64,000 nucleotides of DNA from Cyanidioschyzon merolae. Its lineage: Eukaryota. Each line of letters begins with the position of its first letter. Positions within the stretch are counted from its first letter, which is position 1. The stretch is from NCBI GenBank assembly GCA_000091205.1, contig AP006500.2; one strand, given 5' to 3'. The translations under genes and the position numbers were made by a program. Shown one piece after another: positions 1 through 64,000 of the stretch. The notes under the pieces are model-generated. The model ran no database searches. It worked only from the letters and a program-made list of their open reading frames with translations, and was not told where the DNA came from.

Positions 1-2605
1 GGAAACATATATACGCGGGGAGGCAAGTTTCTGGCTCGCCGTCCATCCACGGGGTCTGACTGCCGGTGTAAGAAAATGGAAGTGGAGTGCGACGTGCACA
101 TCCACGCTACCCGCCACGAAAGGAGAATGCGAAGCAACCACCTGACAGAAAAGAGAAGGATCCCAGCCGCAAAGAGGACGACGAGAGTCAGGAAGGAAAC
201 CCTGCGCACTGGAAAGGCCAGTCCGAAACCAGCGCCTACACGTCGGTGCCAGAACGCATCAACGGAAAAAATTCTCCGAGTACGTGAGATGCCCAGGGCT
301 ATTAGGTATTGCGTAGAATGTGGTTGTCGGAAGGCTCGCCTAGCTCTCCCCGAATGGATGCCCCTCGTGCAGCAACTGGCGGCAAGGGTTTCGGAGGCAG
401 CGCTGCCAGCAGTTCGCATTCGTAGGGAGTTTTTGGTCAAACCCTCGAGCGACAGCACTAGGAATGCTCCGCTCCGAGCATGCCAGCGGGCCTGTTCGTG
501 GTGTCATTGACCAATACACACGCTGGCCGGCATCCGTTTCTGCGCTGCACTACATGGTTGCTCGGCCCATGGACAGCGTAGGTGCCAGGAAAAGTTTCGC
601 CCAAACCTCAGAACCCATAGCCAAGAGCGGGTCCGTGGCGACTACCCTACGAGGCGCACCCCAGAGGCGTTGTACTCGTTGCGTCCACAGCGTTGTGGTC
701 GACGAAATGTTGGCGACTGGCGCAAGCGGCTCTTGGGATGTCCGTGGAGGCACGTGACGAGCTGGCTCCGGACGAGAAGGTGCTGGAAGCGAGCTCGGAG
801 ATGTCGCATCGAGAACGAGCGACGCTCCAGATCGTCCGAGCTCATGGAGTAGGTTTCTGTTCCGGAGCTGGGCACGTCGTCTCGGAAGGATTACGCGGGC
901 GTTGACCTGGCCTAACTTGCATCCTGCGCTGCTAGGTTTTCGCGAACGCGGCGCTCCACCGCAAGGCAGACCCTCTGGTCGTATGTGAGCGCCTTTGCAT
1001 CCTCAAACCCCTGGTCGATACGGTCCCCGCATTTCGGGGCAAAGCCCATGATACCACCGTGCATATTTGTGTGGTGTACGACGTCCTCAGTGGTCTACGA
1101 TGTGTGCGCACGAGCAGCTAGGGGGCACTCTACCTATTTCGGGCAGAGCGTTGGCGGGGCTCGTTCATCGCCACTCGTTGGCTGGGAAAACACGGAAAGC
1201 GATGTACAGGGGCCTTGGAGACGCGCACGGCACATCAAACAGCATGCACTTTGCGAAACCCCGGCCCGCTCGGAGCAACGAGACTCATATTCAACCGCTT
1301 ACGGAAAACGAACGTGAAGGCTTCGTGGTGCGCGTGGATGCCGTTTCTGAGGGCCCGTGGCCGTCACCGTGCCCGTTCGTCAAGGGGCAGCGCCAGAGAC
1401 CTGAACGGAAAGCAAATGAGTCTGCTCCACGCCTCCAGGGCTCGGTATCATCCGGAGTTGGACGTGAACGACGCCAGCAGGCGTACCAACTCGTGGAATG
1501 ACGACGTAAAGACCTGTCGTGACGCGCTGAGTACGGTATCGGGCAAAAGGAGATGCACTGCGCACCTCATTCATAACGGGTATGAGCGACTAGATCGCTC
1601 ATGCGGACGAGCCATGGCAGAGGAACGCGGGACCGAGCTCGAGTCTCCAACAGTCGCAACCGCTCGCGGGCACGAGGCGGGTATTCGCAAGCTTCCTCAA
1701 AGCACTGGAAACGGAACTGGCCGATCGGTTGCATCTTATAAAGATAGTGCATGGCGGTGGACGCGCTCTAGTTGCAGAACTGGACTGTCGTCGATAACGC
1801 ACAAGGGATCCGCGAACCGGCACTGAAGTGCTCTCAGTGATGAGCTCTGGACGAGATTCTCACATCGCGAGCACAGAGACACGCTGAAACTGCCGGTGAA
1901 GACGATTTGGAAACGGAGCCGGACGTATGAGATGACGTACGCTGAGTTCATTGAGCTCCAGGTGGCAATGCAGTCACAGTTGAGACGCTTGCTGTGGAGT
2001 GTCTCCATCACGAACGGGAAACGCGTCCAGTTTCTGAACCGAGATTTGAGCGCCCATATCAGCATCTGGAACTGCATCGTTCTTCAGGAGCGTCCATCGG
2101 CTTTACTTCAGGCGAGGCTTCGATTCGATTGTCTAGTATGCAGTGTGGGTATTGTGCTGGAATGCTGCGGACTCTCGATGAAAAACATCATGTATCATCA
2201 GAGCGGCGATTAAGTCCCCGCTTGGAGCAAGCCACTTGTATGGTACGGTCTGCACTGTATCAAGGCTGGACTGCCATATACCTTCGCCACGAACAATGTT
2301 CGTGGGTAATTGTTAAACTATAATTGTGTTTCATTCATCAACATGACGGAGAATAAATCCACCAATCACATAACATGTACAAAACGTACAGACCGATTGG
2401 GCTGCAATCACCTCGGCAGGTGCGGAACGGGCACCGCATCCCCGAGGTGAGCCTGGCTCTCTGGAGCGGGCGCGCTGAGAACACCGGCCAGTAACGGGAT
2501 CACTCCCACGCGAAGCGCTTCGAAATACCAAAGAACATTCTTCGTTTCGTTGAGCGTTAAACGGCATTGCCACGTGAAATTCCTCTCGTTTGGAAGTAGA
2601 CGTTT

Positions 2606-3778
2606 TTGACTGTTATGGCTTTCGTGTGCTATCCGCTGTTTACAAGTGCAAAGTTTCGTGTCATACCCGCACACGGTCTGCATTCGAGGAGCAGCACGCT
2701 GTGGAAGGGCACTACTGCGGGACGGCATGCGGCTGGTAGGGCTCTTGTCGCCTCTTCAACAGCCCGCGGCGCTCTCACACTTCGAGGCAACGCGGCGGGC
2801 GCTCCTCGACGCCCTTTGCAACCGCTGCTTGCGAAAGGTGCGGCCGTGCTCGCGGCTTTAGCTGTTGCAATCTCTCCGCTGCTTGGTGACCCAGAAGCCG
2901 CACTTGCAGCACAGGGAGGCGGTCGGGTCGGTGGCTCGACTTTCCGGGCACCGGCGACTCGGAGCGCACCGCCTCGGAGCTATCGCGCTCCTTCCGGAGG
3001 TATTGGAGGATATTATTATAGCCCGGCACCAGTTTTGCCTTTCACGCCCTTCTACTTCGGGCCAGTGGTTGTGCCGTTTGGTTTCACCGGAATAGGGACT
3101 TTTCTTCTTGCGGCGGCATTCTTCGCGTTTGCCACACGTGCTCTAAGCTCGAATCTATCCGGTCTTGGAGTTTCTGCTGCCGCAGAGGATAGTGAACTGG
3201 CCGCAGAACAGACGACGCTGGTGAAGCTTAAGGTGGGTTTGCTCAGTACAGCTCGCGAGCTGCAACAGGAACTGGAAGAAATTGCGCTCCGCAGTAAGAC
3301 AGATTCTATTGTCGGCCTGCAGCAGGTCTTACAGGAGACAACGCTTGCGTTGTACCGAAACCCTGACTATTGGAGCTTCGGGAGCGTAAACGTGAAGCGC
3401 ACGTCGCTCTCAGAGGCAGAGGCTGCATTCAACAACGAGTCTTTCGCTGAACGCGGGAAACTTGAGAAAGAGACACTATCAAATTTTGGTGGACAGATTG
3501 ATATTCGGAAGCGGGAGGTTGCAGAACGCGACTCCACCGACATGCGAGTACCCGAGTTTATTGTGGTCACACTGATTGTTGCTGCGTCTGGCCGAGTTCC
3601 AGGCGTTCCTACAGAGATTCGAAGAAGCAGTGACATCGAGGCGGCGCTTCGGGCACTTAGCAGCATTCCGCGGGAAGCACTCCAGGGCGTGGAGGTCATC
3701 TGGTCACCTCAGTCGCGCGAGGATGCGCTTACTGAGAGCGAAATGCTCGCTGACCATCCGGAGCTGGTGCGAATATAG
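2606..3778 (+). CDS. Glycine-rich membrane protein, DUF1517-like (plastid/cyanobacterial-type); N-terminal region resembles a transit peptide
   Basis: 390-aa ORF. Gly/Ser/Arg-rich stretch 'GGGRVGGSTFRAPATRSAPPRSYRAPSGGIGGYYYSPAPV' followed by the hydrophobic segment 'GIGTFLLAAAFFAF'. This is the typical DUF1517 architecture, recognised from memory of the family and not from a search. Confidence 0.45.
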   Translation: MTVMAFVCYPLFTSAKFRVIPAHGLHSRSSTLWKGTTAGRHAAGRALVASSTARGALTLRGNAAGAPRRPLQPLLAKGAAVLAALAVAISPLLGDPEAALAAQGGGRVGGSTFRAPATRSAPPRSYRAPSGGIGGYYYSPAPVLPFTPFYFGPVVVPFGFTGIGTFLLAAAFFAFATRALSSNLSGLGVSAAAEDSELAAEQTTLVKLKVGLLSTARELQQELEEIALRSKTDSIVGLQQVLQETTLALYRNPDYWSFGSVNVKRTSLSEAEAAFNNESFAERGKLEKETLSNFGGQIDIRKREVAERDSTDMRVPEFIVVTLIVAASGRVPGVPTEIRRSSDIEAALRALSSIPREALQGVEVIWSPQSREDALTESEMLADHPELVRI

Positions 3779-4689
3779 AGTGATGCGGAGTCCACCGAAT
3801 ACCAGAAACGAAGGTTCGCTCTCGGAAGGCGAAATCGTTAGAAACACGAGATCCAGCGTGGATATCGATGAGGATTTGGTTCGTCGCATATAGCAAGGTC
3901 GATACGGCGGCCCGCATCAGCAGGTCTCCTGCAACGTCATCCGTTCCATGCGCTCCGTGACATCAATGCTGTCACCTCCAGTGTCATTCCTAACTCATCG
4001 AAAGCGATACTTTAAAGCGGAAGCGCGGACCCCACAGAGTGGACGCATCTCGCTGAAACCCAGAATAGAATCGTGGGTTTGGTGCTCTGTGCATGTGGCC
4101 CACGCCCAGCGCTGAACTACGGAAATCTGGCTTGTGGACTGGTACGCAAGACCTGCGTGGCAATACGAGCGGGGCACCCATATGAAGTATCCATGTGCGT
4201 CTTGCACAGAATGCGACGTGCGACCCAAAAAGCGAGCACTCGATGGCGGCGACATATCTCCCCAGGAATTGCCCCTCTTGCCGCTCTCGATTGTTGGGTT
4301 CGCGAGAAACACCGGAACTTTTATCTTCTTTGGAAAGAGGCAAACAGTGCGCGAGAACTGAGCAGCGTTGCAAGTCTGTAGTCCATAGCTGCTGATTCAG
4401 TGCGTTGACAGAGGGTAATATGCTGGAAGTGGGGCGCAACGTGTTTCAGAAAGTTGTACAGAAATGCCCAACCGGTTGCGGCAGCATGCATGCGCCGCCC
4501 CAGCACCTCCAAGGCTATGGTGGCGGTTTGCCGCGGGCGTTCTGCGGATCTCAAGCCGGATCTTTGGGCTTGCGGGCAAGGCGCTTCATGTTCGTTGCAG
4601 GTAGAGTCGAGAGCGCGTTTTTCTCGCGAAAAACAACAAGGGTTTTGTCTAGACATAAGACTTCGAAAGGTAGAAATTCCAGGTGTAAA

Positions 4690-5193
4690 ATGAGCTTTAA
4701 CGGGGGGTTTCTCGGAAAGAACGCCGTGTTCGCACAGACGATGCTTCGAATCAAGGACCCCTCAAAGTCGCGGCAGTTTTACGAAGCGCTGGGTATGAAC
4801 TTTCTGACGCGCTTCGACTTTCCGGAACTGTCATTCTCCCTCTATTTCTTCGCACTGGAGAAGGATCCAACAGTGCCGGCGGAAGATGCTCCACAACCAG
4901 AGCGGGCAAAGTGGCTTTTCTCGCGTCAGTACCCGACTCTTGAGCTTACACATAACTGGGGAACTGAGAAGGATCCGAATTTCAAGTACGCGAACGGGAA
5001 TACGGAGCCGGGTAAGGGCTACGGGCACATCGGCTTTCTCGTGGATGATCTCTACGCGAGCTGTGCTGCCGTAGAGAAAGCGGGTTATGTCGTGTCGCGG
5101 AAACCGGGACCCTTCCAGAACGTGGGCGAAATTGCTTTCGTACGGGACCCGGACGACTACTGGATTGAGTTAATCCAAAAACCCAAGTCTTGA
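4690..5193 (+). CDS. Glyoxalase I (lactoylglutathione lyase), eukaryotic/human type
   Basis: Six-frame ORF is 4405..5193; the probable start is the Met at 4690 ('MSFNGGFLGKNAVFAQTMLRIKDP'). Motifs 'TLELTHNWGTEKDPNFKYANGNTEPGKGYGHIGFLVDDLYASC' and 'IAFVRDPDDYWIELIQ' closely match human GLO1 ('TLELTHNWGTE...[21 protein letters not shown]...AFIQDPDGYWIEIL'). Confidence 0.8.
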   Translation: MSFNGGFLGKNAVFAQTMLRIKDPSKSRQFYEALGMNFLTRFDFPELSFSLYFFALEKDPTVPAEDAPQPERAKWLFSRQYPTLELTHNWGTEKDPNFKYANGNTEPGKGYGHIGFLVDDLYASCAAVEKAGYVVSRKPGPFQNVGEIAFVRDPDDYWIELIQKPKS

Positions 5194-6406
5194 GCAGAAC
5201 GTGCTCATGGATTTTAGAAGCAGGCGATGCGGACGAATGTCTGGGAGTCTCCGAAAGAGTCACTGTTTCGTCGGTGCAATGATAAGCAGCCCGTTTCAAG
5301 GTTGCCCGTATCCGGTGATTTCGGGAAAAACGCGAGTTTCCTGTCGAACTCGTCGGCTTAACGATAGAGCGGGGGAATTTTACAGGCAAACTTGGGGCCA
5401 TTGTGCTTCGGATGTAGAAGCCACGACAGCGCCGAAAAGGTCACCTCACTTGCGCTTCCACGCGGAGGCTCCTGCTCACAAAGACGCTCGGCGCGAAGCG
5501 TTGGCATTTGGATTACGAGACTGTTTGTACCTGCTCGCCGGTTCTGGCCGGATTAAACACAAATCTAAGAGAGCACTGCACAGCTATGATTCTGGTTCAC
5601 AGCTGGAGAAGAAGCAGCTTCCAGTTAGGGCGCATAGACTGGTGGCAGCGCTCACAAATTTGGGTGAGATGTGGATGGATATCGCCAGGAGTTCTCTAAA
5701 GGACTAGCATGAACGGATTGCATCTACGGCCTGGAAGTCTGGCGCATCTGGAGCGATCTGCAACCGTAAACTTCCTGCCGACACGGCAAATCAGCTTTCG
5801 TTGCTGCTATTGAGTATCCTGCATCCGCATTTTCTTGAAACTTTCACGCTTTGCAATTGCGTCGAATCCAACTTACTGGTCGAAAACAGCTCAAAACTGG
5901 GACCGACACTCGCCAAGTAGCTGCTCGGCATACATATTTGGGAAGCGAATCCATCGGCGTCGATATAGGGTTCTGATGCTGTTGCATACCAGCAACACAA
6001 GCACCTTGGCAGATGCACACGTCGCTTCGGCATCTGTTGCGTGCCACAGAGAAGTGCATATCGCCGTATGCGCATCGATTTCCAAAGATGAACGCTGAAA
6101 GACGACCGGGACTTCGGCGCGATTCACCGCACCGGAGGCTGCACAATTATAAGACGCTTTAATATTTGACATTCTACTTTCACATAAGTTTCAAACCGAG
6201 TGGTGTTCCGGGACAAGACGGGTGTTACTGGATATCGTGTTGTCCAGTTGTCAACGGATTGGTGTAAAATTTTTCTGTTACAACACAGCTGAGGCCTTTT
6301 TGCTATGCAACTGGGCGAGTAGACCGGATACGTGGCCCAATCTAAGGCTTCCTTACTCGACCCTCTGGCACTGAAAGTAAGCTGAATCCGATAAGCATCT
6401 CACAAC

Positions 6407-7660
6407 ATGAGCTGCAAAGGTGCAGCTTTTGGGTTCGCCACTCTAAATGGCTTGTCAGTTCGGAGGCATTTGTTTTGTAGGAGTTCGGCAAATCGTAGAG
6501 TCTGCGGGAAGCTTTTTACTGGTTCACAATGTCCACGTGCTCCAAGGTATTTTTTGGTGCACACTGACAAGAGTGCCGGCAACACTCCAAGTACACGAGG
6601 TTGGGAGGAATATGCGGGAAACTTTATTTTCAGGCCTCCGCACGTTATCGTAAGGCCCTCACAGCGCACAGCCTACGGGACTGGAAACGGTACACCGCTG
6701 CCACCAAAAGCTCTCGTTCACTTTCTCGGGGGTGCCTTCGTTGGAGCCGCGCCGCAGGTTGCGTATCGATGGTTTCTCGAACAGTTGGCTTTAGAGGGCT
6801 TCGTAGTAGTCGCGACGCCGTACCGACTTTCTTTCGATCACCTTTGGACGATGGATGACGTGCTCACCAGGTTTTCAGCAGCAGCGGGAATGCTCGCTCT
6901 CGATTACGGTCCCATCCCTGTTGTTGGAATCGGTCACTCCCTGGGCGCTCTCCTGCACACCCTTGGAGGCAGCTTGTTTTGCAACGCGGATGGGTACAAG
7001 GCTGCCAACGTACTGATTGCATTCAATAATCGCCGCGCGGAAGATGCGATACCTTTATTCAGAGAGTTTATCGCGCCCGTGGTTAAGACGGTTGCCCAAA
7101 CTGGTGAACTCTCTGATGTGATCGAGCGGCTCGTGATCGATGGGCCTGCGACGTTTGACACGCTGTTCGACACTGTTACAGATGTTGTGTTTCCTGGTTC
7201 TCGGGATAGTGAGCTTTTCGCCTTGGTGCGACAGTCAAGGGCGCTTGCGCAGCAGATTCCACCTTTATTTGCTGAGGTCGCTGATGGAGCTTTTGCATTC
7301 AACCCTGATCCTATCGAGGTCATGGAGGCAATTCGCACACTATACAAAGTTCGTCAAACGCTTATTGTGAGCTTCAAAAACGACATCCTCGATGACTCGC
7401 GTTCGCTTCAGAAAGCACTAGACCCTGAGCGAGGCGCTACAGTAATTCGTCTCGGCGGAACTCACTTAACCCCCTGCGCACAGGATTTCCTCGACCCACG
7501 GCTCCGGCAAAGCAGCTTTTTCTCTTCATTTACGTGCGAAAAGGATAACGACACATCCTACATACTCCGCGAAGCTATGCGCAGAATTGTGCTTCGCGAA
7601 GCAATGCTCATGAAAAACAGTGTTGTGGCGTATTTAGATCGCGCTCTCGGAATGGAATAA
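6407..7660 (+). CDS. Alpha/beta-hydrolase-fold protein, DUF1350-like (plant/cyanobacterial type)
   Basis: 417-aa ORF. Contains 'VHFLGGAFVGAAPQVAYRWFLEQLALEGFVVVATPY' and the serine-hydrolase-like motif 'GIGHSLGALLH'. The true start may be a downstream Met; the N-terminus could be a targeting peptide. Confidence 0.55.
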   Translation: MSCKGAAFGFATLNGLSVRRHLFCRSSANRRVCGKLFTGSQCPRAPRYFLVHTDKSAGNTPSTRGWEEYAGNFIFRPPHVIVRPSQRTAYGTGNGTPLPPKALVHFLGGAFVGAAPQVAYRWFLEQLALEGFVVVATPYRLSFDHLWTMDDVLTRFSAAAGMLALDYGPIPVVGIGHSLGALLHTLGGSLFCNADGYKAANVLIAFNNRRAEDAIPLFREFIAPVVKTVAQTGELSDVIERLVIDGPATFDTLFDTVTDVVFPGSRDSELFALVRQSRALAQQIPPLFAEVADGAFAFNPDPIEVMEAIRTLYKVRQTLIVSFKNDILDDSRSLQKALDPERGATVIRLGGTHLTPCAQDFLDPRLRQSSFFSSFTCEKDNDTSYILREAMRRIVLREAMLMKNSVVAYLDRALGME

Positions 7661-7769
7661 CACACACCACAGAATCCGGCGCAGTTGGGTTTAAATCGAA
7701 ATCATTTGTGCGAATTTGCGCGCAGTGCTCTGATCAATTTCGCACGCGAATTTGGGTTGATTTCTGTGA

Positions 7770-9965
7770 CTAATCTTCCTCTTCAGCTTCAGATAGCCAT
7801 TTCAAAAATGGACCTAGTTCGGTTAAAAGTTCCCCAGCCGCTGCTTCTGGAATTCCAAGTCGTGCCGCTATGAATCCTTCGCCCCGCCCTGTCCATTCAG
7901 TGATTGTAGTTTCCGTAACAATATCCGCTTCATAGAGCATCTGCACAACATATGAAAAAAAATTCTTCGGGACCTGATGCGTTGTGCTGAATGACGCACT
8001 GCAATCTAGAATCCGCATTTGAGCCTCTTTTGAGGAAGCAAAACGCTGGATGAGGGTTTTCCATCGATTCAGATATGTGTGGAGCAGACTCACGGATTGA
8101 GAGCCAGAGTAACTTGCTCGTGTAAGCGACTCCTTCGCAAGTGTCAGTACAACGTTCCCGCTAATATCTTCCGGTGTTTGATCGTAGGCAAGTCTTAGGC
8201 TACTTAGTTCAACGGCCGTATCGTCCACTGAGCTATCGTTATGGAGTGCGCGCAAAACAGTGTCTACTAGCTCACTTGTGAAAGCTTGGTCTGTATTTGT
8301 TTGCCGAACAAATCCAGTCGGACTCAATGAACTGCATTCATCCGCGAACGAATTCATTGATTCTGATTCAGGAGATGAACTTGCTATCGACTCAAAGTCA
8401 TCCCCAACACCCCCAACAGTTTCGAAGAGACTTTTCCTGTCGTGCGAAAATCTTTGCTCGGTGCTATATGTTAACTTATTGTGCGCGTCAGTAACTCCAA
8501 TGTGCTTTGTTTCGTTTCCCGTGTTCGACGAACATCCAAAAGAAAAAGTCGGCGTCTCAGCCTCGTCCAGCCCTCCAAATACGTCTTCTGTGTTCGTGCT
8601 ACCATTTGTAGTTTCGTTTTCGGGTTCTACGACACCAACCTCTTCTCCAACTCTCAAGGAGTCACGACTCGCTTTGAAGACAGCTCTGCCTTCACGTATA
8701 TGGGTGCACTCAGGAAGCACAACGTCAGGGCCGATGACACAGCCTCCATCGATGCGAGAGCCCTGCATGATCCTCGTATTTCTACCAACAATCGCATCTC
8801 TGACTACACATCCTTTCTCAATCACACACCCATCCAAAATTACAACATTTTCAAGGACGCACTGCTCTGATATATGGACTCCTCCGGATATGATGCAGTC
8901 AGTGACTCGCGAATCCACAGATACAACTGCATCCTCTGCCGCAAATGATTCGCCAGAATCAAACACGGCAGTATGGCGTGATATCTCAGCGAGAAGTTTT
9001 GCGCCAGGTCCACGGGTGGCTATTCTCCGGAACGGTGGGCATCTTCGCTCGTAATTAGCCAATAGATCCGGATCACCAAGCCAGCCATGCACGAAGTCTC
9101 TCACCACTTGGTAATACGACGCTATGCCGTGCAACTGTCGGCAGTACTCTCCCCTGTCCGCTATATCTAAGAAAAACGACTTGTTCCCAGAAATTTCATT
9201 TGAGTCCGAGTCAAGCTTATTTTTCATGTAATCACGCAGCTCTTCGTAATCAAAGTTTTCTCTGAATTCGGTGAGCACCTCGGGAGAAAGGATGTCGCAA
9301 CAGCAATCAACAATGCCCCGAATAAGTTGCAAATGATCCCTTCCACTCCATGAAAGATCACTAACCGTTACATACGTCCCGCATTCGTCTAGGTTGCGGT
9401 AGAGAAGCAGCTGCTTCGTCTCTTCGTCGATACCAACAAGCACCTCACCAGAAAAGGTCGCTTTGTTTTCCCCGCGATGTCGTTTGAAGAACAGACAAGT
9501 TGACGTCCACGACGGATCCTTTTCATGACGATACCGATGCTCCTCCGCGATTCGAGCGAAGTTAACCCGGAACACGGAAAAGACGTTGACCACAACGAAC
9601 TCGCCCTTTGGCCGGAGATCTTCATTGGTGTCGATGTCTCGCAAGATTTCCCCAACACTGGCAAAGGAGCGTGTTCCTCCACCGAGGAGAGTGACTCGGG
9701 AACGTATGCGGGGCGAACGCAGCGACTCGTTCAAAAAATTTCTAATAACTAGGGCAGACGAGACGCTGTCGTCAATGACGCCCACGAGAATGTCGCTCAC
9801 ACCTCCACGATCAAGTTGGAACAGAGCGTGCTCCAGCAAAGTCATGTTACACAGCGGCAGCAAACACGCGGGCCTTTCCCGCTCAACGAGGGGAAAGAGC
9901 TCATTTTCTTTCCTAGAGTCTACAACGAGTAGAGCTATGAGGCTTTCTGTATTTACTTTCTTCAT
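7770..9965 (-). CDS. Translation initiation factor eIF2B epsilon subunit
   Basis: 731-aa ORF. N-terminal nucleotidyl-transferase fold ('LLVVDSRKENELFPL...LPLCNMTLLEHALFQL'). Central left-handed beta-helix hexapeptide repeats ('VVSVDSRVTDCIISGGVHISEQCVLENVVILDGCVIEKGCVVRDAIVG'). C-terminal W2 domain ending in acidic/aromatic boxes ('WLSEAEEED'). Confidence 0.75.
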   Translation of the reverse strand: MKKVNTESLIALLVVDSRKENELFPLVERERPACLLPLCNMTLLEHALFQLDRGGVSDILVGVIDDSVSSALVIRNFLNESLRSPRIRSRVTLLGGGTRSFASVGEILRDIDTNEDLRPKGEFVVVNVFSVFRVNFARIAEEHRYRHEKDPSWTSTCLFFKRHRGENKATFSGEVLVGIDEETKQLLLYRNLDECGTYVTVSDLSWSGRDHLQLIRGIVDCCCDILSPEVLTEFRENFDYEELRDYMKNKLDSDSNEISGNKSFFLDIADRGEYCRQLHGIASYYQVVRDFVHGWLGDPDLLANYERRCPPFRRIATRGPGAKLLAEISRHTAVFDSGESFAAEDAVVSVDSRVTDCIISGGVHISEQCVLENVVILDGCVIEKGCVVRDAIVGRNTRIMQGSRIDGGCVIGPDVVLPECTHIREGRAVFKASRDSLRVGEEVGVVEPENETTNGSTNTEDVFGGLDEAETPTFSFGCSSNTGNETKHIGVTDAHNKLTYSTEQRFSHDRKSLFETVGGVGDDFESIASSSPESESMNSFADECSSLSPTGFVRQTNTDQAFTSELVDTVLRALHNDSSVDDTAVELSSLRLAYDQTPEDISGNVVLTLAKESLTRASYSGSQSVSLLHTYLNRWKTLIQRFASSKEAQMRILDCSASFSTTHQVPKNFFSYVVQMLYEADIVTETTITEWTGRGEGFIAARLGIPEAAAGELLTELGPFLKWLSEAEEED

Positions 9966-12163
9966 CAGTTGTGTAGAGCGCTGGCCCAGCGTTGTCTGTT
10001 ACTCGTTCCTGACACGTGCTGAGGAGACCGTGTGTGTCTTAAAATAATTTATATCTTGCTGTTCTGCGTCGCCTAATGATAATCACGGCAGATTCTGGAA
10101 AATTTCGACGGCATGTATTCCAGAAAGTATCTGAAGTATGGTGTTAGTCGGTATTTAGGAAATTTTGTTCGAGAGTAGACTGACATTCATCAGGGTAAAG
10201 TCCAGGAGGAGAAATGGTATGCCTGCGAAACGAATCCGATTAGCCGCAAACCGCAACGCTTTTCTGAGTCTCAGTAATCACCAGACGGATCATTATGCAC
10301 TTTAGAGGTATTGCAATACAACTCGGTGCTTGTTTTTGGGCTGCTCCGGATTCTGGAATCAAATATCGTTCCTCACACGAAAACAACGCTAGGATTCTGG
10401 GCTTAGACACGCTTATCTACACAGGGATTTACAAATACCGCCCATTTTGATGACTTTTCGCAACCCAAAGCAGGTAATAGGCTTTTTCCAGGATTTTCGG
10501 AGGCAGCATTCACTGAAACGAGGAGTGCAGTTGGGAATTTGGTGCGCCAGAAACTGCCATTTTGCGCGCTCACTGGCCGGCACGTTAGCGGCGGAACAGC
10601 CCTGGTAGCCGCATACACTGCGGCCCAGAGCGTTCGATCCACGCACTGACTGCGCGTGAGCGTATCGGGTTACTCTTCGCCGACGGGAGCGTGCCTTAGA
10701 ATGCATGCGTATACATGTCCGTCGTGGAGCATTCACAATCCTCTTCCGAAGGGGACTCTCGACGGATGCGGGTTGGCATCATCCACTCCCTCCAGCCTCG
10801 AATTGACGTCTGTTTGGCACAGCAAAGCCGTTCTCTCTCAATGCGACGACTGCCTCAAAGGTGGATCCAGCATCGCAGCAAATGCCCACTGTAGCTCCAA
10901 CATATGAGCGGATTCTAGATTGATCTAATCAGCATCCACGACGAGCAGCCTCTCCAAAGGTCAGTCGAGGTAGCCGATTCTGGAAAAGATCACCATGCAC
11001 CCCTCAGGTTACCGACAGCAGTCGTGCATTTAGCGGATTCCTGTTAGATTCACGGATCTGACTCTATAGCACAAAGCATATCGCCCATATATCTCGCAGA
11101 CGACAGCGGTCGTGCGTCGACTGGATTTCCTTCAGATTCTCATACCCGGCACCGTAGAAAAAAGGAATCTGCTTTCTTTCTGGTTATCGACAACAGACCT
11201 ATGTCCACAGAATTCCGGTCAGAATCATGGGACATGCACAACTAAAATCGAATAGCCAGTTCGTGAGCATCCACGACAAATGCATGGCGCTGAAGCAACC
11301 GCCTGTAAGCAGACACGCTGGCGTTTCAGCCAGCAGCAGCCGATACCGTGCGATCGGCTTGGCATCTCCTTCTCGACACGCTTATGGCAGGAGGACCCCA
11401 TCAGCGTCGATGCCAGATGATCGCCTTTCATTTCTGAGTGCAGGTGCACGTGTGGATCGCCTGTTCGCGTCCCCGTGCGGTACCATACTTCCAAAACAGT
11501 CCGCCAACATACAGAGTTTGTGAGTTCACTGAAAGCCATGCAGCCATTTCCTCCAAACGATTGGAGTTGCCGTTTTTACGATAATCATACGCTCGTTTTC
11601 GTTTACTAACCGCTTGATGCTAGGACGAAAATCTATCCATTCGGAACGAACAAAGTCCATTGAGGTATTTTGCACGCCTCAGGCAAGAATCCTGTTGCTC
11701 GCCACAGATCGCCATCGTCTGGCGGTCTATCACTTCATCAATCCAAAGATTCTGGCACTTACAGCTATTAGGAGCATAGATCATTATTCTCAGCCCCCAA
11801 ACCAGTTCTTTTGGTGGTACACGAGGTGCCCTGGTACGACACCCAGTCGAGCGCAACGTCCGCGGCCGCTACGTGGACCGGTGCCAAGCATCTACCCCGA
11901 CGCACGTCGTCCTTCGTGTGCGAGCAGTAGAGGCAAATCCTGGACAGTGCACTGCACGCTCGCACTGAAATGGCCCCCTCCCCAAACGATACTTGCAAAC
12001 GACTGCTGTGCGGACAGAGAAATCCCACCACGCAGTGCTGCAGAGAAAATGGATAAACCGGCGACAATGGATCGGTTTCAGAGAGCAGCTCCCCGAGGCT
12101 GCTCTGCTCCGACGCTGTCAAGCAATCGACGACGCATGCCAGCGTACATGCAGGTAGCGATTC

Positions 12164-13999
12164 TTAAACAGCACGCGTGCGAGCTGCTTCGATGATCGGC
12201 TCCAGGCTCGGGTCAATTTCCGTGATGCGTACCGGTCTTTTGAGTTCGAAGGAACGTCTAGCGGCCATGGCCATAACCACGGCGATGCGGCCGTCGAAGC
12301 CCGACGGCAACGGCAAAGCAGGCGTACCCGCATCCGTTCCCGCTTCGGCTTTGCGGGCGCCGCCTGCTCGAATCTCTACCAGGTGCTGCACCCAGGCAAG
12401 CATCTCCTGCAGATAAGCCTCCGCGTAACGTTCCATGAAAAAGTTCAACGGTTTGTCCCGGTGCTGTCCAATCACATCCATATACTCAGCAGTGTTGGGA
12501 TACTCGTTGCCGACGGTGATGCAGCCCTCGGTTCCAAAGAGCTCCGCGCGCTGGTCATACGCCTGATGCGGAGTCGATCGCGAATTGTCGATGACGCAAA
12601 TTGCGTCGTTTGCGAAGCGCACCTGAGTCATGACGTGATCGCAGTCCCCGATTTCCGCTATACTCGGTTCGCAGCAAAGGCCCATGGCAAACACTTCGAC
12701 GGGCTCTGACTTAAGCAGAAATCGAGCCATATCGAAGTCGTGGATCGCCTGGTCGAGCCAGATGCCGCCAGAGACTTTGAGATAGGCGAGCGGTGGCGGC
12801 GCAGGATCCCTCGACACAAGGTGTAGCTTGAGTGGCCTCCCGAGAAACCCGGAGTCATGGGCAAGGCGCGCACGTTGGAAGTTTTGATCGTATCTGCGCT
12901 GAAAAGCAACCATCAGCTGGATGCCTGAGCGTTGCAGTCGACGCAGCCGGCGATCATGCTCGAATTGTGCCAGGCTTAGATTGTCAAGTCCAGTCTCGCC
13001 GCTGACGAACAGGCTCGGGCGTTTTGCTTGAAGTCGCAGCTCTTTGACGTCCGCATTCGCAGCGTCCAGTGTTGCCAGCGCATCATCGATCACATCAAGG
13101 CCGAGTGCAATCGGCTTCTCGCAGAAAACGTGCTTCCCATAGCGCGCGCACTCCTTCATAAGCGGTGCGTGGGTGTCCGTCGGCGAACAGATGACCACGG
13201 CGTCCACTCTAGGGTCATGCACCAAGTCCTCCGCATTCGTGTACCAGATGGGGACGTGGAAACGCGCCGCAACCCGTCGGGCAGCATCCTCAATGGCATC
13301 ACTCACAGCTACAAGCGCAGCGTTCGGCACGCGGTTCGCCAAGTTATTCGCATGAACCTGGCCGATACGCCCACATCCGATGATCCCGACTCGCAGCCGC
13401 GAGGCATTGTAGGCCGAGGCCGCACTCTGTGCAGAAGCCGTGCCAGCCACCGGGGGCAGCACGCTCTCGCTCAACGTTCCTACAAGGACACGGCTAGGCG
13501 CAGGCTCGGCAGCGTCTTTGCTCAGAGCCGTCTCTTGTTCTGAAGAGTCCTCAGAATCAACCTCAACCAGCTCCTCATCCTCTAGACGAAGCGCTGAAGC
13601 GGTCAAACGAACAAAAGACTCTAGCTCCTGCCGAAGCATCACCTCATAAATGCGCTCCTCAGGTCCTTTTCCAACTTTTGACTGGCGAGCTGCCTGTTCC
13701 TTGCTTGCGAGGCTGAGCAGATCGCTGCTCGAAAGCTGGCGTGGATCGCGGCCCGGCTGCACCGAGGCGCCACCCTGAGCATTTTTCAAGTTGCCCGACT
13801 GTAAAGTTTCAGCCTTGGATCCCGATCTGCGCAGCAGTCCAGCTCTATAATCAGCGCGGTACATGAGTCTCGTGAACGATTCAAGAGTTGAACTCGCTGC
13901 CTCACATAAAATTGATAAAGAAATGAACGGCGGTGCGTCGCGGCTTGCAGCGCGGATCAGGAGCGCAGGCGGTGCGATAGCGCATGATCCACCACACAT
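12164..13999 (-). CDS. Gfo/Idh/MocA-family NAD(P)-dependent oxidoreductase (inositol 2-dehydrogenase-like) with a ~200-aa N-terminal extension
   Basis: 611-aa ORF. Rossmann motif 'RVGIIGCGRIGQVHANN' at about aa 205, followed by 'VAVSD...AARFHVP', 'VDAVVICSPTDTHAPL' and 'GKHVFCEKPIAL', typical of the family. The N-terminal 200 aa is Ser/Glu-rich and low-complexity. Confidence 0.7.
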   Translation of the reverse strand: MCGGSCAIAPPALLIRAASRDAPPFISLSILCEAASSTLESFTRLMYRADYRAGLLRRSGSKAETLQSGNLKNAQGGASVQPGRDPRQLSSSDLLSLASKEQAARQSKVGKGPEERIYEVMLRQELESFVRLTASALRLEDEELVEVDSEDSSEQETALSKDAAEPAPSRVLVGTLSESVLPPVAGTASAQSAASAYNASRLRVGIIGCGRIGQVHANNLANRVPNAALVAVSDAIEDAARRVAARFHVPIWYTNAEDLVHDPRVDAVVICSPTDTHAPLMKECARYGKHVFCEKPIALGLDVIDDALATLDAANADVKELRLQAKRPSLFVSGETGLDNLSLAQFEHDRRLRRLQRSGIQLMVAFQRRYDQNFQRARLAHDSGFLGRPLKLHLVSRDPAPPPLAYLKVSGGIWLDQAIHDFDMARFLLKSEPVEVFAMGLCCEPSIAEIGDCDHVMTQVRFANDAICVIDNSRSTPHQAYDQRAELFGTEGCITVGNEYPNTAEYMDVIGQHRDKPLNFFMERYAEAYLQEMLAWVQHLVEIRAGGARKAEAGTDAGTPALPLPSGFDGRIAVVMAMAARRSFELKRPVRITEIDPSLEPIIEAARTRAV

Positions 14000-14559
14000 T
14001 TTTCGGGGGGCGCTTTTGCATTCGTGCCTGAATAAAAGTGGATAGGTCTACTTGTCGAACTCGCGTTTGCATCATCAAGTTTGGGATGCTTCCCGACGCT
14101 ATCTACACCAGCGTTGAGGAGATTTTTCCTCCAACCATTTCCATATTCTTTCCCATACCTTCATCGGGGGGCACGGCGGCCTCTCGTGTCCCTCCAGTTC
14201 CGTTGTCAGCAGTCGATGAATGTTGGTGCCGAGGTTCAAGTCGCGATTTCGCTGATTCCGCTTGTTTTCATTTGCGTTTGACGCACAGGTGCACGTTATG
14301 AGAGACGCGACGCATGCCATTTTCGTCTTCTTTGTATATAGCCTGGGTACGACCCTGGCAGTGGTGAGGCATTTTAATGGTCCGGGGTTGCGCTGTATCC
14401 ACAACACATCTCACTCCAAGGCGGGGCTGTAGCGCGTGAACGCTCGCTGGATCGCTCGATATATTTCCTTGACGGGTACCGAGGGCTCGCCTGAACGCTC
14501 TCTTCCGTCCCCGCGCTGTGCCATGCCCTACGATCAGGGGCTTGTTGTGGGCGATGGCA

Positions 14560-15080
14560 TCAGCGAGTCATCCGTCCGCAGCACACGCGGGCGTACGTAG
14601 TACCATTCTATAGACGATTTGGGGAGCATGATATCGTGCATGACGAAAAACGATCAGAAGGAAAACCTAGCTGGAGAACAAGTCAAGAAATGTCGACCCG
14701 TATACGCTCTCTTCGTACAAAGCAGAGACGCACCTTCGACATGAAGCGATCACAGCAATGACTAATTTCCGAGTCCGATACCCTTTTGGATGCGAACCGA
14801 GGACACAGGAGCCTCTGGGAGCGTAGCCCGGTAAAGGTGTCTTGTAGCTGCGTAAACCTATATCAACGATGATCAATCAGAGAAACGTACTTGTCTTTCG
14901 AACGGAATCGATGATTTGAAGTGACATGTTCAGTGAGCTCGCGGCAAGAGCTCGTGAAGATGTTGTTAATTGACGACTGCTTGACTTTTAGCTGGTCAAT
15001 GCGGCAGCGCGAAGTGCTCTGCCTACGAGCTGTCTTTAAATAACAAGCTCGAAAGCTTGTCGAATGTGCAATATGAGTTT
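14560..15080 (-). repeat. Partial copy of the dispersed repeat superfamily (core2 'GCTGGAGAACAAGTCAAGAAATGTCGA' at ~14672, core1-complement at ~15045)
   Basis: The segment 14600-14700 aligns with 29620-29700 of the IR arm ('gcatgatatcgtgcatgacgaaaaacgatcagaaggaaaacctagctggagaacaagtc' versus 'gcacgatgttgcccacgacgagacacgcaccggaaggagaatccaggctggagaacaagtc'). A second core lies about 370 bp away. Confidence 0.5.
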
Positions 15081-16430
15081 GCTTCACGTAAGGAAATCAG
15101 ACAAGTGGAGGCTTATATGTATGAACAGGATGATGATATCTATTATTTCGCGAAAGCTAGTTCGTGTGCATTGCGAACCATCGAAACGGTGGTGAAGTAA
15201 TGAATTCCTGCCGCAGTGAGTCGCAGGAACCACTCCGAAAAGAATCCCAAGAATCCGAAACCTCGTCTGAACACGTGAACCCGCATTATCGCACTTCGAA
15301 AGCGGAGGCTGTCCATCTTGCAAACGCTACCAAAAATTGACAGACTGGAAGAGAGCGAGCAGCACAGCCTTCCGCTTCAGTCTGAGACGGGTGTCGCGTA
15401 TCGTTCCGAATAGGCATGCCTATACACAGTCCTGGTTGCACAGCCTATCGGGGCCTGAACTGACAATGGGCTCTCGTCCAGCCCTTGTACAGAAAAGCGT
15501 AAAGGAGTTGCGAAATCGTCTTTTTCTTCGTAAAGTGTTATCGAGGGCTCTAGATCGATTGTGCATACCATTGGCAACCACTTGCTGGGTAGTGCCCGAT
15601 TGCAGTGAACATTGTCGAAATGATAGATCAGTCCCGGATCGGCTCTCGCAGACGGAGAGCGCGTATGAGCGTTCCTATGCTCTTGGCTGAACGCCCTGTT
15701 CTCCATCTATAGGCGGTACTTTTTGCACTGCCTCCTATTCTTGTGCTTCTGCATAGTTGAACGATTGGTAAGGATCTTCGAAAAATCATGGTAGAAAAGG
15801 TGTCTCTTTAGTCGGTGCAGAATGATCTAGGGGAGGACTCGGAATGGAGCCTGCCTCGGACTCCGCAATCACGGATTCCTTCAGATTGTCTACGAATGTA
15901 AACCAATGAAACTTCTTCTGGCCTTAAATCGCGCCTTGGAACGCACCTCTGTCTCTGGATCCGCCAATTACTTCACAACATCCATCTTAGTAAACCAGTT
16001 CAACTTCTGTGTTCCATAAGAGGGCCTGCCTTGTATGTTCCGATTCATTAATTCCAAGAGCCTTGCTCTAAAATTGTATCACTACTGATCTCGTGAAACA
16101 ACATCATTGGTGGTGTTCATTTACATATCTTTATCGGATATTCCGCAGCATGCGAGCGCCGCTTCGAAGTGAAAATTCCGACGCAAAAGTCTGGCCCAGG
16201 ACCGTTCACGTGTAGCTGTGTCTACAGCGGCTCGGTTGTCAATGCTCTAGCTGCTGTAGACAGACAAGGTTCATGGGGTTTTAGCTGCAGCCATCGGCTT
16301 CATATCAAAAACATCAAAGCAGAAAATCCATATAGCGAACGGGCCGGGATAAAGCACTGTGCATGTTGAGCTTTTTTTCTGTATCCAAGAAACGCGACTC
16401 AAGTATTGCGGAACCATGATGGATGCCCAT

Positions 16431-17177
16431 TCACAGGTTATCCTCTTTTGAAATAGATTCAAAGAAAGCCTGTTGTGACTGCTCAAAGTGCACAAGCCTC
16501 ACACCATTCTGTAAAAGTTTCTGTCTCATGCATTTGAATCCATCGATCGTGATCGCTTTGGTAGCGTTCTCGACAAGCAGGACATCAAAACCTATCGCTA
16601 TTGCATCTAGAGCTGTGAGACCGACGCAGTAGTCATAGGCGAGGCCACAGATAAAAACACGCTTGATGCCGAGTGTATCCAGGATATGACGGAGACCAGT
16701 TTCCGTACCGGTCTCGTCCCGAAACGCTGAATATGAGTCTCTATCCACAGTGGTACCCTTCTCAAAGATGATGTCTCTGTCCTTGTCTACGACCAAGTCC
16801 GAGTGCAGCTCGGCTCCCCAGGTGTTCTGAACGCAGTGGTCGGGCCACAAAACGCGCTTTTCTATTGAGTTGTCTGAAACCTCAACTTGTTCGAAGGGTC
16901 GCTTTCCCGGATGGGAGCTGGCGAATGAGATGTGTTTTCGGGGGTGCCAGTCCTTTGTGAACACCACTGTCTGAAAAAGCCTTCGAAGCCGGTTCGCTAG
17001 AGGGACAACTTGTTCTCCATCCGTCACGTAGAGCGCTCCCCGTTTGTCCGCAAAATCGTTCTGCACGTCCACAACGAGCAAAGCACAGTCTCTCTCAAGG
17101 CTGTTCAGACTGCAGGCTGCGCACCGCTGAACCTCCATACGAGAGTGCTTCTGGGCACGAGAGAACCAATACGTCAC
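16431..17177 (-). CDS. Nicotinamidase / isochorismatase-family hydrolase
   Basis: 248-aa ORF with 'ALLVVDVQNDFADKRGALYV' (catalytic Asp region) and 'VFICGLAYDYCVGLTALDAIAIGFDVLLVENA' (catalytic Cys region), as in PNC1-type nicotinamidases. Confidence 0.7.
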   Translation of the reverse strand: MTYWFSRAQKHSRMEVQRCAACSLNSLERDCALLVVDVQNDFADKRGALYVTDGEQVVPLANRLRRLFQTVVFTKDWHPRKHISFASSHPGKRPFEQVEVSDNSIEKRVLWPDHCVQNTWGAELHSDLVVDKDRDIIFEKGTTVDRDSYSAFRDETGTETGLRHILDTLGIKRVFICGLAYDYCVGLTALDAIAIGFDVLLVENATKAITIDGFKCMRQKLLQNGVRLVHFEQSQQAFFESISKEDNL

Positions 17178-17687
17178 GCTGTGTAGGGGTTGTTCTCGTT
17201 ATGGGCCTGTGGCCTTTTTAATAAAGCCCTGCTTGTCGCACTGGCTGGATTTTGTACTGTCGGACTGTGAACTCGAATCCAACCTTCTCCGTCGCAGACG
17301 GTAAGCAATGAATATGCTATAATCGAGCGGTGATACCCGAAGCGAGCGATCTGCTTTATGCGGTGTTCCCAGACACCGTTTGCAAAAGCCTTCATAGAAA
17401 GAGGCCCACGAAGCCCTTATGATACCGCTCACAACGAGAAGCGCCGTGCGTTCACGGCAATGCACAGCCTAGTCTTGCCTTTCAGGGCTGTGTACTTGTA
17501 CGGCCGCACCCGAACGTTGTACAATGGGGGCCACTAGATCTGTGCGGAGAATGCATTTGATCTTAGATTCGAGCCTCGGCGACGAAATCTTCGCAATCTA
17601 GCAGTGCTTGCGATACAAACGGCCAAGTCTCACCGGCAGAAGCCATCGAATGTCGCTACAAAGTAGACTAGGGCGCCAGCTATGGGC

Positions 17688-20264
17688 TCAGCTCGAGGTG
17701 CGGGGCGGCGCTGGCGAAGCGCCCGCGTCGCCCCTCAACGTGTCCCCGTTGTGCAGCCGCTCATGCAGCGGCGTGTTGGGCAGGGACATGGCACGGTCGA
17801 TTCTAGATGTTCGTTCCAGCGCATCGACGTAGGTGTGGCTTATCCGCGCCGGTGACACCCTCATACCCAGCCTGTTGGCGGGACTCGAAGGCGACGCGTC
17901 TCGGCTCTCTTTCATTGGAGACGCGGATTGGTGGCGGCGCATTTGGGCCCAGTTCGATCTTCGCTCCAGGGAATTTCCAGTGTGTGCGCTTACCTGAGCA
18001 ACTTTTCGGATGCCCCGAGCCGCATAGGTCGCAAAAATGTCAGCCATCGAGATGGCGATATTCAATTCATCGGCTAGGCAGCGAAGCAGGCGCATCACGC
18101 GGAGAACAGAAAAAATATCATCCGGATACTCTTGGAAGCGAATAAAACGGAGAGGATTCAGAGAGCCGAGTGCGTTCATTTCGAGCTCATCGAGGGTTGA
18201 CGTATCGAACAGGAAGCGAGCGAAGAGCGCGAGATCAGCATCGGTTGGGGAGTACATGAATGATCCAATTCGAGAGATACTATGCATCGAGGATTGTTCC
18301 CGAGGACGTGTATCGCCAGCAGTCAAGCCGTAAGAAGATTCTGTCTCGCTTTGTTCTGCAGCTAGCTCGCTGGTGCTAGGGCGAGACTCTAGTGGTGTCC
18401 AAACCACTGTGGATCGAAAGCCTGCAGTGGCATCGAATCGTACGCCGAGCTCCTGGAAGCGAGCCGCAATCAACGGTCCATCGCAATCCGCAATCGCGAG
18501 GTAGAGCCAGCAGAGCCGCCGCCGCACAAACTCGCGAATGCGCTTGACTTGACCAAAATCAAGCAGCGCTACTCTTCCATCTTGCATGACAACAAAATTC
18601 CCGGGATGCGGATCCGCGTGGAAGATGCCATCGACAAGTATCATTTGTCCGAAGACAGCGGCAATATTTTCCAGGAGGGTGCGTAGGTCGAGGTCCCAGC
18701 CGCGAATTTTCTCTCGATCCAGGATGTAACAACCTGGGATGTACGTCATGACAAGTGCTCGTCTGGACACAAGATCGTTGACTATTTCCGGAATCGCTAC
18801 GACGTGATCAAGATTTGCCTGTCGAAGATTTCGACGGATGACAGTCATCATCCGAGCTTCGCGTTCAAAATCGAACTCTAGCGGTATCAAGCGTTCGTAT
18901 TCACGAACGATAGAGACAAGATCTATGCGCAAGTCAAGTGCCTGCAAAAATTGCGCGAGCACCCGGAGATTGCGAAAGTCCTTTTGGCAGAGTCGCTCTT
19001 GCCCTGGGTACTGCACCTTCAATATCACCAAGCGACCATCAGGCATTTCACACTTGTGAATTTGCGCCACAGTGGCTGACGCAAGGGGCGTTCTATCGTA
19101 CCAAAGAAAAATGCTCTCCATGGGCATGCTGAAACACTCAAGGAAAGTTGCTCGAACTTCTTCGATAGTCATTGCTCGGCCTTCATGTGGTAGCTCCCAC
19201 AGGCGCTTGCACCACGTCTGGGGAAGAAAATCACTCCGCGTGCTCAGCAGAATGCCGTTTTTCAGGTATGCGCCACCGAGCTCAACGCAGAGACGGTAAA
19301 CTCGTTCGCTTCCCCACTGATGGCGTTTTTCCCAGAGAGCAAGCGCGTCTTCCGCTTTGAGTCTGCCCGCGCGCTTTTGGGTCATCTTATATGCCACATA
19401 TACGGGTAGAATCCGTTGCCAAAAATCGATCGAGCGCCATAAGCTCGGTTGCATCCTTCGGAGTGCAGGAGCCACCGCATACGACAGCGTCAGAGGCTGG
19501 AAAAACGCCAGTGCTGCAGCTTGCTGTGGGCCAGGGAATACCGTGCCCAAGATAATGGCTGTCCTGCAAGCGGACCAGTGCCTCTTGGAAAGAAGCACTT
19601 TAAGCACGAGCAAAATCGCTGCTCTACCCAGAAACCCTAGTGTCGACCCACGGGAGGACCTCCTCTTCCCCTGTGTTGGTTTCGCTTTGCCAAAATGCCT
19701 TCTGGGTGAAGTTTGCGGGGTTTCGTCGGTAGTAGACGATCCCTGCGACGTTCGTGTGTCCTCAGGTTGAGCCTGAGCAGTCTTCGAGTTCGCAGCTCTG
19801 TGTGCGTCATAATCCAACATTTTCAAGTTTGTCTTGTCATGATCCCCGGTACCTTGATATTTTTCAACTATCTCCGGTGGGGCAACCTCATAAGACTCGT
19901 CTCTGGCGTCAGACGGCCCGCCATTTCGCAACTCGCCTCGCGGATTGGCGTCACTAGTTTCGGCGTCTTCCGAGTTCGGAACGTTTGCGCTGTCTTCACC
20001 GTCTTCGGTGTAGTCTGCAACGTTTGTGCTGCATTCTTCATATGATTCTCCTCCACTAAGCAGCTCAAACACATCATTGAAAGTTTTCCGAGCCAGGGTG
20101 TAACCTAGGAAGCGCCTGCGGAGAGCCTGGAAGGCGGCATAGCTCTCCTCCCTGTTATCGCCTTGGGTAGTTATTCCGGCAGAAACTTGCAGCCCGCGAG
20201 CCGACCCAGCGTGATTCCAGCTTGTTCTTACACTCAAACTGCATAAAAGCGTTTTCTGCAGCAT
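17688..20264 (-). CDS. ABC1/ADCK (UbiB-family) atypical protein kinase with long low-complexity termini
   Basis: 858-aa ORF. ABC1 domain 'LASATVAQIHKCEMPDGRLVILKVQYPG...FDFEREARMMTVIRRNL...IFHADPHPGNFVVMQDGRVALLDFGQVKRI'. Confidence 0.8.
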   Translation of the reverse strand: MLQKTLLCSLSVRTSWNHAGSARGLQVSAGITTQGDNREESYAAFQALRRRFLGYTLARKTFNDVFELLSGGESYEECSTNVADYTEDGEDSANVPNSEDAETSDANPRGELRNGGPSDARDESYEVAPPEIVEKYQGTGDHDKTNLKMLDYDAHRAANSKTAQAQPEDTRTSQGSSTTDETPQTSPRRHFGKAKPTQGKRRSSRGSTLGFLGRAAILLVLKVLLSKRHWSACRTAIILGTVFPGPQQAAALAFFQPLTLSYAVAPALRRMQPSLWRSIDFWQRILPVYVAYKMTQKRAGRLKAEDALALWEKRHQWGSERVYRLCVELGGAYLKNGILLSTRSDFLPQTWCKRLWELPHEGRAMTIEEVRATFLECFSMPMESIFLWYDRTPLASATVAQIHKCEMPDGRLVILKVQYPGQERLCQKDFRNLRVLAQFLQALDLRIDLVSIVREYERLIPLEFDFEREARMMTVIRRNLRQANLDHVVAIPEIVNDLVSRRALVMTYIPGCYILDREKIRGWDLDLRTLLENIAAVFGQMILVDGIFHADPHPGNFVVMQDGRVALLDFGQVKRIREFVRRRLCWLYLAIADCDGPLIAARFQELGVRFDATAGFRSTVVWTPLESRPSTSELAAEQSETESSYGLTAGDTRPREQSSMHSISRIGSFMYSPTDADLALFARFLFDTSTLDELEMNALGSLNPLRFIRFQEYPDDIFSVLRVMRLLRCLADELNIAISMADIFATYAARGIRKVAQVSAHTGNSLERRSNWAQMRRHQSASPMKESRDASPSSPANRLGMRVSPARISHTYVDALERTSRIDRAMSLPNTPLHERLHNGDTLRGDAGASPAPPRTSS

Positions 20265-20606
20265 GCAGTTGCATACAAAGCGGGACGGTTAGCGCTCTGC
20301 TGAGTAACGATAGGCAATAACTTTGTATCGAAAACAGCAAACTCGCTTGTAGTGCGATCGAGATGCTATATAAAAATGGATCTTTTTGGACATCAAATCC
20401 GAGTCGCCCACACAAACGGCGTGGGGGAAAACCCTCGTTGCCTGCTATGGCATATGCACGTCGACTTATGTCGGAATGAAATGGAAAAGTCCAGCCAACT
20501 CGGGGTTAAACTTTCAGACTTTGATCACTTGGGACTGTAATCAACACCAGCTTGTACGAAATTTCTCTTCGACTACCTTCGTGTCTTTCTCTCGAATCGC
20601 TGACTT

Positions 20607-21108
20607 TTAATACGTCGGTATCTCCGTGCTCTCAAGGCCCATATTTTGCTGTCCAAAGACGTTGATGGCAGCCTTGAAGTCCCCATTTAGCAGCGCCCAG
20701 CTATTGACGACGCATTTTATGCTTAGGAGGACGTCGCGATTCACGAATCGCTTCCCATTTTCATCTACTTTGTATTCAGCCCAGGTCTGCTCTTCGTAGG
20801 GGTGAAACTTGACCGCGATCACGTGTTCCATTGTGTCCGCTAAAATTACTCCTCCTGCGGATGCCACGCTGTGGTTCACGAAAGCTTGGTTCATAGCGCA
20901 TTATATGCCTTTGATGAGCATAGATGGCTCCGTTCGCCATTTTGATCAGCTTCTGGACCCGGTGCCACACCTTACGATAACAGGCTTTCTCTGGGCGATC
21001 CCCTCGGGGAGTATTCTTTCCACTGTACACGCAAGAGCTCCAAGCTCCATTCCATAGCTTCCTATCTGGCTCCTTGCGCGCTCTTCGTTTTCTGCCTACT
21101 CTTCCCAT
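20607..21108 (-). pseudogene. Degenerate TnpB/Fanzor-like (RuvC-III region) remnant, copy 1
   Basis: Overlapping minus-strand ORFs in different frames. Contains 'GKRFVNRDVLL...GDFKAAINVFG', and the nucleotide segment 'cgattcacgaatcgcttcccattttcatc' is homologous to the copies at 23.2k, 27.8k and 53.85k. Confidence 0.4.
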
Positions 21109-22299
21109 AAATCCTGCCGATGAGCTTGATGGGCATCAAGGTACCTGAACCGATCAAGAGCAACGTGTCCGCACTTTCCATGCGCTTTCGACAAGGCAGT
21201 AACGGCCTATGAAATTCGTTCCTGTTTCGCTCCCTTGAAGTAACATTCTCTCATTCCGTTCCTTCTCCTAAAAAAGAACATGAAAGGTGTGTGAGTAGAA
21301 CACAAGAATGTAGGTAAAATTCGGAGCGTTGGAGACATCCGGCTCTCGAGCGTGGCCGTTGACGACAGGGGTCGGTGTCCTCTTCGGGTGTCATGGAATC
21401 GCAGTTGCAAAGGCTTATCCTCCATGGATACATGCCGGTGCAGTTCGCATTGAGGACAAAGTTCGCAGGACTATGCATCCGCATTGCTCGGCGCTGCTCG
21501 GCGTAGCTCCCTTTCTGGGCATGGGTACATGTGCGCACTGTCGGTCATGAAGCGTGCAGGACGTTCGTGGATGGTGTTGAATGTTGCCTCGCCAGCGGTC
21601 TCGATGGAGGGCAACTGTTGCCCTATGTATAGTGCAAACCGCCTGTACCTCCCTTTTTCTTCCCATTCGCATCTCTCTTTGCTTTCAGTCGATTTTTGTT
21701 CATCCAACAGTTTACAAGTTCCTTCTAAGCTTCGAGTGAAAATTGCAGTGTTCCCTTCATCATGTCTTCGCCCGCAAACATCTACTCTTCGTTTTCAACG
21801 CTGTCGTTTTCCACCGGACGCATCTACGCCTAGTTTGCGAGGATGCCCCCTCTACAATGAAGCGAAAAGCGCGCGAATCAAGACGCTGGTATAAAAGACC
21901 GAGAGATTCATTCGAATTAGGCAAGATTATTTCCGTTAGGGGCGCTGGAACAGCACGCCACATGCAGAAGCACCATCGCTTTCGTGTGCGGGTTACTCAC
22001 AGGTGGTGGATCCACCTTATTCTCGGCGTCGTCGCGCTTGAAGGATCTTCTATGGAGGTGCTTCATGGACTAGGTATTCTGCGAGCCTATTAAGCCTCGC
22101 CGAAGAGCCACTTGTGAAGAGCTATCTCATGCTGCTGACTGAGTTGCCGACCTCTGACTATGCTGCATCGAATCCCCCATGTTGGGAAGGAGACTGACAG
22201 CTGATTGGCAATTCGAAGTGAATAAGAACAGAAACCAGCACCCAGCGAGAAATTGGATGTGCGTTCCTCTCTTCCTCCTGCATAAGATATTGAGGAAGA

Positions 22300-22750
22300 A
22301 CACTTTACGTGTATTTGGAAGTTTATCTTATACGCGAGAGGTCCGTCGAGACGAAGCACTCTACCGGACGAGTCCTTCGCGCGCTCCCCGGGTTGGCTGC
22401 TTTCGCGAAACCTGAACATATCGTCTGGAACGCAGTTTTCTTTCTGGCTACGAGTTGGCGGACTGTTTCTGAACTTCGCCACGGTCGCTGTAATCTCCCA
22501 GCTTGTCGTTTCGCGCCGCCTGCAGCCTGTTTGAGCGACCTTCTGAATCCCAGAATGAGGATGAGTTTCGACCCTGCGTCGGGTAAAGCAATTTGGTGCC
22601 GACGCCCCCATGGTATGGCAAAGCCCTTCTGTCCCCGTGCTGCATCCTCACCGGCGCTGTGGGCCTCATTGTGAACGCTCACAGCTGGCTCGACGCACGA
22701 TGGAGCGATTGGAAAGACAGTTATCTTAGAGAAGAATGATATGTACAACC
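22300..22750. repeat. Fragment related to the 1.38-kb direct-repeat family
   Basis: Minus-frame peptide 'MRPTAPVRMQHGDRRALPYHGGVGTK' (22669 downward) parallels 'MTPIAPVRSLHGGRTALPYHTEGVGS' of the DR copies (36972 and 47630 downward). Nucleotide identity is about 75% ('gccgacgcccccatggtatggcaaagcc' versus 'gccgacgccctctgtgtggtacggcaacgcc'). Confidence 0.45.
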
Positions 22751-23059
22751 TGGTGGAAATTTCAGGCTGGGCGATATGATGGACGGTTTCTCGGATGCCG
22801 TGATCAGTCGCGCAGTTAAACCCCTCTGTCAGTGTAAATATTTTGTCGTTTAAAAAATTAGAAAAAAATCACATTCGACGCGCCGCTGTTCGAAGTGATC
22901 AGATAATGAATGCTGTAGCAAAAAGATGGACAGAGTCTGTGCTGTCCTATTTATACAAATCGTCCGTGGAACAAACAATGTTTTACGAGCATGTGGAATA
23001 AATTAGTATCCACTCACAGATGCCTTCCATCCTTTTTAAGCGTCCGACTGCTATCGGCT

Positions 23060-23326
23060 TCAGCTTCTCCAAGCGCATTTCGACTCTGAGAGGTTGCCCC
23101 AAAAATTTGCTCGTGTCAGCCCCTCGGGTACCGTCTTCAGCACCGTACATCTCCTGACATTTATGACAGCGTTCCAGTCTCGATTCACGAACTCCATGCA
23201 TTTCTTGCCGCTGTTTGAACTCACCAGTGCAAGGAGAACTCGCGCGCCTGCCTTTTGTACCATTTGCTGCTTCGTCAGCTCTGGGTGCCTATCTACCACC
23301 GAAGCGCTCCGCTGCCTTTCCGCCAT
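23060..23326 (-). pseudogene. TnpB/Fanzor-like C-terminal remnant (RuvC-III motif), copy 2
   Basis: 'GKKCMEFVNRDWNAVINVRRCTVLKT': a Cys, then the 'RDxNAxINI' motif, which is the hallmark C-terminal catalytic motif of TnpB/Fanzor RuvC-III. It lies directly 3' of the transposase remnant on the same strand. Confidence 0.5.
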
Positions 23327-23470
23327 CTCTACCCTCTGGAGTGTACATCAAAGCTCATCCCTTAGAGTTTTTATTTTTTCTAACTGAATGCACTTCTTTA
23401 TGCCACCAGGAGAGGATCTTTTCCGAAAGAGAAGCATTTGCGGAAGACAGATGAAATGTGCCAGGATATG

Positions 23471-24087
23471 TCACTGTGTGCTGAAAGGTTCAGCGAATCG
23501 CATATTGGAGCGATCATTACCTGTCACAATAGGGAACATTCCTTCGATGGGGTTGAACCAAGGATTATACGGAGGACTGAAAAGCAGTTTTGCCTGGATA
23601 GAATCTGCAAAATCTCGAACACTAGCGGAATGATGAAATATTACGTTGTCCAAAAGAAGATCGTCGCCAGCCTTCATGGAAACGTCTTCAATGATGCGGC
23701 AAAGTGGGTGCTGTTGAATCAGCCTTCTCTACGAGCGAAACTGAGGCCGACAATAGTATCCACTACATCTAGAACAAATGATGATATTCTCGTTCCCTTC
23801 GAGTTCGATCATACGAACAATGGGCACCCTGCTCAGCGAATACCCATACACTTTCCGATCGTTCCGTGAGAAGAAATCTCACAGACTGAAACACATCTAG
23901 GTTCCACTGCTTCATACCGATCGCGACGTTCATGGAACTCTGTAGATGCATTTTCGGTGGAATATGGCCTTGCGTGAACAAGGACTTTCTTGCGACTGTA
24001 TCCCAGTGTTTTCAGTACCACACGAACAAGCTGTTGAGAAAGAGAGACTCCCGTGGTGACTGTGATCGACGCTTTTGCATTCCGCAA
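23471..24087 (-). mobile_element. Frameshifted Tc1/mariner (IS630-like) DDE transposase remnant
   Basis: Three minus-strand ORF pieces. An HTH region 'LSQQLVRVVLKTLGYSRKKVLVHARPY' (23833..24087). A degenerate first-D region (23769..23981). The C-terminal catalytic region 'LLLDNVIFHHSASVRDF...LLFSPPYNPWFNPIEGMF' (23471..23677), matching the Tc1/mariner 'DNA..H....PPYSPDLNPIE' signature. Confidence 0.6.
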
Positions 24088-25289
24088 AAGGTGATCAACG
24101 GGTCGTTTTCTACCACTGACCGCAGGTTCTCTTTTAGAGTATCGGGTTTTGGCGCGGAACGCGTATTATTGTTTCATTCAGAGTTCCTCCACCACCCGAG
24201 TACTGTGGTATGACTAACCTAACGGTGGAATTTGGTCCTGCTACCACTGCCCAGTAAAGAATATGTATCCTACATGCAATCCGTCAAAGATCTATACAGT
24301 ACATCACGTGGTGATGTCGATCTCCTGCAATAGACTGTGACATAGCATTCGATCACACTCAGCGGGGGCCGAACGAAACTGAGTTGAAAGACCATAATGG
24401 GCATCAAAGTCTGCTTAGGTGGAACAAAAACCTTTACGATTTCGTTCAGGAAAACGCAAACGTATTTATAAGGAATCGGTCACCTTGCCCCTCGCGAAGA
24501 CGCACAGAGGGATTGCAGACACAAATCAACGCATTTCTAGGCATAGTGTCTCCGCAGAGCATAGACGCTTCTCGAGGTCAGCTGCGGCACAGCAGCAGCC
24601 GCGCACCCGTGAGCGGAGTCTTCAGGAGCGGGACTAGACAGCGAACCGCACGGCGGAACAGGAAGCAGATTCGTATGCTCAGTTAGTGCCTGCGAGGCAC
24701 AACTGCGTTCGTTTCCAGCTTCGGTCGCCCTCGCAACTCTTTATCTCTGAAACAATCTGTATGTCTCGATATATGCACACCAATGTGTTCGTTTTAATTC
24801 GCCTTTCGATGCTCCTGGCCTTGCGCTCTCGGTTGTACGCTGGCGGCGCGTAAAGCTTCGCATATGTTGCGTATAGATGCCACTGCCGCAGCTCAGGAGC
24901 GGTGCTTGTCGCCCCGGTGCTGATGCAAGAAAACTATCTTCCGTTCCATCTCGACGAGTGGCAACCAAGTTTTCCAGACATTCCCAGTTCTTGGCTGCTT
25001 GGTTCGGATACGTTTTTGGGGATAACTCACACATGTTCTTGTACGTGCCGGCGGTGCCTCTGCGCTCAGAATGGTGGATATTCACCGCCTCCATCTCCTA
25101 CAGGCTTGGATTTCTGTGGGATCTACTTTAACCGCAAGTTTGAGCGCTAGCTCGTCTCGCTGCGAGCCCGCCGCAATCTCATCAGTTCGCGTAGATTCGC
25201 TGTCGCAGCGAGACGTTTATCCGGTTTCGCTTGCAACGGGCTTGCAGTGGTCCCGAAGAGAAGGGTCTTTGCGTTTGCGGTAAGATCGC

Positions 25290-25673
25290 ATGGGTAAAAA
25301 AACCACTAAAACTGCGAACAAAGCAGGTACAGGTTCGAATTCGACCGACTCAAAGCTGAAAACAGCCAACTTTGTGAAGGCTCGACACATTCTCTGCTCT
25401 AAGCAGGGTACCATCCAGGAAGTGTATAAGACGCTCATAGAACGCACAGAGACGCAGCGCTCCGCGTTGCCATCGACTTTCGCCGAGCTCGCATCCAAGT
25501 ATTCTGAGTGTCCGTCTGCCAAACGTGGTGGAGACTTGGGCTGGTTCGACAGGCAGAAGATGGAACCGAAGTTCAGGGAAGTGGCCTTCTCCACTGCTCC
25601 CGGGAACGTCTCGGAGCCTTTTAAAGGTGCGAACGGCTGGCATATTGTCTTCGTTGAAGGCCGCCGGAACTAG
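25290..25673 (+). CDS. Parvulin-type peptidyl-prolyl cis-trans isomerase (Par14/PIN4-like)
   Basis: 127 aa. Basic N-terminal tail 'MGKKTTKTANKAG'. Parvulin core 'KARHILCSKQG...FAELASKYSECPSAKRGGDLGWFDRQKMEPKFREVAF...GWHIVFVEGR'. Confidence 0.8.
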   Translation: MGKKTTKTANKAGTGSNSTDSKLKTANFVKARHILCSKQGTIQEVYKTLIERTETQRSALPSTFAELASKYSECPSAKRGGDLGWFDRQKMEPKFREVAFSTAPGNVSEPFKGANGWHIVFVEGRRN

Positions 25674-25754
25674 CTCAGACCGCTGGGAGTCTGCATACTG
25701 CTTGACCCGCAGACCGGTGCCGTCGACAAGCGTTCAAGTTTTCTTAGGGTACCT

Positions 25755-27146
25755 CTGTACCCTTGCCAGTCTAAAACGGAGCACTGAACTGCTCGCCATG
25801 CTCCTGCATTTCGGTATTTTCCGAACATTTTTTCGATGTGCAGCCTCGACAATCGAAGTGAAGCAATAACGGCGTACGGTTTCATAAGTGGTTTTACGAT
25901 TCTCGCGCGTATTTTGGGAGTGACTCGGTTCACGCCCTGCCGCTGCAATTCGTCACATTTCATCAATCAAAGTGCACCGCGCGGCCCTGGAGCATGCGTT
26001 CGCACGGTAACCGACATCAGTTTGCAAGCCGAACGCCCCAGCGTCCGCTCCTGCCCTCTCCTCCCCTTGCGCGTGTCATGCTCAAACCACGCATTCTCCA
26101 AGTCTTCGATTCTTCCGTTTCGGGGCACCTCGTGGGGGCAGCTATTCGCGCCGATGGATTGACGAGCAAAATACCACACGTAGTCTATTGGCGACTTGTG
26201 CACAAGCTCATGCCGAAAGCTCCCTGCACTCGGCACGTCAAATGAACGATTCCGTTCGATAGACAAACCCTCCTTTCTCTGTAGCTATCAAGGAGACGGC
26301 ATTCGACATCAGCATGGTACCATACACAAAGAATCCACCAGGAAGCTCCAGTTTCTTCCGTTTGCACGGAAGACGGGCGTGAACTCGGGCTTTAGTCATT
26401 GCACGGACCGTTTCCAGTGGGGAACGCATCTCTGTTTCGCGCCACTGGAATATAGACAGATCGAAACCTCTCGACTTGTTCTCCAGCCTGGATTCTCCTT
26501 CCGGTGCGTGTCTCGTCGTGGGCAACATCGTGCCCCGCGAATCCTCTGTCGAATAGCGCAGGATGCGCTTCCGAGTGCGCAGCGGACAGAGTTCTCGCTG
26601 GAAGCATGGCCCAGCGGAAGCCCCAGATCATGGGGTACGGTTCAGTGCGCCGAAGCGGAGGTGGGCGTCCACGCGCGCCTTCTGCACCGGTCAAGGGCAT
26701 GTGCCGAGCGCTGAAGCAAGCCTTCAGGTGCCACAGGGCGGCGCGCGAGCTCGGATGTCTGATGGACATACAGAAATACCTGAACACAGCCAAGTGCCAC
26801 AGCGGCGAAGTGCCTACTGAGCCGTACGGAAAGAGGACGAGAAAAGCGCGCAAAGCGTATATCGCAAATTTCGTACTTGCATGGAATGTGTCGCCAACAA
26901 CCGGTAACAGCTGCATAGGGACATGAACGCTGCCACCAACAGCCTTCGACAATGTGCACTGGAGCTGGTGGGAAAGGGGGGTATGATGCATTTAAAGCCG
27001 GAAGTAAGAGGGAGGACACCGAACCGGTCACCGAAAAAGCCGTGAAAGGCTGGTATTGATGGCAGTGGCAGGAGAGGCCCAACCTGTTTGTGTGCGTGTC
27101 CCCGGATAACACAGTGGACCCGTTCCATTTTAGCCTGACGTAGATG
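25755..27146 (+). repeat. Left arm of a large inverted repeat (~1.39 kb); member of the dispersed repeat superfamily
   Basis: The reverse complement of 29024-30405 matches almost base for base. The ORFs of the two arms mirror each other (25836..26162+ = 29998..30324-; 25967..26266- = 29894..30193+). Boundaries were fixed by direct comparison of the junction sequences. Small indels between arms include 'ccccactggaaacgg' versus 'ccccacggaaacgg'. Confidence 0.85.
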
Positions 27147-27767
27147 TAGCCGGTGAATGATCGCAGGCGATGCACGAAGCACGCGGCGGTAGCGGTAGGA
27201 GTTCTGTGCTGTTCCATATATACGGCGTTGTCATACGTTTGCAGTCCGTTTGTTACGCGGCAAAGAAGGATTAATATTCAACTCAGAGCAGGTCATGGAA
27301 GTCGATTCAATTTTGCCATTCAATGTCAAATTTTGTCATTCATGGACGCTTGCCTCATGTTCTTGGGTGGCTCGACTCGCACTCTCGTCGCTAACGCATC
27401 GGTACGGAGCAGTTCTGAGCTCATCGCGGCACAGCGTTCCGTCGATTTCAGGTAAAGCGCAACTGGGCATACGCTGCAAGTTGAATAGGATATTGGTTTA
27501 CTTGGACCAAATGAAGGGGTCGTTGAGCCCAATAAGTTTATCCAGATGCCCTTCCACATAAAGGAATCGATAAACTTCGGAACTGTGTTTCAGTTATCAG
27601 AAGGACCAAAAAGCGTTCTACAACCATGCAGTCCAAATACCCGCTTACTCACAGACGCCTCCCAGCTTTCTTTTGGCAGGCAACCGAAATTGGAATCCGT
27701 TTTTATCCCAGCGAACTTCGATACCGAGAGACCGCCCCACAAAGTTGGCTCGTGCCGGCTCCTCGAG

Positions 27768-28016
27768 TCAATTCGTCAAAACCACACATCTTCTGATATT
27801 GATGGCGGCTTTGCAATCTTGGCTCACGAACTCCTTGCATATATTGCCTCTGGTTGAACGCAACTTTGCATGTTTCCCTCGAACTTGCACCCTCCGCGCC
27901 ATTACAATCTCGTCATCGTTCCGTCGGGCAAACTCCTCGGCCCGCCTACATCCTTGTTCTTCTTCAATTGCTCTTCTTCGCTCGTTCGGTAGCTGGCGAT
28001 GATGGCCCTCCAGCAT
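27768..28016 (-). pseudogene. TnpB/Fanzor-like C-terminal remnant, copy 3 (in the IR spacer)
   Basis: 'RGNICKEFVSQDCKAAINIRRCVVLTN'. The nucleotide segment 'ctcacgaactccttgcatatattgcctctggttgaacgcaac' is homologous to 23.2k ('ttcacgaactccatgcatttcttgccgctgtttgaactcacc') and 53.85k. Confidence 0.5.
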
Positions 28017-29023
28017 CCCCGACTTCCATATCCATATCTCTCACTAAGACCTTTTTAAAATAAACACACTTCGAACGTATATGCTATAAACCACAAAAGA
28101 TAAGCATTTGATTCCACTCATCTGGGCGTGGAACACAATTGAAGAAAAAGACTACAAGATACAGGCAGCCGTTGCTTTCAGGAATACGGCACGCGTTGGA
28201 GTTTGGATCATGAACCTGGACGCTGGCGGCGGTCGTCGCAGCCGCCGCTGCCGTCTGCGGCCTCAGCGTCAAAGAACGGCTGCATTAAATTATTTTACTC
28301 GAGGGCATCGCCTTCTTCTATACTGCTGAAGCATACAGACGTTATTTCTTTGTTAAGCTTGCGCTTAACGCTCGACACCCAAGCTCGCGATTGTTGTCCA
28401 ATAGCATGGAATCTCTCTCTACTGCACCAAGGGATGAGCGCTTTCCCCACACGAACCAGACGAGGAACTGCTGGGTTCGCTACGTTGAGTGGAAACTGTG
28501 CGAAGAGAAACACGGCGAGGAAGAGTCCGAGTGCAAAAAGTTTGGTCGTTGGGCACGCGCACTTTGCCCAGTAGACTGGATCGAGCGGTGGGATGAACAG
28601 CGAGCAAACGGGACGTTTCCTGGGCCCTCCGGCGAGTCCTCGTGAGCATATGGCGCTGCATATTTCAGTGACTACGGGCTCCGCGGAAGAATTGGAACTT
28701 TCCTAGTACTGCTTTTTCTGACAGATTGAGGCGAAAGGTTCTGGGCGACTTCCTCGACGGAGAAATGTTTTCCACTCGAAAGAATATCATGCATATGGTT
28801 CTACAACCACAAAACAACAGCAGGTCTGTGTCGTATGCGACTTGCGAGTTTTATGGCCTACCTCCTGGTCTCTTGTCATGAACAACGGCGCGCCATGTGA
28901 AAGCATGGAAGCCCATCATCACTTGAGAGAATTTGATTGAAATTCTTTGGACCAGAGGAGAAATATAATCACACTCGGGAAGTGCTTATGGCGATGTTTC
29001 TCTTGTTCGCTAGACATCTACGT

Positions 29024-30405
29024 CAGGCTAAAATGGAACGGGTCCACTGTGTTATCCGGGGACACGCACACAAACAGGTTGGGCCTCTCCTGCCACTGCC
29101 ATCAATACCAGCCTTTCACGGCTTTTTCGGTGACCGGTTCGGTGTCCTCCCTCTTACTTCCGGCTTTAAATGCATCATACCCCCCTTTCCCACCAGCTCC
29201 AGTGCACATTGTCGAAGGCTGTTGGTGGCAGCGTTCATGTCCCTATGCAGCTGTTACCGGTTGTTGGCGACACATTCCATGCAAGTACGAAATTTGCGAT
29301 ATACGCTTTGCGCGCTTTTCTCGTCCTCTTTCCGTACGGCTCAGTAGGCACTTCGCCGCTGTGGCACTTGGCTGTGTTCAGGTATTTCTGTATGTCCATC
29401 AGACATCCGAGCTCGCGCGCCGCCCTGTGGCACCTGAAGGCTTGCTTCAGCGCTCGGCACATGCCCTTGACCGGTGCAGAAGGCGCGCGTGGACGCCCAC
29501 CTCCGCTTCGGCGCACTGAACCGTACCCCATGATCTGGGGCTTCCGCTGGGCCATGCTTCCAGCGAGAACTCTGTCCGCTGCGCACTCGGAAGCGCATCC
29601 TGCGCTATTCGACAGAGGATTCGCGGGGCACGATGTTGCCCACGACGAGACACGCACCGGAAGGAGAATCCAGGCTGGAGAACAAGTCGAGAGGTTTCGA
29701 TCTGTCTATATTCCAGTGGCGCGAAACAGAGATGCGTTCCCCACGGAAACGGTCCGTGCAATGACTAAAGCCCGAGTTCACGCCCGTCTTCCGTGCAAAC
29801 GGAAGAAACTGGAGCTTCCTGGTGGATTCTTTGTGTATGGTACCATGCTGATGTCGAATGCCGTCTCCTTGATAGCTACAGAGAAAGGAGGGTTTGTCTA
29901 TCGAACGGAATCGTTCATTTGACGTGCCGAGTGCAGGGAGCTTTCGGCATGAGCTTGTGCACAAGTCGCCAATAGACTACGTGTGGTATTTTGCTCGTCA
30001 ATCCATCGGCGCGAATAGCTGCCCCCACGAGGTGCCCCGAAACGGAAGAATCGAAGACTTGGAGAATGCGTGGTTTGAGCATGACACGCGCAAGGGGAGG
30101 AGAGGGCAGGAGCGGACGCTGGGGCGTTCGGCTTGCAAACTGATGTCGGTTACCGTGCGAACGCATGCTCCAGGGCCGCGCGGTGCACTTTGATTGATGA
30201 AATGTGACGAATTGCAGCGGCAGGGCGTGAACCGAGTCACTCCCAAAATACGCGCGAGAATCGTAAAACCACTTATGAAACCGTACGCCGTTATTGCTTC
30301 ACTTCGATTGTCGAGGCTGCACATCGAAAAAATGTTCGGAAAATACCGAAATGCAGGAGCATGGCGAGCAGTTCAGTGCTCCGTTTTAGACTGGCAAGGG
30401 TACAG
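29024..30405 (-). repeat. Right arm of the large inverted repeat
   Basis: See the left arm. Terminal junctions are 'acatctacgtcaggctaaaatggaac' (inner) and 'gactggcaagggtacag' (outer). Confidence 0.85.
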
Positions 30406-30643
30406 TTTACAGCATGGAAAAACTTCGCTGTGCGTGGGTATGTGTGTGCATATTTACGTTCATAGATGCATGCGCCCCGCGAAGAGCCCTGTCCTTTACT
30501 CGAGTAATACAATCCATCGGCCTGCGAATCAGACAGTTTTCACGAATCTTGCATCCAGGGATGTGTTTTCTGAGGGACTCATTGAGCAATCTTTCGCAGG
30601 TGCAGCAGTGCGGATGGCTATACGAGCGCACGCATCTACGGTT

Positions 30644-31333
30644 TCACAAGTTCAGGCGCTGCACATCGCCTATTTGAACTTTGCTGGTATCTTTTGGATC
30701 CAGGATAAGTTCGTAAACATCCGCACCGGCTCGGCTTATATCCATGGCGATCATCGATGGGCCTCTATAGGCTAAACTTACAGAGCTTTTGCCCTGTTCC
30801 TCCTCGCTCGCAGGTGGCGATGGCTTCAGGCGCGTTTCGCGCTCTCGCTCGAGGCGCCTCGCCAGCGTAAATGTATTTTCTGGGCCTGCTAGGCAGCCTG
30901 GCAAGATAATAAAACACGTTTTTGATGCAACTGAAACCTGATGAATTCGGGGGCCATACGGGCCCCCCACGATGAGCAGATCGACACCAATGTCAGCTGC
31001 TACAAGTTGAAGCACGCTGGAATTGATGGTGAGTGTTCCATTGGTCTCTTTAGTACTCGAGGCCAGCTGGTACCCATGCAGCATACCGATTGTAACATCA
31101 TCAACACGCATGAGAAGGCGCTCTGGTGCTGCAAAAGAGTCACAATCACCTTGAACAACATGGATCTTTGGCGTGTACGTCGCGAGTGCCTGCAGGGCTG
31201 CAAGAGGTCCGAGGTTTCCGGCGCATAAGATCAAGTCCGGCAAGTTCTGACGCATCCAAGTCAAGAAAGCGTCGTCGAAACCAGCGTTCCCGCGCGAAAT
31301 GTGTGCGTCGCTCAGAACAAGTGCACGGACCAT
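30644..31333 (-). CDS. Vps29 (retromer subunit; calcineurin-like metallophosphoesterase fold) with a C-terminal insertion/extension
   Basis: 'MVRALVLSDAHI', 'ILCAGNLG', 'IHVVQGDCD', 'VTIGMLHGYQL' and 'VDLLIVGGPYGPRIHQ' match human VPS29 'LVLGDLHIP', 'ILCTGNLC', 'VHIVRGDFD', 'IGLIHGHQV' and 'VDILISGHTH'. Confidence 0.75.
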   Translation of the reverse strand: MVRALVLSDAHISRGNAGFDDAFLTWMRQNLPDLILCAGNLGPLAALQALATYTPKIHVVQGDCDSFAAPERLLMRVDDVTIGMLHGYQLASSTKETNGTLTINSSVLQLVAADIGVDLLIVGGPYGPRIHQVSVASKTCFIILPGCLAGPENTFTLARRLERERETRLKPSPPASEEEQGKSSVSLAYRGPSMIAMDISRAGADVYELILDPKDTSKVQIGDVQRLNL

Positions 31334-31907
31334 TTGGTCTTTCGCTCGTTACTCATTTATCGCACGAGTATAAGCGAAAGCTGCTAATCTGTCAGTTCAG
31401 ACCGCTGGCGGCGGCTGAAACTTTTTCCCGGGCAACAGTACGCACGCTCGGGGCTTGCAACAGTTTCTAGAGTCCCCTAGCTTCTGTTCTGAAGCGCGAC
31501 TCCCGACCAGCAGGAGTAGCGCCACCTTCCCGTCAAATATATGAAACGTGATCCGAACCGTCTCAAAGTACAGAGGACTTTTTCGCGCCGTCCACCTGAT
31601 CGAAAACAAGACGCTCCGCGCGTTTCCCACTTGCGCGCCACGCAAGAATCGCACACCATCTGAAACCGGGGCTTGCTTCGGGAGCAGAAACTCCTATGTT
31701 CTCTGATAAACTACAAGTTTCCCGGAAATTTCGAGTATGTATCAGTCCAAAGAATGCTTTTGTCTCATGCTTGTCGCGCACGATCTTGCATTTGCAGACC
31801 AGTCCATCGCTTTCCTTACCGGAAGACTACTCTACATGATGCTGAGGTGCGCGGTTTCCCTATGAGAGATGCTGATACTCTACCATCAGGACACTCTACA
31901 ATATCCA

Positions 31908-32666
31908 TCATAAGAGACTAATCTGTTCCTGCAGAATGTCATCACGCACCATAGAATATGAAACGCAGTGTATTTCTGGCATCGACGCGCTGTCAGCCGC
32001 GGCCTGCTCCGCGGAAACAGAGGCAGCCAGTTGCCCTGGGGAGCCAGCGACAGCCATTACCGTTTCGGAGAAATCTGGTTCCGTTACCATTCTTATTTCC
32101 GTATTGCGACCAGACTGGTGCTTTTCAGTATCAGTGAGTCCACGCAAGCTCTCCGGTATATGCTTCAAAAATGCCTCATGTAGACACGTAGCCAAATTAT
32201 CTAGATAAGCCTTCAAGAATCTTTGCTCATGCATGGAAAGCCGTCCCATCGAGGTTTGCGAGCCTCCTTCGGCCTCCTGCTGGTAGTATGCTGCATGGCG
32301 CTGGAGCTTCCAAAGTCGAACGCGCAAGTAGCTCGCTAGCAAGTAACGAACGCGTTCAAGATCCATACGTTGCAACTGTGCTACCAGCGATCGCCGGAAC
32401 GCAGTTTCCGTATCGCTCTCTTCTCGATCACCACTGGAAGCATACGCCGAGTGCTGTCCGACACGCTGCTCCTGGAACGCGATGACCGCCTCGATATCCT
32501 CGACAAGGCTCGCGCGGAATGGCAACAACTCAGGAGCGCAAACTTCTTCGCAAAACGCCCGTTGCAACGCTGGAATCTGATCGTTTACTTCGCATCGGTG
32601 AGGCATATGGATCAACAGGTCTGTTGCGCACCTTGGTCGAGCACACCGATACGGCCGGAAGCGCAC
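31908..32666 (-). CDS. GINS complex subunit Sld5 (GINS4)-like
   Basis: 252 aa. 'LDLERVRYLLASYLRVRLWKLQRHAAYY' matches the conserved Sld5 motif ('ERVKFLLRSYLRTRLxKIE'). The gene is divergently paired with CDC27. Confidence 0.55.
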   Translation of the reverse strand: MRFRPYRCARPRCATDLLIHMPHRCEVNDQIPALQRAFCEEVCAPELLPFRASLVEDIEAVIAFQEQRVGQHSAYASSGDREESDTETAFRRSLVAQLQRMDLERVRYLLASYLRVRLWKLQRHAAYYQQEAEGGSQTSMGRLSMHEQRFLKAYLDNLATCLHEAFLKHIPESLRGLTDTEKHQSGRNTEIRMVTEPDFSETVMAVAGSPGQLAASVSAEQAAADSASMPEIHCVSYSMVRDDILQEQISLL

Positions 32667-33326
32667 CGAAGAGGACGCAACAGGCGCGACCTTATACTTG
32701 GCGCGCTGCCACCGAGGCGTTCACACCCTCAGTGCGCGTTATCCACGAGGCCACGAACGGGTTTGCAACCTCGAGCGCGATCCCTACAAACGAACGGGAT
32801 CGCTGAACAATAATGCTGGACGCGCCCCCTCTCGAATTCTTCAAGCGCGCTATCGGGTATCGCGCTTCACCATGAACATTCTTTCAAACTATAAAGTCGA
32901 TAAAAAATGGCGGGACGGGTCGCCGACGCGTTTTCGCAATCACCAGCGCCTCGTGCGAGGCTGCAGGCCGCGTTTCGATTTCAGCCCGGCCCCTATCGGT
33001 ACCGTCGCCTTGCAGGGCCTGCCCTGGCATCTCGACAGTAATAGCGACTTGCAGGGGAAGCGCCTCCGACGCCTGCAGAACGGCGGAGTCGGAGCCAGAC
33101 GCGGAAACGTGTCGGCAGTTGTACTGGGAGCTCGAGGCTCAGCTGATTCTCTTACTCTGTTTGTAGGTATTTTGTATTCAGAAACAGGCGCTTTTCAGCG
33201 ACTTGGTTCGAGCGAAAGCCGGGACCCAAGTCGCGGTGTCCCTTTGGCTGGCTTAGGACGGAGTATTGCGCCACTGGGTACTTGACGTACTAGTCGAGTG
33301 ATCCCCGAGAGGCTCGCTGGGCAACC

Positions 33327-34982
33327 ATGGAGCGCGATTTGGTCGGCAGGGGCGCCGCACTTGAATGCAGTTTGCGGCGAGCGCTTCAGAGGCAAATGCC
33401 GGAAGAGCACGTCTTCTTTCTGGCGGAAAGGCTTTGTGCGGAAAAGTCGACTGCGGAGAGCTTTGCGCTTTATGCTCAGGCTCTTGCGCAGTACGGCCGA
33501 CATCGGCAGGCAGTCGACGTTGTGGCGAAGTACTGGCAGCAGGATCTTGAGTGTAGGTACTGGTACGCACTCTGCTGCATTGAGGCTAATGAGTTGGCTG
33601 CCGCCTACAAGGCGCTATCTTTCCTGCTTCAGGAGAACGCGAACGAGAACCTTACCAAGGAGGTTCGCTCGTCCCTTAACAACGCTCGGGGTCTCCCGTC
33701 CGAGAGAAGCCTGTCTGTGCCATGGCAGGCGGAGGGACTATATCTACTAGGGCGTGTGTTTCGCCTCTCGAACACGCGCGTTGACCAGGCTGCTCAGTGT
33801 TTCCGACGAGCGCTTGAAATTGATCCGTTTCTTTGGTGCTGCATCGAGGAGCTCAGCTCCCTCTATCGATATATAGATTATTTCGTACCGGAAATGTTTG
33901 GTATCTCTGGAAAAGAAGAGCAAGTCTTCCAATCAGGACGAAGCTCTCTTCGGCTGGACAACTGCATTTTGCGCTGGAAGACGAGATCCTCGGGCTCGCC
34001 TCAGGATAACTTTCAGGCCTTGGCCACCGTGCGTGCACTCGTTGAAGGATACCATTGCCGAGAGGCGGTCGCTCTAATTGCGACGTTGCCATTGGCGCTT
34101 CAGCAAGCACCCGTGGTGCTCAAATGGCAGGGTCGTGCATATCTTGATGCCGGTGAGCTATCCGAGTGTGCGCGAACGTTTGAAAAGTACCTGAGTTTGA
34201 ACAGATCTGGATCCTTGGATGGCCTCGAATACTACTCGACGGCGCTCTGGCATATGCGGCGGGATGTTGAATTAAATGCACTGGCCCGGTATGCACTTGA
34301 ACGAGACCGCTTCTCTGCAGCAACCTGGTGCATTGTGGGTAATGCGTTCAGTTTGCAACGAGACACAGACAGCGCTATCGAGTTCTTCCTCCGTGCCGCC
34401 CAGATTGATCCGCGAAATCCGTACCCCTGTACGCTAGCGGGTCATGAGTATCTTTATTTGGACAATTACGATGCCGCTATGAGATGTTACCAGGACGCGC
34501 TCTACAGGAACAGTCGACATTATAATGCCTGGTTCGGCATCGGACAAGTCTATCAACGGCAAGAGAAATTCCGTCTAGCGGAAAAACACTATCGAATAGC
34601 CCTCGATTTGAACTCGAATAATTCCATGTTGTGGTATTATCTGGGCCATGTTATCCGCGTCGGCGGAGGCCGCGAGGTCGATGCACTGAACGCTCTGGAG
34701 AAGGCTTTGGAAATGAACCCTCGCAATCCGGTGGCGCGTTTCGAGTGCTGCAAACTATATATGCAGATAGGCCGCTTACAGGATGCCTGGAAAGAGCTGT
34801 ACCAGCTCCGGAATATGGTGCCCCGTGAAGCAGCTATCTACTACCAGATGGGTGTCATCGCTCGCGAACTGGGTCTTAAGAATGCCGTAGAGCTGTTTAG
34901 CATCGCTCTCGATCTGGATCCGAAACAACCGCTATATAGGCAGGCGCTCTTATCGCTAGACGAGACGCAAAGTGCGCCGTAG
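33327..34982 (+). CDS. Anaphase-promoting complex subunit CDC27/APC3 (TPR protein)
   Basis: 551 aa. The C-terminal TPR block 'YNAWFGIGQVYQRQEKFRLAEKHYRIALDLNSNNSMLWYYLGHV...ALEKALEMNPRNPVARFECCKLYMQIGRLQDAWKELYQLRNMVPREAAIYYQMGVI' parallels human CDC27 'NAWYGLGMIYYKQEKFSLAEMHFQKALDINPQSSVLLCHIGVV...DPKNPLCKFHRASVLFANEKYKSALQELEELKQIVPKESLVYFLIGKV'. Confidence 0.8.
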   Translation: MERDLVGRGAALECSLRRALQRQMPEEHVFFLAERLCAEKSTAESFALYAQALAQYGRHRQAVDVVAKYWQQDLECRYWYALCCIEANELAAAYKALSFLLQENANENLTKEVRSSLNNARGLPSERSLSVPWQAEGLYLLGRVFRLSNTRVDQAAQCFRRALEIDPFLWCCIEELSSLYRYIDYFVPEMFGISGKEEQVFQSGRSSLRLDNCILRWKTRSSGSPQDNFQALATVRALVEGYHCREAVALIATLPLALQQAPVVLKWQGRAYLDAGELSECARTFEKYLSLNRSGSLDGLEYYSTALWHMRRDVELNALARYALERDRFSAATWCIVGNAFSLQRDTDSAIEFFLRAAQIDPRNPYPCTLAGHEYLYLDNYDAAMRCYQDALYRNSRHYNAWFGIGQVYQRQEKFRLAEKHYRIALDLNSNNSMLWYYLGHVIRVGGGREVDALNALEKALEMNPRNPVARFECCKLYMQIGRLQDAWKELYQLRNMVPREAAIYYQMGVIARELGLKNAVELFSIALDLDPKQPLYRQALLSLDETQSAP

Positions 34983-36080
34983 TGGCCAACAGCGCCCGCG
35001 GTATATATGCGAACGAAACGGCGAATAGAGACCCTACAGGCTGTCGTACGAGTAAGTCGCCAGCTGTCCATGCGGTAAGCGCCAGTTGACACCTCGGGGC
35101 TATTTCGATTCCGCACCCGCAGACATTGATCCGTCTGTATTGGACCGGATGTCAAACCGGTAGCATGGGAGCTAGGATTTTCGATACGGACGCGACGGCA
35201 ATCGCATGTTAGTCTGAGCGTTGCTCCGCTTGTGCGAGCTCTCGAGACAGACTCGGATACGAGAGCTGGTACCCGTCTGCGATGGACCCGCTTGGACTGC
35301 TACCTTGCACCGGCGCTCGCGGGAGATAGGAAACTAGAATCCTATCTTTCTGTCAAAACCTTCCTGGAATTCCCTTGGGGTGCTTGATTCTATTCAGCGT
35401 TCTTCAGTCTGGAACTGGCGGGTGCCAAAGTGTTGCTGTTATTCTGATAGTTTCACTCATGCAGCAAAGGCGAAGGCCCTCTCGAAGACGCAGCAATGCT
35501 CCGCGCTTGCCGTCTGGGCGCTGATCTCTCCCCCCTCCATTCTAGACAATTACCGATGCTCTTGGGATTCGCTCTGGCCATCGCTTCTCGCGGGGCCAGC
35601 TCAGGGCTTGAACGACAGCGCGGCCTCAGCAAGTTGGGTTATTCTCGTGAAGGCAAGTCGGTTGATTGCATGCTGCACGCGCTACTATTCCGTACGGCAG
35701 AACGAGCGTTCTAAACCAGCGCCTACGGGTCGCCTTTCGAACGCTGCAATTCCTCTCTGGTGACCTGACAGGAGGGCTCACCCAAGATCTCGCTTGCTCG
35801 TAGGGCTCTCAGGGCCGCGCCACTGAATACTGACGCAGCCCACTCCTGCAAACTTTGACGATACAGAACCTGCGGCCTTTGAGGCTTATGAAGCGTGCCC
35901 CGTGGGGCACGCATTCTGCATTTGCGTCGTGACTCCACAGCAGGGCAGCCGCCAATGCAAACAGCCCGTAACCATCGGGCTCGCGTGTGCGGCCTGTTAC
36001 CGCACGGTTAGCCTGTCACCAGGAGGCAAAAACACTTGTCAGGCTCAAAAGATGCATTGCAATCTTCATTTTGTTCCCGC

Positions 36081-37460
36081 CTTTCGATCGTTTCCCGAAT
36101 GTTCGCTAGAAACACAGCTGCAATATTCAAAGTGCAGCAATAACGGCGAATGGATTCATGGGTAGTTCTATGCCCCTCGGTTGTACTATCCGTAGGGATC
36201 CCGTCGACTCCCTGCCGCTGGCATTCGATACGTCACCGGGATCAAGATGGTTCGTGACGCCCTCATACGCGGGTTCGTAACATAGCCGATATCATCATCT
36301 CATTCAGTCGCACGCGCCTGCACTCTTCTGTTTTCCTCAAGTATAGCATGCTTGAATCATGCATTCTTCAAGTTTTCGATATTTCTCCTTAAAGGCAACT
36401 CGAGGGCGCAGCAATGCGTACAGCTGGGTGGACAGCGAAAAGAATCGCAACGACTTCACTTGAAGACTTTGTCACATGCTCATATCGAAGGCTGACTACA
36501 ATTGTCAGGTCAGCTAATCGCATCCGTCCGAGAAGGAAATCCGCCCGTCCTTGAGACAAGCGGCAACGTGGCGTTCACAGCCGGCGAGATAACGCTCACG
36601 GCATACGTCCCCAGAGGCTTCGCTCGCTTCCGTACACACCGAAGAAAATCGGAGACTCAGACCTGAGTTATCGCAGCGACCGCGCCAGATAGAGAGTCTG
36701 GCACCGCCTTGCACGGAGGAAGCGTAGACGGATCGAAGTTTTCTAGAATTGCGCTCCAGCCTGCATTTTTGCCTCGCGGTACATGGTTCACCACGAAAAG
36801 CTTCCCGTTCCACGAATCCTCCATCGAATGCGACACTGTGCACTGGCTTGCGCTGGCTTGCACTGGCTTGCGCTGGCATTGCCCCGCACTGCCTCGAGCC
36901 GACGCCCTCTGTGTGGTACGGCAACGCCGTTCTGCCTCCGTGCAGCGACCGCACTGGCGCTATAGGCGTCATTGCTGTCGCTTTCGGCAGGCACTAGGCA
37001 CACACGATAGGACGTATGAAACGACTAGAATATCCGGGAAGTAGTGTGGGTCATGGAACTTGGAGGCAGGGCGTTCGATGGCTACTTCACCGCACACAAA
37101 CAAAAAGAAAACAAAAAGTGCACAATCGGAGAACGCTGGCCTAAGTAAGCATTTTGTCAGTGAGAAAAATCCGACACTGTGTTCGCTGAGGGCATTGCGC
37201 TGATGCAACCTGCCAGCGAAGCGCACGGCAGCGAGCCCGCAAACTGAGAAGAGCATCGTGGTAAGCCTTCGATACTCGTCAATTGCATGGAACGAGCGAA
37301 AACGCGAGCTGTACGACGCCTCAAAACGGCCCTCCGAGGAAGAGGAGCAGGAGCAGGAGAGGCTTTGGTGGATATACGGGAACACCTGACCACAGCCAAA
37401 AGTCATCGATGCGAGGACGCACAGAGGCTGTATACAATGAAGATGAAAATGGCAAGCGAA
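36081..37460 (+). repeat. Direct repeat copy 1 (1.38 kb), a divergent member of the dispersed repeat superfamily
   Basis: Essentially identical to 46739-48119 at an offset of 10,658 bp. The embedded ORFs are identical (36514..36972- = 47172..47630-; 36709..37044+ = 47367..47702+). Only two single-residue differences were seen in the translated ORFs: H versus Q, and M versus R. Confidence 0.9.
36844..36883. repeat. 10-bp minisatellite (CTGGCTTGCR)x3-4 inside DR copy 1
   Basis: 'ctggcttgcgctggcttgcactggcttgcgctggcattgc' read directly. The mirrored copy is at 47502-47541. Confidence 0.8.
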
Positions 37461-38360
37461 GCGCAGGCTGCAACAACCGTCCGCGCAACAAGTGCGTCGA
37501 CAACTACCGAACGCAGTAAAATCGGGACTTTACCACCACCGCCATCAATATCCTGCGACTGCCGAAAACCTAGCCAGAGAAGATAGGAACAGGAAGCAGT
37601 CACAGAAAAAGCCCGCACACGCTAGTCTCGATGCCAGCTCGAAGACATCCAGCCGTTCAGATTCGCACTCGAGCGCGCAGCGAGCACCGCAGCGTATACC
37701 TAGCGGACACGTATGTCGGACCCGATCCAACTGGAGGCCCCTGTGCGCTGCTTCGTTGCTGGCGGGCAACGCGCAAGCACGCGCGCGGCGCCGTTGACCG
37801 CGAGATCGACGGCGGGTATCTCACGCGTTGCGCGAGCGGCTGTATGCGATGGCGCGCGCATCTGCAAACGCCGCCTCTGAAAATATCTGAGGAGCGGGGC
37901 GTACACGCGGCGCCGAGCGTCGCGTCTCGAGAACGTTTCGCGGGCGATCCTGCGGCGAAGGCGCGCTTCGTCTCGACATCGCTAGATGCTGTGCGCTGCA
38001 TTATCGAATGCAGCTGCGCGTCAGCGGTGATATCTTGTAGCTGCAGTGCTGTGACGTGAGCGACCAGTTGCTCGATATTTGCGTGAGACTTCGAATCAGC
38101 GCTATAATATCATAGTTGTGGAGGTTGACGGCTTCTTTGACTGGTTCGAGGGGTGAGCGACTACATCTACTAGAAGCAGTGAGCAAAGTCCGGACGGCGG
38201 CGGCGGCGGCTTCTAGAACCTCGGTACGCTGAGGGTTTGGCACGCGCAGGCGCAACCGAGCTCGAGAACGCAACTCCTGGGGCGAATTTGTGCCAAACTT
38301 TTTAGGTTGTTTTCTTGAGTTTAGTTCGTCTGTGGGCGGCTAGAGTGTCGGCGCGGTACG

Positions 38361-40370
38361 TTGCCGCGTGCCTGCTGGCGTGACGTGGTCATGAAACGGC
38401 GTCCAGATAATATTGCGCTCGCCGGTCGTACAGACGCCGAGCCTGGCAATCAGATGGACGCAACGAAGCAGAGACTGACTAATCGCCCTTCCGGTACGAA
38501 TACCGACCGGTTCGTAGGCCCGGAGACCCAGCAGCATTACTCCGCTTTGACGACATACCCGCAGGTGACGCCAGCGGCTGCATGCTGGGGCAGGGTGGCT
38601 GCCCCGGGTTACGCGGGCGCTGGTTCCATGCAGGCACAATCCAACAGTTACCCCTGGACATCGAGCTATCGTCCGCTTATGCTCCATGGGTATCACTTTC
38701 CAATAGGGCCTCTGCCGCATTCGGGTCCACGTGGTGCTGGTGCGACTTCGGTGACGGCTTTTGGAGTGCCTGCTAGCGCGAGGGCACCCCAAGCGCCGGC
38801 GTCAGGCTTTCATGGATCACTGCAGCACGCTGTGGATCGCTGGGATCCAGTTCCGGTGCAGCCACCGACTAGAGAGGCGTTGTACCAGCAAGAACTATTC
38901 TATCAGTCTGCTCAGTTGTTCGGAATGACGCCGAGACACATAACGGGGACTGAACACACCCGCGGTTGGCCCGTTGCAGTGAATGCGGAGTTTTACAAAG
39001 CAGCGCATCCTGGGCAAATACCGGTGCCTCATAATATCCCATCGTCAGCTGAAGCGTGTTGCGCAAGACCTCATGACGGAGCGTTGAATTGCTTACACGC
39101 TTTGGCCGCAATCTCCTCACAGGCGGCTACCAGCCTTTGTGGCGTGGGAATGGCCCGCCCAAATACCGGCGCGCAGCAGTCCGAGAGAGCGACTGCATCA
39201 TGCCCAGCTGAAAGAGCGCAGAACCGAATGGAGAACCCGCAATGTTGCAACGTTCCAGCGGACTGTTCAATGCCTATGCATACCTCTTCAAACGAAGGCA
39301 TCCCAGCATGCCTGGAGCACCGTCCTCGCCCGGAGTTCTACCCCGGTAAAACGGACGGCACGCGCCCCGGTCATGTGCAGGTTTCAGAGGGCAACATGAG
39401 TATGGTGAGCTTGGATGCCTCGTCGCATACGAATCAATCGATGTCGCTGCCTACTGCGCTTAGCAGCCGCTTTAGGACTGGATACCAGGGACCGTGGATG
39501 CAAACGGTCCCAGAAACCAATGCACACTGGGAGCGAATGAGTCGAGACAGTAGTGGAACGAGCGCCCGCGCGATGCCAAGCGACGCTGCAAGTCAGACCG
39601 GATTGGATCGTTCTTCGAGCGGCGATGATGACGCAGCTTCGCTTGCGGGTGGCGAGCATCTGCAGCGTATGTCCGGAGACAATCCCTGGACTGCCGCAAG
39701 CGCATCACCGACAGCAGGCGATGCTGCCGAGAGATCGATCTTACACAGAAACGTAGGTCTCGCTGGTGGCGGTGCAGCGTCGTCAGACCCCACGGCGGAC
39801 TTTTACAGGGATGGTGCGAGTTCACAGGCTACAGGGCATGTGGCGGGACTGCCAAGCAACGCTGCAGGCCCCGTCGAAGCTCCAGATCGGCGGTTTCAGG
39901 TGCCTCACACGTCGTTCCCCGCGGGTGCGATAAGATGGGTCCAGACGCTCCCTGCGTTGCAACTGGATCAGAGCTCCAATGGTGTTCTTCTAGGCGGGAG
40001 ATTCGTAGCGTCGGAAAACACCGACCATGGCATGGATCGAATACCGCTGACCATCGAGCACCCGCGCTGTGCAATAACGGACCACGCCGATCGAGTCGCT
40101 GCTGTCGGTGCAGCACCTGACACCGCAGCAAAGTCACCGACCTGGAGTGCCACTGAACGAGAGCGCTATCGCTTGGAGCGTGTGCAGCGCTTCCTCGAGA
40201 AGCGCCGCCGTCGCGTAGCGCATCCCGGCTTGATCCGCTACGACGTACGCAAGCGCCTCGCAGATGCACGACCCCGGGTACGCGGCCGCTTCGCGCGACC
40301 TGAAACCGTTGCTGCTGCTACTGCTGTTGCTGCTGCGCCTGCCACGACGAAGGCGCCGACTCCCCCCTGA
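38361..40370 (+). CDS. CCT-motif protein (CONSTANS/CO-like/TOC1-type C-terminal domain), otherwise low-complexity
   Basis: 669 aa. The C-terminal 'RERYRLERVQRFLEKRRRRVAHPGLIRYDVRKRLADARPRVRGRFARPE' matches the CCT consensus 'REA.V.RY+EKR+.R.F.K.IRY..RK..A..RPR.KGRFAK'. Confidence 0.7.
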   Translation: MPRACWRDVVMKRRPDNIALAGRTDAEPGNQMDATKQRLTNRPSGTNTDRFVGPETQQHYSALTTYPQVTPAAACWGRVAAPGYAGAGSMQAQSNSYPWTSSYRPLMLHGYHFPIGPLPHSGPRGAGATSVTAFGVPASARAPQAPASGFHGSLQHAVDRWDPVPVQPPTREALYQQELFYQSAQLFGMTPRHITGTEHTRGWPVAVNAEFYKAAHPGQIPVPHNIPSSAEACCARPHDGALNCLHALAAISSQAATSLCGVGMARPNTGAQQSERATASCPAERAQNRMENPQCCNVPADCSMPMHTSSNEGIPACLEHRPRPEFYPGKTDGTRPGHVQVSEGNMSMVSLDASSHTNQSMSLPTALSSRFRTGYQGPWMQTVPETNAHWERMSRDSSGTSARAMPSDAASQTGLDRSSSGDDDAASLAGGEHLQRMSGDNPWTAASASPTAGDAAERSILHRNVGLAGGGAASSDPTADFYRDGASSQATGHVAGLPSNAAGPVEAPDRRFQVPHTSFPAGAIRWVQTLPALQLDQSSNGVLLGGRFVASENTDHGMDRIPLTIEHPRCAITDHADRVAAVGAAPDTAAKSPTWSATERERYRLERVQRFLEKRRRRVAHPGLIRYDVRKRLADARPRVRGRFARPETVAAATAVAAAPATTKAPTPP

Positions 40371-40807
40371 GCATGAATAAGCATGCTTTACGCTGTTGAC
40401 ACTATACATTGGGTGTGTGTGTGTTTGTGTGTGAAATCATGTTGGCGTTCTGCGTATATCGAGAGGCACGAAGAACTCATGATACACGCTCGCTGCGACT
40501 CCGAGCATGATCCTTACGGACGTTGCTGTCATTGCAGTAGATGCTGTTGGTCACACATTGTTACCATCATCGCGTACGAAACAAGAGCAAAGCGCACGCT
40601 GTCTCAGTGGGTTACACGCACCACGTACAGCAATGGACACGTGTCCAGAATACCGCTGTGTACACGCATAGACGCATGTATCGACACAGGCATGCGTGCT
40701 CGTGATCCGTGCCCAACACCGATCGGGGCATGCAAGGCTGGCGTTACGAAACGCAGCATTGAACGGGAGCGCGACCTGGCCCAGTCACGTACCGTGCATG
40801 AGGCGAC

Positions 40808-43800
40808 TCAGCGCGTGTGCGTTTGTCGACGTGCCCGCCCCGCAGCACGTGGGTTCCGCTCCGCTGTCGCTGCTGTTGCTGTTGCGGATGCTGGTGAGGC
40901 TTGAGGGAATCCTCCTGCGGTGACGCCTTCGGAGCGTTTCTTCATTGACGCTTCTAATTCCAAGACCTCGGAGCTAAAGCAACCAGTTGCGCGACCTCGA
41001 CGTTTTGAAGGCGATGCGATCGAGGCAGTGCGGAGATTCCATGTGCTGCTCGCACTCGATGTCGTTGTTGCGCTGCTGCTGGAACTGTTGCTTGCGGAGC
41101 TGCAATTGCTTGATGGCTCGAGTTGCAGACGTTGAGCCGGGGCTCGTTTTCCAGTGTTCTGGAGGTTTTGCACGCAAGGGTGCGCGCCTCCGGGCGCACC
41201 TTCGCGGTTGGCGAAGGTTGGTGCCATGGCAGCTGCTCCAGTGCTCTCCAGACGCGCAAGAATGTGCTTTCCATAGGAGAAGCGTTTGATGACGTTCAGA
41301 TTCGCACGAAGAAGCTCCGCCGCTTGCTGACGTTGTTCGTCGCCGGCTACATCCAGGACTCGCTGCACGACATAATTTCCGAATTGGTCCTGGACAAGAT
41401 CTATCAGAGGCACGCTGTTGCGGGGTAACGCAGTTGCGCCAGAACTACCACCACCACCGCTGCCACTGCCAGCAACATCAGATCGGCCCAGGAGAATATC
41501 GATGAGGGCTTTGCGATCCGCTGGGGAGCCATGTTGCAGACATCGCTCGACAACGTTACTCGCGTACTTGTGTTGACTCATGCTAATACACTGATCCCTG
41601 ACCATGCGGAGAATATGCGCACGCTCTTCCTCCTTTCCATGCTCGACAACGTGCTGGATGACATAGTTACCGTATTGGTCCCGAATGAGGGTTCGGCACG
41701 CCTGCATAATCTCGCGCATGATCGGGACTTTTTGCTCCTCTGGTGAATATTCTAAAATGCGCTGTATAACCCGGCATCCATAGGAATGTTCAGCAAGCGA
41801 GACGGCCTGGCCCCGAACCGCGTCCACGATAAACTGAACGTGTTGTCCTGGAACTCGTTCGATGCATTTCTGGATCACATGATTGCCATTCTGATCACGG
41901 ATACACTTCAACACGTGTCCGTCGAGTTCGATCACGAGTTCCGCCTGCGTACTAGCAGGCAAGACTTCGAGTGCCTTCTGTACAGCCCTGCAACCATACA
42001 TGTGGAGTGAGAGCGCTAGGATCCGGTTTTTCAATTTCATCGCGATTGCCTGTAGGTCACGTGCTGTGCCGTGCTCCAAGAGTTTTTGCACGACGTAGTT
42101 GCCAAAGACATCCGTCACCAGGCGATTCATTTCTGCGAGCACTTCCTGCAGCACCCACCCAACCTGATCAGGAGTTGCAGTCTCCAACTTGGTCTGAATG
42201 AAGCGCGAGCCATGCTGATCCGTGCTGAACTCCACGATTTGACCACGAATATCCTCCAGTTTCCAGGAAGTGAACGCCTCGTCCGACGCAAGCAAGGCTG
42301 TCCGGAAGCGCTCCAGGAGAGCCGAGCGCCCAACGGACGCTATGACTCCGCTATTTGGCGGATTAGCGGCATCTGGACTCGAGAGGGTGCCACTAGTACC
42401 CAAATCCAGTGACGGAAAGTGTAGCGGTGACCTCGGGGGGGCCCCTGTCGGTGGAACCGTTGCCGGTGGAGCAGCGGCAGTCTGCAGAAAGCCGCCGACA
42501 CGCACTTGCCCGCTGTACGAGTCTGTGAGTATCGGTGCGACGCTCACGAACGGGGCGCGCAGTTGAGCCACACCACTAGAATGCCCCATCTGGGTTGTTG
42601 GTTCTCGTCGAGGAGCTCTTGCTGCTGCTGCTGCTGCCGGTATCGGATTTGCACCAGCGGGGCCAACACTCCCTGGCACGGCGGGCCTGCCACCATTTTC
42701 TTCGGATACAAAAGAAGAAGAAGACGCCGACGACGGCCTCGGTGATGTCGTTTGCGCTCCATAGGCTGCGGGTTCTGCTGAAAGACAAGATTCCGGAATC
42801 GAAGCATCAGCCAAGTTCCCATGTTTTGCGCTCCGCATTCGCATGGCATCTTCTGTGGCATGTGCACAAACGAAGCGGCATCCGCTCGGAATGACCGGGG
42901 GAAACGATACGCAATGGTCCGGAACCAAGGAAAACATTGACGACTCGTTAGCATCCTCGCTGCCAGAGGCAACCAAAGTGCTCTCTTTCCGAACAGATGC
43001 AGCACGACCCTGTGGACAAGCGATTCCCGACGGCAGCTGTGCAGCAGGGTGCCAGGAATACACGGGTGTTGCTCGTCGATCCGCAAGCTCCACCTCAGTG
43101 CACAAGCCCGCTTGTTCGCTGCCGTTCAAAACGATCTGATCTGGATGAATCCAGATGCTTTCTTCGAGCGGTTGCGTCGCACCTGGTGATGGCGATATGA
43201 GCGGAAGCGCCTGCGAGAGATGCGCGCCGGCCGCGTTCGCAACTTGCAGAGGCCTAGGGCTCGTAGCTGAATAGCCTGGACACAGACGTCGACCGTTGTG
43301 GCATTCGTAGTGCTCGAAAGTGCCTTCGACGAGCGAACTCTGCCTGCTCGGTGAAAGTCTATGGGTCCTATTGGCGTTGGGATCGATCTGAGGCCGCCCA
43401 GTCTCAGATACGGAAGTTGTTCCACTGCCAATCATTTGGGAGTCCACCCGACACTGGTTGTCAGGCTCTGAAACACCGTCAGCGGGGCTCTCCAAGCAAC
43501 AGCGGGCTGTTCGCTGCTCCTGGACACAGGTTTCCGGGCTCGGTTGTGATTCCGTGACTGGGATATTCAACGGAGGGCGGCTTGCCCATTGCAGTGTGGA
43601 TTCGAGACGTGCAGCCGCATCTCGACGACCACACGAGGATTCCTCACTGTTCTGGCTCTTTCCATTGGTGACATGACCCACGTAACCAGGGGAGCTCGCT
43701 GCGCGTTCTCGACGGTTCGGGACCCGCTGTTCATGTTCTTCGTTACCGTTGGTATCCAAACCGTCCCCCTTTTTCCCAGTGCATATTTGACGGTCATCGG

Positions 43801-45328
43801 CGGAGCGTTCTTTCGGTGCTCGGGGCTGATGATTGAGCACAGCGGGATACCCGCTGTTCGGCGCCTGCACCGTGGCAGGACTACTCCAGGATCTGGTGCA
43901 CACAGTACCGCTCTGAGCGCTCTGGTATGCCGCTGATGCATTGTACAGCGGTGATGCGCCACAGCCTCCTGCCCAGCGCATCAGGCTCGGATCGGAAGCC
44001 ACGATTGATGGGTTATTAGCCATTGGTAACGACGACGAACTCGAGGAGACCGATGACGCGGAAACCGGTGCTCGAGGCGAACGAGCATAGCCATTCAACG
44101 TGTTGATGCCTGACAATGCCGTCGTTGCACGCTGCTGATCCCAGGCGTCTTCGCATGACTTCCACGAAGCGGCCCCGGACACAGGTCCCGACCACGCAGA
44201 ACGGGAGCTTCCAAACGCGCGACCGCTCACGACAGATCCCCCTTCTAGCCCAGACACGGAACTGTACTGACTCGCACTTCGAGCTCGCACCGGTGACGAC
44301 ACTACCGAGGAGGACTCGAAGGCTGGGCTTGGCGTGCGCGCCACATCCGACCGTGCTATCTCTGAAATCGTGCGGTGCGGAATCGGTGCCCAGAGCCTTG
44401 AGTAGGCGCCCTCCGCAGCCGACGGTGTGGTCCTTCCAGTACACGTCAGTGGACCAGCCAGGGGCTGCTGTTCACTCGGCGAGGAACAACACGCCGCAGG
44501 CTGCCATACCCGCGGGCAGGGCGCCACTCCCCAGCCTTGAGGAGTTGCAGTGCGTAAATCGCTTTGGAAAGCGGCTGATCCGCTCTCAGAGCCTGCGGAA
44601 AGAGCTGACTGCTGTGCACGCCACCAGTCCGCCTGCTCTGGACGGCTTTGAAACGTCCACTGGGTCGGTGCACGCCTCAATGGCGGGGCGCTCTGAATAG
44701 ATAAATTTGAAAACCTCTCCAGTGTTGTCTGGTCCTTTTCTGTCCAGTCCCTTTGTAGGACACGGGGTCCACGTAATGGATCCGTCTGCGACCCGTAGCC
44801 ACGGAGCATCTCGTTGCGCCGGGTGTCGGCTCCCAGCTGATGGGAGCCAGAAGCAACTTTCCAACTCGCAAGGCGATCCGAAGACATCTGATTCGGCGTG
44901 GACAGCTCTCCAGGATCAGAATACTGCGCGTCGTTGGAGCCGGAAACACGTCCCGGTGACGGTACTGAACAAAAACCCGGACATCCCCAAATCGTCGAAG
45001 CATACATAGAGTTCTTGCCCGCATCTTCCCCGGATCCACCGATGCGCTCGGATGCTGCACTCCAAATATCTTCGCCTGTTGCCACTCCCAAAAGCGATGC
45101 ACCGCGTCCAAACTCCACCTTCTTCCGGAACTGACCCGGAGGCGGCGCGCTGGCCACTCGGGGCGGCTGTTCGTTTTCCAACGCCGCTTCAAAACCGACC
45201 GGAAGTGTCATCTGAGGCGACACAGCACTTCCGCTAACCGTACCAACGCGCACACGAGCCGCGTCGTCTTGCGCGGGCGCCGCCCTGGCTCGAGCATCGA
45301 CGCCGGTCCAATTGCGTTGCGTGCCCAT
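40808..45328 (-). CDS. Pumilio/PUF-family RNA-binding protein (eight PUF repeats in the C-terminal half, Ser/Ala-rich N-terminal half)
   Basis: 1506 aa. Repeats include 'DVFGNYVVQKLLEHG', 'DQNGNHVIQKCIE', 'DQYGNYVIQHVVEHG', 'SQHKYASNVVERCLQHG' and 'DQFGNYVVQRVLD'. Confidence 0.85.
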   Translation of the reverse strand: MGTQRNWTGVDARARAAPAQDDAARVRVGTVSGSAVSPQMTLPVGFEAALENEQPPRVASAPPPGQFRKKVEFGRGASLLGVATGEDIWSAASERIGGSGEDAGKNSMYASTIWGCPGFCSVPSPGRVSGSNDAQYSDPGELSTPNQMSSDRLASWKVASGSHQLGADTRRNEMLRGYGSQTDPLRGPRVLQRDWTEKDQTTLERFSNLSIQSAPPLRRAPTQWTFQSRPEQADWWRAQQSALSAGSESGSAAFQSDLRTATPQGWGVAPCPRVWQPAACCSSPSEQQPLAGPLTCTGRTTPSAAEGAYSRLWAPIPHRTISEIARSDVARTPSPAFESSSVVSSPVRARSASQYSSVSGLEGGSVVSGRAFGSSRSAWSGPVSGAASWKSCEDAWDQQRATTALSGINTLNGYARSPRAPVSASSVSSSSSSLPMANNPSIVASDPSLMRWAGGCGASPLYNASAAYQSAQSGTVCTRSWSSPATVQAPNSGYPAVLNHQPRAPKERSADDRQICTGKKGDGLDTNGNEEHEQRVPNRRERAASSPGYVGHVTNGKSQNSEESSCGRRDAAARLESTLQWASRPPLNIPVTESQPSPETCVQEQRTARCCLESPADGVSEPDNQCRVDSQMIGSGTTSVSETGRPQIDPNANRTHRLSPSRQSSLVEGTFEHYECHNGRRLCPGYSATSPRPLQVANAAGAHLSQALPLISPSPGATQPLEESIWIHPDQIVLNGSEQAGLCTEVELADRRATPVYSWHPAAQLPSGIACPQGRAASVRKESTLVASGSEDANESSMFSLVPDHCVSFPPVIPSGCRFVCAHATEDAMRMRSAKHGNLADASIPESCLSAEPAAYGAQTTSPRPSSASSSSFVSEENGGRPAVPGSVGPAGANPIPAAAAAARAPRREPTTQMGHSSGVAQLRAPFVSVAPILTDSYSGQVRVGGFLQTAAAPPATVPPTGAPPRSPLHFPSLDLGTSGTLSSPDAANPPNSGVIASVGRSALLERFRTALLASDEAFTSWKLEDIRGQIVEFSTDQHGSRFIQTKLETATPDQVGWVLQEVLAEMNRLVTDVFGNYVVQKLLEHGTARDLQAIAMKLKNRILALSLHMYGCRAVQKALEVLPASTQAELVIELDGHVLKCIRDQNGNHVIQKCIERVPGQHVQFIVDAVRGQAVSLAEHSYGCRVIQRILEYSPEEQKVPIMREIMQACRTLIRDQYGNYVIQHVVEHGKEEERAHILRMVRDQCISMSQHKYASNVVERCLQHGSPADRKALIDILLGRSDVAGSGSGGGGSSGATALPRNSVPLIDLVQDQFGNYVVQRVLDVAGDEQRQQAAELLRANLNVIKRFSYGKHILARLESTGAAAMAPTFANREGAPGGAHPCVQNLQNTGKRAPAQRLQLEPSSNCSSASNSSSSSATTTSSASSTWNLRTASIASPSKRRGRATGCFSSEVLELEASMKKRSEGVTAGGFPQASPASATATAATAERNPRAAGRARRQTHTR

Positions 45329-46738
45329 CCTGCTCCCTCGCCAGCGTCGTGTGTCGACGGCAAGGAGTACTCAAGAACCTCGAAACGCACCCGAACCGCA
45401 ACACAAAACCGGCAATCACGACACGCTTGCACTAGCTATCGTAAGCACTGGAAGCTCCTGAGCTGTTTCAGTCTCCCCGTTTTGCAAGCCCCAATGAACT
45501 ACAAACCAAAGCGCACCAGCAGTTTATCTCCAAGCCACAAACTGACAAAACTGCTGCCCCGAACGAGCCACAGACACTATACCAATAACAACCCGCCGTG
45601 TGGACTTTCAGAAAACAAGCCCGGCAACAAAAACTATTGCCGCGGCTTCAACCAGTTGCAAGCCAATGCGTCGATAGATAATTAGCAACGCTTGTTGCGT
45701 CGTCCGCCGTCGCTGCAGCCGCGTTGCCCGCTGGATCGCGCAGATCGCGCCCATCCCCGTTGCTGTTGCGCTTTTCTTTAAGGCTGCGACGGCGCGCGTG
45801 CGCTCGTGCACCGCGTGGAGGCTCCCCGGGCGCTGCTGTTGCTGCCGCGCGCTTTAAACCAAACAGACACGCCCTCGACGACGGGGACGGCGATGGATGT
45901 CACATGTGACATCCGGCGAGACCGCATGAGTGGCGCTGCGCTCCCGCGTCCGCGACGTGCCGTGGTGCGAGCGCGGGGCGCGATCGGAATGGGAAATTGG
46001 ATAATGCAGACAATGCGGACAGGCTGCGCGGGCGTCGATTTCTTGCTGATCCCGTGGCGACGCGTGCGGGTTGTGTGGAAACGGCAGCGGGCAGTCATGC
46101 CGTGCACCGCATGCCGTCGCTCGGTGTTGGCCATGGCGGGGCGGTGGCGCACGCGCTCCTCATTGATAGGGGATTCGCGGTGGTAGAAGACTCGGACTGG
46201 GTGTTATGCTGGAGTGCCCAGTTTGAAGTCACCTGCCTGAAAGTGCGTCTTCGCTCGAAAACTGCGAATTCCGAAGGTGTTTCTGGTGCCTAGATGTCCA
46301 ATCAGCAGTGGTTACGATGGAGCTCAGTTTCTGAGTGACCTGGTGCGCTGACGGTAGCGTGACGTCGCTGCATTTGGGCCTCGGCCATGGTCTCTTCGAA
46401 GCGCAAACCTCCTTTATGACTGCGTAAGCCAGTCTGTTTGAAAAGATGTGTGGAATCCGTTTACCTCCACGGTCCACAGGATGAAAGACGCTGATATACC
46501 CACTTGATGTTTGACATTGCGGTACAAGACAGACAATCGCAGTTGCCTTGCTCCGAGGCTGCATAGTCGGTGTGCACGGTGTCGTCCGTGGGAATTTATC
46601 ATGATGCACTGATTGCGACAAATATCGCTGCGGCTTATTGGTACACGCGGATGAACAAAATGCAGCTACTTGGCCCCAAGCTCTGCTGAACCCATTTCGG
46701 ATAAAAATGGAACACTGAAATGCTCGTAGTGTTATTTT

Positions 46739-48119
46739 CTTTCGATCGTTTCCCGAATGTTCGCTAGAAACACAGCTGCAATATTCAAAGTGCAGCAATA
46801 ACGGCGAATGGATTCATGGGTAGTTCTATGCCCCTCGGTTGTACTATCCGTGGGGATCCCGTCGACTCCCTGCCGCTGGCATTCGATACGTCACCGGGAT
46901 CAAGATGGTTCGTGACGCCCTCATACGCGGGTTCGTAACATAGCCGATATCATCATCTCATTCAGTCGCACGCGCCTGCACTCTTCTGTTTTCCTCAAGT
47001 ATAGCATGCTTGAATCATGCATTCTTCAAGTTTTCGATATTTCTCCTTAAAGGCAACTCGAGGGCGCAGCAATGCGTACAGCTGGGTGGACAGCGAAAAG
47101 AATCGCAACGACTTCACTTGAAGACTTTGTCACATGCTCATATCGAAGGCTGACTACAATTGTCAGGTCAGCTAATCGCATCCGTCCGAGAAGGAAATCC
47201 GCCCGTCCTTGAGACAAGCGGCAACGTGGCGTTCACAGCCGGCGAGATAACGCTCACGGCATACGTCCCCAGAGGCTTCGCTCGCTTCCGTACACACCGA
47301 AGAAAATCGGAGACTCAGACCTGAGTTATCGCAGCGACCGCGCCAGATAGAGAGTCTGGCACCGCCTTGCACGGAGGAAGCGTAGACGGATCGAAGTTTT
47401 CTAGAATTGCGCTCCAGCCTGCATTTTTGCCTCGCGGTACATGGTTCACCACGAAAAGCTTCCCGTTCCACGAATCCTCCATCGAATGCGACACTGTGCA
47501 CTGGCTTGCGCTGGCTTGCACTGGCTTGCGCTGGCATTGCCCCGCACTGCCTCGAGCCGACGCCCTCTGTGTGGTACGGCAACGCCGTTCTGCCTCCGTG
47601 CAGCGACCGCACTGGCGCTATAGGCGTCATTGCTGTCGCTTTCGGCAGGCACTAGGCACACACGATAGGACGTATGAAACGACTAGAATATCCGGGAAGT
47701 AGTGTGGGTCATGGAACTTGGAGGCAGGGCGTTCGATGGCTACTTCACCGCACACAAACAAAAAGAAAACAAAAAGTGCACAATCGGAGAACGCTGGCCT
47801 AAGTAAGCATTTTGTCAGTGAGAAAAATCCGACACTGTGTTCGCTGAGGGCATTGCGCTGATGCAACCTGCCAGCGAAGCGCACGGCAGCGAGCCCGCAA
47901 ACTGAGAAGAGCATCGTGGTAAGCCTTCGATACTCGTCAATTGCCTGGAACGAGCGAAAACGCGAGCTGTACGACGCCTCAAAACGGCCCTCCGAGGAAG
48001 AGGAGCAGGAGCAGGAGAGGCTTTGGTGGATATACGGGAACACCTGACCACAGCCAAAAGTCATCGATGCGAGGACGCACAGAGGCTGTATACAATGAAG
48101 ATGAAAATGGCAAGCGAAA
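46739..48119 (+). repeat. Direct repeat copy 2 (1.38 kb)
   Basis: See copy 1. Junctions: starts 'ctttcgatcgtttcccgaatgttcgc', ends 'gatgaaaatggcaagcgaa'. Confidence 0.9.
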
Positions 48120-48814
48120 TATGCATCGAAACATCTGCATGCGCATGAAATGTGTTGAAAACCACTGGAAGCAGCAAAACAGGGGCTTTAAATCTGCAGT
48201 GAACATCTTCCGATCGCTAATGATGGAGCTGGAAGGAACGGAGACACCGTCGTATCTCAAGTCGGAGCTCGAAGAGAAGGAAGAAAATCAGCCGCGAAAA
48301 AGCCCTTAATGCCTGTTGCTGACGGCAATTGGAGGATACCTAAAATTCAGTATTCACGTTCGAGGTAGAATAGTGTATCCGTTTCATTTTATTCTGAGAG
48401 AGGTCTAGCTCATGGCAGCTATAGAAAATGACTCACTGACTGGCTGCCACTTGCGATGAAGAGCTTGCATAGCAGGTTCTTTTCTAGATCGCAACACCTA
48501 CTGCAGGACCAGAGCTTGGGACAGTATCGTGAATAAGTGTTGTGCTTTGAGAAAGCGGCTGCACGGGCTCTGTACCAGAACGACAAGCGCGGTGAGCCCG
48601 CTACGCTGAAGATGCATTCGCGTTCGAAGCAGCGGCACACACAAGTGCGGTGCTGTCGCCCGCTAGCGCTGGGAGCGCTCCGCAAGCACACTCTTGAGGG
48701 CAACTTTCCCATCACGAGTCGAGTACTTTCACGCTTGCACAGTTCTAGAGCCGCGAGAGGCAGCACGCACAACTTCGTGGCCGCTGAAGCAGACGGCGCT
48801 CCTCGAGTTCGAAG

Positions 48815-51499
48815 ATGCTTGCCGGGTTCTCAGACGTTTTCTGCTCTCCTCTTAGCCAATCGCCCGCGCACAGAACGTTTAGAGAGCGTGCTGCACTCGA
48901 CACGTCCCGACGGCGCCCCAGAAGTATACGTCGCATAAAGGCTTGTGCAGAGCCGTTATCGGATCACCCGAGGAGACCTTTTTATCGCTTCCACGCCCCG
49001 TCATGGTACGGGCCTTTGCGCCACTTCCCACCGGGTCCAGTACATCCCATGGACTTGTATGGAAGGCCATCGTCCTTATCCATAGAAGATGATCGGGAAA
49101 TTCGCCCCGGTTTGAAAGGAGACTCTGACTTTGATGTCGCGATGCGGTACTGTGAGCATCATCCGCTAGCGCCTATGCGGATCCTCGCGGATGCCCTGGA
49201 AAATGCTCCCGACGCACAGCGCATTCCAGAATGGCCGCAATACCTCCAGTGGTTTGACTGTGATGAGCGAACGGGTGATGTACGTAGCATCTATGCACCT
49301 TTGCATCCCGCGGAATCAGAAAGCATCACGGTGTTGCAGTTCTTTACAACGGAGAATACTGACTGTTGGTTTGGTCACCGATTTTGGCGACATGCGCAGC
49401 TAGTATGCCGGGAATATCCAGCAGTTCGCTTCGTTCGCATTCTCGCAGAAAAGTATGAGGCAGTCCGCGAGAAACTCACTAGAGAGCGAACGGAGCAGAG
49501 GCTGAACGAAAGGCTCGGGGAACGGCCACCGATGCCGAGCAAGCGATCCCTGCACAGCACTTTGGAGCGCGAACGGCTTGACGGTGTCGTTGCAGTGGAT
49601 TCCGAGCGTCTAGATTTTTTTCGGACTGTAGGCGCGATCGGGTGGCCGTTTTGTGTGGTGCTCGCCCCCACAGGCACGCTAGTCGCAAAGTGGTATCAGG
49701 GGAGTCTCTGTGGCGGCCTCGCTCTAGATGAGAACAATGGCCATGTATTCTTGTTGGATATCATCCTAGCAGGAGCTATGGATTACTATGCCACACAATT
49801 GCGTTCCGGCCTTCATCCCGGACAGTTTTCATTGTTGAATGATCCACAAAGGCCGCCTGTGTTCCCTGAGGAGCCGCCAAAACCCATTGGACACCAGCTT
49901 GTGCCACGCTCACCCAAGAAGCAGGCTCAAGAGATGCTGGACAAATCTGAGGCGCTGAGGCTTCGGTACCCTTCCAAAGTGATCGTATTTCGTAGGGTGG
50001 AGCCACTAGCGTCAGCAGTGCGCTCGCCAGACTCCGGGCAGCATCATTCCCTGTGTGACATAGATGACTCGACTGTAACGTCGCGCACTTACATGGTCAT
50101 CGCCGATACGAACAACGATCGAGTGGTTTGGTGCCTCTTGGACGAATCCGGTGCCATACCGAAACTCGATCTACGGCACAACGGAACGGTTGAGGGTCTG
50201 CGACGGCCCCGGGGAATTTGCTACGATCACACGCACGATCTTGTCTACCTTGCTGACACAGAAAATCATCGAATATGTCGTTTCCGAGTACCACAATTCG
50301 CGATGCCGAATCCCGGAACACCGTATCCCGTCGAGTGGATTGCGGGAACTGGTGCTGCAAAATTTGACCTTTTCGGTACCCGAAGAGCGCGCCACCAGTC
50401 GCTGGTCTTTCCCTGGGACGTGGCCGTGGGACCGCGCTTTCGCTTCACTCCGACTGCGCCCTTGGATGAGGCGAACTCAGCCGCACCCTTGGGTTCGCCG
50501 GACCGCAGCCCCGCCTCCCATGCCGTATACGTCACGAACGCTGGTTTGAATCAGCTCTGGCAGATTGATTTCTTCGCGAAACAAACCGCCCCAGATACGA
50601 TGCATCCTGAGCCGCGCTCCTGCCGAGCGGTTTGCGGTAGCGGTGATCATCGCCAACTGGATATCACGAGCGCAGACAACGAACGCTTGCGAATAGAGCC
50701 CAAACGTTCGTGCTGTTTTGTATCGAGTATGGCTCAACCGACTGGTCTCGCACTAATTCCAGAGAGCTGTGCTGGCGATGGCGACACGAAGGGACCCTTT
50801 ATCGCCTTTATCGATGCTGAGTCGAGTTCGGTGCGTTACTTTGCGCCGAGATCACGCAGTCTGTGCACACTGGCTGGAGGCGGCTCAGCAACAGGTGACA
50901 TCGATGACCTCTTTGAGTACGGGTATTTGGATCATGCGTCTGGAAAGAACGCAAGATTTCAGCACCCGCTGGGTATCACGTACGATTCGTCACGTCGAGC
51001 GCTCTTCGTGGCTGACACCTATAACAATTGCATCCGCTGTGTAGACTGGTCGACTGGTGCAGTAGATACAGTGCACCTTGTTCCCGCCGATCCAGCAGCG
51101 ACAGAACTTTTAGTCGACATGGATCAACGTGGAAAGGTAACGCAAGACGATGCGATACCGTTCTGTTTGAACGAACCAACAGGTGTGGAGGCGGATCCAG
51201 AGGCTTTTCAGGGACGAGGCGCGCTCTGGATTGCAGACACGAACGCGCACCGTATTCTCTGTGTCGAGTGGTTACCGAGTGCATCGAGCGAGGACTCGAA
51301 GGAATCGATGGATGACGAGCAGCTTGCTCAGAAGCAAACGCCCAAGCAGCGCGGAGATCAACGGCAAAGGTTGAAGCTTTCGCGGGTCACGCTCTGGGGG
51401 CGTGTGCATGTTGTTTGGGATGATGCCCTTCTAGAGCAGGCCGCTCACTTGGGGCAGCGTGCACGAGCGGGCATCGTTGAGGCTCAGCCCCGAACCTGA
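48815..51499 (+). CDS. NHLRC2-like protein (thioredoxin-like N-terminal domain plus NHL beta-propeller repeats)
   Basis: 894 aa. 'MVIADTNNDRVVWCL...LVYLADTENHRICRF' and 'FQHPLGITYDSSRRALFVADTYNNCIRCVDWSTG' match human NHLRC2 'LVIADTGHHRILVV...IIYVADTENHLIRKI' and '[30 protein letters not shown]'. A further repeat reads 'LWIADTNAHRILCVEW'. The true start may be an internal Met. Confidence 0.8.
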   Translation: MLAGFSDVFCSPLSQSPAHRTFRERAALDTSRRRPRSIRRIKACAEPLSDHPRRPFYRFHAPSWYGPLRHFPPGPVHPMDLYGRPSSLSIEDDREIRPGLKGDSDFDVAMRYCEHHPLAPMRILADALENAPDAQRIPEWPQYLQWFDCDERTGDVRSIYAPLHPAESESITVLQFFTTENTDCWFGHRFWRHAQLVCREYPAVRFVRILAEKYEAVREKLTRERTEQRLNERLGERPPMPSKRSLHSTLERERLDGVVAVDSERLDFFRTVGAIGWPFCVVLAPTGTLVAKWYQGSLCGGLALDENNGHVFLLDIILAGAMDYYATQLRSGLHPGQFSLLNDPQRPPVFPEEPPKPIGHQLVPRSPKKQAQEMLDKSEALRLRYPSKVIVFRRVEPLASAVRSPDSGQHHSLCDIDDSTVTSRTYMVIADTNNDRVVWCLLDESGAIPKLDLRHNGTVEGLRRPRGICYDHTHDLVYLADTENHRICRFRVPQFAMPNPGTPYPVEWIAGTGAAKFDLFGTRRARHQSLVFPWDVAVGPRFRFTPTAPLDEANSAAPLGSPDRSPASHAVYVTNAGLNQLWQIDFFAKQTAPDTMHPEPRSCRAVCGSGDHRQLDITSADNERLRIEPKRSCCFVSSMAQPTGLALIPESCAGDGDTKGPFIAFIDAESSSVRYFAPRSRSLCTLAGGGSATGDIDDLFEYGYLDHASGKNARFQHPLGITYDSSRRALFVADTYNNCIRCVDWSTGAVDTVHLVPADPAATELLVDMDQRGKVTQDDAIPFCLNEPTGVEADPEAFQGRGALWIADTNAHRILCVEWLPSASSEDSKESMDDEQLAQKQTPKQRGDQRQRLKLSRVTLWGRVHVVWDDALLEQAAHLGQRARAGIVEAQPRT

Positions 51500-52099
51500 T
51501 GATGCACGTGCCGTTCTGATCAGCGTTTCAGTACAGTGGGCGTTGTATCCAGGGGTGTAGGTAGCGCTCAGCCGCGTTGCCAAATGTGGTGGCTTCTGTA
51601 GCGGCTTCGATGGATTGTCCTTGCGAGTACGAGGTGCTGTCCGCATGAACGCGCACGCTCTTCTGGAGTTGCTGTTTGTCGAAGACCTGTTCGCCCCTTC
51701 TTTGGCATATGTGTTCGTGCAGTATCGATTTTCTCGACGTTGCGAAGCAGGGCGGATGTGCTGCTCTCATGCTGCTCGTTGCGGTAAACGTATAGATCAT
51801 CATGCAAGCTCAGGGGTGTTTCTTCGTTTTGAGCGTGCATCTACAGGTTGCAGGTCAGGAGGCACTCTCAAAACAGGTGTGCCTGGTGAAAAGCGCGCTA
51901 CGATGCCTGGAAGAGAGTAGTGGAGGCTTCCGGTCTCTTTCGGATCTTCGTGGCAGACTCAGCGCCCGGACGGTCGCTGAGTCTGCCAAATTGTTTTCTT
52001 AGAGTATGGTTGTTCAGTTTGTGGAATCTGGACACATCGCCGCTACATCCATTTTACATTAAAGAGGGACACGTTCTCGAACGCTGACGGACACGCTCA

Positions 52100-53110
52100 A
52101 ATTCTGGCCTTTTTTGATTGCCATCATCATAAGCATTTGCAGGATGTTTCTGCGGATGCTTCATTTTCCTCTTCCTTATCTCCGGATTGTAAAACGCAGA
52201 CCTCTACTGTCGCTTTTTTTCTAGTGCAAGGTGTAAAAGGACGTTGTTGGTAGCGCCAAATGCCCGATTTCGTAGTTTTCCGCTGTTGTCGAAGCTTGTT
52301 ACGCACAGAAGGAAGCTGCGATCTACGCTTCGATTGCCGTTTTCATCTTCCTGTGTACAACTTGTCGGCCTGCTTGGCAGCGATGACACTTTGCTATGGT
52401 CAGATGTTCCGGTATGTCTCGTGCAGTAAGTCCTGCTTCTAGGGCCATCCTATGATTCTTGAACGCTCGCCCTGCAGCTCGGTAGAAGCTTTGGACGAAA
52501 AAGAGGGCTTTGCTCGATGCCTTCCTATTTTGTCGTGATCGCTATCGTCTCATACGATCACGAGCTTCCTCTGGAAGATTCCCTGGACGAGGACTCTGTC
52601 CGCTGCGCATGGGAGCGCATGCTTTTTCACTAGAGATGGGATTTGCGGAACGCGATGTTGTCTATGATGAAAAGTACCTGAAAGAAAATCTACGCTGCAG
52701 AACAAGTCCAGAAATTTCGATCCATCTACGTGCTCTTCGTCGAATGCTGCATCACGTTTTGCATTGCAAGCGATCGTACCGATGGCTGAATTCCAAGTCC
52801 AGGACCCTTTTCCACACAAGCAGAAGAGAAGGAAGCCTCCGAGAGCGTATTCAGTGATGGGATTATGGCGCTGTCGATTGCTGTTTCAAGGGCGGCCATG
52901 ACGAGAGTGGAATTTGTCCTTCGAACAGAATCGATTGTTAAACGTTAGAAATTAAGTGGGCTTTGAGCCTAAGATTGTGAATAGGTTGTCAAAGGGCGAC
53001 GTCGAGTATTTTTTTGCCGTCAATGCAATGGCGTGAGTTGGTGCGTCTACTAGTTGCCTCGAAACAGGGATATCGCAAACTTGGGGAATCTACGATTCGA
53101 GAATGCTGCA
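52100..53110 (-). repeat. Partial copy of the dispersed repeat superfamily (core2-complement at ~52690, core1-complement at ~53090)
   Basis: 'ctgcagaacaagtccagaaatttcgatccatctacg' matches 'gactggagaacaagtccagtattttcgatccggatacg' at 63150. The 52128-52400 region aligns with 62596-62830 ('cataagcatttgcaggatgtttctg' versus 'cataagcgtttgcagaatgtttctg'; 'ggaagctgcgatctacgcttcgattgccgttttcatcttcc' versus 'ggaatttgcgatctacgcttcgcttgccactttcatctcc'). Confidence 0.6.
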
Positions 53111-53587
53111 CACGATGAACGGAGAATCGGGGCTTGGACGCATGCACTGGATAATTATATAGATTGCATGGCGAAGCCTTGTCCAATGTCATTGCAAATT
53201 ATGCGGGTTACGGTAAAGTAACCAAATCTAGCGGCGAAGCATACATTGCGCGACTCCGAAAAGACGAGCAAGCACTCCAAAACTAAGAATGAATTCGTAA
53301 GCCCATAATCTTGCATTTTGAATGTCAAGTATATTCATCGGGAAAAACGAAAGGAAACCACAGAGCGCGCTATTCAGTATTCCATTTTCATCTGATGTCG
53401 GTGAAGATATCAGAGCTAGGTCCCGGCGATCAACAACGTTTTGCAAAACCCGAACATTTTTGTTCATCATGTTCGATTCTGTGGCATGACAAACGCCGAA
53501 GGCGTCATACCCATTTGCGTCTGCTGGAACAAGCGAGTCTCTGGGAAGGCGCTGAAGTCTCGTACCCTGATCGTTGGCAGCGATCCC

Positions 53588-53935
53588 TCATCCAGGAAGC
53601 GCTGACTCAACTGGCCCATAATTTAGGTGCTCAAGGACGCGAAAACGTTTCGCTACCATAGAGTGTACATATATGTCTACTTGCAGACAACTCCCGGACT
53701 GTTTCGACAGGACTCCTGCTATCCTCTTCAGCTTCTCATCGTATACTTCGAGCCCGAGAGGCTGCTCCATAAAGTTAGATAGCCACAGCCCTGCGGGTCT
53801 TGTCTTCAGTACCGCACATTGTCGGATTTTTATGGCGATGTTGAAGTCTCTGTTCACGAACTCTATGCGTTCGTTCTCGCTGGTGGAATTCACTGATACA
53901 AAGAGTCCTCGGACTCGTGCCCTGTATGGCGCCAA
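53588..53935 (-). pseudogene. TnpB/Fanzor-like C-terminal remnant, copy 4
   Basis: 'NERIEFVNRDFNIAIKIRQCAVLKTRPAGL'. The nucleotide segment 'ttcacgaactctatgcgttcgttctcgctggtggaattcact' is homologous to the other copies. Confidence 0.45.
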
Positions 53936-54424
53936 AGTCTCGTCATCGTTCCATCGGGCAAACGCCTTTTCTCGACGATCTCCTCATTTCTTCTTCGTCC
54001 ATTGTTCTTCTTCTTCGCTCGAGAGTCAACGAGAAGAGGATTTTTTGTTGTTTTTCCTGCACCCGGCGATGCCGACCCCCCTAGGATTCCCGACTTGCAT
54101 GTCCATACTTTCCCCTGGTTTTTTTATCACTTCAAACGAAAGCACTTTGCATGCGTCCGCGGTAAGCAGCGAAAAAGCATTTGATGACATGCACCTGAAT
54201 GCGGAACACTTTTCAGGGCAAAGACTGCGATGCGATAGCGATCAGCAGCGCGCGGCGCACCGCCGAGGCGTTACGCATTGCGGAATCGCGCACGCACGTA
54301 CGCATGCACGCATCGTATGGCGGCTTCCCGCCAGGCGATCTCGCTGATCCGTGCATGCCACGCGGACGGCACAGCCGTTATCGCCACATGCAACTGGCAT
54401 TCATATTCCTTGCGTTTCTAAGCA

Positions 54425-56527
54425 GTGACCAACGAAACTGCTCTATTGACGCTACAGGAACTATTGGTGACGTGTACTAGTAGACACTTTTTCTTTGAAT
54501 CATTGACAGGGGATATGGAGCGATCTCAGCGCGAAACCTGGTCGGAAACCGCCCCGGATATGCATCCGTACGGCGTCGGAGGTCGTGCAACTCGAGACGG
54601 TCGCGACGCTGCGCTCTATGCGCCAACGAACGTGAACGAAGACCATTTTCGGCTGGATGAAACACGCGCACCGTATAGGCGGTATTCAAAACGCGAGTCT
54701 CTGAAACTGCGCAAGGCATCCGGGTCAACCGGAATAGAAGAGCATACAGCGGGCTCTGTTTACGGGATCGGGGATGCTCCAACAGGAACAAAAGGCCGCA
54801 CACTCTATAGGCCTTTAGAGCTGCAGTCTGGGTGCGTGCAATCGGTGGACCTGCAGGAACCTAGCAGCTTTCCAGCTTCGGTGCCGCGTCCACCGGAAAC
54901 TGTGGTTACTCGAGCAGACACTTCGTCTCCCCCGTGGTACGCTTTCCGGAAAATGCACCCGCAGCACGGGCCGTTCCGGCTTCCAGACGCGCCTGTTACG
55001 CTCCACGTAGCAGGTCTGATGCTTATCTGGGTGCTGGTTCTAGTCAGCTTGCGGAACCGTAGCAAATACGGTGTCCAGCGAATCGACCGCGGCGCGCGCA
55101 TCTGGCGCGAGCGCACTCGTGCCAGAGCCAGGCACCATGGAAGCCCTGCATCGGCTGCTTCTCTCGCGCAACATGTGCATCCGTGCTGTTGGCTGCTGCT
55201 TCCTCTGCCGAGGGTAATACGAGTGCACAGCGCGTCTGTATGGCCGACGGTTAAGCCTATCACGACCACCAAGCTCGAGAATCCCGACCATCTCGAACGC
55301 CTCTGGTACCAACGCCATAGTCGCCATTATGCGAATCTGCATGATTTATCCCTTGGTGGGACTTTCATCGCCTTGTCGGATTCCGATGTCGACTCCGAAG
55401 ACTCGGCGATACCGACGATTGAAGAATACGCAGCGCACCGCAGCGAGTTACCTGCTTCAGAACTGATGCAGCATCGATCGGCCAATGTCCATACAATTGA
55501 GAATCTCGCATTCCCTACGGTTTCCGGGCAGATAGAGAAGAATCAAGCGCCATTCCGAGCGCGCCTGGAAAGCAAACCACAAATACAAGTGCTGCGCGAA
55601 AGGAATCAAGATGTACCCGAGAGGCAGTCGAAGTCAGGTCGCCGCAATGGGCCAATGGGCAAACGCGCATCTCTGCCAGCTTCTTGGGACGGCAGCATCC
55701 AGTATTCGTTGCCGATGCCTGGAGCTGACGCACGCGCACCCATTTTCGACAACGCCAGCAGCATCTCCCTGTCAGCCATTGACTCCTCACTTGAAGCAGC
55801 GAACACGGAGAAAGGCGATCGTGTATGGGAGCATCAAGCTTCAGCTGGGGATATCTCTTCATCCTGGCTTTTGCCATCAAGACATTCTGTGGGCGATTGC
55901 TTCGAGGCCAGCGAGCCAAGCCTCGAATTCGAAACCAGTGAGCATGCGCACCACCCCGAACGATTCATTACAGCGATGACTGCTTTCAGTGCGCGTGCAG
56001 GCCCTGTATCCGAAAGTGGCCAGATTCGCGCCAGTGCAGCACTGCCGGATCAGTCCGGCACCGCTACCGAGTGCACTCCGACGGCGCCGAACTCGTTCGC
56101 CACTGGTTCAAAGCAGGGCCTTCCCGTGCTCTCAGCGCTCATATGGCAGGATGCCCGTGTTCGCCGAAACGCAGACGGCAACTGGTGGCTCGAGCGCCAC
56201 GGCGAGTACCGCCTCGAGCACCAACCACATGTTCTAATCCATTTTGGGGACAAGTTCGGTGTGGATGCAAGAATCTTGCCACACAGTCAAGAATCACAAG
56301 TATGGTACGAGTGGTACATCGAAAGACGGCCCGCTAATTCGTCTGTGGAGCAGCCCTCGTACCAGGGTTGTCGCTGGGGTCGTAACAACGCCGGCGATAC
56401 CTGGTACGTCCGGTACGGCACCGATACAAGTGGTTATCACTGGGAGCAGCGTCTGGACTCGAATGGGGCTCGTTTCCAGCTGGAGTGGGAGCAAAGCATT
56501 GCAACAGTGCTGCACGTGCGACTATGA
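54425..56527 (+). CDS. Hypothetical protein (700-aa ORF, low complexity, no recognised domain)
   Basis: A long uninterrupted ORF in gene-dense context, convergent with TVP23. The C-terminal region 'WYVRYGTDTSGYHWEQRLDSNGARFQLEWEQ' is not repetitive. No homology was recognised. Confidence 0.35.
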   Translation: MTNETALLTLQELLVTCTSRHFFFESLTGDMERSQRETWSETAPDMHPYGVGGRATRDGRDAALYAPTNVNEDHFRLDETRAPYRRYSKRESLKLRKASGSTGIEEHTAGSVYGIGDAPTGTKGRTLYRPLELQSGCVQSVDLQEPSSFPASVPRPPETVVTRADTSSPPWYAFRKMHPQHGPFRLPDAPVTLHVAGLMLIWVLVLVSLRNRSKYGVQRIDRGARIWRERTRARARHHGSPASAASLAQHVHPCCWLLLPLPRVIRVHSASVWPTVKPITTTKLENPDHLERLWYQRHSRHYANLHDLSLGGTFIALSDSDVDSEDSAIPTIEEYAAHRSELPASELMQHRSANVHTIENLAFPTVSGQIEKNQAPFRARLESKPQIQVLRERNQDVPERQSKSGRRNGPMGKRASLPASWDGSIQYSLPMPGADARAPIFDNASSISLSAIDSSLEAANTEKGDRVWEHQASAGDISSSWLLPSRHSVGDCFEASEPSLEFETSEHAHHPERFITAMTAFSARAGPVSESGQIRASAALPDQSGTATECTPTAPNSFATGSKQGLPVLSALIWQDARVRRNADGNWWLERHGEYRLEHQPHVLIHFGDKFGVDARILPHSQESQVWYEWYIERRPANSSVEQPSYQGCRWGRNNAGDTWYVRYGTDTSGYHWEQRLDSNGARFQLEWEQSIATVLHVRL

Positions 56528-56777
56528 TTGCAATCGATTTGTATCCTCTTTCGCTGTCGGCATGCACTCTATCTAGCCCCTGTTGTGCACGACAAACCCA
56601 AGCTGTATCCAAATCGAATGCATCAAAAGCGAATATAGCCATCCGAACGTAGCTTGTAAACGAGCACGGGAAGGCTCTGGAAACAGCCGCCCCGGACGCA
56701 CTGCAGCTTCGTATCCAGCTTCGGTCGCAGCACCTCTGAGTATCCGACACTGAGCGCTAAGCTTGGCGAACATCTTT

Positions 56778-57518
56778 TCAAACTCTCCCGTTGGTATTTG
56801 CCGGCGCCTGATCTCCTCTTGCTGTCTGTTTAAACATCGAGCCGAGGCGCTCGAACTGTCTTGTTAGATAGGCGGCGGCGCCGAGACTATCCGCTGCACT
56901 CCACGCGGTCCCTCGACTTGCAACGCGAGCGCACTGCCAGTATGCAGAAAGTTGACTAGCCTGGAGTATGAAAGCAATAAAAACGACGAGAAGCCAGTTG
57001 AGTTCAAACTTCAGCATACATACGACACCAAGAAGCGCCCAGCACGCTGGTGCAAGATACAGGGACCACCAGAACACCTGGCGCTCGAACGCGGTCGACA
57101 CCAACTCGCTCTCGGGTCGAAACTCAAATCTCAGCGTGTTGCTGCCGTCGAGCTGAACGTGGTTCCACCACCGAAGACCCACCAGCCTCCTTCCTGAAAA
57201 GTTTTTGACCGTCCAAAAGTCCAGCGCAAGTAGGAGGAGCGTCACTACCGTCTGGACAACGAAGGAGTTCGTGAACACGCCCAAAAGAAGAAAAGACACC
57301 ACCGCCCCTATACGAAAGACGAGTGTCGCCACCAGCGCGCCATAGTGTACAGAACGCTGTACATGCCCTTCTCCGGAACCAGTCCTCGAGGGTTTTTCTG
57401 CTTCCTCGGGGGCAGACATGCGGCAAGCGTGCCCACCGGATATCGACAGCAACCGTCGAAACGGATGGGTGTCGGTGCCAGGCGTCGGATCTTCCTGTGC
57501 TGCACCATTTATATACAA
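56778..57518 (-). CDS. Golgi apparatus membrane protein TVP23/FAM18 homolog
   Basis: 246 aa. '[46 protein letters not shown]' matches TVP23B '[47 protein letters not shown]'. Four hydrophobic segments are present. Confidence 0.8.
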   Translation of the reverse strand: [246 protein letters not shown]

Positions 57519-58813
57519 GCTTGTATTATACGGAATAAAATGGACGATTTACGAGGCGCGCTTCTCACGCATCGCGTTGCCTGTCAGCACGCCTGCCGCT
57601 ACACAGCAGCCGCTGTGTACTGGGTGTAGGCGGCAGCCAGTGCACCCCGCGGATGCTTTCTTTGGAGCTGCACAGCAACAACGCTGGATACCCGAAGGAT
57701 GTGCTGGCAATGTCGCGCCTATAGACGTTTCAAAGGTGTGCGAAGCACCATCAAGGGTGAACGCTCACACCAGACGCAATTTTTTAGATGCTCGTAACGC
57801 AAAGATGACACCCTGTCCATGAAATTGGTATCACCGCGGGGCCAGCCTCTACGATACGCTATTCGACAGCGGCGATATGCGCGTGCTTTATCGCCCCGAA
57901 GTATCGTCGCTTCAAGGGATGACGTGCAGCGTTACCGACAACAAGGGTTCTGTCCGTGGGAAGCATTTTTCCATTGAACAGTAAACCATCGAATACGATC
58001 GCGATATCGCACGATTCGTCCGCTCTTTCGAACGCTGAGCCTATGTGGCAACGGCAAATGGTGACGCTTCCACGAAGCATCGATATCATCTGTGGTACGC
58101 CTCGGCTGTATCATGCATCGCATGCGCAGCGCGCTCGATTCCTCCGGGTCCAGAAACGCGCTGTGCATACTCGTGGCCATCACACGGAAGCTAGACAAGT
58201 GGAGTGCTCTTCAGTGGCAAGCGATGGACGCAGCAAGTCGTGCACCCATCGGGCGCTGACGCAAAATTTGTTGTGTTCGTGCATCAGCAACAGCTGGAGC
58301 ACCCGTAACTGCTGCTGCTGCACCGAGTTCTTTTCATGATCAGTGCGAATACCCTTGAAATCACAAGAATGCAAGGAAGCGAACAAGGTACAGTAGCAGC
58401 GTCTATCAAAATCATTTCGGGCACATCTGGTTTTCCGATGCAGTTCGCGTCATGAGCCTCGAACAGCATCCATTTGACAGAGCCAGCGTCGACGGGTCAT
58501 CCACGAGCATCGCAGCCGCTGACCAGTAGCGCTGGAGTACAGGGCACCACGCAGCGCATGTTGTGTCATCGGCTGCACTTGGCGGCTTGCTCGCACCAAG
58601 GCGAACATGTTCGACACCGAAGCGCCACGACGCAAGGCGTCTGGGACATGGGATCTAGTGCAGGGTCAAGTGTGCGCACTCGTCGTCGCGTGTACAAGTT
58701 ATTGAAGCACTTCATTGCAAAGATAAAAAATCTCTCATTGGCACGGCACGTGACGACATCCACCAAATCATATCCTGAGCTACACCGCTGGGGGTAGAGA
58801 CCAGTCTACAATT

Positions 58814-61800
58814 TCATGTTGACGACGAATGTGGCGTCGTGCGCCCTGTACAACGTGGCTGCGAAGTGACGGGCTCCATACAGGCGCGTCTAGATATCGA
58901 CGGCTGGCGACGGCTGTGCGAACGTCGCCCGTTTCGACCTTGCGCTGCCTCCATAGCCTCAATAATCGCCATTTGCTCCGCAAGCCAGGTCGCTTCTGCC
59001 TGTTCTGCAGCCTTTTGTAGCTCTTCATGCTCAATTTCACTGATGGAGGCCCTTGCCTGACCTGAAACGTAGCGTCGATCCCACAACGGTGATAGCTGGT
59101 TTCGACGCACAGCGCATGCACAAGAACGATCTGCATTCTGGGTTTCCTCTAAGAGTTTGCGAAATGAACAAGGCTGTGAGACAGAGGGTCCTGATCCCGC
59201 CTCCTGTCCCCAAGAGCGGGCACGCATGGAGGATGCCGCTGAACCCAACGCTGCAGCCAACGTGTCCGAAATCAAGAGCGAGGGCAAAGAACCCGCCTGC
59301 TGCTGCTGCTGCTGCTGCTGCTCCGGTAACACGGCGTCGCGCGGAGCACGCCTCTGCTGTCGCCCGGCACCAGCCGGGTGCTTAGCGATTCGTTGTGTGC
59401 AAGTTGCGGGATTTTCGGGCGTGCCCGCGATGCTGACAAGCTGCGTGGCTCTTTGCGTGTCCGCTGCCTCTTGCTGAAGGAGCTCTCGAAAGCTCTGGCC
59501 AGCTGAGCGGGCTTTCGCACTGCTAGACGGTGAAGCGCGATCCACTGAAGCGCCTTCGACCGATGAAGTTGAGTGACTCTTTCCGGAAAAAAACGAACCC
59601 GCCTCGCAACATGTTTCTTGGTGCCAAGACCGGTCGCTTTTCGTTCGTATGTACGATTCACGTCGTGCGATATGCTGGGGAGCGGAGCGGCCGCTCGTCA
59701 TGCGCCCCGCACCGGTGTGTTCAGAAGCGTCTTCCATTACGCGAGCGCCGGCGTCTCCTGGGAGCAAAAGAACAGTTGTATAGGAGCCAGCGTGCCCGTC
59801 ATTGTGGGTTACGGCATCGTTCGCCGCTACATGCACCAGTCCAGCGGGCGTTTCGCGCGATGTCGTTTCGCTGGATGTAGACGCGGACTTTCCCGATCGT
59901 ACCGGGCGCGTTCGCGAAAATGGTTGTGCTTCTGCTTTTGATCGCTCTGGGGCTTCTTCGAGATGTTCGCGAGTTTCCTGCATAACGAGGGAACGCCCGT
60001 TCCTTAAGAGAGCTACGTCTGACAAGGCGCGATCCCCCAGGCCCGGTGAGGGAAAATCTCGCGCACTGCGCATCACATCTTCACGTGTTGAAGCGCTCTT
60101 TTCGAAACGCGTTAAGGAGCATACCGATAGACCATACCGAGCACATAATTCACGGAAGGATTGCATCGCAGCCGCCCGGTGCGATTGTTGCTCAGCCCGC
60201 GAAACCGTGCCCCAGTGCTCCGTTTGCTGCAGCATGCGAGATCGCTCATTGGTGTTGGCTAGCATCCGCTTCAGATCCTGCTCGAGAAACGCAAGTGCCA
60301 TAGGAAAAAACTCGAGGTCAAGTCCACGTTCCGTCGTGGACGCCAAAAAGATATCCAAATTGCCCAGCAAAAAGCGCGAGCAGGATTCGCGAATGCACGG
60401 TGTGTTTGCGTACGCGGACGCTTCCAGCAGATGCCAAACTGTGTCAAATGTCAGACGTGCAAGGACCGCCTCCTCGCACATATGAGATAACGAGCACGGC
60501 AGAGGAGTCGTTGTCGTTGTCGTTGTCGCCGCCTGCTGCATTCGAAAATCACAAGAACCCCACTCGAGCGAGCAGGCAGCCATTGAAGTTTGCGCTTGCG
60601 TCCACCGGGCTTCGACAATCGCAAACGCATGCTGCGCAGAGGCGGCAACTTCGATAGCACCTCGCAGATAGGGTACCCGTTTGCCACGACGACGCTTGGT
60701 AAAGGCATCTTCAGTACTCCACTGCCAGAGACAGCCCATTTCATCCAACGCATAGCAAACAGTCGCAGTACAACAGATGCGCTGAAACCGATAGGACATA
60801 CGTCCACTGGTCTGCAGCGGTTGCGCCCATAGCCCTTTCATCTCTGGGTGATCCTGTCGATCGGCAGCAGGAGCTGGCGCTCGATCCCGCCGAGCGTACG
60901 TGTCGCTGTCCAGGCGCAGCAGAAAAGGATCGCCAGCCTCTCCCAGTATCAATACAAAACTACCAGCTGCCGATATTTGCGCGAAACGACGACAAGGAAC
61001 AGCACCTCGGGGGCGTACGCGACTCGCCAGCGACAGCCTTGCACCTGGGGCGTGATCCAGTTCGTCGACGTGCGCGCTCATCGACGCTGTGAGGCCCGGG
61101 AAACGAACCCGCCGCAGGTCCGCGCTACCCGCTATCCAGACCAACACCTCGTCATGGTGATCAGTACGAATGAGCGCAGCACAACGGAAACCGTCACCAG
61201 CGGCAATGGCGCGTGTCTTTCGCTCGCCCAGTGCACCGTGCATGATAGCCCGGTATTTGCAGGGTGCATCTGCAGGCGCCCAATAGACAATGTTTTCCCG
61301 CGAAAGCGCCAAGGCATGTGTTTCACTCAAGTCAACGATGCGTATGGGGTCGTGTTTGAGGCTGGTCACGAAGGTTGGTGACCACAGATCCGAACCCCAG
61401 ACGCAGAGCATACCGCAGGCGGTGATGGCTGCGGACTGTTTGCCACCAGCAGCAACGTACACAATGGGTCTGAGTTCCCATTCAGGAGGTGATAGCCGCA
61501 CGGGTTGCAGGCATGAAAACGGGGATCGATTCGTCCCGAATGCTGACTCACTGCTCGACGAGCCCGTCCTGCTGTATGGACGCCCGAGACCTAGCCTGCC
61601 GTTCGCTCCGAAGCCCGCCACGTATACGCGTCGGTCGCGCGTCAGAAAGATGGTGTGTTGTTCAGCGGTAGCAATCTGAATGACGTCAGCATCAAAAGCG
61701 GCAGAGCCGGACATAGCTTTGCGACCCTCTGATGGCCAACTAGTGCCACCATTTCTGCCAAGCCGTCTTGGTTTCGCATCCGCAGACCGCGTGGAGTGCG

Positions 61801-62482
61801 GTAGGCCCAGCTGGAAGTCAGCGTTTTCACCCCAGGCCCAAACCTCTCGAATCGAGCAAGTCGCTCTCGGAGGTCGGTTGAGGGGCGCGACGTAGCGCAA
61901 GTAGTACAGGTCCAGGGGTGACAAGTTTTCGTGGTCTCGGCTGAGGAGCACCTCGTGGTCTTTCAAAATAAGCTCGATGAACGCTCTCAAGTTGCCAGTG
62001 TATACTGCTCGGTGTGCTGCCGACCAACCGCTCTCCCAGTCGCGCTCCCTCAAGAAGTTGCTAGGGCAACGGTTCGCGGCGAGCAGCTGCTGCACGCCTT
62101 CGAAGGCGAGGTCCGCGTTTTCGAAGCCTGCAATCCAGTGTAACAGGGTACGTCCACACTCATCTCTTTGAGAAACTATCCCTGTTAGCGTGGTTTCTCT
62201 TTCATCGGTGTCCAGCGGCGCTAGTCGGCGTTCCACGCAGTTTGACGCTGCTTTACTGGCGAGCGTGCACGGCAGAGCGCTGCATACCCTGCGTTCGGAC
62301 ATGGACGACTCCTCAGCGTAGCAGCTACCGACCAACTCTATGCCATTCTCAAACGATACAGTATTTGGCAACCCGTAGCTATGAGGCAAACGCTGTCGTT
62401 CAAACAAGTCTGGCGGATGGTGCGTCCAAACGGTTGAAAGTGGCCGCGAATTCTCGGTACCAGGTAGAGACCGGGGAATCAC
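58814..62482 (-). CDS. Ankyrin / RCC1-repeat / BTB-like multidomain protein (IBTK-like), with a poly-Q tract
   Basis: 1222 aa. Ankyrin-like 'GRTLLHWIAGFENADLAFEGVQQLLAANRCPSNFLRERDWESGWSAAHRAVYTGNLRAFIELIL'. RCC1-like repeats 'VWAWGENADFQLGL', 'IFLTRDRRVYVAGFGANGRLGLG', 'GMLCVWGSD' and 'GCLWQWS'. BTB-like 'LARLTFDTVWHLLEASAYANTPCIRESCSRFLLGNLDIFL'. Poly-Q 'EQQQQQQQQAGS'. Confidence 0.55.
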   Translation of the reverse strand: MIPRSLPGTENSRPLSTVWTHHPPDLFERQRLPHSYGLPNTVSFENGIELVGSCYAEESSMSERRVCSALPCTLASKAASNCVERRLAPLDTDERETTLTGIVSQRDECGRTLLHWIAGFENADLAFEGVQQLLAANRCPSNFLRERDWESGWSAAHRAVYTGNLRAFIELILKDHEVLLSRDHENLSPLDLYYLRYVAPLNRPPRATCSIREVWAWGENADFQLGLPHSTRSADAKPRRLGRNGGTSWPSEGRKAMSGSAAFDADVIQIATAEQHTIFLTRDRRVYVAGFGANGRLGLGRPYSRTGSSSSESAFGTNRSPFSCLQPVRLSPPEWELRPIVYVAAGGKQSAAITACGMLCVWGSDLWSPTFVTSLKHDPIRIVDLSETHALALSRENIVYWAPADAPCKYRAIMHGALGERKTRAIAAGDGFRCAALIRTDHHDEVLVWIAGSADLRRVRFPGLTASMSAHVDELDHAPGARLSLASRVRPRGAVPCRRFAQISAAGSFVLILGEAGDPFLLRLDSDTYARRDRAPAPAADRQDHPEMKGLWAQPLQTSGRMSYRFQRICCTATVCYALDEMGCLWQWSTEDAFTKRRRGKRVPYLRGAIEVAASAQHAFAIVEARWTQAQTSMAACSLEWGSCDFRMQQAATTTTTTTPLPCSLSHMCEEAVLARLTFDTVWHLLEASAYANTPCIRESCSRFLLGNLDIFLASTTERGLDLEFFPMALAFLEQDLKRMLANTNERSRMLQQTEHWGTVSRAEQQSHRAAAMQSFRELCARYGLSVCSLTRFEKSASTREDVMRSARDFPSPGLGDRALSDVALLRNGRSLVMQETREHLEEAPERSKAEAQPFSRTRPVRSGKSASTSSETTSRETPAGLVHVAANDAVTHNDGHAGSYTTVLLLPGDAGARVMEDASEHTGAGRMTSGRSAPQHIARRESYIRTKSDRSWHQETCCEAGSFFSGKSHSTSSVEGASVDRASPSSSAKARSAGQSFRELLQQEAADTQRATQLVSIAGTPENPATCTQRIAKHPAGAGRQQRRAPRDAVLPEQQQQQQQQAGSLPSLLISDTLAAALGSAASSMRARSWGQEAGSGPSVSQPCSFRKLLEETQNADRSCACAVRRNQLSPLWDRRYVSGQARASISEIEHEELQKAAEQAEATWLAEQMAIIEAMEAAQGRNGRRSHSRRQPSISRRACMEPVTSQPRCTGRTTPHSSST
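59297..59322. repeat. (CTG)n microsatellite, encoding poly-Gln on the minus-strand gene
   Basis: 'ctgctgctgctgctgctgctgctg' read directly. Confidence 0.85.
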
Positions 62483-62569
62483 GCGGGCAAACCTAGTACT
62501 CCTTCACCCATTTTCGAGAAAAAATGGATGCATCCATTTGGTTACCTCGGGTGTGAAAACAGAAAAGTT

Positions 62570-63600
62570 TGAGTCTCTTTCCGATGTCATCACCATAAGC
62601 GTTTGCAGAATGTTTCTGTAAATGCGGCATTTTCCTCCCCGTATCAGTGAAGTTTAACGTCGCTGATCTCATCTGCCTCTTCACATCCGTTGTCAGCCGT
62701 CGAAGGATGTTGATTCTGGCGTTATAGTCCCGAATTCATAGAATCCGGTTGTCTTCGAATCATAGCATACACAGAGGGAATTTGCGATCTACGCTTCGCT
62801 TGCCACTTTCATCTCCATTGTGGTGAGCATCCGCGCGCCTTTTCCAGAGAGGTCCATTGGATTTGGTCAAGTTTTCTCAGATGGCTGCCTTAGGTCCACC
62901 TCCGAGAGCAGTCGAGCGACACGTTGACGCTTGCTTCATCATCCGGTGCATGTACTTTATAAGTACTGGAGGCCCTGCTGAATACTCTCCTCCGTTCCCG
63001 CACCCGGTGCCGTATCCTACGATCACCGGCTTGTTCTGGGTGATACGCGGAACGCTTGCTCTGACCGGTTCGTGTGCGATCTCACGTTGTTCCGTCGAAT
63101 AGGGATTTGTGGAACGCATTGTCTTCCATGATGGAAAACTATCGAAAGGAAAATCCAGACTGGAGAACAAGTCCAGTATTTTCGATCCGGATACGCTGCC
63201 GTCGTGCAACGCGGTGACACTCACACCAATCCTAGTGATAGTACAGGGCCGAGTTCAAGACTCGTCTTCGCACGAGCAGAAGAGAAGAACACTTCCGGAA
63301 GCATTACCTGTGAATGGTATCGTGTTTATGTCGTATGCTGTCTGGTGGATGTCCGGAAAGAGAGGAGGATATTTCTTTAGAATTGAATCGAATATTTTTC
63401 GTTACAAGTTTCAAGAAGTTTCCCGATGAGCTTTTGAAGAGCCGCCAAGGGACGGCGTCGAGTTTTTCTCCTCGTCAAGACATCTGCGCGAACTGCTGCG
63501 CCCACGAGCTGCCCTGACATAGGAGGATCGAAAAATTGAAGAATCCGTGATTGAAGCATGCGTTACGTAAGGAAAGGAGTGGATTGGATGTTTGGACGTA
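62570..63600 (-). repeat. Partial copy of the dispersed repeat superfamily at the window edge (core2-complement at ~63150, core1-complement at ~63525)
   Basis: 'ctggagaacaagtccagtattttcgatcc'. 'ggaggatcgaaaaattgaagaatccgtgat' is the reverse complement of the core1 type 'attcttcaagttttcgat...'. The peptide 'LQSRILQFFDPPMSGQLVGAAVRADVLT' (63377..63559-) parallels 'LKPRILQVFDSSVSGHLVGAAIRADGLT' (26.06k+). Confidence 0.6.
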
Positions 63601-64000
63601 CGCATCCGAATATGGTATCGATGCATTCACGCGCATTTTCGTTCGAGGACGTCGCTTATCCTCATGACTACGGTAACGTCAAGAATTGCAGTCGCCAATC
63701 GTTGAAGAGCCACTCCGCGAAGACGACAAGGTATCCTAAAATTACGTATGCATTCGTAATTCCTTAATGCAGCAATTCGAACATCGAGTCCGTACATTTG
63801 ATAAAAGTTCGGAAGAAATAGAGAGGCAGGAACGGCGCGACGATTTCTATGTTGGTTTTCATCTGAAACCAGTGTAGAGTGTCAACGTGCTGACGCGGAG
63901 CCACATTGTTCATGATGCAAGATCGAGGCATCTAGACAGGATGCAATGGATACTCGAGTGCTGCCGAAAGCCAGAGAAGCGTCCTCAATCATTCCAGGTA

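Follow-up and report, generated by a model that had tools for sequence, protein, structure and literature searches.

Two documented systems, one similar in architecture and the other in host, bear on the dispersed repeats of Cyanidioschyzon merolae that are the subject of this analysis. PUl-1 of Pythium ultimum combines Tc1/mariner with Fanzor1: an HTH+DDE_3 transposase lies upstream, Fanzor1 lies downstream, and short terminal inverted repeats mark the ends (PMC3627910). Fanzor1 elements have also been documented in C. merolae itself; one of these, CMe-1A, was reported to have neither inverted repeats nor a transposase and was left unclassified (Bao & Jurka 2013, PMC3627910). P-MITE reports zero MITEs for this alga (PMC3964958).

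The repeats are found in a window of 64,000 nucleotides of contig AP006500.2, the whole stretch of DNA that was analysed. It is highly probable that they represent, in decayed form, a single ~1.38-kb non-autonomous DNA transposon family of C. merolae 10D, a deletion derivative of a transposase+Fanzor1 element. The family resembles PUl-1 in the respects just named, with an HTH region that is putative, and its restored transposase has the same Pfam architecture as that of PUl-1. It differs in carrying a ~2-kb deletion (from the C-terminal third of the transposase through Fanzor1 residue ~550), in being non-autonomous and specifying no functional protein, in its red algal host, and in that no TA target-site duplication could be made out. 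With CMe-1A (TE-N2_CMe) it shares the genome, the relationship to Fanzor1 and a similar age (a reported ~80% identity to consensus for CMe-1A (PMC3627910) versus ~75-77% for the repeat); unlike CMe-1A, it has inverted repeats in its consensus, as well as a DDE_3 remnant.

Intact composites exist in two metagenome contigs, L124 (ENA k141_1966962) and L123 (JGI Ga0102680_101607), where an intact DDE_3 gene stands directly upstream of Fanzor1, which is the architecture predicted for the parent of the repeat. In contrast to the repeat, these are full length, with a 395-aa transposase of DD34E spacing (as read from the sequence) and a Fanzor1 protein of 662-698 aa. They are only ~30% identical to the repeat in the transposase and are accordingly cousins rather than the parent; a full-length parent of the repeat lineage was not found.

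Copies and ends

The window holds seven full-length copies and one 5'-truncated copy (Table 1), located by nhmmer profile, self-BLAST and tblastn. The original prediction was of seven copies, each with two conserved boxes (core1 and core2) at a fixed distance of ~365-370 bp, and of 60-75% identity between subfamilies. Pattern search, self-BLAST and profile search place all seven where they were said to be; the boxes are 358-368 bp apart and the identity comes to 64-73%. (A technical note: the pattern search for core1, which allowed up to 3 mismatches, finds it at 26092, 30050(-), 36362, 47020, 53072(-) and 63527(-), with a chance expectation of 0.03; the search for core2 finds it at 26459, 29671(-), 52691(-) and 63156(-), with a chance expectation of 0. 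The copy at 14.6-15.1k and core2 of DR1 and DR2 have diverged beyond the pattern search and were recovered by self-BLAST and profile search.) The truncated copy retains only transposase codons ~235-260 and the Fanzor1 C-terminal part (tblastn: B_Tpase 235-260 and B_Fz 1-156, E=4e-34); a 95-aa ORF with 'YKVDENGKR...GDFKAAINVF' lies inside it. Copy IR-L is used as the representative for feature coordinates.

Table 1. Repeat copies and their features in the window (core1 and core2, the two boxes)
Feature	Position	Strand	Remarks
Copy '14k'	14019..15393	-	73% identity to family consensus; nhmmer profile, consensus mapping, tblastn with restored transposase and Fanzor parts
'14k' boxes	core1 15066-15048; core2 14698-14668	-	
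5'-truncated copy	20522..21061	-	nhmmer profile positions 6-536
Copy IR-L	25758..27146	+	full-length; 77% identity to consensus
5' terminal inverted repeat, IR-L	25758..25782	+	family consensus CAYCCRTGTCAGAWTAAAATGGAAC
Decayed transposase part, IR-L	25836..26570	+	consensus codons 1-~245; Pfam, blastp
core1, IR-L	26092..26110	+	transposase codons 84-90 'RILQVFD', winged-HTH region (aa 72-124)
First catalytic Asp, IR-L	26290-26298	+	'IDET', DDE_3 core
core2, IR-L	26459..26490	+	transposase codons 207-217 'GSKFLDLFSSL', DDE_3 between first and second Asp
Second catalytic Asp, IR-L	26518-26526	+	'MDN', DDE_3 core
Internal-deletion junction, IR-L	26558..26615	+	transposase codon ~245 joined out of frame to Fanzor1 residue ~545-565
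Decayed Fanzor1/TnpB C-terminal part, IR-L	26615..27069	+	Pfam, blastp
Zinc ribbon, IR-L	26783-26806	+	'TTAKCHRC...CMKC'
RuvC-III, IR-L	26914-26943	+	'NRDLNAAINI'
3' terminal inverted repeat, IR-L	27122..27146	+	
Copy IR-R	29015..30402	-	full-length; core1 30068-30050, core2 29702-29671
Copy DR1	36027..37715	+	full-length, with nested insertion; core1 36362-36380, core2 36731-36763
Nested insertion in DR1	36890..37159	-	CMe-1A 5' terminus, consensus positions 4-258, inverted; nhmmer E=3e-30
Copy DR2	46686..48405	+	full-length, with nested insertion; core1 47020-47038, core2 47389-47421
Copy '52k'	52046..53403	-	full-length; 75% identity to consensus; core1 53090-53072, core2 52722-52691
Copy '63k'	62505..63874	-	full-length; 75% identity to consensus; core1 63545-63527, core2 63187-63156

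Homology is not confined to the two boxes: it is continuous throughout the ~1.38 kb. The alignment consists of 12 distinct copies; seven further distinct copies are from hot-spring metagenomes, and six copies were fetched via core1. Aligned end to end, the 12 copies are ~64-68% identical in pairs, and their conservation sets in abruptly at consensus position ~149 and drops off as abruptly at ~1528; the flanks outside are unrelated. In the consensus, the 5' end and the reverse complement of the 3' end match at ~22 of 25 positions, forming terminal inverted repeats of ~25 bp (score 21 versus 7.7±1.5 in shuffles, P<0.0005); within individual decayed copies the inverted repeats are significant in only one of the 12. 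A TA target-site duplication is expected of Tc1/mariner elements. None is consistent at the 12 junction pairs, where the copies are old and the termini uncertain by a few bases, nor is one seen at the sharply defined ends of IR-L and IR-R.

Might segmental duplication or recombination, instead of transposition of a deletion derivative, have dispersed the copies? Two young pairs lend themselves to this reading. IR-L and IR-R, 1.9 kb apart, are 99.9% identical, and the arms of their inverted repeat (25755-27147) match the IR-L element ends within 1-3 bp; they may have arisen by gene conversion, or by recent duplication or mobilisation. The interior of DR2 (46739-48190) is 98% identical to DR1 while the termini have diverged, a signature that points to ectopic gene conversion between old insertions. 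Conversion accounts for these two pairs only, however. The same two end points recur at twelve loci in unrelated flanks, the consensus has inverted repeats, and the star-like pairwise identity of ~65% is typical of a transposition burst, all of which makes segmental duplication very unlikely as the general mode of spread.

Remnants of two genes

The consensus of the 12 copies restores two stop-free ORFs, of 261 codons (P=6e-6 by chance) and 165 codons (P=5e-4). Reading frames had been described as unpreserved between copies, and a protein-coding remnant had been ruled out. The description holds for single decayed copies, with their stops and frameshifts, but not for the consensus; the conclusion was mistaken, since the consensus matches both DDE_3 and Cas12f1-like_TNB above their curated cut-offs and the L124 transposase with E=4e-23.

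The first of these parts, which in IR-L comprises two putative HTH regions and a DDE_3 core, matches Pfam DDE_3 (PF13358) when restored (E=9.9e-10; 38.9 bits versus a cut-off of 28.6) over profile positions 3-102 of 146, and the consensus motif at the second Asp reads 'MDNIAFHKS'. By blastp it aligns with the intact 395-aa L124 DDE_3 transposase colinearly from Met1 (MYSVD vs MYSLD) through the second Asp, and with the PUl-1 Mariner transposase at E=1.7e-6. The Pfam HTH matches on the consensus are weak taken alone (HTH_33, E=0.005; HTH_Tnp_Tc3_2, E=0.005; HTH_Tnp_4, E=0.08); consensus residues 1-124 are colinear with the L124 N-terminus. The third catalytic residue is absent, the 'PPYSP.NPIE' region having been deleted, and the triad is incomplete, which makes this a non-autonomous derivative.

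The second part consists of the ~165 last codons of Fanzor1, including the 'KKPVIVGYG' strand that precedes RuvC-II. Its consensus matches PF07282 (Cas12f1-like_TNB) with E=4.2e-6 (27.2 bits versus a cut-off of 26.3); blastp finds Fanzor1 P0044 (E=1.3e-6) and residues 565-681 of CMe-1p (E=1e-3), and the Fanzor1 proteins matched (E=1e-6 to 1e-3) are invariably matched across their residues ~540-680. The C-terminal motif of Fanzor1, [TS][TS]-x-x-CxxC...CxxC...RD (PMC3627910), is restored in the consensus as 'TTAKCHRC...CMKC...NRDLNAAINI', a C4 zinc finger followed, after x(5,50), by RD. Neither the RuvC-I Asp nor the N-terminal two-thirds of the protein (WED/REC) is present: what lies 5' of the junction is transposase sequence. 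The deletion junction is common to all copies analysed; the spacing of its anchors has a modal value of 95 nt (mod 3 = 2) and is out of frame in 7/11 copies.

The repeats had also been proposed as the long terminal regions of the Fanzor transposons whose remnants lie at 20-24k, 27.8k and 53.7k; in the version considered here, they would be long terminal or subterminal regions of CMe-1A-type elements. A link to Fanzor transposons there is, in that each full copy holds its own Fanzor1 remnant, but the copies are not the termini of their CMe-1A-type neighbours. Proximity is real for the remnants at 27.7-28.1k and 53.7-54.2k, which lie within 0.5-2 kb of repeat copies, but the copies at 14k, 36k, 47k and 63k, as well as the metagenome loci, have no CMe-1A neighbours. 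Part of the 5' terminus of CMe-1A does lie inside DR1, at the transposase/Fanzor junction (blastn, 76.5% identity), and inside DR2 (blastn match 47550-47728); it is nested there in inverted orientation, and none of the other ten copies has it. The family profile finds no match in the 3169-bp CMe-1A consensus (nhmmer), and the Fanzor tail of the repeat, only ~24% identical to CMe-1p, is therefore that of a paralogue. With sharp ends and inverted repeats of their own, the repeats are complete and separate elements, and it is highly improbable that they were ever CMe-1A termini. (At 23.1-23.9 kb, a DDE_3 remnant lies immediately upstream of a CMe-1A-type Fanzor tail.)

The two boxes

If the repeats are decayed transposons, why do two boxes stand out, and at so constant a distance? 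The original answer was a non-coding functional module (a promoter paired with a terminator, a structured RNA, or sites bound by transposase), its ~370-bp spacing held by selection at the nucleotide level. In the window's own copies core1 and core2 do rank 5 and 12 of ~1330 windows. Among six copies that were not selected by box, mean pairwise identity is 0.73 in core1 and 0.71 in core2, and neither value exceeds the best window obtained by column shuffling (P=0.65 and P=0.19, respectively); when six independent copies are taken, all fetched by their core1, core2 comes 418th of 1329. The boxes thus show no conservation beyond the chance maximum, the outcome that the original prediction had itself named as counting against it. 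In the window copies they are, by accident, the least altered stretches, and descent of every copy from one sequence accounts for their constant spacing.

Nor does an RNA emerge. The repeat matches nothing in Rfam at gathering thresholds, and no conserved consensus structure is found (alifold, -2 to -6 kcal/mol over 416 nt; 0 at the ends). The antisense alignment from core1 to core2 has a fold slightly more stable than its shuffled versions (z=-5), though at only -6.2 kcal/mol over 416 nt. Omega-RNAs are encoded at the 3' end of Fanzor; the 3' region here gives an alifold energy of 0, and the fold of the ancestral consensus has z=-1.7. From block to block, conservation varies a little more than shuffling yields (P=0.035-0.10), which may indicate mild rate heterogeneity along the element. 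Decay is otherwise uniform and neutral: mismatches to the consensus at codon positions 1, 2 and 3 stand at 0.249, 0.252 and 0.256, without codon-position bias. With the entire 1.38 kb homologous, with DDE_3 and TnpB frames restored from it and both boxes inside protein domains, a non-coding module is scarcely credible. There is equally next to no chance that the copies are, or recently were, working chimeric genes (a domesticated fusion of transposase HTH/DDE and Fanzor C-terminus): one can imagine DNA-binding HTH regions joined to a nuclease tail, and between core2 and the 'KPVIVGYG' motif the 63k copy has one frame free of stops, but stop codons number 4-10 and frameshifts 7-15 in each copy of the window, codon-position bias is absent, the ancestral junction does not keep the frame in 7/11 copies, and both catalytic centres are incomplete.

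Origin, decay and meaning

The deletion-derivative origin can be laid out as a short series of steps. 1) The founder is probably the product of one internal deletion within a composite element of Tc1/mariner-IS630 type, in which a DDE_3 gene was followed by a Fanzor1 gene. 2) What the deletion left is displayed by the copies: the inverted repeats, a 5' leader, transposase codons 1-~245, ~165 Fanzor1 codons and a 3' leader. With the third catalytic residue and the Fanzor1 N-terminal two-thirds (RuvC-I) gone, the element is unable to move itself. 3) Amplification would have been by cut-and-paste, driven in trans by the transposase of a full-length relative acting on the inverted repeats. 4) The family then died, and each copy went on to accumulate mutations neutrally, to a divergence of ~25% from the ancestral sequence.

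Ds, derived from Ac, and the precursors of MITEs are likewise internal-deletion derivatives that keep their inverted repeats and are mobilised in trans. The repeat is like them in its origin and mode of propagation and differs in size: MITEs are typically smaller than its 1.38 kb, and coding remnants are recognisable in it. With the remnants of two genes, it falls outside the MITE class (<~800 bp, with inverted repeats and a target-site duplication, non-coding).

A small chance may be allowed to a more adventurous extension: that the derivative kept just those parts that must be present in cis if it is to be mobilised and also maintained with the help of Fanzor (both inverted repeats, and the 3' end of Fanzor, which encodes omega-RNAs), that the IR pair records very recent mobilisation or homing of a copy otherwise decayed by 25%, and that a trans-acting DDE_3 transposase and/or Fanzor1 is still active. 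If so, C. merolae 10D retains a DDE_3 transposase and/or a Fanzor1 that works in trans on dead elements.

For the rest, the deletion-derivative family is ordinary transposon debris, not a new regulatory or RNA element, and the understanding of Fanzor or mariner elements is unchanged by it. The main value of the analysis is a clean negative: with a sufficient number of copies in the alignment and the ancestor reconstructed, the "two-box" repeat dissolves into neutrally decaying remains of a transposon. Along the way, ectopic gene conversion between dispersed dead copies is documented in a very compact algal genome. The Fanzor1 elements of C. merolae, unclassified in 2013, are tied to a DDE_3 transposase of IS630/Tc1-mariner type by the repeat family, the remnant at 23.1-23.9 kb and the intact metagenome composites taken together.

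Boxes, copies and ends of the repeat

The two boxes, core1 and core2, about 367 bp apart in each copy, lie where the original prediction had placed them. Pattern searching of the window returns 6 matches to core1 with at most 3 mismatches (0.03 expected by chance) and 4 to core2 (0 expected); core1 of the copy at 14-15 kb and core2 of DR1 and DR2, two copies in direct orientation, are missed because they are too diverged, and were recovered by sensitive self-comparison and profile searching. Homology is not limited to these boxes: self-BLAST aligns the copies over 0.6-1.4 kb at 64-73% identity, and profile searching with the copies in the window adds a truncated one (coordinates are collected in the table). 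Introns are few in the window, which is eukaryotic and has genes of algal type. Four of the encoded proteins are identical to C. merolae 10D BAM82583, BAM82586, BAM82588 and BAM82592, from a 1.25-Mb chromosome, and Rfam and tRNA scans find no match anywhere in it.

Screening loci from hot-spring metagenomes with the family profile yielded 7 more distinct full-length copies. The loci had been fetched by a degenerate core1 pattern, whose matches are mostly due to chance: ~17 of 120 are true family members, picked out by the profile. Pairwise identity among 12 distinct copies is ~64-68%, in a star-like pattern; the same ~1.38 kb aligns in all of them, between unrelated flanking sequences, and the steep rise in column conservation lies at consensus position ~149, its fall at ~1528. 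The ends of the consensus are inverted repeats of one another (CAYCCRTGTCAGAWTAAAATGGAAC; alignment score 21 versus 7.7+-1.5 in shuffles, P<0.0005). In single decayed copies the inverted repeats do not reach significance, and no consistent TA that would mark a target-site duplication is seen at copy ends, the exact termini of old copies being uncertain. A 25-nt match to the 5' inverted-repeat consensus (CCTTGTCAGATTAGAATGGAACACT) is also present on L125 (another metagenome; 49 kb), a contig that carries an intact Fanzor1 (P0002) of the type encoded by the published C. merolae element CMe-1A.

Restored reading frames and decay of the copies

The repeat had been taken for a non-coding element. 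Its majority-rule consensus instead restores two reading frames, intact in no single copy: each window copy is broken by 4-10 in-frame stops and by 7-15 indels that shift the frame, while the restored stop-free runs would arise by chance with probabilities of 6e-6 (261 codons) and 5e-4 (165 codons). The first frame, with its ATG at consensus position 227, encodes a 261-codon transposase that includes "FVAIDETAF" and "CFIMDNIAFHKS". It matches Pfam DDE_3 (PF13358; E=9.9e-10, 38.9 bits against a curated cut-off of 28.6) over profile positions 3-102 of 146 only, with weak Pfam HTH matches upstream, and is colinear with the intact 395-aa DDE_3 transposase of the metagenome contig L124 (E=4e-23). 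The colinearity begins at the first Met ("MYSLD" against "MYSVD") and reaches as far as the second catalytic Asp; the part that in L124 holds the third catalytic residue ("PPYSPWFNPIE") is absent. The 12-copy consensus also matches the "Mariner" transposase that Bao & Jurka reported for the Pythium ultimum element PUl-1 (E=1.7e-6); with a first, six-copy consensus, blastp against that protein was not significant and PDB searches found no match.

The second frame, of 165 codons, carries the TnpB/Fanzor C-terminal signature "KKPVIVGYG...TTAKCHRC...CMKC...NRDLNAAINI". It matches PF07282 above cut-off (E=4.2e-6); its matches to Fanzor1 proteins (E=1.3e-6 to 1e-3) are confined to their residues ~540-680. 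An HMM of CMe-1-type Fanzors reaches only E=0.4-8 on the repeat copies, yet always at the RuvC-III position; a 95-aa remnant ORF used as a protein-search query matched itself alone. In 7 of 11 copies the spacing across the junction of the two halves is 95 nt, which means that the transposase and Fanzor1 parts did not share a frame even in the ancestor.

Core1 falls in the winged-HTH region, at codons 84-90 of the transposase, and core2 at codons 207-217, within DDE_3 and between the first and second catalytic Asp. The suggestion that core1 is the Fanzor RuvC-I "DPG", and the repeat the 3' half of a Fanzor gene, is rejected because the Pfam and L124 alignments assign the core1-core2 segment to the transposase.

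Does any part of the repeat show more conservation than neutral decay would leave? Mismatch to consensus is equal at codon positions 1, 2 and 3 (0.249, 0.252 and 0.256), and the copies have therefore decayed neutrally since insertion. Core1 appears exceptional in the 12-copy alignment, a bias that was corrected for, six of those copies having been fetched through core1. In the six copies not so selected, neither box exceeds the best column-shuffled window (core1 P=0.65; core2 P=0.19). In the six independent copies, those fetched through core1, core2 ranks 418th of 1329 windows; block-to-block variance is marginally above that of shuffles (P=0.035-0.10). Thus the boxes are not more conserved than the surrounding repeat, the very outcome that the original prediction had named as counting against it. 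Folding of the consensus RNA gives essentially zero energy for the core1-core2 segment and both ends, and for the ancestral 3' region the fold is not more stable than in shuffles (z=-1.7).

CMe-1A relatives and young pairs in the window

Fanzor1 elements have been described in the C. merolae genome itself (Bao & Jurka 2013, PMC3627910). CMe-1A measures 3169 bp; its ~150 copies share ~80% identity with the consensus. It was not assigned to a class and lacks terminal inverted repeats, and TE-N2_CMe corresponds to the 5' 635 bp of CMe-1A (PMC3627910). The consensus of CMe-1A, and with it a 734-aa Fanzor1, come from the supplement of that paper; to this consensus the repeat family has no detectable nucleotide similarity except for a nested, inverted piece of the CMe-1A 5' terminus, 270 bp long, within DR1 and DR2. 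That the repeat is the TE-N2_CMe module in reverse is rejected because this piece is an insertion confined to those two copies.

Coordinates of repeat copies and transposon remnants in the window, and of related features on metagenome contigs
Feature	Position	Strand	Detail
Fanzor1 pseudogene	771-2162	+	stop-interrupted; 26% identity over 490 aa to full-length Fanzor1 P0042, E=6e-26
Truncated family copy	20522-21061		
CMe-1A 635-bp 5' module (TE-N2_CMe part)	22221-22848	-	complete; nhmmer E=4e-65
CMe-1A-type Fanzor1 C-terminus	23079-23358	-	residues 612-721
DDE_3 transposase remnant	23492-23854	-	L124 transposase aa 156-277, E=3e-11
IR-L, inverted-pair arm	25755-27147		element 25758-27146
CMe-1A-type Fanzor C-terminus	27736-27903		
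CMe-1A-type remnant	27736-28149	-	internal deletion
COX6B gene	28391-28645	+	
IR-R, inverted-pair arm	29014-30405		element 30402-29015
DR1, direct pair	36081-37532		nested insertion 36890-37159
DR2, direct pair	46739-48190		nested insertion 47550-47728
CMe-1A-type Fanzor C-terminus	53679-53923		
CMe-1A-type remnant	53679-54184	-	internal deletion
L124 (ENA k141_1966962) composite element	412-3541		intact
L124 DDE_3 transposase	412-1599		395 aa; DD34E spacing read from sequence
L124 Fanzor1	1553-3541		662 aa; start overlapped by transposase, 47 bp
L123 (JGI Ga0102680_101607) composite	748-3616		transposase remnant + 698-aa Fanzor1
L125 5' inverted-repeat match	12468-12492	+	

Transposon fragments are piled up on one strand at 20.5-24.4 kb, where the complete 5' module is flanked by the truncated copy (20.5-21.1 kb) and by the tail of a CMe-1A-type Fanzor. 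Upstream of that tail, at a distance of 134 bp, is a DDE_3 remnant with "LLLDNVIFHHS...PPYNPWFNPIE"; this suggests a DDE_3 partner for the CMe-1 lineage too, which was unclassified in 2013. In two other CMe-1A-type remnants the internal deletion is about the same (consensus ~791-969 joined to ~2831-3088), and they may constitute a second short deletion-derivative family. A third, distinct Fanzor1 pseudogene lies so close to the window start that any transposase upstream of it would fall outside.

The arms of the inverted pair IR-L/IR-R are 99.9% identical and coincide with whole elements within 1-3 bp, which fits either recent mobilisation or gene conversion confined to the homologous segment. 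The direct pair DR1/DR2 is 98% identical, an identity that characterizes its interior, nested insertion included; its termini differ by ~45%. That pattern indicates ectopic gene conversion between two old, dead insertions 10.6 kb apart, and conversion is therefore the more economical reading of the inverted pair too. The inverted pair brackets a 1.87-kb segment containing COX6B and a CMe-1A-type remnant, a layout resembling that of a composite transposon.

Origin of the repeat

Use of CMe-1p, the Fanzor1 protein of CMe-1A, led to two contigs with divergent full-length Fanzor1 proteins, L124 and L123; in both, the Fanzor1 gene is immediately preceded by one for a DDE_3 transposase. Given this composite architecture, the repeat is best explained by one internal deletion in such an element, a deletion that would have extended from transposase codon ~245 to about Fanzor1 residue 550; its product would then have been amplified in trans. 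The junction is common to all 12 copies, and the deletion therefore preceded amplification. Among the fetched loci there is no full-length parent of this lineage.

At the nucleotide level the repeat does not belong to the CMe-1A family; nor is it a MITE in the strict sense, a structured RNA or a functional gene. The repeat family may already be catalogued in Repbase. Association of transposases with Fanzor1 has previously been described in other taxa (PMC3627910). The C. merolae repeat passes the sequence-based tests except for a TA target-site duplication and a close full-length parent, and is best read as a non-autonomous Tc1/mariner-IS630 (DDE_3) transposon, probably derived from a Fanzor1-carrying composite.

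What the first reader, a model, noticed from the sequence alone, without database searches (positions are those of the whole stretch)
20607..53935. Four decayed copies of a TnpB/Fanzor-like RuvC-III remnant scattered through the intergenic DNA
The copies lie at 20.6-21.1k, 23.06-23.33k, 27.77-28.02k and 53.59-53.94k. All are on the minus strand. Each keeps a short reading frame ending in 'C.EFV(N/S)(R/Q)D.NA(A/V)INI(R)RC.VL(K/T)(T/N)'. This is the C-terminal 'zinc-ribbon, then DxNAAxNI' catalytic signature of IS605 TnpB (OrfB) and of eukaryotic Fanzor RNA-guided nucleases. The copies are only about 70% identical at nucleotide level, which argues for old independent insertions and against a recent duplication. 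Only the 3' end of the gene survives in every copy. In TnpB/Fanzor elements that is where the guide (omega) RNA scaffold and the transposon right end are encoded. The retained pieces could therefore be non-autonomous, omega-RNA-bearing ends or solo right ends. An intact member elsewhere in the genome would be a candidate programmable nuclease from this lineage.
Basis: partly seen in the sequence, partly recalled or inferred. Interest (0 to 1): 0.72.

Follow-up and report, generated by a model that had tools for sequence, protein, structure and literature searches.

The report
Decayed Fanzor transposon relics, red alga
[quoted passage not shown] They are real, but the main family was published for this genome in 2013, so the finding is largely ordinary.

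Summary
The window is Cyanidioschyzon merolae 10D, chromosome 18.

**Family A.** Copies at 23.0-23.4k, 27.7-28.2k and 53.7-54.2k are old copies (69-74% identical) of the published Fanzor1 element CMe-1A (Bao & Jurka 2013). That family has about 150-253 copies, and some are reported to be intact. Two of the three copies share an in-frame internal deletion.

**Family B.** The locus at 20.5-22.1k is a pseudogene of a second Fanzor1 lineage. Seven further copies of this lineage lie in the window, each about 1.4 kb with roughly 30-bp terminal inverted repeats. They are deletion derivatives of a two-gene Tc1/mariner-type transposon (DDE_3 transposase plus Fanzor1). Intact, multi-copy relatives exist only in metagenomes, and their predicted fold best matches solved Fanzor1 structures.

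**Third relic.** An older Fanzor1 relic lies at 771-2162.

**Other checks.** I found no conserved RNA structure at the 3' ends and no Rfam hit, so the idea of omega-RNA-bearing ends is unsupported.

**Verdict.** Novelty is low: family A is already known, and family B is at most a new member of the known mariner-Fanzor1 kind.

The parts
23031..23358 (-). c2: 5'-truncated 3' fragment of a CMe-1-type Fanzor1 element (family A). It corresponds to consensus 2737-~3100, i.e. CMe-1 aa 612-721 including RuvC-III.
   Evidence: blastn to the CMe-1A consensus gives 73.6% identity, E 8e-44; tblastn to CMe-1 gives E 3e-25. The 3' tail is shared with c3 and c4 but differs from the published consensus.
27652..28154 (-). 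c3: internally deleted CMe-1-type copy (family A). Consensus ~788-1066 is joined directly to ~2831-3100.
   Evidence: The peptide RRNDDEIVMARRVQVRG spans the junction in frame.
53679..54198 (-). c4: internally deleted CMe-1-type copy (family A) with the same junction as c3 (consensus ~818-1062 joined to ~2841-3088).
   Evidence: c3 and c4 align across the junction (27715-27979 against 53745-54013).
22319..22656 (-). Fragment of the CMe-1A 5' non-coding module (consensus 191-539). This is the part that Bao & Jurka equate with TE-N2_CMe.
   Evidence: blastn gives 69.8% identity, E 5e-34.
20461..22051 (-). c1 / B20: pseudogene of a family B (mariner-associated) Fanzor1. It covers about aa 250-767 plus the 3' UTR and right terminal inverted repeat, with at least 5 in-frame stops.
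   Evidence: tblastn places P0024 aa 495-767 at 21263-20571 (E 3e-14) and P0031 aa 250-465 at 22051-21323. The right TIR motif lies at 20471-20487.
23471..24087 (-). Relic of a DDE_3 (Tc1/mariner/IS630-type) transposase. It belongs to the same transposase family that sits upstream of the intact family B Fanzor1 genes.
   Evidence: Pfam DDE_3 E 2.5e-10. It is 40-43% identical to aa 207-268 of the metagenomic 317/326-aa transposases, E 1e-13. There is a weak HTH_33 match.
14017..15395 (-). B14: non-autonomous family B element. Layout: TIR, transposase N-terminal ~233 aa, Fanzor1 C-terminal ~220 aa, TIR.
25756..27148 (+). B26: non-autonomous family B element. It is 99.9% identical to B29.
29013..30405 (-). 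B29: non-autonomous family B element, the inverted twin of B26.
36029..37719 (+). B37: family B element that carries a CMe-1A 5'-module fragment at 36892-37070.
46687..48407 (+). B48: family B element that carries the same inserted fragment at 47550-47728. Its interior is 97.9% identical to B37.
52044..53405 (-). B52: non-autonomous family B element.
62503..63876 (-). B62: non-autonomous family B element.
771..2162 (+). Relic C: an older, more divergent Fanzor1 pseudogene that keeps its RuvC-III motif (FLNRDLSAHISI).
   Evidence: tblastn places P0078 aa 234-696 here (E 6e-26) and CMe-1 aa 445-692 (E 5e-14).

Best explanation
The loci are non-functional relics of DNA transposons that carried Fanzor1, the eukaryotic TnpB homologue. 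Fanzor1 is an RNA-guided RuvC nuclease that rides on transposons. The host genome is Cyanidioschyzon merolae.

**Family A (c2, c3, c4)** is an old subfamily of the published CMe-1A Fanzor1 element. c2 is 5'-truncated. c3 and c4 descend from one master copy that had lost codons ~55-641 in frame.

**Family B (c1 plus seven more copies)** descends from a two-gene Tc1/mariner-type transposon with this layout: TA, TIR, DDE_3 transposase, Fanzor1, TIR, TA. An internal deletion of about 2 kb fused the transposase N-terminal part to the Fanzor C-terminal third. That 1.4-kb non-autonomous derivative then amplified, presumably using transposase supplied in trans. c1 (B20), together with the transposase relic at 23.5-24.1k, is a remnant of the longer form.

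**Present state.** All copies now carry stops and frameshifts and lack RuvC-I, so none can be a nuclease. The Fanzor 3' end is over-represented simply because it lies next to the right transposon end. Any deletion derivative that is still mobile must keep that end.

**Shown:** homology, element architecture, the shared deletion junctions, the TIRs, and the decay.

**Inferred:** mobilisation in trans, and the order of events.
For: **Organism.** Two ORFs match C. merolae 10D proteins BAM82586 and BAM82588 exactly, on a 1,253,087-bp contig. That length equals chromosome 18 (PMC11050394).

**Family A.**
- It matches the CMe-1A consensus and the CMe-1 protein (sequences taken from the PMC3627910 supplements).
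- The same paper reports about 150 copies roughly 80% identical to the consensus, some intact.
- PMC1955436 reports 253 WSV486-like repeats making up about 5% of the genome.
- c3 and c4 share one deletion junction.

**Family B.**
- The consensus C-terminus hits PF07282 above the gathering score.
- tblastn of the intact metagenomic proteins against the window gives E values down to 3e-14.
- A profile of those proteins against CMe-1 gives hhalign probability 98.2%, E 6e-14.
- Their AlphaFold model best matches SpuFz1 (E 2e-11 to 4e-10), then GtFz1 (7e-5), then Cas12f and similar. Among viral proteins it matches Fanzor1-type proteins including WSSV Wsv486.
- In the protein alignment D457, E641 and R731 are invariant, and D732 (RuvC-III) is conserved in at least 90% of sequences.
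- Intact relatives are arranged as a 317-aa DDE_3 gene, 72 bp, then a 765-aa Fanzor1 gene, and the same element sits in many different flanks.
- That transposase matches the window copies, and the family B transposase part weakly hits DDE_3.
- The consensus TIR matches at 24 of 30 positions. The TIR motif occurs 6 times against 0.37 expected, always at element ends.

**Decay.** Copies are 63-73% identical to each other, and there are in-frame stops.
Against: - I could not search the C. merolae genome itself. Copy numbers and the existence of intact copies in strain 10D therefore rest on the literature, not on my own tests.
- TA target-site duplications are clear only for the intact metagenomic relatives. 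They are blurred in the decayed window copies.
- B26 and B29 are 99.9% identical. This shows that not everything here is ancient. It could mean recent mobilisation, which would require an active transposase that has not been shown to exist in this genome.
- The published CMe-1A 3' consensus folds somewhat better than shuffled sequence (z = -2.9). A functional RNA in intact elements is therefore not excluded.
Confidence: 0.9

Rival explanations
1. The retained 3' pieces are functional, non-autonomous omega-RNA (fRNA) modules or solo right ends. They would supply guide-RNA scaffolds to intact Fanzor1 proteins encoded elsewhere in the genome.
For: - In characterised Fanzor and TnpB elements, the guide-RNA scaffold overlaps the 3' end of the ORF and runs to the right end (PMC10530073).
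- All family B derivatives, and c3 and c4, keep that region.
- The last 269 nt of the CMe-1A consensus fold with z = -2.9.
- Three family A copies give an RNAalifold structure of -40.8 kcal/mol with some double changes, but with only three sequences.
Against: - RNAalifold on seven family B 3' ends gives -3.5 kcal/mol over 355 columns.
- RNAalifold on 69 distinct metagenomic CMe-1A 3' ends gives -9.6 kcal/mol over 420 nt, essentially no consensus structure.
- No Rfam family reaches its gathering score anywhere in the window.
- The copies diverge at a neutral-looking 27-35%, and their 3' tails differ from the CMe-1A consensus.
- Retention of the 3' end is already explained by its position next to the transposon end.
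Confidence: 0.05
2. The near-identical family B pair (25756-27148 and 29013-30405) reflects recent transposition. That would mean an active mariner-type transposase, and perhaps an active family B Fanzor1, still exists in C. merolae.
For: The 99.9% identity stops within 1-3 nt of the family's TIR ends, and a TA flanks three of the four ends.
Against: - Both twins are as decayed relative to the family consensus as the other copies.
- A second high-identity tract (36081-37532 against 46739-48190, 97.9%) starts and ends inside two family B copies. That is the signature of ectopic gene conversion, not transposition.
- The literature reports only eight degenerate transposase-like elements in this genome (PMC1955436).
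Confidence: 0.25
3. The loci are fragments of a conserved host gene family or a domesticated nuclease, not transposon debris.
For: Short ORFs are present. Some are called as hypothetical proteins in metagenome pipelines.
Against: - The Fanzor reading frames are interrupted by stops and frameshifts.
- RuvC-I and the N-terminal domains are missing.
- The copies are dispersed, lie in both orientations, are bounded by TIRs, and sit in DNA with no NCBI gene model.
- They match a published repeat consensus.
Confidence: 0.02
4. The motif similarity is due to chance, or the sequence is bacterial IS200/IS605 TnpB (contamination or horizontal transfer).
For: The motif is short, and the raw ORFs give no Pfam hit.
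Against: - E values against the published Fanzor1 consensus reach 8e-44.
- The best structural matches are eukaryotic Fanzor1, not TnpB.
- The proteins are about 700-770 aa and have the 'VIVGYG' replacement at the canonical RuvC-II position with the conserved E shifted downstream. The statement that this is typical of Fanzor1 rests on my recollection of the literature.
- The partner gene is a DDE_3 transposase, not a TnpA of Y1 or serine-recombinase type.
- The flanking genes are C. merolae nuclear genes.
Confidence: 0.01

Closest known systems
CMe-1A / Fanzor1 'CMe-1' of Cyanidioschyzon merolae (Bao & Jurka 2013, Mob DNA 4:12). This is the same repeat as the '253 copies of a WSV486-like interspersed repeat' of Nozaki et al. 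2007.
   Same: c2, c3 and c4 align to its 3169-bp consensus and its 734-aa protein. The match includes ...RAKVRGLLALVS..KKRMEFVNRDFNAAINIRRCAVL...GQPL...GRRL. Same genome.
   Different: - The window copies are only 69-74% identical to the consensus, against the ~80% reported for the family.
- They end the ORF at GRRL*.
- They share a different ~50-bp 3' tail.
- c3 and c4 carry a shared internal deletion that the paper does not describe.
Together these points suggest an older or sister subfamily.
Mariner/Tc1 transposons carrying Fanzor1, e.g. PUl-1 and PUl-2 of Pythium ultimum (Bao & Jurka 2013), and the Fanzor1c-Mariner/Tc1 association (Jiang et al. 2023, PMC10530073).
   Same: Family B ancestors and their intact metagenomic relatives have a DDE_3 transposase gene followed by a Fanzor1 gene on the same strand. 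They have TIRs of about 30 bp and an apparent TA target-site duplication.
   Different: - In C. merolae only deletion derivatives and pseudogenes are seen in this window.
- The protein family (P0024-P0037) had no NCBI- or UniRef-sourced member among the hits.
- It is only about 24% identical to CMe-1.
Spizellomyces punctatus Fanzor1 (SpuFz1; PDB 8GKH, 9CEU).
   Same: It is the best structural match of the family B full-length model (Foldseek E 2e-11, TM 0.42-0.52 over about 780 columns).
   Different: - Sequence identity is about 14%.
- Neither a single-sequence nor a profile search of the PDB detects it.
- No guide RNA has been identified here.
Bacterial and archaeal TnpB of IS200/IS605 and IS607 (Pfam PF07282, Cas12f1-like TNB, formerly OrfB_Zn_ribbon).
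   Same: They share the RuvC-III 'RD.NAA.NI' motif preceded by a CxxC...CxxC zinc ribbon. The family B consensus and P0035 pass the Pfam cut-off.
   Different: - The host is a eukaryotic nuclear genome.
- The proteins are about twice as long.
- The partner transposase is DDE_3, not TnpA.
- CMe-1 itself has lost the zinc-finger cysteines and fails the Pfam model.
Internal-deletion (non-autonomous) derivatives of Tc1/mariner elements, i.e. MITE-like elements.
   Same: The family B copies keep both TIRs and have lost the middle. All share one deletion junction, which implies they amplified after the deletion.
   Different: At 1.4 kb they are longer than classical MITEs. P-MITE reported no MITEs in C. 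merolae (PMC3964958 abstract).

Membership tests
Fanzor1 (eukaryotic TnpB homologue) | RuvC-III motif (R)D.NAA.NI near the C-terminus | tested here: met
   The motif is present in c2, c3 and c4, in c1 as NGDFKAAINV, and in the family B consensus as NRDFNAAINIL. In the intact relatives, D732 and the NAAINIL positions are conserved in at least 90% of sequences and R731 is invariant.
Fanzor1 (eukaryotic TnpB homologue) | Complete RuvC triad (RuvC-I D, RuvC-II E, RuvC-III D) in one polypeptide | tested here: not met
   This fails for the window copies. RuvC-I (LDPGR) is absent from every copy, and the frames are broken. It is met only in the intact metagenomic relatives (D457 and E641 invariant, D732 at least 90% conserved) and in the published CMe-1 (GADPGN...VDEFRTS...NRDFNAA).
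Fanzor1 (eukaryotic TnpB homologue) | Zinc-ribbon / TNB domain between RuvC-II and RuvC-III (Pfam PF07282) | tested here: inconclusive
   - Family B consensus: 30.7 bits, above the 26.3 cut-off.
- P0035: 34.1 bits.
- Raw window ORFs: no hit.
- Family A consensus: E 0.059.
- Published CMe-1: E 0.52, cysteines lost.
Fanzor1 (eukaryotic TnpB homologue) | Overall fold of a solved Fanzor1 (WED, REC and RuvC domains) | tested here: met
   Tested for the family B full-length relative P0024 only. Its top PDB hits are SpuFz1 (E 2e-11 to 4e-10) and GtFz1 (E 7e-5). The model has mean pLDDT 72.
Fanzor1 (eukaryotic TnpB homologue) | Associated structured guide RNA (omega RNA / fRNA) at the element end | tested here: inconclusive
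   No conserved structure appears in alignments of family B or CMe-1A 3' ends, and there is no Rfam hit. The CMe-1A consensus has z = -2.9. No RNA data are available.
CMe-1A element of C. merolae | Nucleotide similarity to the published 3169-bp consensus, in the C. merolae genome | tested here: met
   c2 E 8e-44, c3 E 1e-16 and 2e-14, c4 E 2e-20 and 2e-13. The genome identity is established.
CMe-1A element of C. merolae | The same 3' terminus as the consensus (...GAAAGGCG) | tested here: not met
   The window copies diverge from the consensus after GGGAGGCGTCTG and share their own tail. In contrast, 43 of 80 metagenomic copies reach the consensus end, and conservation drops sharply there. The window copies are therefore a sister or older subfamily rather than CMe-1A in the strict sense.
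Tc1/mariner (IS630-Tc1-mariner, DDE_3) transposon | DDE_3 transposase | tested here: met
   - Relic at 23471-23677: E 2.5e-10, above the cut-off.
- Family B transposase part: E 1.4e-4, below the cut-off. It is homologous to the DDE_3 genes of the intact relatives (with Pfam marks).
Tc1/mariner (IS630-Tc1-mariner, DDE_3) transposon | Terminal inverted repeats | tested here: met
   The consensus ends pair at 24 of 30 positions. The motif is enriched 6 against 0.37 expected and is found only at element ends. The intact relatives have ends CTACAATCTTGTTA... and ...TAACATAGGTGTA(G).
Tc1/mariner (IS630-Tc1-mariner, DDE_3) transposon | TA target-site duplication | tested here: inconclusive
   TA flanks both ends in four independent insertions of the intact relative and several window copies. 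No empty site was available to prove duplication.
Prokaryotic IS200/IS605 or IS607 TnpB element | TnpA (Y1 or serine recombinase) partner, subterminal hairpins, prokaryotic host | tested here: not met
   The host is a red-alga nuclear chromosome, the partner gene is DDE_3, and the ends are TIRs.

The most novel reading that the evidence does not exclude
The 1.4-kb family B derivative may be a 'double parasite'. On this reading it kept the TIRs to borrow the mariner transposase, and it kept the Fanzor 3' third because that region encodes the guide-RNA scaffold. Fanzor1 supplied in trans would then home or retain the non-autonomous element as well.

Two related points. Family B appears to be an undescribed second Fanzor1 lineage in a genome reputed to have almost no DNA transposons and no MITEs. 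Its intact, apparently active metagenomic relatives (for example P0031, with an identical protein in at least 81 index blocks) would be untested candidate programmable nucleases.
Probability: 0.05. Interest if true: 0.55.

Novelty: already known. Interest (0 to 1): 0.15.

Why it matters
**Practical value.** The result matters mostly for annotation. It shows that roughly a quarter of this 64-kb stretch of a genome described as nearly transposon-free is Fanzor-transposon debris from three lineages.

**Method caution.** The standard Pfam model misses even the published C. merolae Fanzor1. A 'no HMM hit' result should therefore not have been taken as refutation.

**New detail.** The modestly new items are:
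- a second, mariner-borne Fanzor1 lineage, present as TIR-bounded deletion derivatives;
- signs of ectopic gene conversion between copies;
- a set of intact two-gene relatives in metagenomes that could be tested as RNA-guided nucleases.

None of this changes what is known about how Fanzors work.

Tried and rejected
- **Pfam on the raw ORFs** of the four loci gave no TnpB or Fanzor hit. Only consensus reconstruction worked.
- **Sequence searches of the PDB** with the family B consensus, with P0024 and with a 14-sequence profile found nothing relevant. Only the fold comparison found Fanzor.
- **TIR search on individual decayed copies** failed. TIRs appeared only from the consensus.
- **A single composite element spanning 24.4k to 20.5k.** I considered that the transposase relic at 23.5-24.1k, c2 and c1 form one element. 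The transposase family fits, but no left TIR was found near 24.2-24.8k, so this remains unproven.
- **Giant-virus origin for family B.** The idea came from the gene content of the P0032 contig. A scan of IMG/VR found no relatives, so I left it as a note.
- **RNA structure** at the 3' ends gave negative or inconclusive results.
- **Rfam** gave no hits.

Full report
**What the window is.** Two ORFs of the window are exact matches to Cyanidioschyzon merolae 10D proteins: BAM82586 (an aarF/ABC1 kinase, 17688-20264) and BAM82588 (a parvulin, 25290-25673). Both lie on a contig of 1,253,087 bp, which is the length of chromosome 18 (table in PMC11050394). The sequence is therefore nuclear DNA of a unicellular red alga.

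**Checking the observation.** Three of them are related at DNA level: c2 at 23.06-23.33k, c3 at 27.77-28.02k and c4 at 53.59-53.94k. They are 66-73% identical over 168-272 bp, with E values of 1e-12 to 3e-19. A six-frame motif scan finds the 'FVNRD.NA.INI' string only at these three places.

The fourth locus, c1 at 20.6-21.1k, shares no DNA similarity with them. It matches other places in the window instead (48.1k, 52.3k, 37.4k, 14.3k, 62.8k, 26.9k, 29.3k). The four loci are therefore two families, which I call A (c2-c4) and B (c1 and its relatives).

**Family A is the published Fanzor1 element.** Bao & Jurka (2013, PMC3627910) described one Fanzor1 family in C. merolae, CMe-1A. It has about 150 copies roughly 80% identical to a 3169-bp consensus, a 734-aa protein (CMe-1), no TIRs or target-site duplications found, and some intact copies. 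Nozaki et al. (2007, PMC1955436) had earlier counted 253 copies of an interspersed repeat with a truncated ORF weakly similar to WSV486 of white spot syndrome virus, making up about 5% of the genome.

I took the consensus and the protein from the paper's supplements and compared them with the window.
- c2 corresponds to consensus 2737-3020 (73.6% identity, E 8e-44).
- c3 corresponds to consensus 791-954 plus 2831-3001.
- c4 corresponds to consensus 832-969 plus 2841-3088.

A finer alignment shows that c3 and c4 both run from consensus ~790-820 to ~1062-1066 and then jump to ~2831-2841. This removes codons ~55-641 in frame, and the peptide RRNDDE(I/T).MA.R..VRG spans the junction. The two copies therefore descend from one internally deleted master. 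c2 is simply 5'-truncated.

All three end the ORF at GRRL* and share a ~50-bp 3' tail that differs from the published consensus. They are best described as an older or sister subfamily. Fragments of the CMe-1A 5' module lie at 22319-22656, 36892-37070 and 47550-47728.

**Family B is a second, mariner-borne Fanzor1 lineage.** Aligning seven copies gives about 1.4 kb of shared sequence. The consensus translation ends ...KPVIVGHGTE...VSLVDIREHLTTAKCHRCEG...LCMKCVDNNRKQRNRDFNAAINIL. It passes Pfam PF07282 (Cas12f1-like TNB, formerly OrfB_Zn_ribbon) at 30.7 bits against a cut-off of 26.3.

A search of the large protein collection found C-terminal fragments and, through their cluster, a full-length 767-aa protein, P0024. 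Thirteen relatives of 536-863 aa followed, all from metagenome or Logan assemblies and none from NCBI or UniRef. In their alignment D457 (in LDPGR), E641 (in WEHLTT.KC..C) and R731 are invariant, and D732 (in NRDFNAAINIL) is conserved in at least 90% of sequences.

Sequence searches of the PDB found nothing. Other evidence places the family in Fanzor1:
- The profile matches CMe-1 with hhalign probability 98.2%, E 6e-14.
- The AlphaFold model (mean pLDDT 72) has as its best PDB matches Spizellomyces Fanzor1 (E 2e-11 to 4e-10) and Guillardia Fanzor1 (E 7e-5), followed by Cas12f-type proteins.
- Among viral models it matches giant-virus 'transposases', baculovirus TNB proteins and Wsv486.

In metagenomic contigs the intact genes sit 72 bp downstream of a 317-326-aa DDE_3 transposase gene on the same strand. 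The identical 765-aa protein occurs in at least 81 index blocks with different flanks. The element ends are CTACAATCTTGTTA... and ...AACATAGGTGTA, with a TA on each side. This is the known Mariner/Tc1-Fanzor1 arrangement (PMC3627910; PMC10530073).

In the window, that transposase matches the 5' halves of the family B copies (aa 1-233, E 6e-10) and a separate relic at 23510-23692 (aa 207-268, 40-43% identical, E 1e-13). The Fanzor proteins match the 3' halves from about aa 546 onwards. The family B copies are therefore deletion derivatives that lost about 2 kb, from the transposase C-terminus through Fanzor aa ~545. Because all seven share that structure, they must have amplified after the deletion.

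Their consensus ends are inverted repeats: GCTACACCCTTCTCAGATTAAAACGGAACA against GCTACACCTATGTCAGAATAAAATGGAACA, matching at 24 of 30 positions. The outermost bases resemble the ends of the intact relatives. The core motif occurs 6 times against 0.37 expected, always at element ends.

Element boundaries are 14017-15395(-), 25756-27148(+), 29013-30405(-), 36029-37719(+), 46687-48407(+), 52044-53405(-) and 62503-63876(-).

It aligns in one frame to P0024 aa 495-767 with five in-frame stops, and further upstream to aa 250-465 of P0031. It is thus a relic of a longer Fanzor gene. Its 'FVNRD' lies in the zinc-finger segment, and its true RuvC-III motif is NGDFKAAINV.

Families A and B share only the NRDFNAAINI motif.

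**A third relic.** The stretch 771-2162(+) matches P0078 aa 234-696 (E 6e-26) and CMe-1 aa 445-692 (E 5e-14).

**Are the fragments omega-RNA modules?** I found no support for this.
- RNAalifold on the seven family B 3' ends gives -3.5 kcal/mol over 355 columns.
- A metagenome scan found at least 494 CMe-1 copies. Their 3' boundary is sharp at consensus position 3169. Yet 69 distinct 3' ends give only -9.6 kcal/mol over 420 nt.
- The three window copies give -40.8 kcal/mol, but three sequences cannot establish covariation.
- The published consensus folds with z = -2.9.
- Rfam has no hit in the window.

Retention of the Fanzor 3' end is explained more simply. It abuts the right transposon end, which any mobile derivative must keep.

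**Recent events.** B26 and B29 are 99.9% identical over the whole element and inverted. They flank 1.87 kb that holds c3 and a COX6B gene. This could be recent mobilisation. However, a second tract (36081-37532 against 46739-48190, 97.9%) begins and ends inside two family B copies, which points to ectopic gene conversion. I favour conversion for both cases.

**Verdict.** The Fanzor identification is right, the loci are real, and they are non-functional. They are not one family, they are not solo 3' ends, and nothing supports an RNA function.

Fanzor1 relics in this very genome have been in the literature since 2013, and as 'WSV486-like repeats' since 2007. Family B is at most a new member of the known Mariner/Tc1-Fanzor1 kind. 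I found no description of it in the searchable literature, but I could not consult Repbase.

Noticed in passing
window 25756-27148 and 29013-30405: Two whole family B elements are 99.9% identical and in inverted orientation. They flank 1.87 kb that contains c3 and an intact COX6B-like ORF (28391-28645, Pfam E 9e-17). The layout resembles a composite transposon. It may result from recent mobilisation or from gene conversion.
   Followed up: partly
window 36081-37532 and 46739-48190: A 1.45-kb direct repeat, 97.9% identical, starts and ends inside two otherwise diverged family B copies. It includes a shared inserted CMe-1A 5'-module fragment. This looks like ectopic gene conversion between dispersed repeats about 10 kb apart.
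   Followed up: partly
window 771-2162 (+): A third, more divergent Fanzor1 pseudogene lies here (P0078 aa 234-696, E 6e-26).
   Followed up: partly
window 23471-24087 (-): A Tc1/mariner-type DDE_3 transposase relic lies directly upstream of c2. It belongs to the transposase family that accompanies intact family B Fanzor1 genes. Together with c1 it may be the wreck of one autonomous two-gene element, later invaded by CMe-1-type fragments. No left TIR was found.
   Followed up: partly
window 23031-23358 then 22319-22656 (-): A CMe-1-type 3' end is followed about 370 bp later by a CMe-1A 5'-module fragment in the same orientation. This head-to-tail arrangement of an element whose transposition mechanism is unknown (no TIRs or target-site duplications reported) might bear on how it inserts.
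   Followed up: no
L002 (JGI 3300028372, Ga0306901_1000170), 1-20726: The contig carrying family B relative P0032 is gene-dense. It encodes a 2625-aa Peptidase_S74 protein, a 2OG-Fe(II) oxygenase, ATG8 and a UvrD helicase. This gene content resembles a giant virus or a compact protist genome. No relatives were found in IMG/VR.
   Followed up: partly
L003-L010 (ENA and JGI metagenome contigs): An apparently active two-gene element (317-aa DDE_3 transposase plus 765-aa Fanzor1, P0031) is present with an identical protein sequence in at least 81 index blocks and at many insertion sites. The Fanzor stop codon is only about 40 nt from the right end. The host is unknown.
   Followed up: partly
published CMe-1 protein, and window ORFs of c1-c4: Pfam PF07282 does not detect the published C. 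merolae Fanzor1 (E 0.52). Its zinc-finger cysteines are largely lost. HMM-based screens would therefore miss this lineage.
   Followed up: yes
window 24741-25094 (-): A 117-aa ORF between the transposase relic and the parvulin gene recurs at over 90% identity in nine metagenome or Logan gene calls, but it has no NCBI-sourced entry in the protein collection. It may be an unannotated small gene, or simply a region conserved among strains.
   Followed up: no

Follow-up and report, generated by a model that had tools for sequence, protein, structure and literature searches.

An inverted pair of 1.39-kb Fanzor1-derived repeat units around the COX6B gene of Cyanidioschyzon merolae

The locus lies within the 64,000-nt stretch of Cyanidioschyzon merolae DNA that was analysed (contig AP006500.2, hereafter the window). 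On its left flank a parvulin/PIN4-type peptidyl-prolyl isomerase (BAM82588.1; Pfam Rotamase, E 1e-22; exact C. merolae 10D match) is encoded on the plus strand at 25290–25673, and on its right flank a Vps29-like phosphoesterase (BAM82590.1; Pfam Metallophos_2, E 3.5e-11; exact NCBI match) on the minus strand at 30644–31333. The two genes enclose an inverted repeat of 4651 nt, delimited by repeat finding and blastn, which consists of a left arm (25755–27147, plus strand, 1393 nt), a spacer of unique sequence (27148–29013, 1866 nt), and a right arm (29014–30405, minus strand, 1392 nt) that is the reverse complement of the left one. A repeat of this kind is far beyond chance expectation, and its size and near-perfection, as reported in the first-pass annotation, were confirmed by repeat finding, blastn and arm alignment. 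The gene distances given there also hold (81 nt from the end of the parvulin stop codon at 25673 to the arm, and 238 nt from the arm to the start of the Vps29 stop codon at 30644); the start of the right arm, placed at 29024, is displaced by 10 nt.

The arms are 99.93% identical, with 0 substitutions and one 1-bp indel, not the few indels noted previously. This sole difference in 10D is an extra A in the left arm at arm position 662 (26416 in the window; TTTCCAGTGGGG in the left arm vs TTTCC-GTGGGG in the right). The same A is present in the Vps29-side arm of the metagenome contig L027/L034, so the deletion in the right arm is either private to 10D or a sequencing error. At the inner tip the right arm reads ...GATGT-CT-AGC, as against ...GATGT-AGC in the left arm and in two other copies of the repeat (D1b and c52). 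No tandem subrepeats were found in the arms (TRF gives only a trivial 20-nt repeat), and no terminal inverted repeat (TIR) is present within the arm unit. A search for target-site duplications (TSDs) at 25755 and 30405, proposed in the first-pass annotation, gave no direct repeat around the whole structure (...GGGTACCT precedes the left arm and TTTACAGC... follows the right one). Across the left outer junction lies an inverted match of 7 nt, AGGGTAC / GTACCCT.

The spacer carries a conserved, annotated gene, COX6B (cytochrome c oxidase subunit VIb, BAM82589.1, 79 aa; Pfam PF02297, E 8.8e-17; exact NCBI match), on the plus strand at 28406–28645. The description of the element as wedged between two convergent genes is thus too simple. 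A fragment of a second dispersed family, identified by blastn and tblastx, is found on the minus strand at 27602–27983, with relatives at 22967–23264 and 53736–54049 in the window. The fragment contains a short RuvC-III-like motif, FVSQDCKAAINIRRC, and to this extent the earlier "TnpB-like copy 3" exists; the TnpB/Fanzor label itself is weakly backed, as the consensus of the three copies reaches 8.7 bits against a Fanzor1 profile, and a Pfam search of the fragment gave no match. The spacer is thus shown to consist of host DNA and a piece of a different repeat.

The same parvulin(+)-COX6B(+)-Vps29(-) order is found in Cyanidium caldarium and Cyanidiococcus yangmingshanensis, and in both the arms are absent from this locus. 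The parvulin-Vps29 interval is 683 nt in Cyanidium, 1295 nt in Cyanidiococcus and 4970 nt in the window. This synteny identifies parvulin and COX6B on one strand, with Vps29 facing them, as the ancestral gene order and orientation. With respect to the orthologous loci, the reading of the unit as an insertion holds for the two arms and the short piece of the other repeat, which are all that is extra, and fails for the interior, where COX6B occupies its ancestral place.

Membership of the arms in a dispersed repeat family present elsewhere in the window, already annotated, is now supported by blastn and copy alignments. The family, ~1.39 kb in length, is represented at least seven times in the window, and the other copies are ~57–60% identical to the arm. 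The ends of the unit were located by comparing the arm with independent copies, with 500-nt flanks offered. Homology starts between arm positions -1 and 5 in four of the five full-length copies (c14, c62 and D1a/b) and at position 57 in the fifth (c52), and it ends at positions 1343–1396. By this comparison each arm is shown to be a complete, though decayed, family unit; elsewhere, units occur singly. The 5' end of the unit is the outer end of the arm (CTGTACCC...) and the 3' end is the inner one (...TTCCATTTTAGCCTGACGTAGATGT, possibly with an additional AGC), so that the two units are arranged tail-to-tail and COX6B faces the 3' end of each.

A sensitive search recovered intact relatives of 690–830 aa, from which a profile (A3) was built. 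Its only PDB match is 9cf0, the Parasitella Fanzor1 (E 1.5e-3), and one of the relatives (P0164) reaches 34.9 bits on Pfam PF07282 (Cas12f1-like_TNB; cutoff 26.3), while the arm alone gives E 0.069 on Pfam. In the left arm a frame-shifted, stop-interrupted C-terminal remnant of Fanzor1 extends over 26576–27021 on the plus strand, with profile matches at 26576–26803 (profile positions 543–615, E 1.1e-17) and 26824–27021 (positions 664–732, E 2.4e-5). Its mirror image lies on the minus strand of the right arm at 29140–29585 (29358–29585, E 1.1e-17, and 29140–29337, E 2.4e-5). The remnants comprise a KPxIxGYG... motif, the RuvC-II region, a CxxC zinc finger and the RuvC-III motif HRDMNAATN, and the consensus of four family copies matches the profile with 115 + 56 bits. 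Profile positions 1–531, including the GLDPGR RuvC-I region, are unmatched anywhere in the unit, which joins ~0.8 kb of unrelated sequence on the 5' side to the last ~200 aa of Fanzor1. The remnants are riddled with stops and frameshifts, and no intact ORF with three RuvC motifs is present; as nothing but a decayed C-terminal third remains of Fanzor1, the arms are unable to encode the nuclease. On the strength of their matches to the Fanzor1 profile (E 1e-17), the arms are better Fanzor remnants than the spacer fragment.

A 3' motif, AGTGGACC..GTTCCATTTT...TAG.TGTAG, is common to the arms and to an intact Fanzor1 locus in a metagenome contig, where it follows the stop codon, and it also terminates other copies in the window. 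A search for an omegaRNA at the 3' end of the unit gave no Rfam match, and no consensus structure was found across six aligned 3' ends.

The arrangement was compared with metagenome assemblies whose contigs are 99.5–99.85% identical to the window. Both outer junctions recur at identical bases in independent assemblies, and both inner junctions recur as well (L001, L027/L034 and L035). One contig covers parvulin, arm, spacer and 95 nt of the second arm (L001), another covers spacer, arm and Vps29 (L027/L034), and a stand-alone contig found in 10 samples (L047) corresponds exactly to the spacer. Most short-read contigs stop 121–201 nt into each arm, the behaviour expected of a genuine repeat with two copies. 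The inverted pair is thus found at identical junctions in every natural population sampled, and the two genomic-looking contigs that run from the flank through the whole arm into the spacer (L001 and L027/L034) keep COX6B in the ancestral orientation. These observations leave the earlier proposal of a fragility or rearrangement hotspot unsupported. The 199-aa ORF of the arm was found in 24 contigs by an exact-ORF look-up, which is blind to unannotated copies in the 10D record, and among these no near-identical arm copy at another place was seen. No second arm-COX6B-arm cassette was detected either: every contig with the arm ORF or COX6B maps either here or to the Cyanidiococcus-type locus, which has no arms.

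The practical effects of the arms fall on the neighboring transcripts. The poly(A) addition site of the Vps29 mRNA (minus strand) is located at 30384–30389, i.e. 17–22 nt inside the right arm, as three metatranscriptome contigs end in A9–A11 past this point (L021, L049 and L050). A TGTAAA motif just outside the arm (30407–30412, minus strand) is assumed to be the Vps29 poly(A) signal. The 5' ends of COX6B transcript contigs cluster at ~28273–28336, and both parvulin and COX6B transcripts extend into the arms; since the arms are inverted, these transcripts have mutually complementary 3' portions. About a dozen contigs with a "flipped" spacer were found. All of them begin at the COX6B 5' UTR, two contain Illumina adapters, and poly(A) tails are present on other contigs from the same or neighboring JGI samples; they turned out to be chimeras of RNA assembly across the identical arms.

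The near-identity of the arms is probably best explained by two long-dead Fanzor1-derived units, arranged tail-to-tail around COX6B and homogenised by gene conversion. Two ~1.39-kb units would have inserted into the ancestral parvulin-COX6B-Vps29 cluster in the Cyanidioschyzon lineage, and conversion from arm to arm, by homologous recombination across the 1.9 kb that separates the inverted copies, would have homogenised them repeatedly. The arms then need not be young, the whole structure presumably does not transpose, and a reciprocal crossover between the arms could invert COX6B harmlessly. The support for conversion between the arms is indirect. Between 10D and strains that already carry the repeat, the flanks show 26 differences in 10,465 nt (~0.25%); the repeat is older than this split, and ~3.5 substitutions would therefore be expected between the arms, where 0 are seen (Poisson P ~0.03, from a small sample and with equal rates assumed). 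Another two units of the family, at 36081–37458 and 46739–48118 in the window, in direct orientation and 10.66 kb apart, share a ~100% identical 1.38-kb core between unit ends that are mutually diverged, yet alignable to the family. An identical core with diverged ends is the mark of a conversion tract, and hence conversion acts on this family in C. merolae. The difference at the inner tips of the COX6B arms would fit two old copies homogenised nearly to their tips. In the case of arm positions 54 and 60, the two-SNP haplotype G54/A60 accompanies the parvulin flank in L001, L013–16, L018 and L042; next to Vps29 it is seen in L025 alone, which may be an RNA assembly and possibly chimeric, while position 54 is an N in L023. 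In metagenome 3300005861, up to 5 differences separate the parvulin-side arm from the Vps29-side arm over the outer 194 nt (L001 vs L007), so either homogenisation is incomplete in places or the metagenome mixes strains.

A recent copy of a whole unit is the main competitor of this reading, and we regard it as possible rather than probable. One arm would be young, the dead unit having been trans-mobilised by an active Fanzor1-associated system in a local inverted hop. Perfect identity over the whole unit would then need no further process, and such copying would equally well make identity stop precisely where the unit ends: both boundaries of the inverted repeat are family termini. The units also retain the 3'-terminal motif that follows an intact Fanzor1 gene, and intact Fanzor1 is still encoded by some CMe-1A copies (Bao & Jurka, PMC3627910). 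Against a fresh copy, the junctions are identical in all sampled populations, with ~0.2–0.35% flanking divergence from 10D, yet the arms show 0 substitutions; no other near-identical copy occurs among the 24 contigs with the arm ORF, and no transposase is known for the ~1.39-kb family. The direct pair in the window, which also looks young, is a conversion tract and not a product of transposition, and the 2-nt difference before the common terminal AGC is unexpected. The wider proposal, that dead 1.39-kb units are still trans-mobilised and tend to land nearby, with the COX6B pair as a recent local hop, is more doubtful still. Copying of one pre-existing unit in reverse across COX6B, by template switching or fold-back repair, would yield perfect inverted arms and a unique spacer without a transposase, and AGGGTAC / GTACCCT is a candidate microhomology; both breakpoints must then fall by chance within a few nt of the unit ends, and the age argument applies here as it does to a recent copy, which makes an inverted segmental duplication improbable.

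Long perfect terminal inverted repeats, with transposon-derived sequence in both arms and spacer, are what would be expected of a mobile foldback, long-TIR or composite DNA transposon with the spacer as its interior. COX6B is nevertheless in its ancestral position and orientation in two arm-less genera, so the unit is not such a transposon; in addition, there is no TSD, the arms are without tandem subrepeats, both arms are complete units of a family whose members elsewhere occur singly, and no further cassette was seen among the contigs with the arm ORF or COX6B. The first-pass interpretation of a long-TIR transposon that lost its interior is refuted on these grounds, and we consider any version of it very improbable. 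Least credible of all is an assembly artefact, a chimeric join or a collapsed repeat in the reference. Assemblers are known to fail on perfect palindromes, but the four junctions recur independently and are spanned by L001 and L027/L034, and the contig breaks 121–201 nt into the arms, with the separate spacer contig from 10 samples, speak against it.

In general, the striking 1.39-kb inverted arms are two relics of the already described C. merolae Fanzor1 repeat population around a normal gene. They define a compact ~1.39-kb non-autonomous Fanzor1 derivative, whose 3' terminus, common to intact Fanzor1 genes of hot-spring metagenomes, could help to delimit the ends and the omegaRNA region of the poorly understood eukaryotic Fanzor1 elements. 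Together, the COX6B pair and the direct pair at 36 and 47 kb point to ectopic gene conversion as a process reshaping repeat copies in a small genome, and thus repeat "age" based on divergence can mislead. Identical inverted arms also let RNA assemblers fuse neighboring transcripts into false "inversion" contigs, a warning for structural-variant inference from metatranscriptome or short-read contigs. If the local hop were true, the pair would be a rare datable footprint of TIR-less, TSD-less movement of a whole Fanzor1 unit with a conserved 3' end, and a natural test, in a haploid alga proficient in recombination, of flip-flop by a 1.4-kb perfect repeat around an essential respiratory gene; the complementary 3' ends of the parvulin and COX6B mRNAs would be a side effect of the transposon-derived arms.

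About 150 copies of the Fanzor1 element CMe-1A, with no TIRs and with TSDs undetermined, have been described in the C. merolae genome (Bao & Jurka 2013, PMC3627910). CMe-1A and TE-N2_CMe (PMC3627910) resemble the arm unit, by description and not by Repbase consensus, in being dispersed in the same genome, old, highly diverged and of TnpB-like Fanzor1 origin, in having no TIRs or detectable TSDs, and in including non-autonomous derivatives with the ends of longer elements. The arm unit differs in its length (~1.39 kb vs ~3 kb) and in having no more of Fanzor1 than its C-terminal ~200 aa, together with ~0.8 kb of unrelated 5' sequence. No description of an inverted pairing of Fanzor1 units around a host gene was found in the literature searched. 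In composite transposons (two IS copies with cargo) and in Foldback (FB) elements, inverted copies derived from mobile elements likewise bracket a gene; here, however, COX6B sits unmoved in its ancestral syntenic place, and the pair is without TSD, functional transposase or tandem subrepeats and is known from a single locus.

Inverted Alu or IS pairs in yeast and bacteria are reportedly fragile sites (work of Lobachev et al.), where hairpins and cruciforms stimulate breakage, and the effect is said to drop steeply with spacers of tens to hundreds of bp. The perfect inverted repeats around COX6B could extrude such structures too, but their spacer is 1866 nt long and the arrangement is stable in all sampled populations. 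In the palindromes of human and primate Y chromosomes and in plastid inverted repeats, the arms are kept identical by arm-to-arm gene conversion. The COX6B arms are much smaller (1.4 kb) and are dead transposon copies instead of gene-bearing amplicons, and conversion between them is what we infer, whereas it is shown for the sister pair of the same family in the window. They nonetheless share with the large palindromes arms of >99.9% identity, a unique spacer with a functional gene, and identity maintained across diverged lineages.

The inverted repeat in the interval between the parvulin gene (25290-25673, + strand) and the Vps29 gene (30644-31333, - strand) consists of two tail-to-tail, Fanzor1-derived relics that bracket an ancestral COX6B gene, and this pair of relics has most likely been held identical through gene conversion. 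Parvulin, COX6B and Vps29 encode proteins identical to the Cyanidioschyzon merolae 10D entries BAM82588.1, BAM82589.1 and BAM82590.1, respectively. The left arm (armL) spans 25755-27147 (+) and the right arm (armR) 29014-30405 (-), with 1866 nt between them (27148-29013). In the repeat search and in blastn the two arms align with zero substitutions and a single 1-bp indel, which is also their sole difference in 10D (an additional A in armL, at 26416, arm position 662).

The structure reported in the first-pass annotation is real, as seen from the aligned arms and from the junctions found in independent contigs. Its size and near-perfection were described properly, as was its spacing from the stop codons of both flanking genes; the start of armR had been placed 10 nt off, and one indel is present instead of a few. 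Metagenome contigs from many samples of acidic hot springs, 99.5-99.85% identical to the window, carry both the parvulin-flank/arm and the arm/Vps29-flank junctions at the same bases as 10D, which rules out an assembly artefact. The majority of the short-read contigs end 121-201 nt inside an arm, the signature of a genuine two-copy repeat. Longer pieces are also present: contig L001 runs from parvulin through the entire arm and the entire spacer and reaches 95 nt into the second arm, L027/L034 cover the spacer, an entire arm and Vps29, L035 contains an arm, the spacer and 164 nt of the opposite arm, and L047, recovered in 10 samples, corresponds exactly to the spacer 27148-29013. The 1-bp indel of 10D is absent in L027/L034 and L035, and would be either private to 10D or an error.

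No target-site duplication was found at the outer ends of the repeat, and no conserved target motif at the unit ends. The left outer junction (25744-25764) is spanned by a 7-nt inverted match (AGGGTAC..GTACCCT), and AAGTTTT(T)C is located 11-13 nt beyond each outer junction (25731-25743 and 30417-30430); these oddities may be fortuitous, or may mark a target preference or homology of old date.

The spacer contains an ORF (28406-28645, +) for cytochrome c oxidase subunit VIb (COX6B; Pfam PF02297, E 8.8e-17; BAM82589.1), which is the sole Pfam match among the arm ORFs and all six frames of the interval. It also holds a ~380-nt fragment of a second dispersed repeat family (27602-27983, -), with relatives at 22967-23264 and 53736-54049. 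The fragment retains a RuvC-III-like motif (FVSQDCKAAINIRRC), and the consensus of the three copies gives a weak match (8.7 bits) to the Fanzor1 profile; a Pfam search of the fragment returned no match. What had been annotated here as a third TnpB-like copy holds as a fragment with this motif, weakly matched to the profile, and it shares the spacer with COX6B. The relative at 22967-23264 adjoins a Tc1/mariner-type DDE_3 transposase remnant (23471-23677, -; PF13358, annotated on contig L004), a hint that the second family is possibly carried within a mariner-like element.

In Cyanidium caldarium (locus L032), parvulin (10001-10378, +), COX6B (10744-10986, +) and Vps29 (11061-11744, -) are followed by Sld5 (-) and APC3 (+), and 683 nt lie between the stop codon of parvulin and that of Vps29. 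In Cyanidiococcus yangmingshanensis (locus L031), parvulin (+) ends at 10390, COX6B (+) is found at 10866-11103 and Vps29 (-) extends from 11685; the interval between parvulin and Vps29 measures 1295 nt, compared with 4970 nt in C. merolae. Both intervals are without an inverted repeat and without similarity to the arms. The gene order in Cyanidium and Cyanidiococcus shows that COX6B is in its ancestral place and orientation, and that both arms and the small spacer fragment are Cyanidioschyzon-specific additions flanking it. The proposal that the whole 4.65-kb unit is a long-TIR or foldback transposon is refuted, as COX6B is ancestral at the locus and the relatives are armless; the missing target-site duplication and the absence of subrepeats in the arms also speak against it. 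The Cyanidiococcus COX6B is missing from the gene set of the assembly (VWRR01000015.1), and tblastn finds it as two overlapping matches, which suggests a frameshift or assembly error.

The arms are part of a dispersed repeat superfamily elsewhere in the window, as had been claimed, the copies found by blastn being 57-60% identical to the arm. The unit boundaries were defined by X-drop blastn of the arm against the window copies, 500 nt of flanking sequence being supplied at either end. Copies are located at 14033-15392 (arm positions 5-1378), 62521-63879 (-1 to 1377), 52087-53364 (copy c52; 57-1343), 46686-47545 together with 47827-48409 (copy D1b; 1-1396) and 36032-36887 together with 37169-37559 (copy D1a; 5-1196), with a partial copy at 20525-21057. 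The homology has the same limits as the inverted repeat, and each arm thus represents one full ~1.39-kb unit of the family. The 5' ends of the units are the outer arm ends (CTGTACCC...; D1b starts with CTGAACCC at 46686) and the 3' ends are the inner arm ends (...TTCCATTTTAGCCTGACGTAGATGT), AGC probably also belonging to the unit 3' end. Since the 3' ends point inward on both arms, the units are arranged tail-to-tail. The arms are not built up from subrepeats. Within the arm, 26004-26207 and 26296-26487 share three short direct-repeat pairs at a constant spacing of 280-292 nt, which suggests an ancient internal duplication of ~290 nt in the repeat unit. Rfam, tRNA and RNAalifold searches of the arms for an omegaRNA or other RNA were negative.

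Read by eye, the arm shows KPQIMGYG..., ...YLNTAKCHSGEV, FRTCMECV and HRDMNAATN in shifting frames. Against Pfam, the arm peptide alone gave a sub-threshold match to Cas12f1-like_TNB (E 0.069), and the four-copy majority consensus matched the same family with E 1.1e-4. PDB sequence searches with the arm peptide, the four-copy alignment, the consensus or the protein relative P0152 alone returned nothing relevant, and a word-indexed protein search with the arm peptide recovered the self-match only. The exact ORF piece 26504-26860 of the arm, used in an exhaustive HMMER search, retrieved 31 proteins, whose long cluster-mates include apparently intact proteins of 690-830 aa from hot-spring metagenomes; the relative P0164, at 34.9 bits, exceeds the cutoff of the Pfam family Cas12f1-like_TNB. 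The alignment of the intact relatives contains the motifs IETDGVGVS, GLDPGRVNLY, KPVIIGYGTGRGNGGG, WEHxTTQKCHRC, DRDFRVCxxC and RNRDFNAAINIL, and the sole match of its profile in the PDB is Parasitella parasitica Fanzor1 (9cf0, E 1.5e-3).

In the six-frame translation of the window, this profile matches armL at 26576-26803 (E 1.1e-17) and 26824-27021, with the corresponding mirrored matches in armR; for the family consensus the scores are 115 + 56 bits. The profile also detects eight to ten more remnants across the window, nearly all of them intergenic: further Fanzor1 C-terminal remnants at 14177-14639, 20577-22090, 37206-37567, 47864-48282, 52156-52624 and 62634-63089, and weak matches at 23141-23194 and 53813-53947. 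The best-preserved remnant is found at 20751-21263 (E 9e-23). Only profile positions ~532-736 (RuvC-II, zinc finger and RuvC-III) are present in the unit, and its initial ~0.8 kb has no relation to the intact proteins; thus, the unit is a non-autonomous derivative and never contained a whole nuclease.

The 3'-terminal motif of the unit (AGTGGACC..GTTCCATTTT...TAG.TGTAG) reappears in contig L048 (ENA ERZ27315599 k141_70426), 20-60 nt past the stop codon of an intact gene. This gene (3344-5422) encodes a 692-aa protein, a Fanzor1 relative of the arm family that is apparently intact, and its neighbours carry RNA_ligase, 2H-SAK and Peptidase_S74 domains (55% GC). This contig is virus-like in look and may represent a viral reservoir of the arm family. 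About 150 old Fanzor1 copies, named CMe-1A, have been described in C. merolae, without TIRs and without determinable TSDs (Bao & Jurka 2013, PMC3627910). The arm unit agrees with these Fanzor1 copies (PMC3627910), and we do not equate it with CMe-1A itself.

The identity of the arms can be explained by gene conversion between two copies, or by one arm having been copied recently, as a whole unit, from the other, and the fact that it stops at the unit termini is compatible with both. The repeat is common, with the same junctions, to strains diverged by ~0.25% (26 differences in 10,465 nt of flanking DNA between L001 and 10D), for which ~3.5 substitutions between the arms would be expected in the absence of conversion, against zero observed. 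The extreme inner tips of the arms differ (GATGT-CT-AGC in armR, GATGT-AGC in armL, D1b and c52), and this is also counted in favour of conversion. For these two reasons, and for the two given next, we favour gene conversion as the probable origin of the identity, and consider a recent whole-unit copy less likely. Copies D1a and D1b, in direct orientation and 10.66 kb apart, share a 1.38-kb core (36081-37458 and 46739-48118) with about 100% identity, and the ends of these units (~36032-37559 and 46686-48409), namely the 5' ~50 nt and the 3' end, are mutually diverged, each being alignable to the family. From this pattern, the core is an apparent ectopic gene-conversion tract within old paralogues, indicating that conversion acts on the Fanzor1-derived family in the window.

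Natural populations are polymorphic for a linked two-SNP haplotype (25808 A>G and 25814 G>A, arm positions 54 and 60). Several contigs carry it beside the parvulin flank, and L025, which may be an RNA-assembly contig, beside the Vps29 flank, so its occurrence on both arms is weak evidence of conversion. A metagenome DNA scan aimed at assigning the haplotype to either flank yielded just 4 loci. In metagenome 3300005861 (L001 compared with L007) the arms appear to differ at 5 sites at most, within the outer ~190-194 nt (next to parvulin these are positions 54 and 60, next to Vps29 positions 151, 178 and 180).

In about a dozen contigs (L013/L038, L014, L033, L036, L037, L039-L042, L045 and L046) the parvulin flank and the arm are followed by the spacer entered from its right end. 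All of them terminate near the parvulin 5' region, and nearly all start at 28273-28405, directly before the COX6B ATG, L039 being an exception with its start at 28564, within the ORF; two start with an Illumina adapter and two with foreign 5' pieces. Other contigs, with poly(A) tails (L021, L049 and L050), have JGI sample IDs that coincide with or adjoin those of this group, and a Lemonade Creek study comprises metagenomes as well as poly-A and RiboMinus metatranscriptomes, with C. merolae-like algae dominant (PMC11662350). The starts in the COX6B 5' UTR, the adapters, the foreign pieces and the poly(A)-tailed neighbours identify the inversion-like contigs as RNA assemblies, in which the COX6B transcript running into armR was fused with the reverse-complemented parvulin transcript running into armL, due to the identity of the arms. 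L013 and L014 were rejected as inverted-spacer (flip-flop) isomers, as such contigs start at the COX6B 5' UTR, and the whole group is no evidence of inversion. In the genomic-looking L001 and L027/L034 the spacer has the ancestral orientation of 10D.

The RNA contigs show that transcription extends into the arms, which form 3' portions of the adjoining mRNAs, the parvulin and COX6B 3' portions being mutually complementary. The 5' ends of the COX6B transcripts cluster at 28273-28336. The poly(A) tails of Vps29 begin 17-22 nt within armR (30384-30389, -; L021, L049, L050 and L054), and the cleavage site is thus supplied by transposon-derived sequence; a TGTAAA motif (30407-30412, -) is located in the flank just beyond armR, upstream of the poly(A) site.

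In general, the observation behind the first-pass annotation stands, and its interpretation is right in part. The structure persists in every population sampled, leaving a fragility or rearrangement hotspot unsupported, and the activity to be expected of the two arms is homologous recombination with each other (conversion, possibly inversion). The relic pair is a new instance of already known phenomena. For inverted Alu repeats in yeast, the instability driven by hairpins or cruciforms drops steeply as the spacer lengthens, and the 1866-nt spacer found here is very long.

Follow-up and report, generated by a model that had tools for sequence, protein, structure and literature searches.

The near-identity of two 1.38-kb direct repeats on chromosome 18 of Cyanidioschyzon merolae 10D is probably the product of ectopic gene conversion between two long-resident, diverged members of an intergenic repeat family. 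The repeats, designated copies A and B, lie in a window of 64,000 nucleotides, the whole stretch of DNA that was analysed, and the coordinates of all features refer to this window (Table 1). The original prediction had offered gene conversion and very recent duplication as origins of the pair. Conversion is the better explanation, since the near-identical tract lies, at each site, within a diverged family unit. Very recent duplication is not supported as the origin of the pair, as each site was already occupied by an old family copy with diverged flanks.

Table 1. Features of the chromosome 18 window (positions in the window, strand, and basis or remark).
Feature	Position	Strand	Basis or remark
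Copy A, near-identical tract	36081..37460	+	1380 bp; alignment to B
Copy B, near-identical tract	46739..48118	+	1380 bp; alignment to A
Nested insert in A	36841..37171	-	331 bp; specific to A and B
Unit A right end, outside tract	37461..37564	+	family homologue; only ~57% identical to B right flank
Unit B left end, outside tract	46668..46738	+	profile match
Unit B right end, outside tract	48119..48270	+	profile match
c14, family member	14052..15437	-	~59% identical to A/B
c20, partial family member	20498..21057	-	3' third only
IRL, family member	25755..27147	+	99.93% identical, inverted, to IRR
IRR, family member	29014..30405	-	second homogenised pair with IRL
c52, family member	52066..53416	-	sequence comparison with family
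c63, family member	62546..63915	-	sequence comparison with family
Hypothetical protein CYME_CMR408C (BAM82593), 145-aa ORF	36969..37406	-	exact look-up, 10D annotation
CMR409C (BAM82594), CCT-motif protein gene	38391..40370	+	PF06203, E=3e-12
Pumilio/PUF RNA-binding protein gene (BAM82595)	40808..45328	-	eight repeats, E=5e-77

Two near-identical direct repeats bracket two host genes

Self-BLAST and base-by-base alignment confirmed that A and B are direct repeats in the same orientation, with the start-to-start spacing of 10,658 bp given in the original prediction; the end coordinate given there, 48119, was one base too far. Heavy divergence between the copies, a possibility raised earlier, was not seen on base-by-base comparison. 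Only two of 1380 positions differ (36194 A versus 46852 G; 37287 A versus 47945 C) and there are no gaps, giving 99.86% identity. When A and B were compared at a fixed offset, identity was 1.00 throughout the tract and ~0.25, the random level, beyond about 100 bp outside it on either side. Next to the tract, identity stepped from 99.86% inside to ~57% in the 110 bp to the right and ~44% in the 70 bp to the left, and the right boundary was abrupt, with a drop from 100% to ~50% over a few bases.

The interior of the pair holds two host genes, as had been noted, encoding a CCT-motif protein and a PUF protein. A domain search of the interior ORFs found no gag, pol or transposase domain, again in agreement with the earlier description. 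The CCT–Pumilio–NHL gene order is kept in Cyanidiococcus yangmingshanensis (contig L016) and in GCA_041825655.1 (contig L017), relatives in which the NHL protein is 55–57% identical. The interior gene order is thus ancestral, common to two distant cyanidiophytes. Neither family copies nor bracketing repeats were detected in the two relatives, whose intergenic DNA is so diverged that the former presence of family copies there cannot be judged. From the end of the tract, the distance to the downstream start codon is exactly 931 bp in both copies; this spacing involves no homology and was set aside as a coincidence.

The tract is nested in two diverged family units

The window contains eight members of an intergenic repeat family with a unit length of 1.35–1.41 kb, and at least three more are present on chromosome 20. 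Pairwise identity among members is ~57–62%, and the only near-identical pairs are A/B and IRL/IRR. The near-identity of A and B therefore contrasts with a much older family, as had been proposed; the 25–30% divergence from other members that was given with this claim is too low, and we measured ~40% (58–60% identity). A census with a 30-nt degenerate pattern returned Cyanidioschyzon contigs only, with two extra loci on chromosome 20. Under this search with one sequence pattern, family copies were located on chromosomes 18 and 20 only, and since the pattern was tuned on four of the copies in the window it cannot bound the size of the family. At locus X on chromosome 20, an inverted family pair is only ~65% identical, indicating that proximity alone does not guarantee homogenisation. 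GC content is 0.53 and 0.56 in the homogenised pairs versus 0.47–0.50 in the singletons, a contrast that follows the local GC context and compares two pairs with three singletons.

A protein-coding family was considered and rejected. Six-frame tblastn between copies matched all frames about equally, ORF-versus-ORF blastp yielded short matches on both strands, and the mismatches carried no period-3 signal, with only a weak local phase bias in a sliding-window test. There were no Pfam matches in the repeat and no reading frame was conserved across family members; neither Rfam, at the gathering threshold, nor tRNA scanning gave a hit anywhere in the window. The B equivalent of the CMR408C ORF (47627–48064) is unannotated in 10D, and CMR408C is probably a spurious gene call within a repeat. 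The family is old, non-coding, dispersed and intergenic, with a unit of ~1.4 kb.

The position of the tract within the family unit was established with a profile that excluded A and B and drew on IRL, c14, c63 and c52 only. The tract spans profile positions 118 (start) to 1156 (end), and family homology continues outside it. The A right flank (37471–37564) matches profile positions 1168–1258 (E=4e-7), colinear with the tract, and the B right flank (48125–48270) matches positions 1164–1309 (E=2e-11), with homology to the IR arms extending to ~48409. On the left, the B flank (46668–46733) matches positions 46–111 (E=7e-5). The A left flank gave no comparable match to this profile of other members; on this side the tract may therefore stop just where the shared sequence runs out, and the left junction lies approximately where A's detectable family sequence stops. 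Outside the tract, the flanks of the two sites differ as much as any pair of family members does. Other members show no step at the same boundary, with identity of ~60% inside and ~61% just to its right. The right junction coincides exactly with the point at which the best-conserved block of the family alignment, GAAGATGAAAATGGCAAGCGAA, ends.

A nested insert is shared by A and B only

Within the tract, A carries a 331-bp insert whose counterpart in B lies at 47499–47829. The insert is bracketed by a perfect 10-bp direct repeat, CGACACTGTG (36831–36840 and 37172–37181), which is its target duplication, and it was absent from every family member besides A and B. The insert with its target duplication is a derived character of the presumed conversion partners and supports conversion.

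A 278-bp part of the insert, reversed, aligns at 77% identity with chromosome 20 sequence that lies upstream of the TCP1-alpha gene (contig L026, 9954–10242). The insert also contains a minisatellite of 10 bp repeated 4.3 times (36839–36882). A 146-aa protein, P0111, was considered as a third copy of the repeat and rejected, the common part being the nested 278-bp module alone.

Both copies are present in wild populations

The arrangement is present in wild populations. Independent environmental metagenome assemblies hold both copies in the same order, and all four repeat/flank junctions were reproduced in at least eight independent assemblies. Contigs L022 and L023 span copy B plus unique flanks on either side, and one sample yielded a stand-alone 1380-bp contig (L024) that is the repeat exactly. 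Because both copies recur in independent assemblies, the pair is not an assembly artefact. Duplication during assembly or chance similarity can be dismissed with near certainty, given the finished status of the 10D genome sequence (PMC1955436) and the fact that 1378 of 1380 matching bases cannot arise randomly.

No third near-identical copy of the tract was found in the metagenome and assembly look-ups, and exact matches to the tract's 152-aa ORF were confined to the contexts of A and B and to stand-alone contigs in which the copies had collapsed. All long contigs showed the full arrangement. None joined the A left flank to the B right flank, and no deletion, duplication or solo-repeat allele was seen in the retrieved assembled contigs, which are contigs and not reads.

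Near the left edge, flank-phased variants of copy A were 17A/97C/111T/114A in ERZ27247228 and Ga0123519, 114A only in 10D, and none of the four in ERZ27249350, while copy B was always G/T/C/G at sites 17, 97, 111 and 114. Sites 376, 715, 844 and 966 vary between strains and match between A and B within each strain, a pattern that short-read assemblers may produce by collapsing the copies; L024 and a 1266-bp contig (L025) are examples. The A–B difference in 10D (0.145%) was not significantly different from the between-strain divergence in the repeat (0.14–0.36%), as strains are only 0.1–0.7% apart, and conversion after strain divergence is thus not demonstrated by this comparison.

Probable gene conversion and alternative explanations

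In the sequence of events that we infer, A and B would have started as old members ~60% identical to each other, one of which would earlier have acquired the 331-bp insert. Intrachromosomal non-reciprocal recombination, by ectopic gene conversion or gap repair, would have copied the central 1380 bp, insert included, onto the partner, and the unit ends beyond the tract would have retained their old, diverged sequence. As a by-product, two host genes are now enclosed by direct repeats that are 1.38 kb long and 99.9% identical. Homologous recombination and gene conversion have been documented experimentally in C. merolae (PMC3764038). There are weak hints that conversion ran from B to A. More than one event may have taken place, and the flank-phased edge variants of copy A hint at recurrence. 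Differences between strains in these variants are suggestive of conversion that is still ongoing, a reading confounded by short-read repeat collapse. Against gene conversion, homologous recombination at only ~60% identity should be very rare, so that the initiation of the first event lacks an explanation.

This difficulty would not arise if A and B had been kept identical by frequent conversion ever since the family spread, with only the sequence outside a fixed domain diverging. Such long-term concerted evolution would need no initiation of recombination between 60%-identical DNA. It is in line with the second homogenised neighbour pair, IRL/IRR, with the raised GC of the homogenised pairs, with left-end edge variants that differ by strain and with interior polymorphisms common to both copies in each strain. 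We consider it unlikely, however. The cross-strain evidence is mostly confounded by assembly collapse, the flanks have diverged from each other as much as unrelated members have, and the inverted pair on chromosome 20 has not been homogenised. Furthermore, no identity gradient is seen at the right boundary, and the lack of such a transitional zone fits a single event better than concerted evolution over a long period.

Very unlikely, in our estimate, is a functional role for the family, not as inert debris but as a length-conserved non-coding element (regulatory, chromatin-related or a non-coding transcript) that occupies the majority of the long intergenic spacers in this part of chromosome 18 and whose neighbouring copies are actively homogenised. 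Conversion between A and B would in that case also have carried to a second spacer the 331-bp module, which is promoter-like and related to the TCP1-alpha upstream region.

Recent insertion of a 1.38-kb non-autonomous mobile element at both sites would explain the sharp ends and the near-identity, and the dispersal of the family over at least two chromosomes is compatible with mobility; the nested 331-bp insert shows that insertions occur at this locus. The tract ends, however, differ from the unit ends, and family homology runs on colinearly outside them. No inverted match longer than 12 nt was found between the unit ends, so terminal inverted repeats are lacking, and inspection of the flanks found no target-site duplication around A, B or the whole pair. 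The sequence before 36081 is ...TCCCGC and that after 48118 is ATATGC..., with no 4–6 bp duplication bracketing the pair. With no transposase or reverse transcriptase and no third near-identical copy in the look-ups, we judge this explanation very unlikely.

A composite 12-kb unit resembling an LTR retrotransposon that captured the CCT and Pumilio genes matches the locus in direct orientation, repeat size and spacing of ~10 kb and can otherwise be discarded: the tract termini are CTTTCG...GCGAA and not TG...CA, no target duplication flanks the pair, no primer-binding site or polypurine tract is evident beside the repeats, gag and pol are missing, the interior gene order is the ancestral one, older family units enclose the repeats, and no LTR retrotransposons were found in the genome (PMC1955436). 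Every LTR feature tested fails, upholding the earlier view that the pair is not an LTR element. Read as probable gene conversion, A/B is a clean but ordinary case, and not a gene-carrying mobile element.

Comparison with known systems

Ectopic (interlocus) gene conversion is described for yeast Ty and delta elements, human low-copy repeats and the palindrome arms of the Y chromosome. A and B resemble these cases in having an abruptly ended, near-identical tract within older, diverged paralogues, a shared derived insert, and partners that are close together on one chromosome. They differ in that the partners are otherwise ~60% identical, far under the usual requirement for homologous recombination, that the tract, 1.38 kb with a 341-bp heterology included, takes up roughly four-fifths of the unit, and that the host genome is very compact and mostly haploid. 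The locus leaves the current understanding of recombination unchanged. It would stand as a case of ectopic conversion, and as a possible recombination substrate formed by repeats, in a genome that is frequently described as both the simplest and the least repetitive among free-living eukaryotes. With two pairs homogenised among the eight members in the window, which otherwise are ~40% diverged, the family raises the question of how recombination starts between such DNA.

As direct repeats of more than 1 kb and over 99.8% identity that bracket genes, A and B also resemble the low-copy repeats that mediate non-allelic homologous recombination; they are far smaller than typical human ones, and the consequence here is an expectation. 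Because the repeats offer 1.38 kb at 99.9% identity in a recombination-proficient alga (PMC3764038), it is reasonable to expect that the pair predisposes the CCT and Pumilio genes to deletion or duplication. Rates of mitotic conversion and pop-out could be read from the locus, used as a natural reporter in this genetically tractable alga. The resemblance to LTR retrotransposons is limited to same-orientation repeats of ~1.4 kb about 10 kb apart; A and B differ from them in terminal TG/CA, target duplication, gag/pol and the pattern of insertion relative to relatives.

A novel interspersed repetitive element has been described in C. merolae by Nozaki et al. (2007), with 253 copies of mean length 3.2 kb that are spread over all chromosomes and make up ~5% of the genome; it is transcribed and has a truncated ORF weakly similar to WSV486 of WSSV (PMC1955436). 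A protein search with the 250-aa ORF of IRR, the longest in the window family, returned its own orthologues only and no WSV486-like match. Like that element, the window family is interspersed and intergenic, lacks intact coding capacity, occurs on more than one chromosome and has one copy with an annotated hypothetical ORF (CMR408C). It differs in its unit, ~1.4 kb versus 3.2 kb, and in its density, with eight copies in 64 kb versus an expected ~1 per 65 kb.

A near-identical tract on either side of the CCT-motif and Pumilio genes

Exact protein look-ups placed the window on chromosome 18 of C. merolae 10D (1,253,087 bp; PMC1955436). Self-BLAST and a base-by-base alignment confirmed the original prediction that near-identical direct repeats bracket the CCT-domain and Pumilio (PUF) genes. 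The two copies of the tract, A and B, are 1380 bp each, share the same orientation at a spacing of 10,658 bp, and differ by two mismatches (36194 and 37287) and no gaps, or 99.86% identity; copy B was found to end at 48118 rather than at the predicted 48119. Identity at a fixed A-B offset is 1.00 across the tract and reaches the random level within ~100 bp on either side.

Features of the repeat locus (profile positions refer to the family profile; accessions are from exact protein look-ups)
Feature	Window position	Strand	Profile positions	E	Remarks
c14	14052-15437	-			family copy
c20	20498-21057	-			partial family copy
IRL	25755-27147	+			family copy, inverted-pair arm
IRR	29014-30405	-			family copy, inverted-pair arm
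A, tract	36081-37460	+	118-1156		family copy
A, right flank	37471-37564		1168-1258	4e-7	
B, left flank	46668-46733		46-111	7e-5	
B, tract	46739-48118	+			family copy
B, right flank	48125-48270		1164-1309	2e-11	
c52	52066-53416	-			family copy
c63	62546-63915	-			family copy
Insert in A	36841-37171				331 bp
Insert in B	47499-47829				331 bp
Piece of insert	10795-10853				62 bp
cdc27					BAM82592
CYME_CMR408C	36969-37406	-			BAM82593; hypothetical, 145 aa; wholly within A
CCT-motif protein CMR409C					BAM82594
Pumilio					BAM82595
NHL-repeat protein					BAM82596

The tract is nested in older, diverged family units

A and B belong to a repeat family with eight copies within the 64-kb window, as found by sensitive self-comparison and a profile search. 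The profile was built from IRL, c14, c63 and c52 only, so that A and B had no influence on it. It matched family sequence past the tract on the right side of both A and B, and on the left side of B too; A and B are therefore each an old family unit reaching past the tract. The profile did not detect family sequence in the left flank of A, so the boundary there may be no more than the point where shared sequence stops. Outside the tract the flanks of A and B are 44-57% identical, no closer than those of unrelated members, and the very recent duplication first proposed does not fit such old units.

The step from 99.9% identity to family-level divergence falls inside continuous family homology. 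A fresh duplication or transposition would not yield a sharp step there. Judged from the sequence, such a step would result if one paralogue were copied non-reciprocally onto another, and gene conversion, also raised in the original prediction, is supported by this nesting. In the proposed mechanism the tract of one paralogue would have been copied onto the other. In the family alignment, the best-conserved block to be seen ends exactly at the right junction, the place where diverged copies would be most likely to have a stretch of identity in common. In C. merolae, experiments have established both homologous recombination and gene conversion (PMC3764038). We found no prior description of the A/B pair in the searchable literature; it is a real, well-delimited case of an old repeat family undergoing a known process, rather than a novel type of element.

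A and B alone carry a nested 331-bp insert, bounded by a perfect 10-bp direct duplication (CGACACTGTG), and because of it their units are longer (~1.7 kb). Over 278 bp the insert is 77% identical to positions 9954-10242 of a chromosome 20 contig (L026), 136-424 bp upstream of the TCP1-alpha start codon. In the simplest history, one copy would have gained the insert and conversion would then have carried it to the other.

Beyond the repeat and the nested module, CMR408C lacks homologues, and its near-identical twin in copy B carries no annotation; the gene call is probably spurious.

The pair is neither an LTR element nor an assembly artefact

The prediction that this is not an LTR element stood. 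Against an LTR or composite element, the tract ends are not TG...CA, the pair has no flanking target duplication, and gag and pol are absent; no transposase was recognisable in the interior either. The order CCT-Pumilio-NHL gene is kept in Cyanidiococcus yangmingshanensis and a second distant cyanidiophyte, and the interior is therefore ancestral host DNA. Blastn found neither a family copy nor a long bracketing repeat in those two cyanidiophytes, and outside the contexts of A and B the exact ORF of the tract was not found. LTR retrotransposons were not detected in the genome of C. merolae (PMC1955436). A short inverted similarity in the second of these, GCA_041825655.1 (L017 728-1003 vs 9012-9176; 64-72% over 90-150 bp, E ~1e-9) joins the spacer upstream of the CCT gene with the Pumilio-NHL spacer and may be an unrelated small repeat in the same two spacers.

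Nor is the A/B pair an assembly artefact. The 10D sequence is a finished assembly without gaps (PMC1955436), and the locus was recovered at 99-99.9% identity in metagenome contigs from several independent samples, three long contigs carrying both copies in unchanged arrangement. Some contigs break exactly one k-mer inside the repeat: L009 ends 141 bp in and L044 begins 141 bp before the end of A. One sample yielded a stand-alone 1380-bp contig (L024) of the same extent as the tract. Two contigs, L022 and L023, run through copy B into unique DNA at either end. The former (ENA ERZ27247235 k141_66878, 16.6 kb) is a MEGAHIT contig, and its passage through B would not be expected were copy A identical in that sample; copy A there may be different, or the cause may be graph pruning.

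One conversion event or several

Divergence of the environmental strains from 10D is 0.1-0.7% over the locus as a whole and 0.14-0.36% within the repeat, so little that the 0.145% A-B difference in 10D is not datable relative to strain splits. Four interior sites vary among strains yet agree between both copies of each strain, a pattern to be read with the caveat that in short-read assembly both copies probably share a single collapsed path. Edge sites within one k-mer of the unique left flank are more reliable. At sites 17/97/111/114 of the tract, copy A reads A/C/T/A in ERZ27247228 and Ga0123519, G/T/C/A in 10D and G/T/C/G in ERZ27249350, and copy B always reads G/T/C/G. Copy-specific variants thus gather at the tract edge, in numbers that differ by strain. 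This suggests repeated events that would have homogenised the edge less often than the interior, perhaps running from B to A; lineage-specific mutation could also produce the edge pattern. Against long-running homogenisation of A and B, the right boundary has no transitional zone. The two homogenised pairs have higher GC, which hints weakly at biased conversion.

At sites 715 and 966 (window 36795 and 37046) all four allele combinations were seen among strains, and this implies either recurrent mutation or recombination, be it between strains or between copies, within the limits that assembly collapse sets on this reading.

In a recombination-proficient host, a 1.38-kb, 99.9%-identical direct repeat should permit the 10.66-kb interval with CMR409C and Pumilio to pop out or be duplicated. 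The junction of the A left flank with the B right flank occurred in no retrieved contig, assembled contigs being a poor assay for rare alleles.

The repeat family and its surroundings

All eight window copies are intergenic and surrounded by ordinary housekeeping genes. Pairwise identity is 57-62% throughout, except for A/B and for IRL/IRR (99.93%, inverted); divergence from other members is thus ~40%, above the 25-30% predicted. There is no indication that the family is coding. In translation, copies matched one another in all six frames about equally, ORF-vs-ORF comparison gave just short matches on both strands, and family mismatches lacked three-base periodicity, with only weak local bias in a sliding-window test. 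Pfam, Rfam and tRNA searches returned no matches, homologues of the longest ORF were limited to its own orthologues, and no terminal inverted repeats were found.

A 30-nt pattern taken from the block conserved best was run against the entire metagenome collection and matched Cyanidioschyzon contigs only. It also brought up at least three more family copies, at two loci that flanking proteins both assign to chromosome 20 (beside the RSK-1 kinase BAM83268 and beside CMT231C). By the kinase (contigs L031/L038/L043), an inverted family pair ~2.7 kb apart is just ~65% identical; closeness alone therefore does not bring homogenisation. The family may be, or be part of, the interspersed, transcribed element of Nozaki et al. 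2007 (253 copies, mean 3.2 kb, truncated WSV486-like ORF; PMC1955436), although its unit is 1.35-1.41 kb and its local density ~eight-fold higher.

The 1393-bp IRL and IRR arms lie 1866 bp apart and differ by no mismatches and one indel, and their near-identity extends over essentially the full family unit. Contigs from environmental samples break within the right arm. The 5 kb at 20264-25290, which includes c20, holds no convincing gene. A separate short repeat (~71-73% identity) is common to 23048-23242, 27703-27870 and 53716-53911. ORFs at 53673-54347 and 54425-56527 have no Pfam match. Between 10D and two environmental strains, 53673-55763 diverges by 7.6% against 0.1-0.7% for the rest of the locus, which would make it a local hypervariable or replaced segment; the alignment with both strains stops at 55763.
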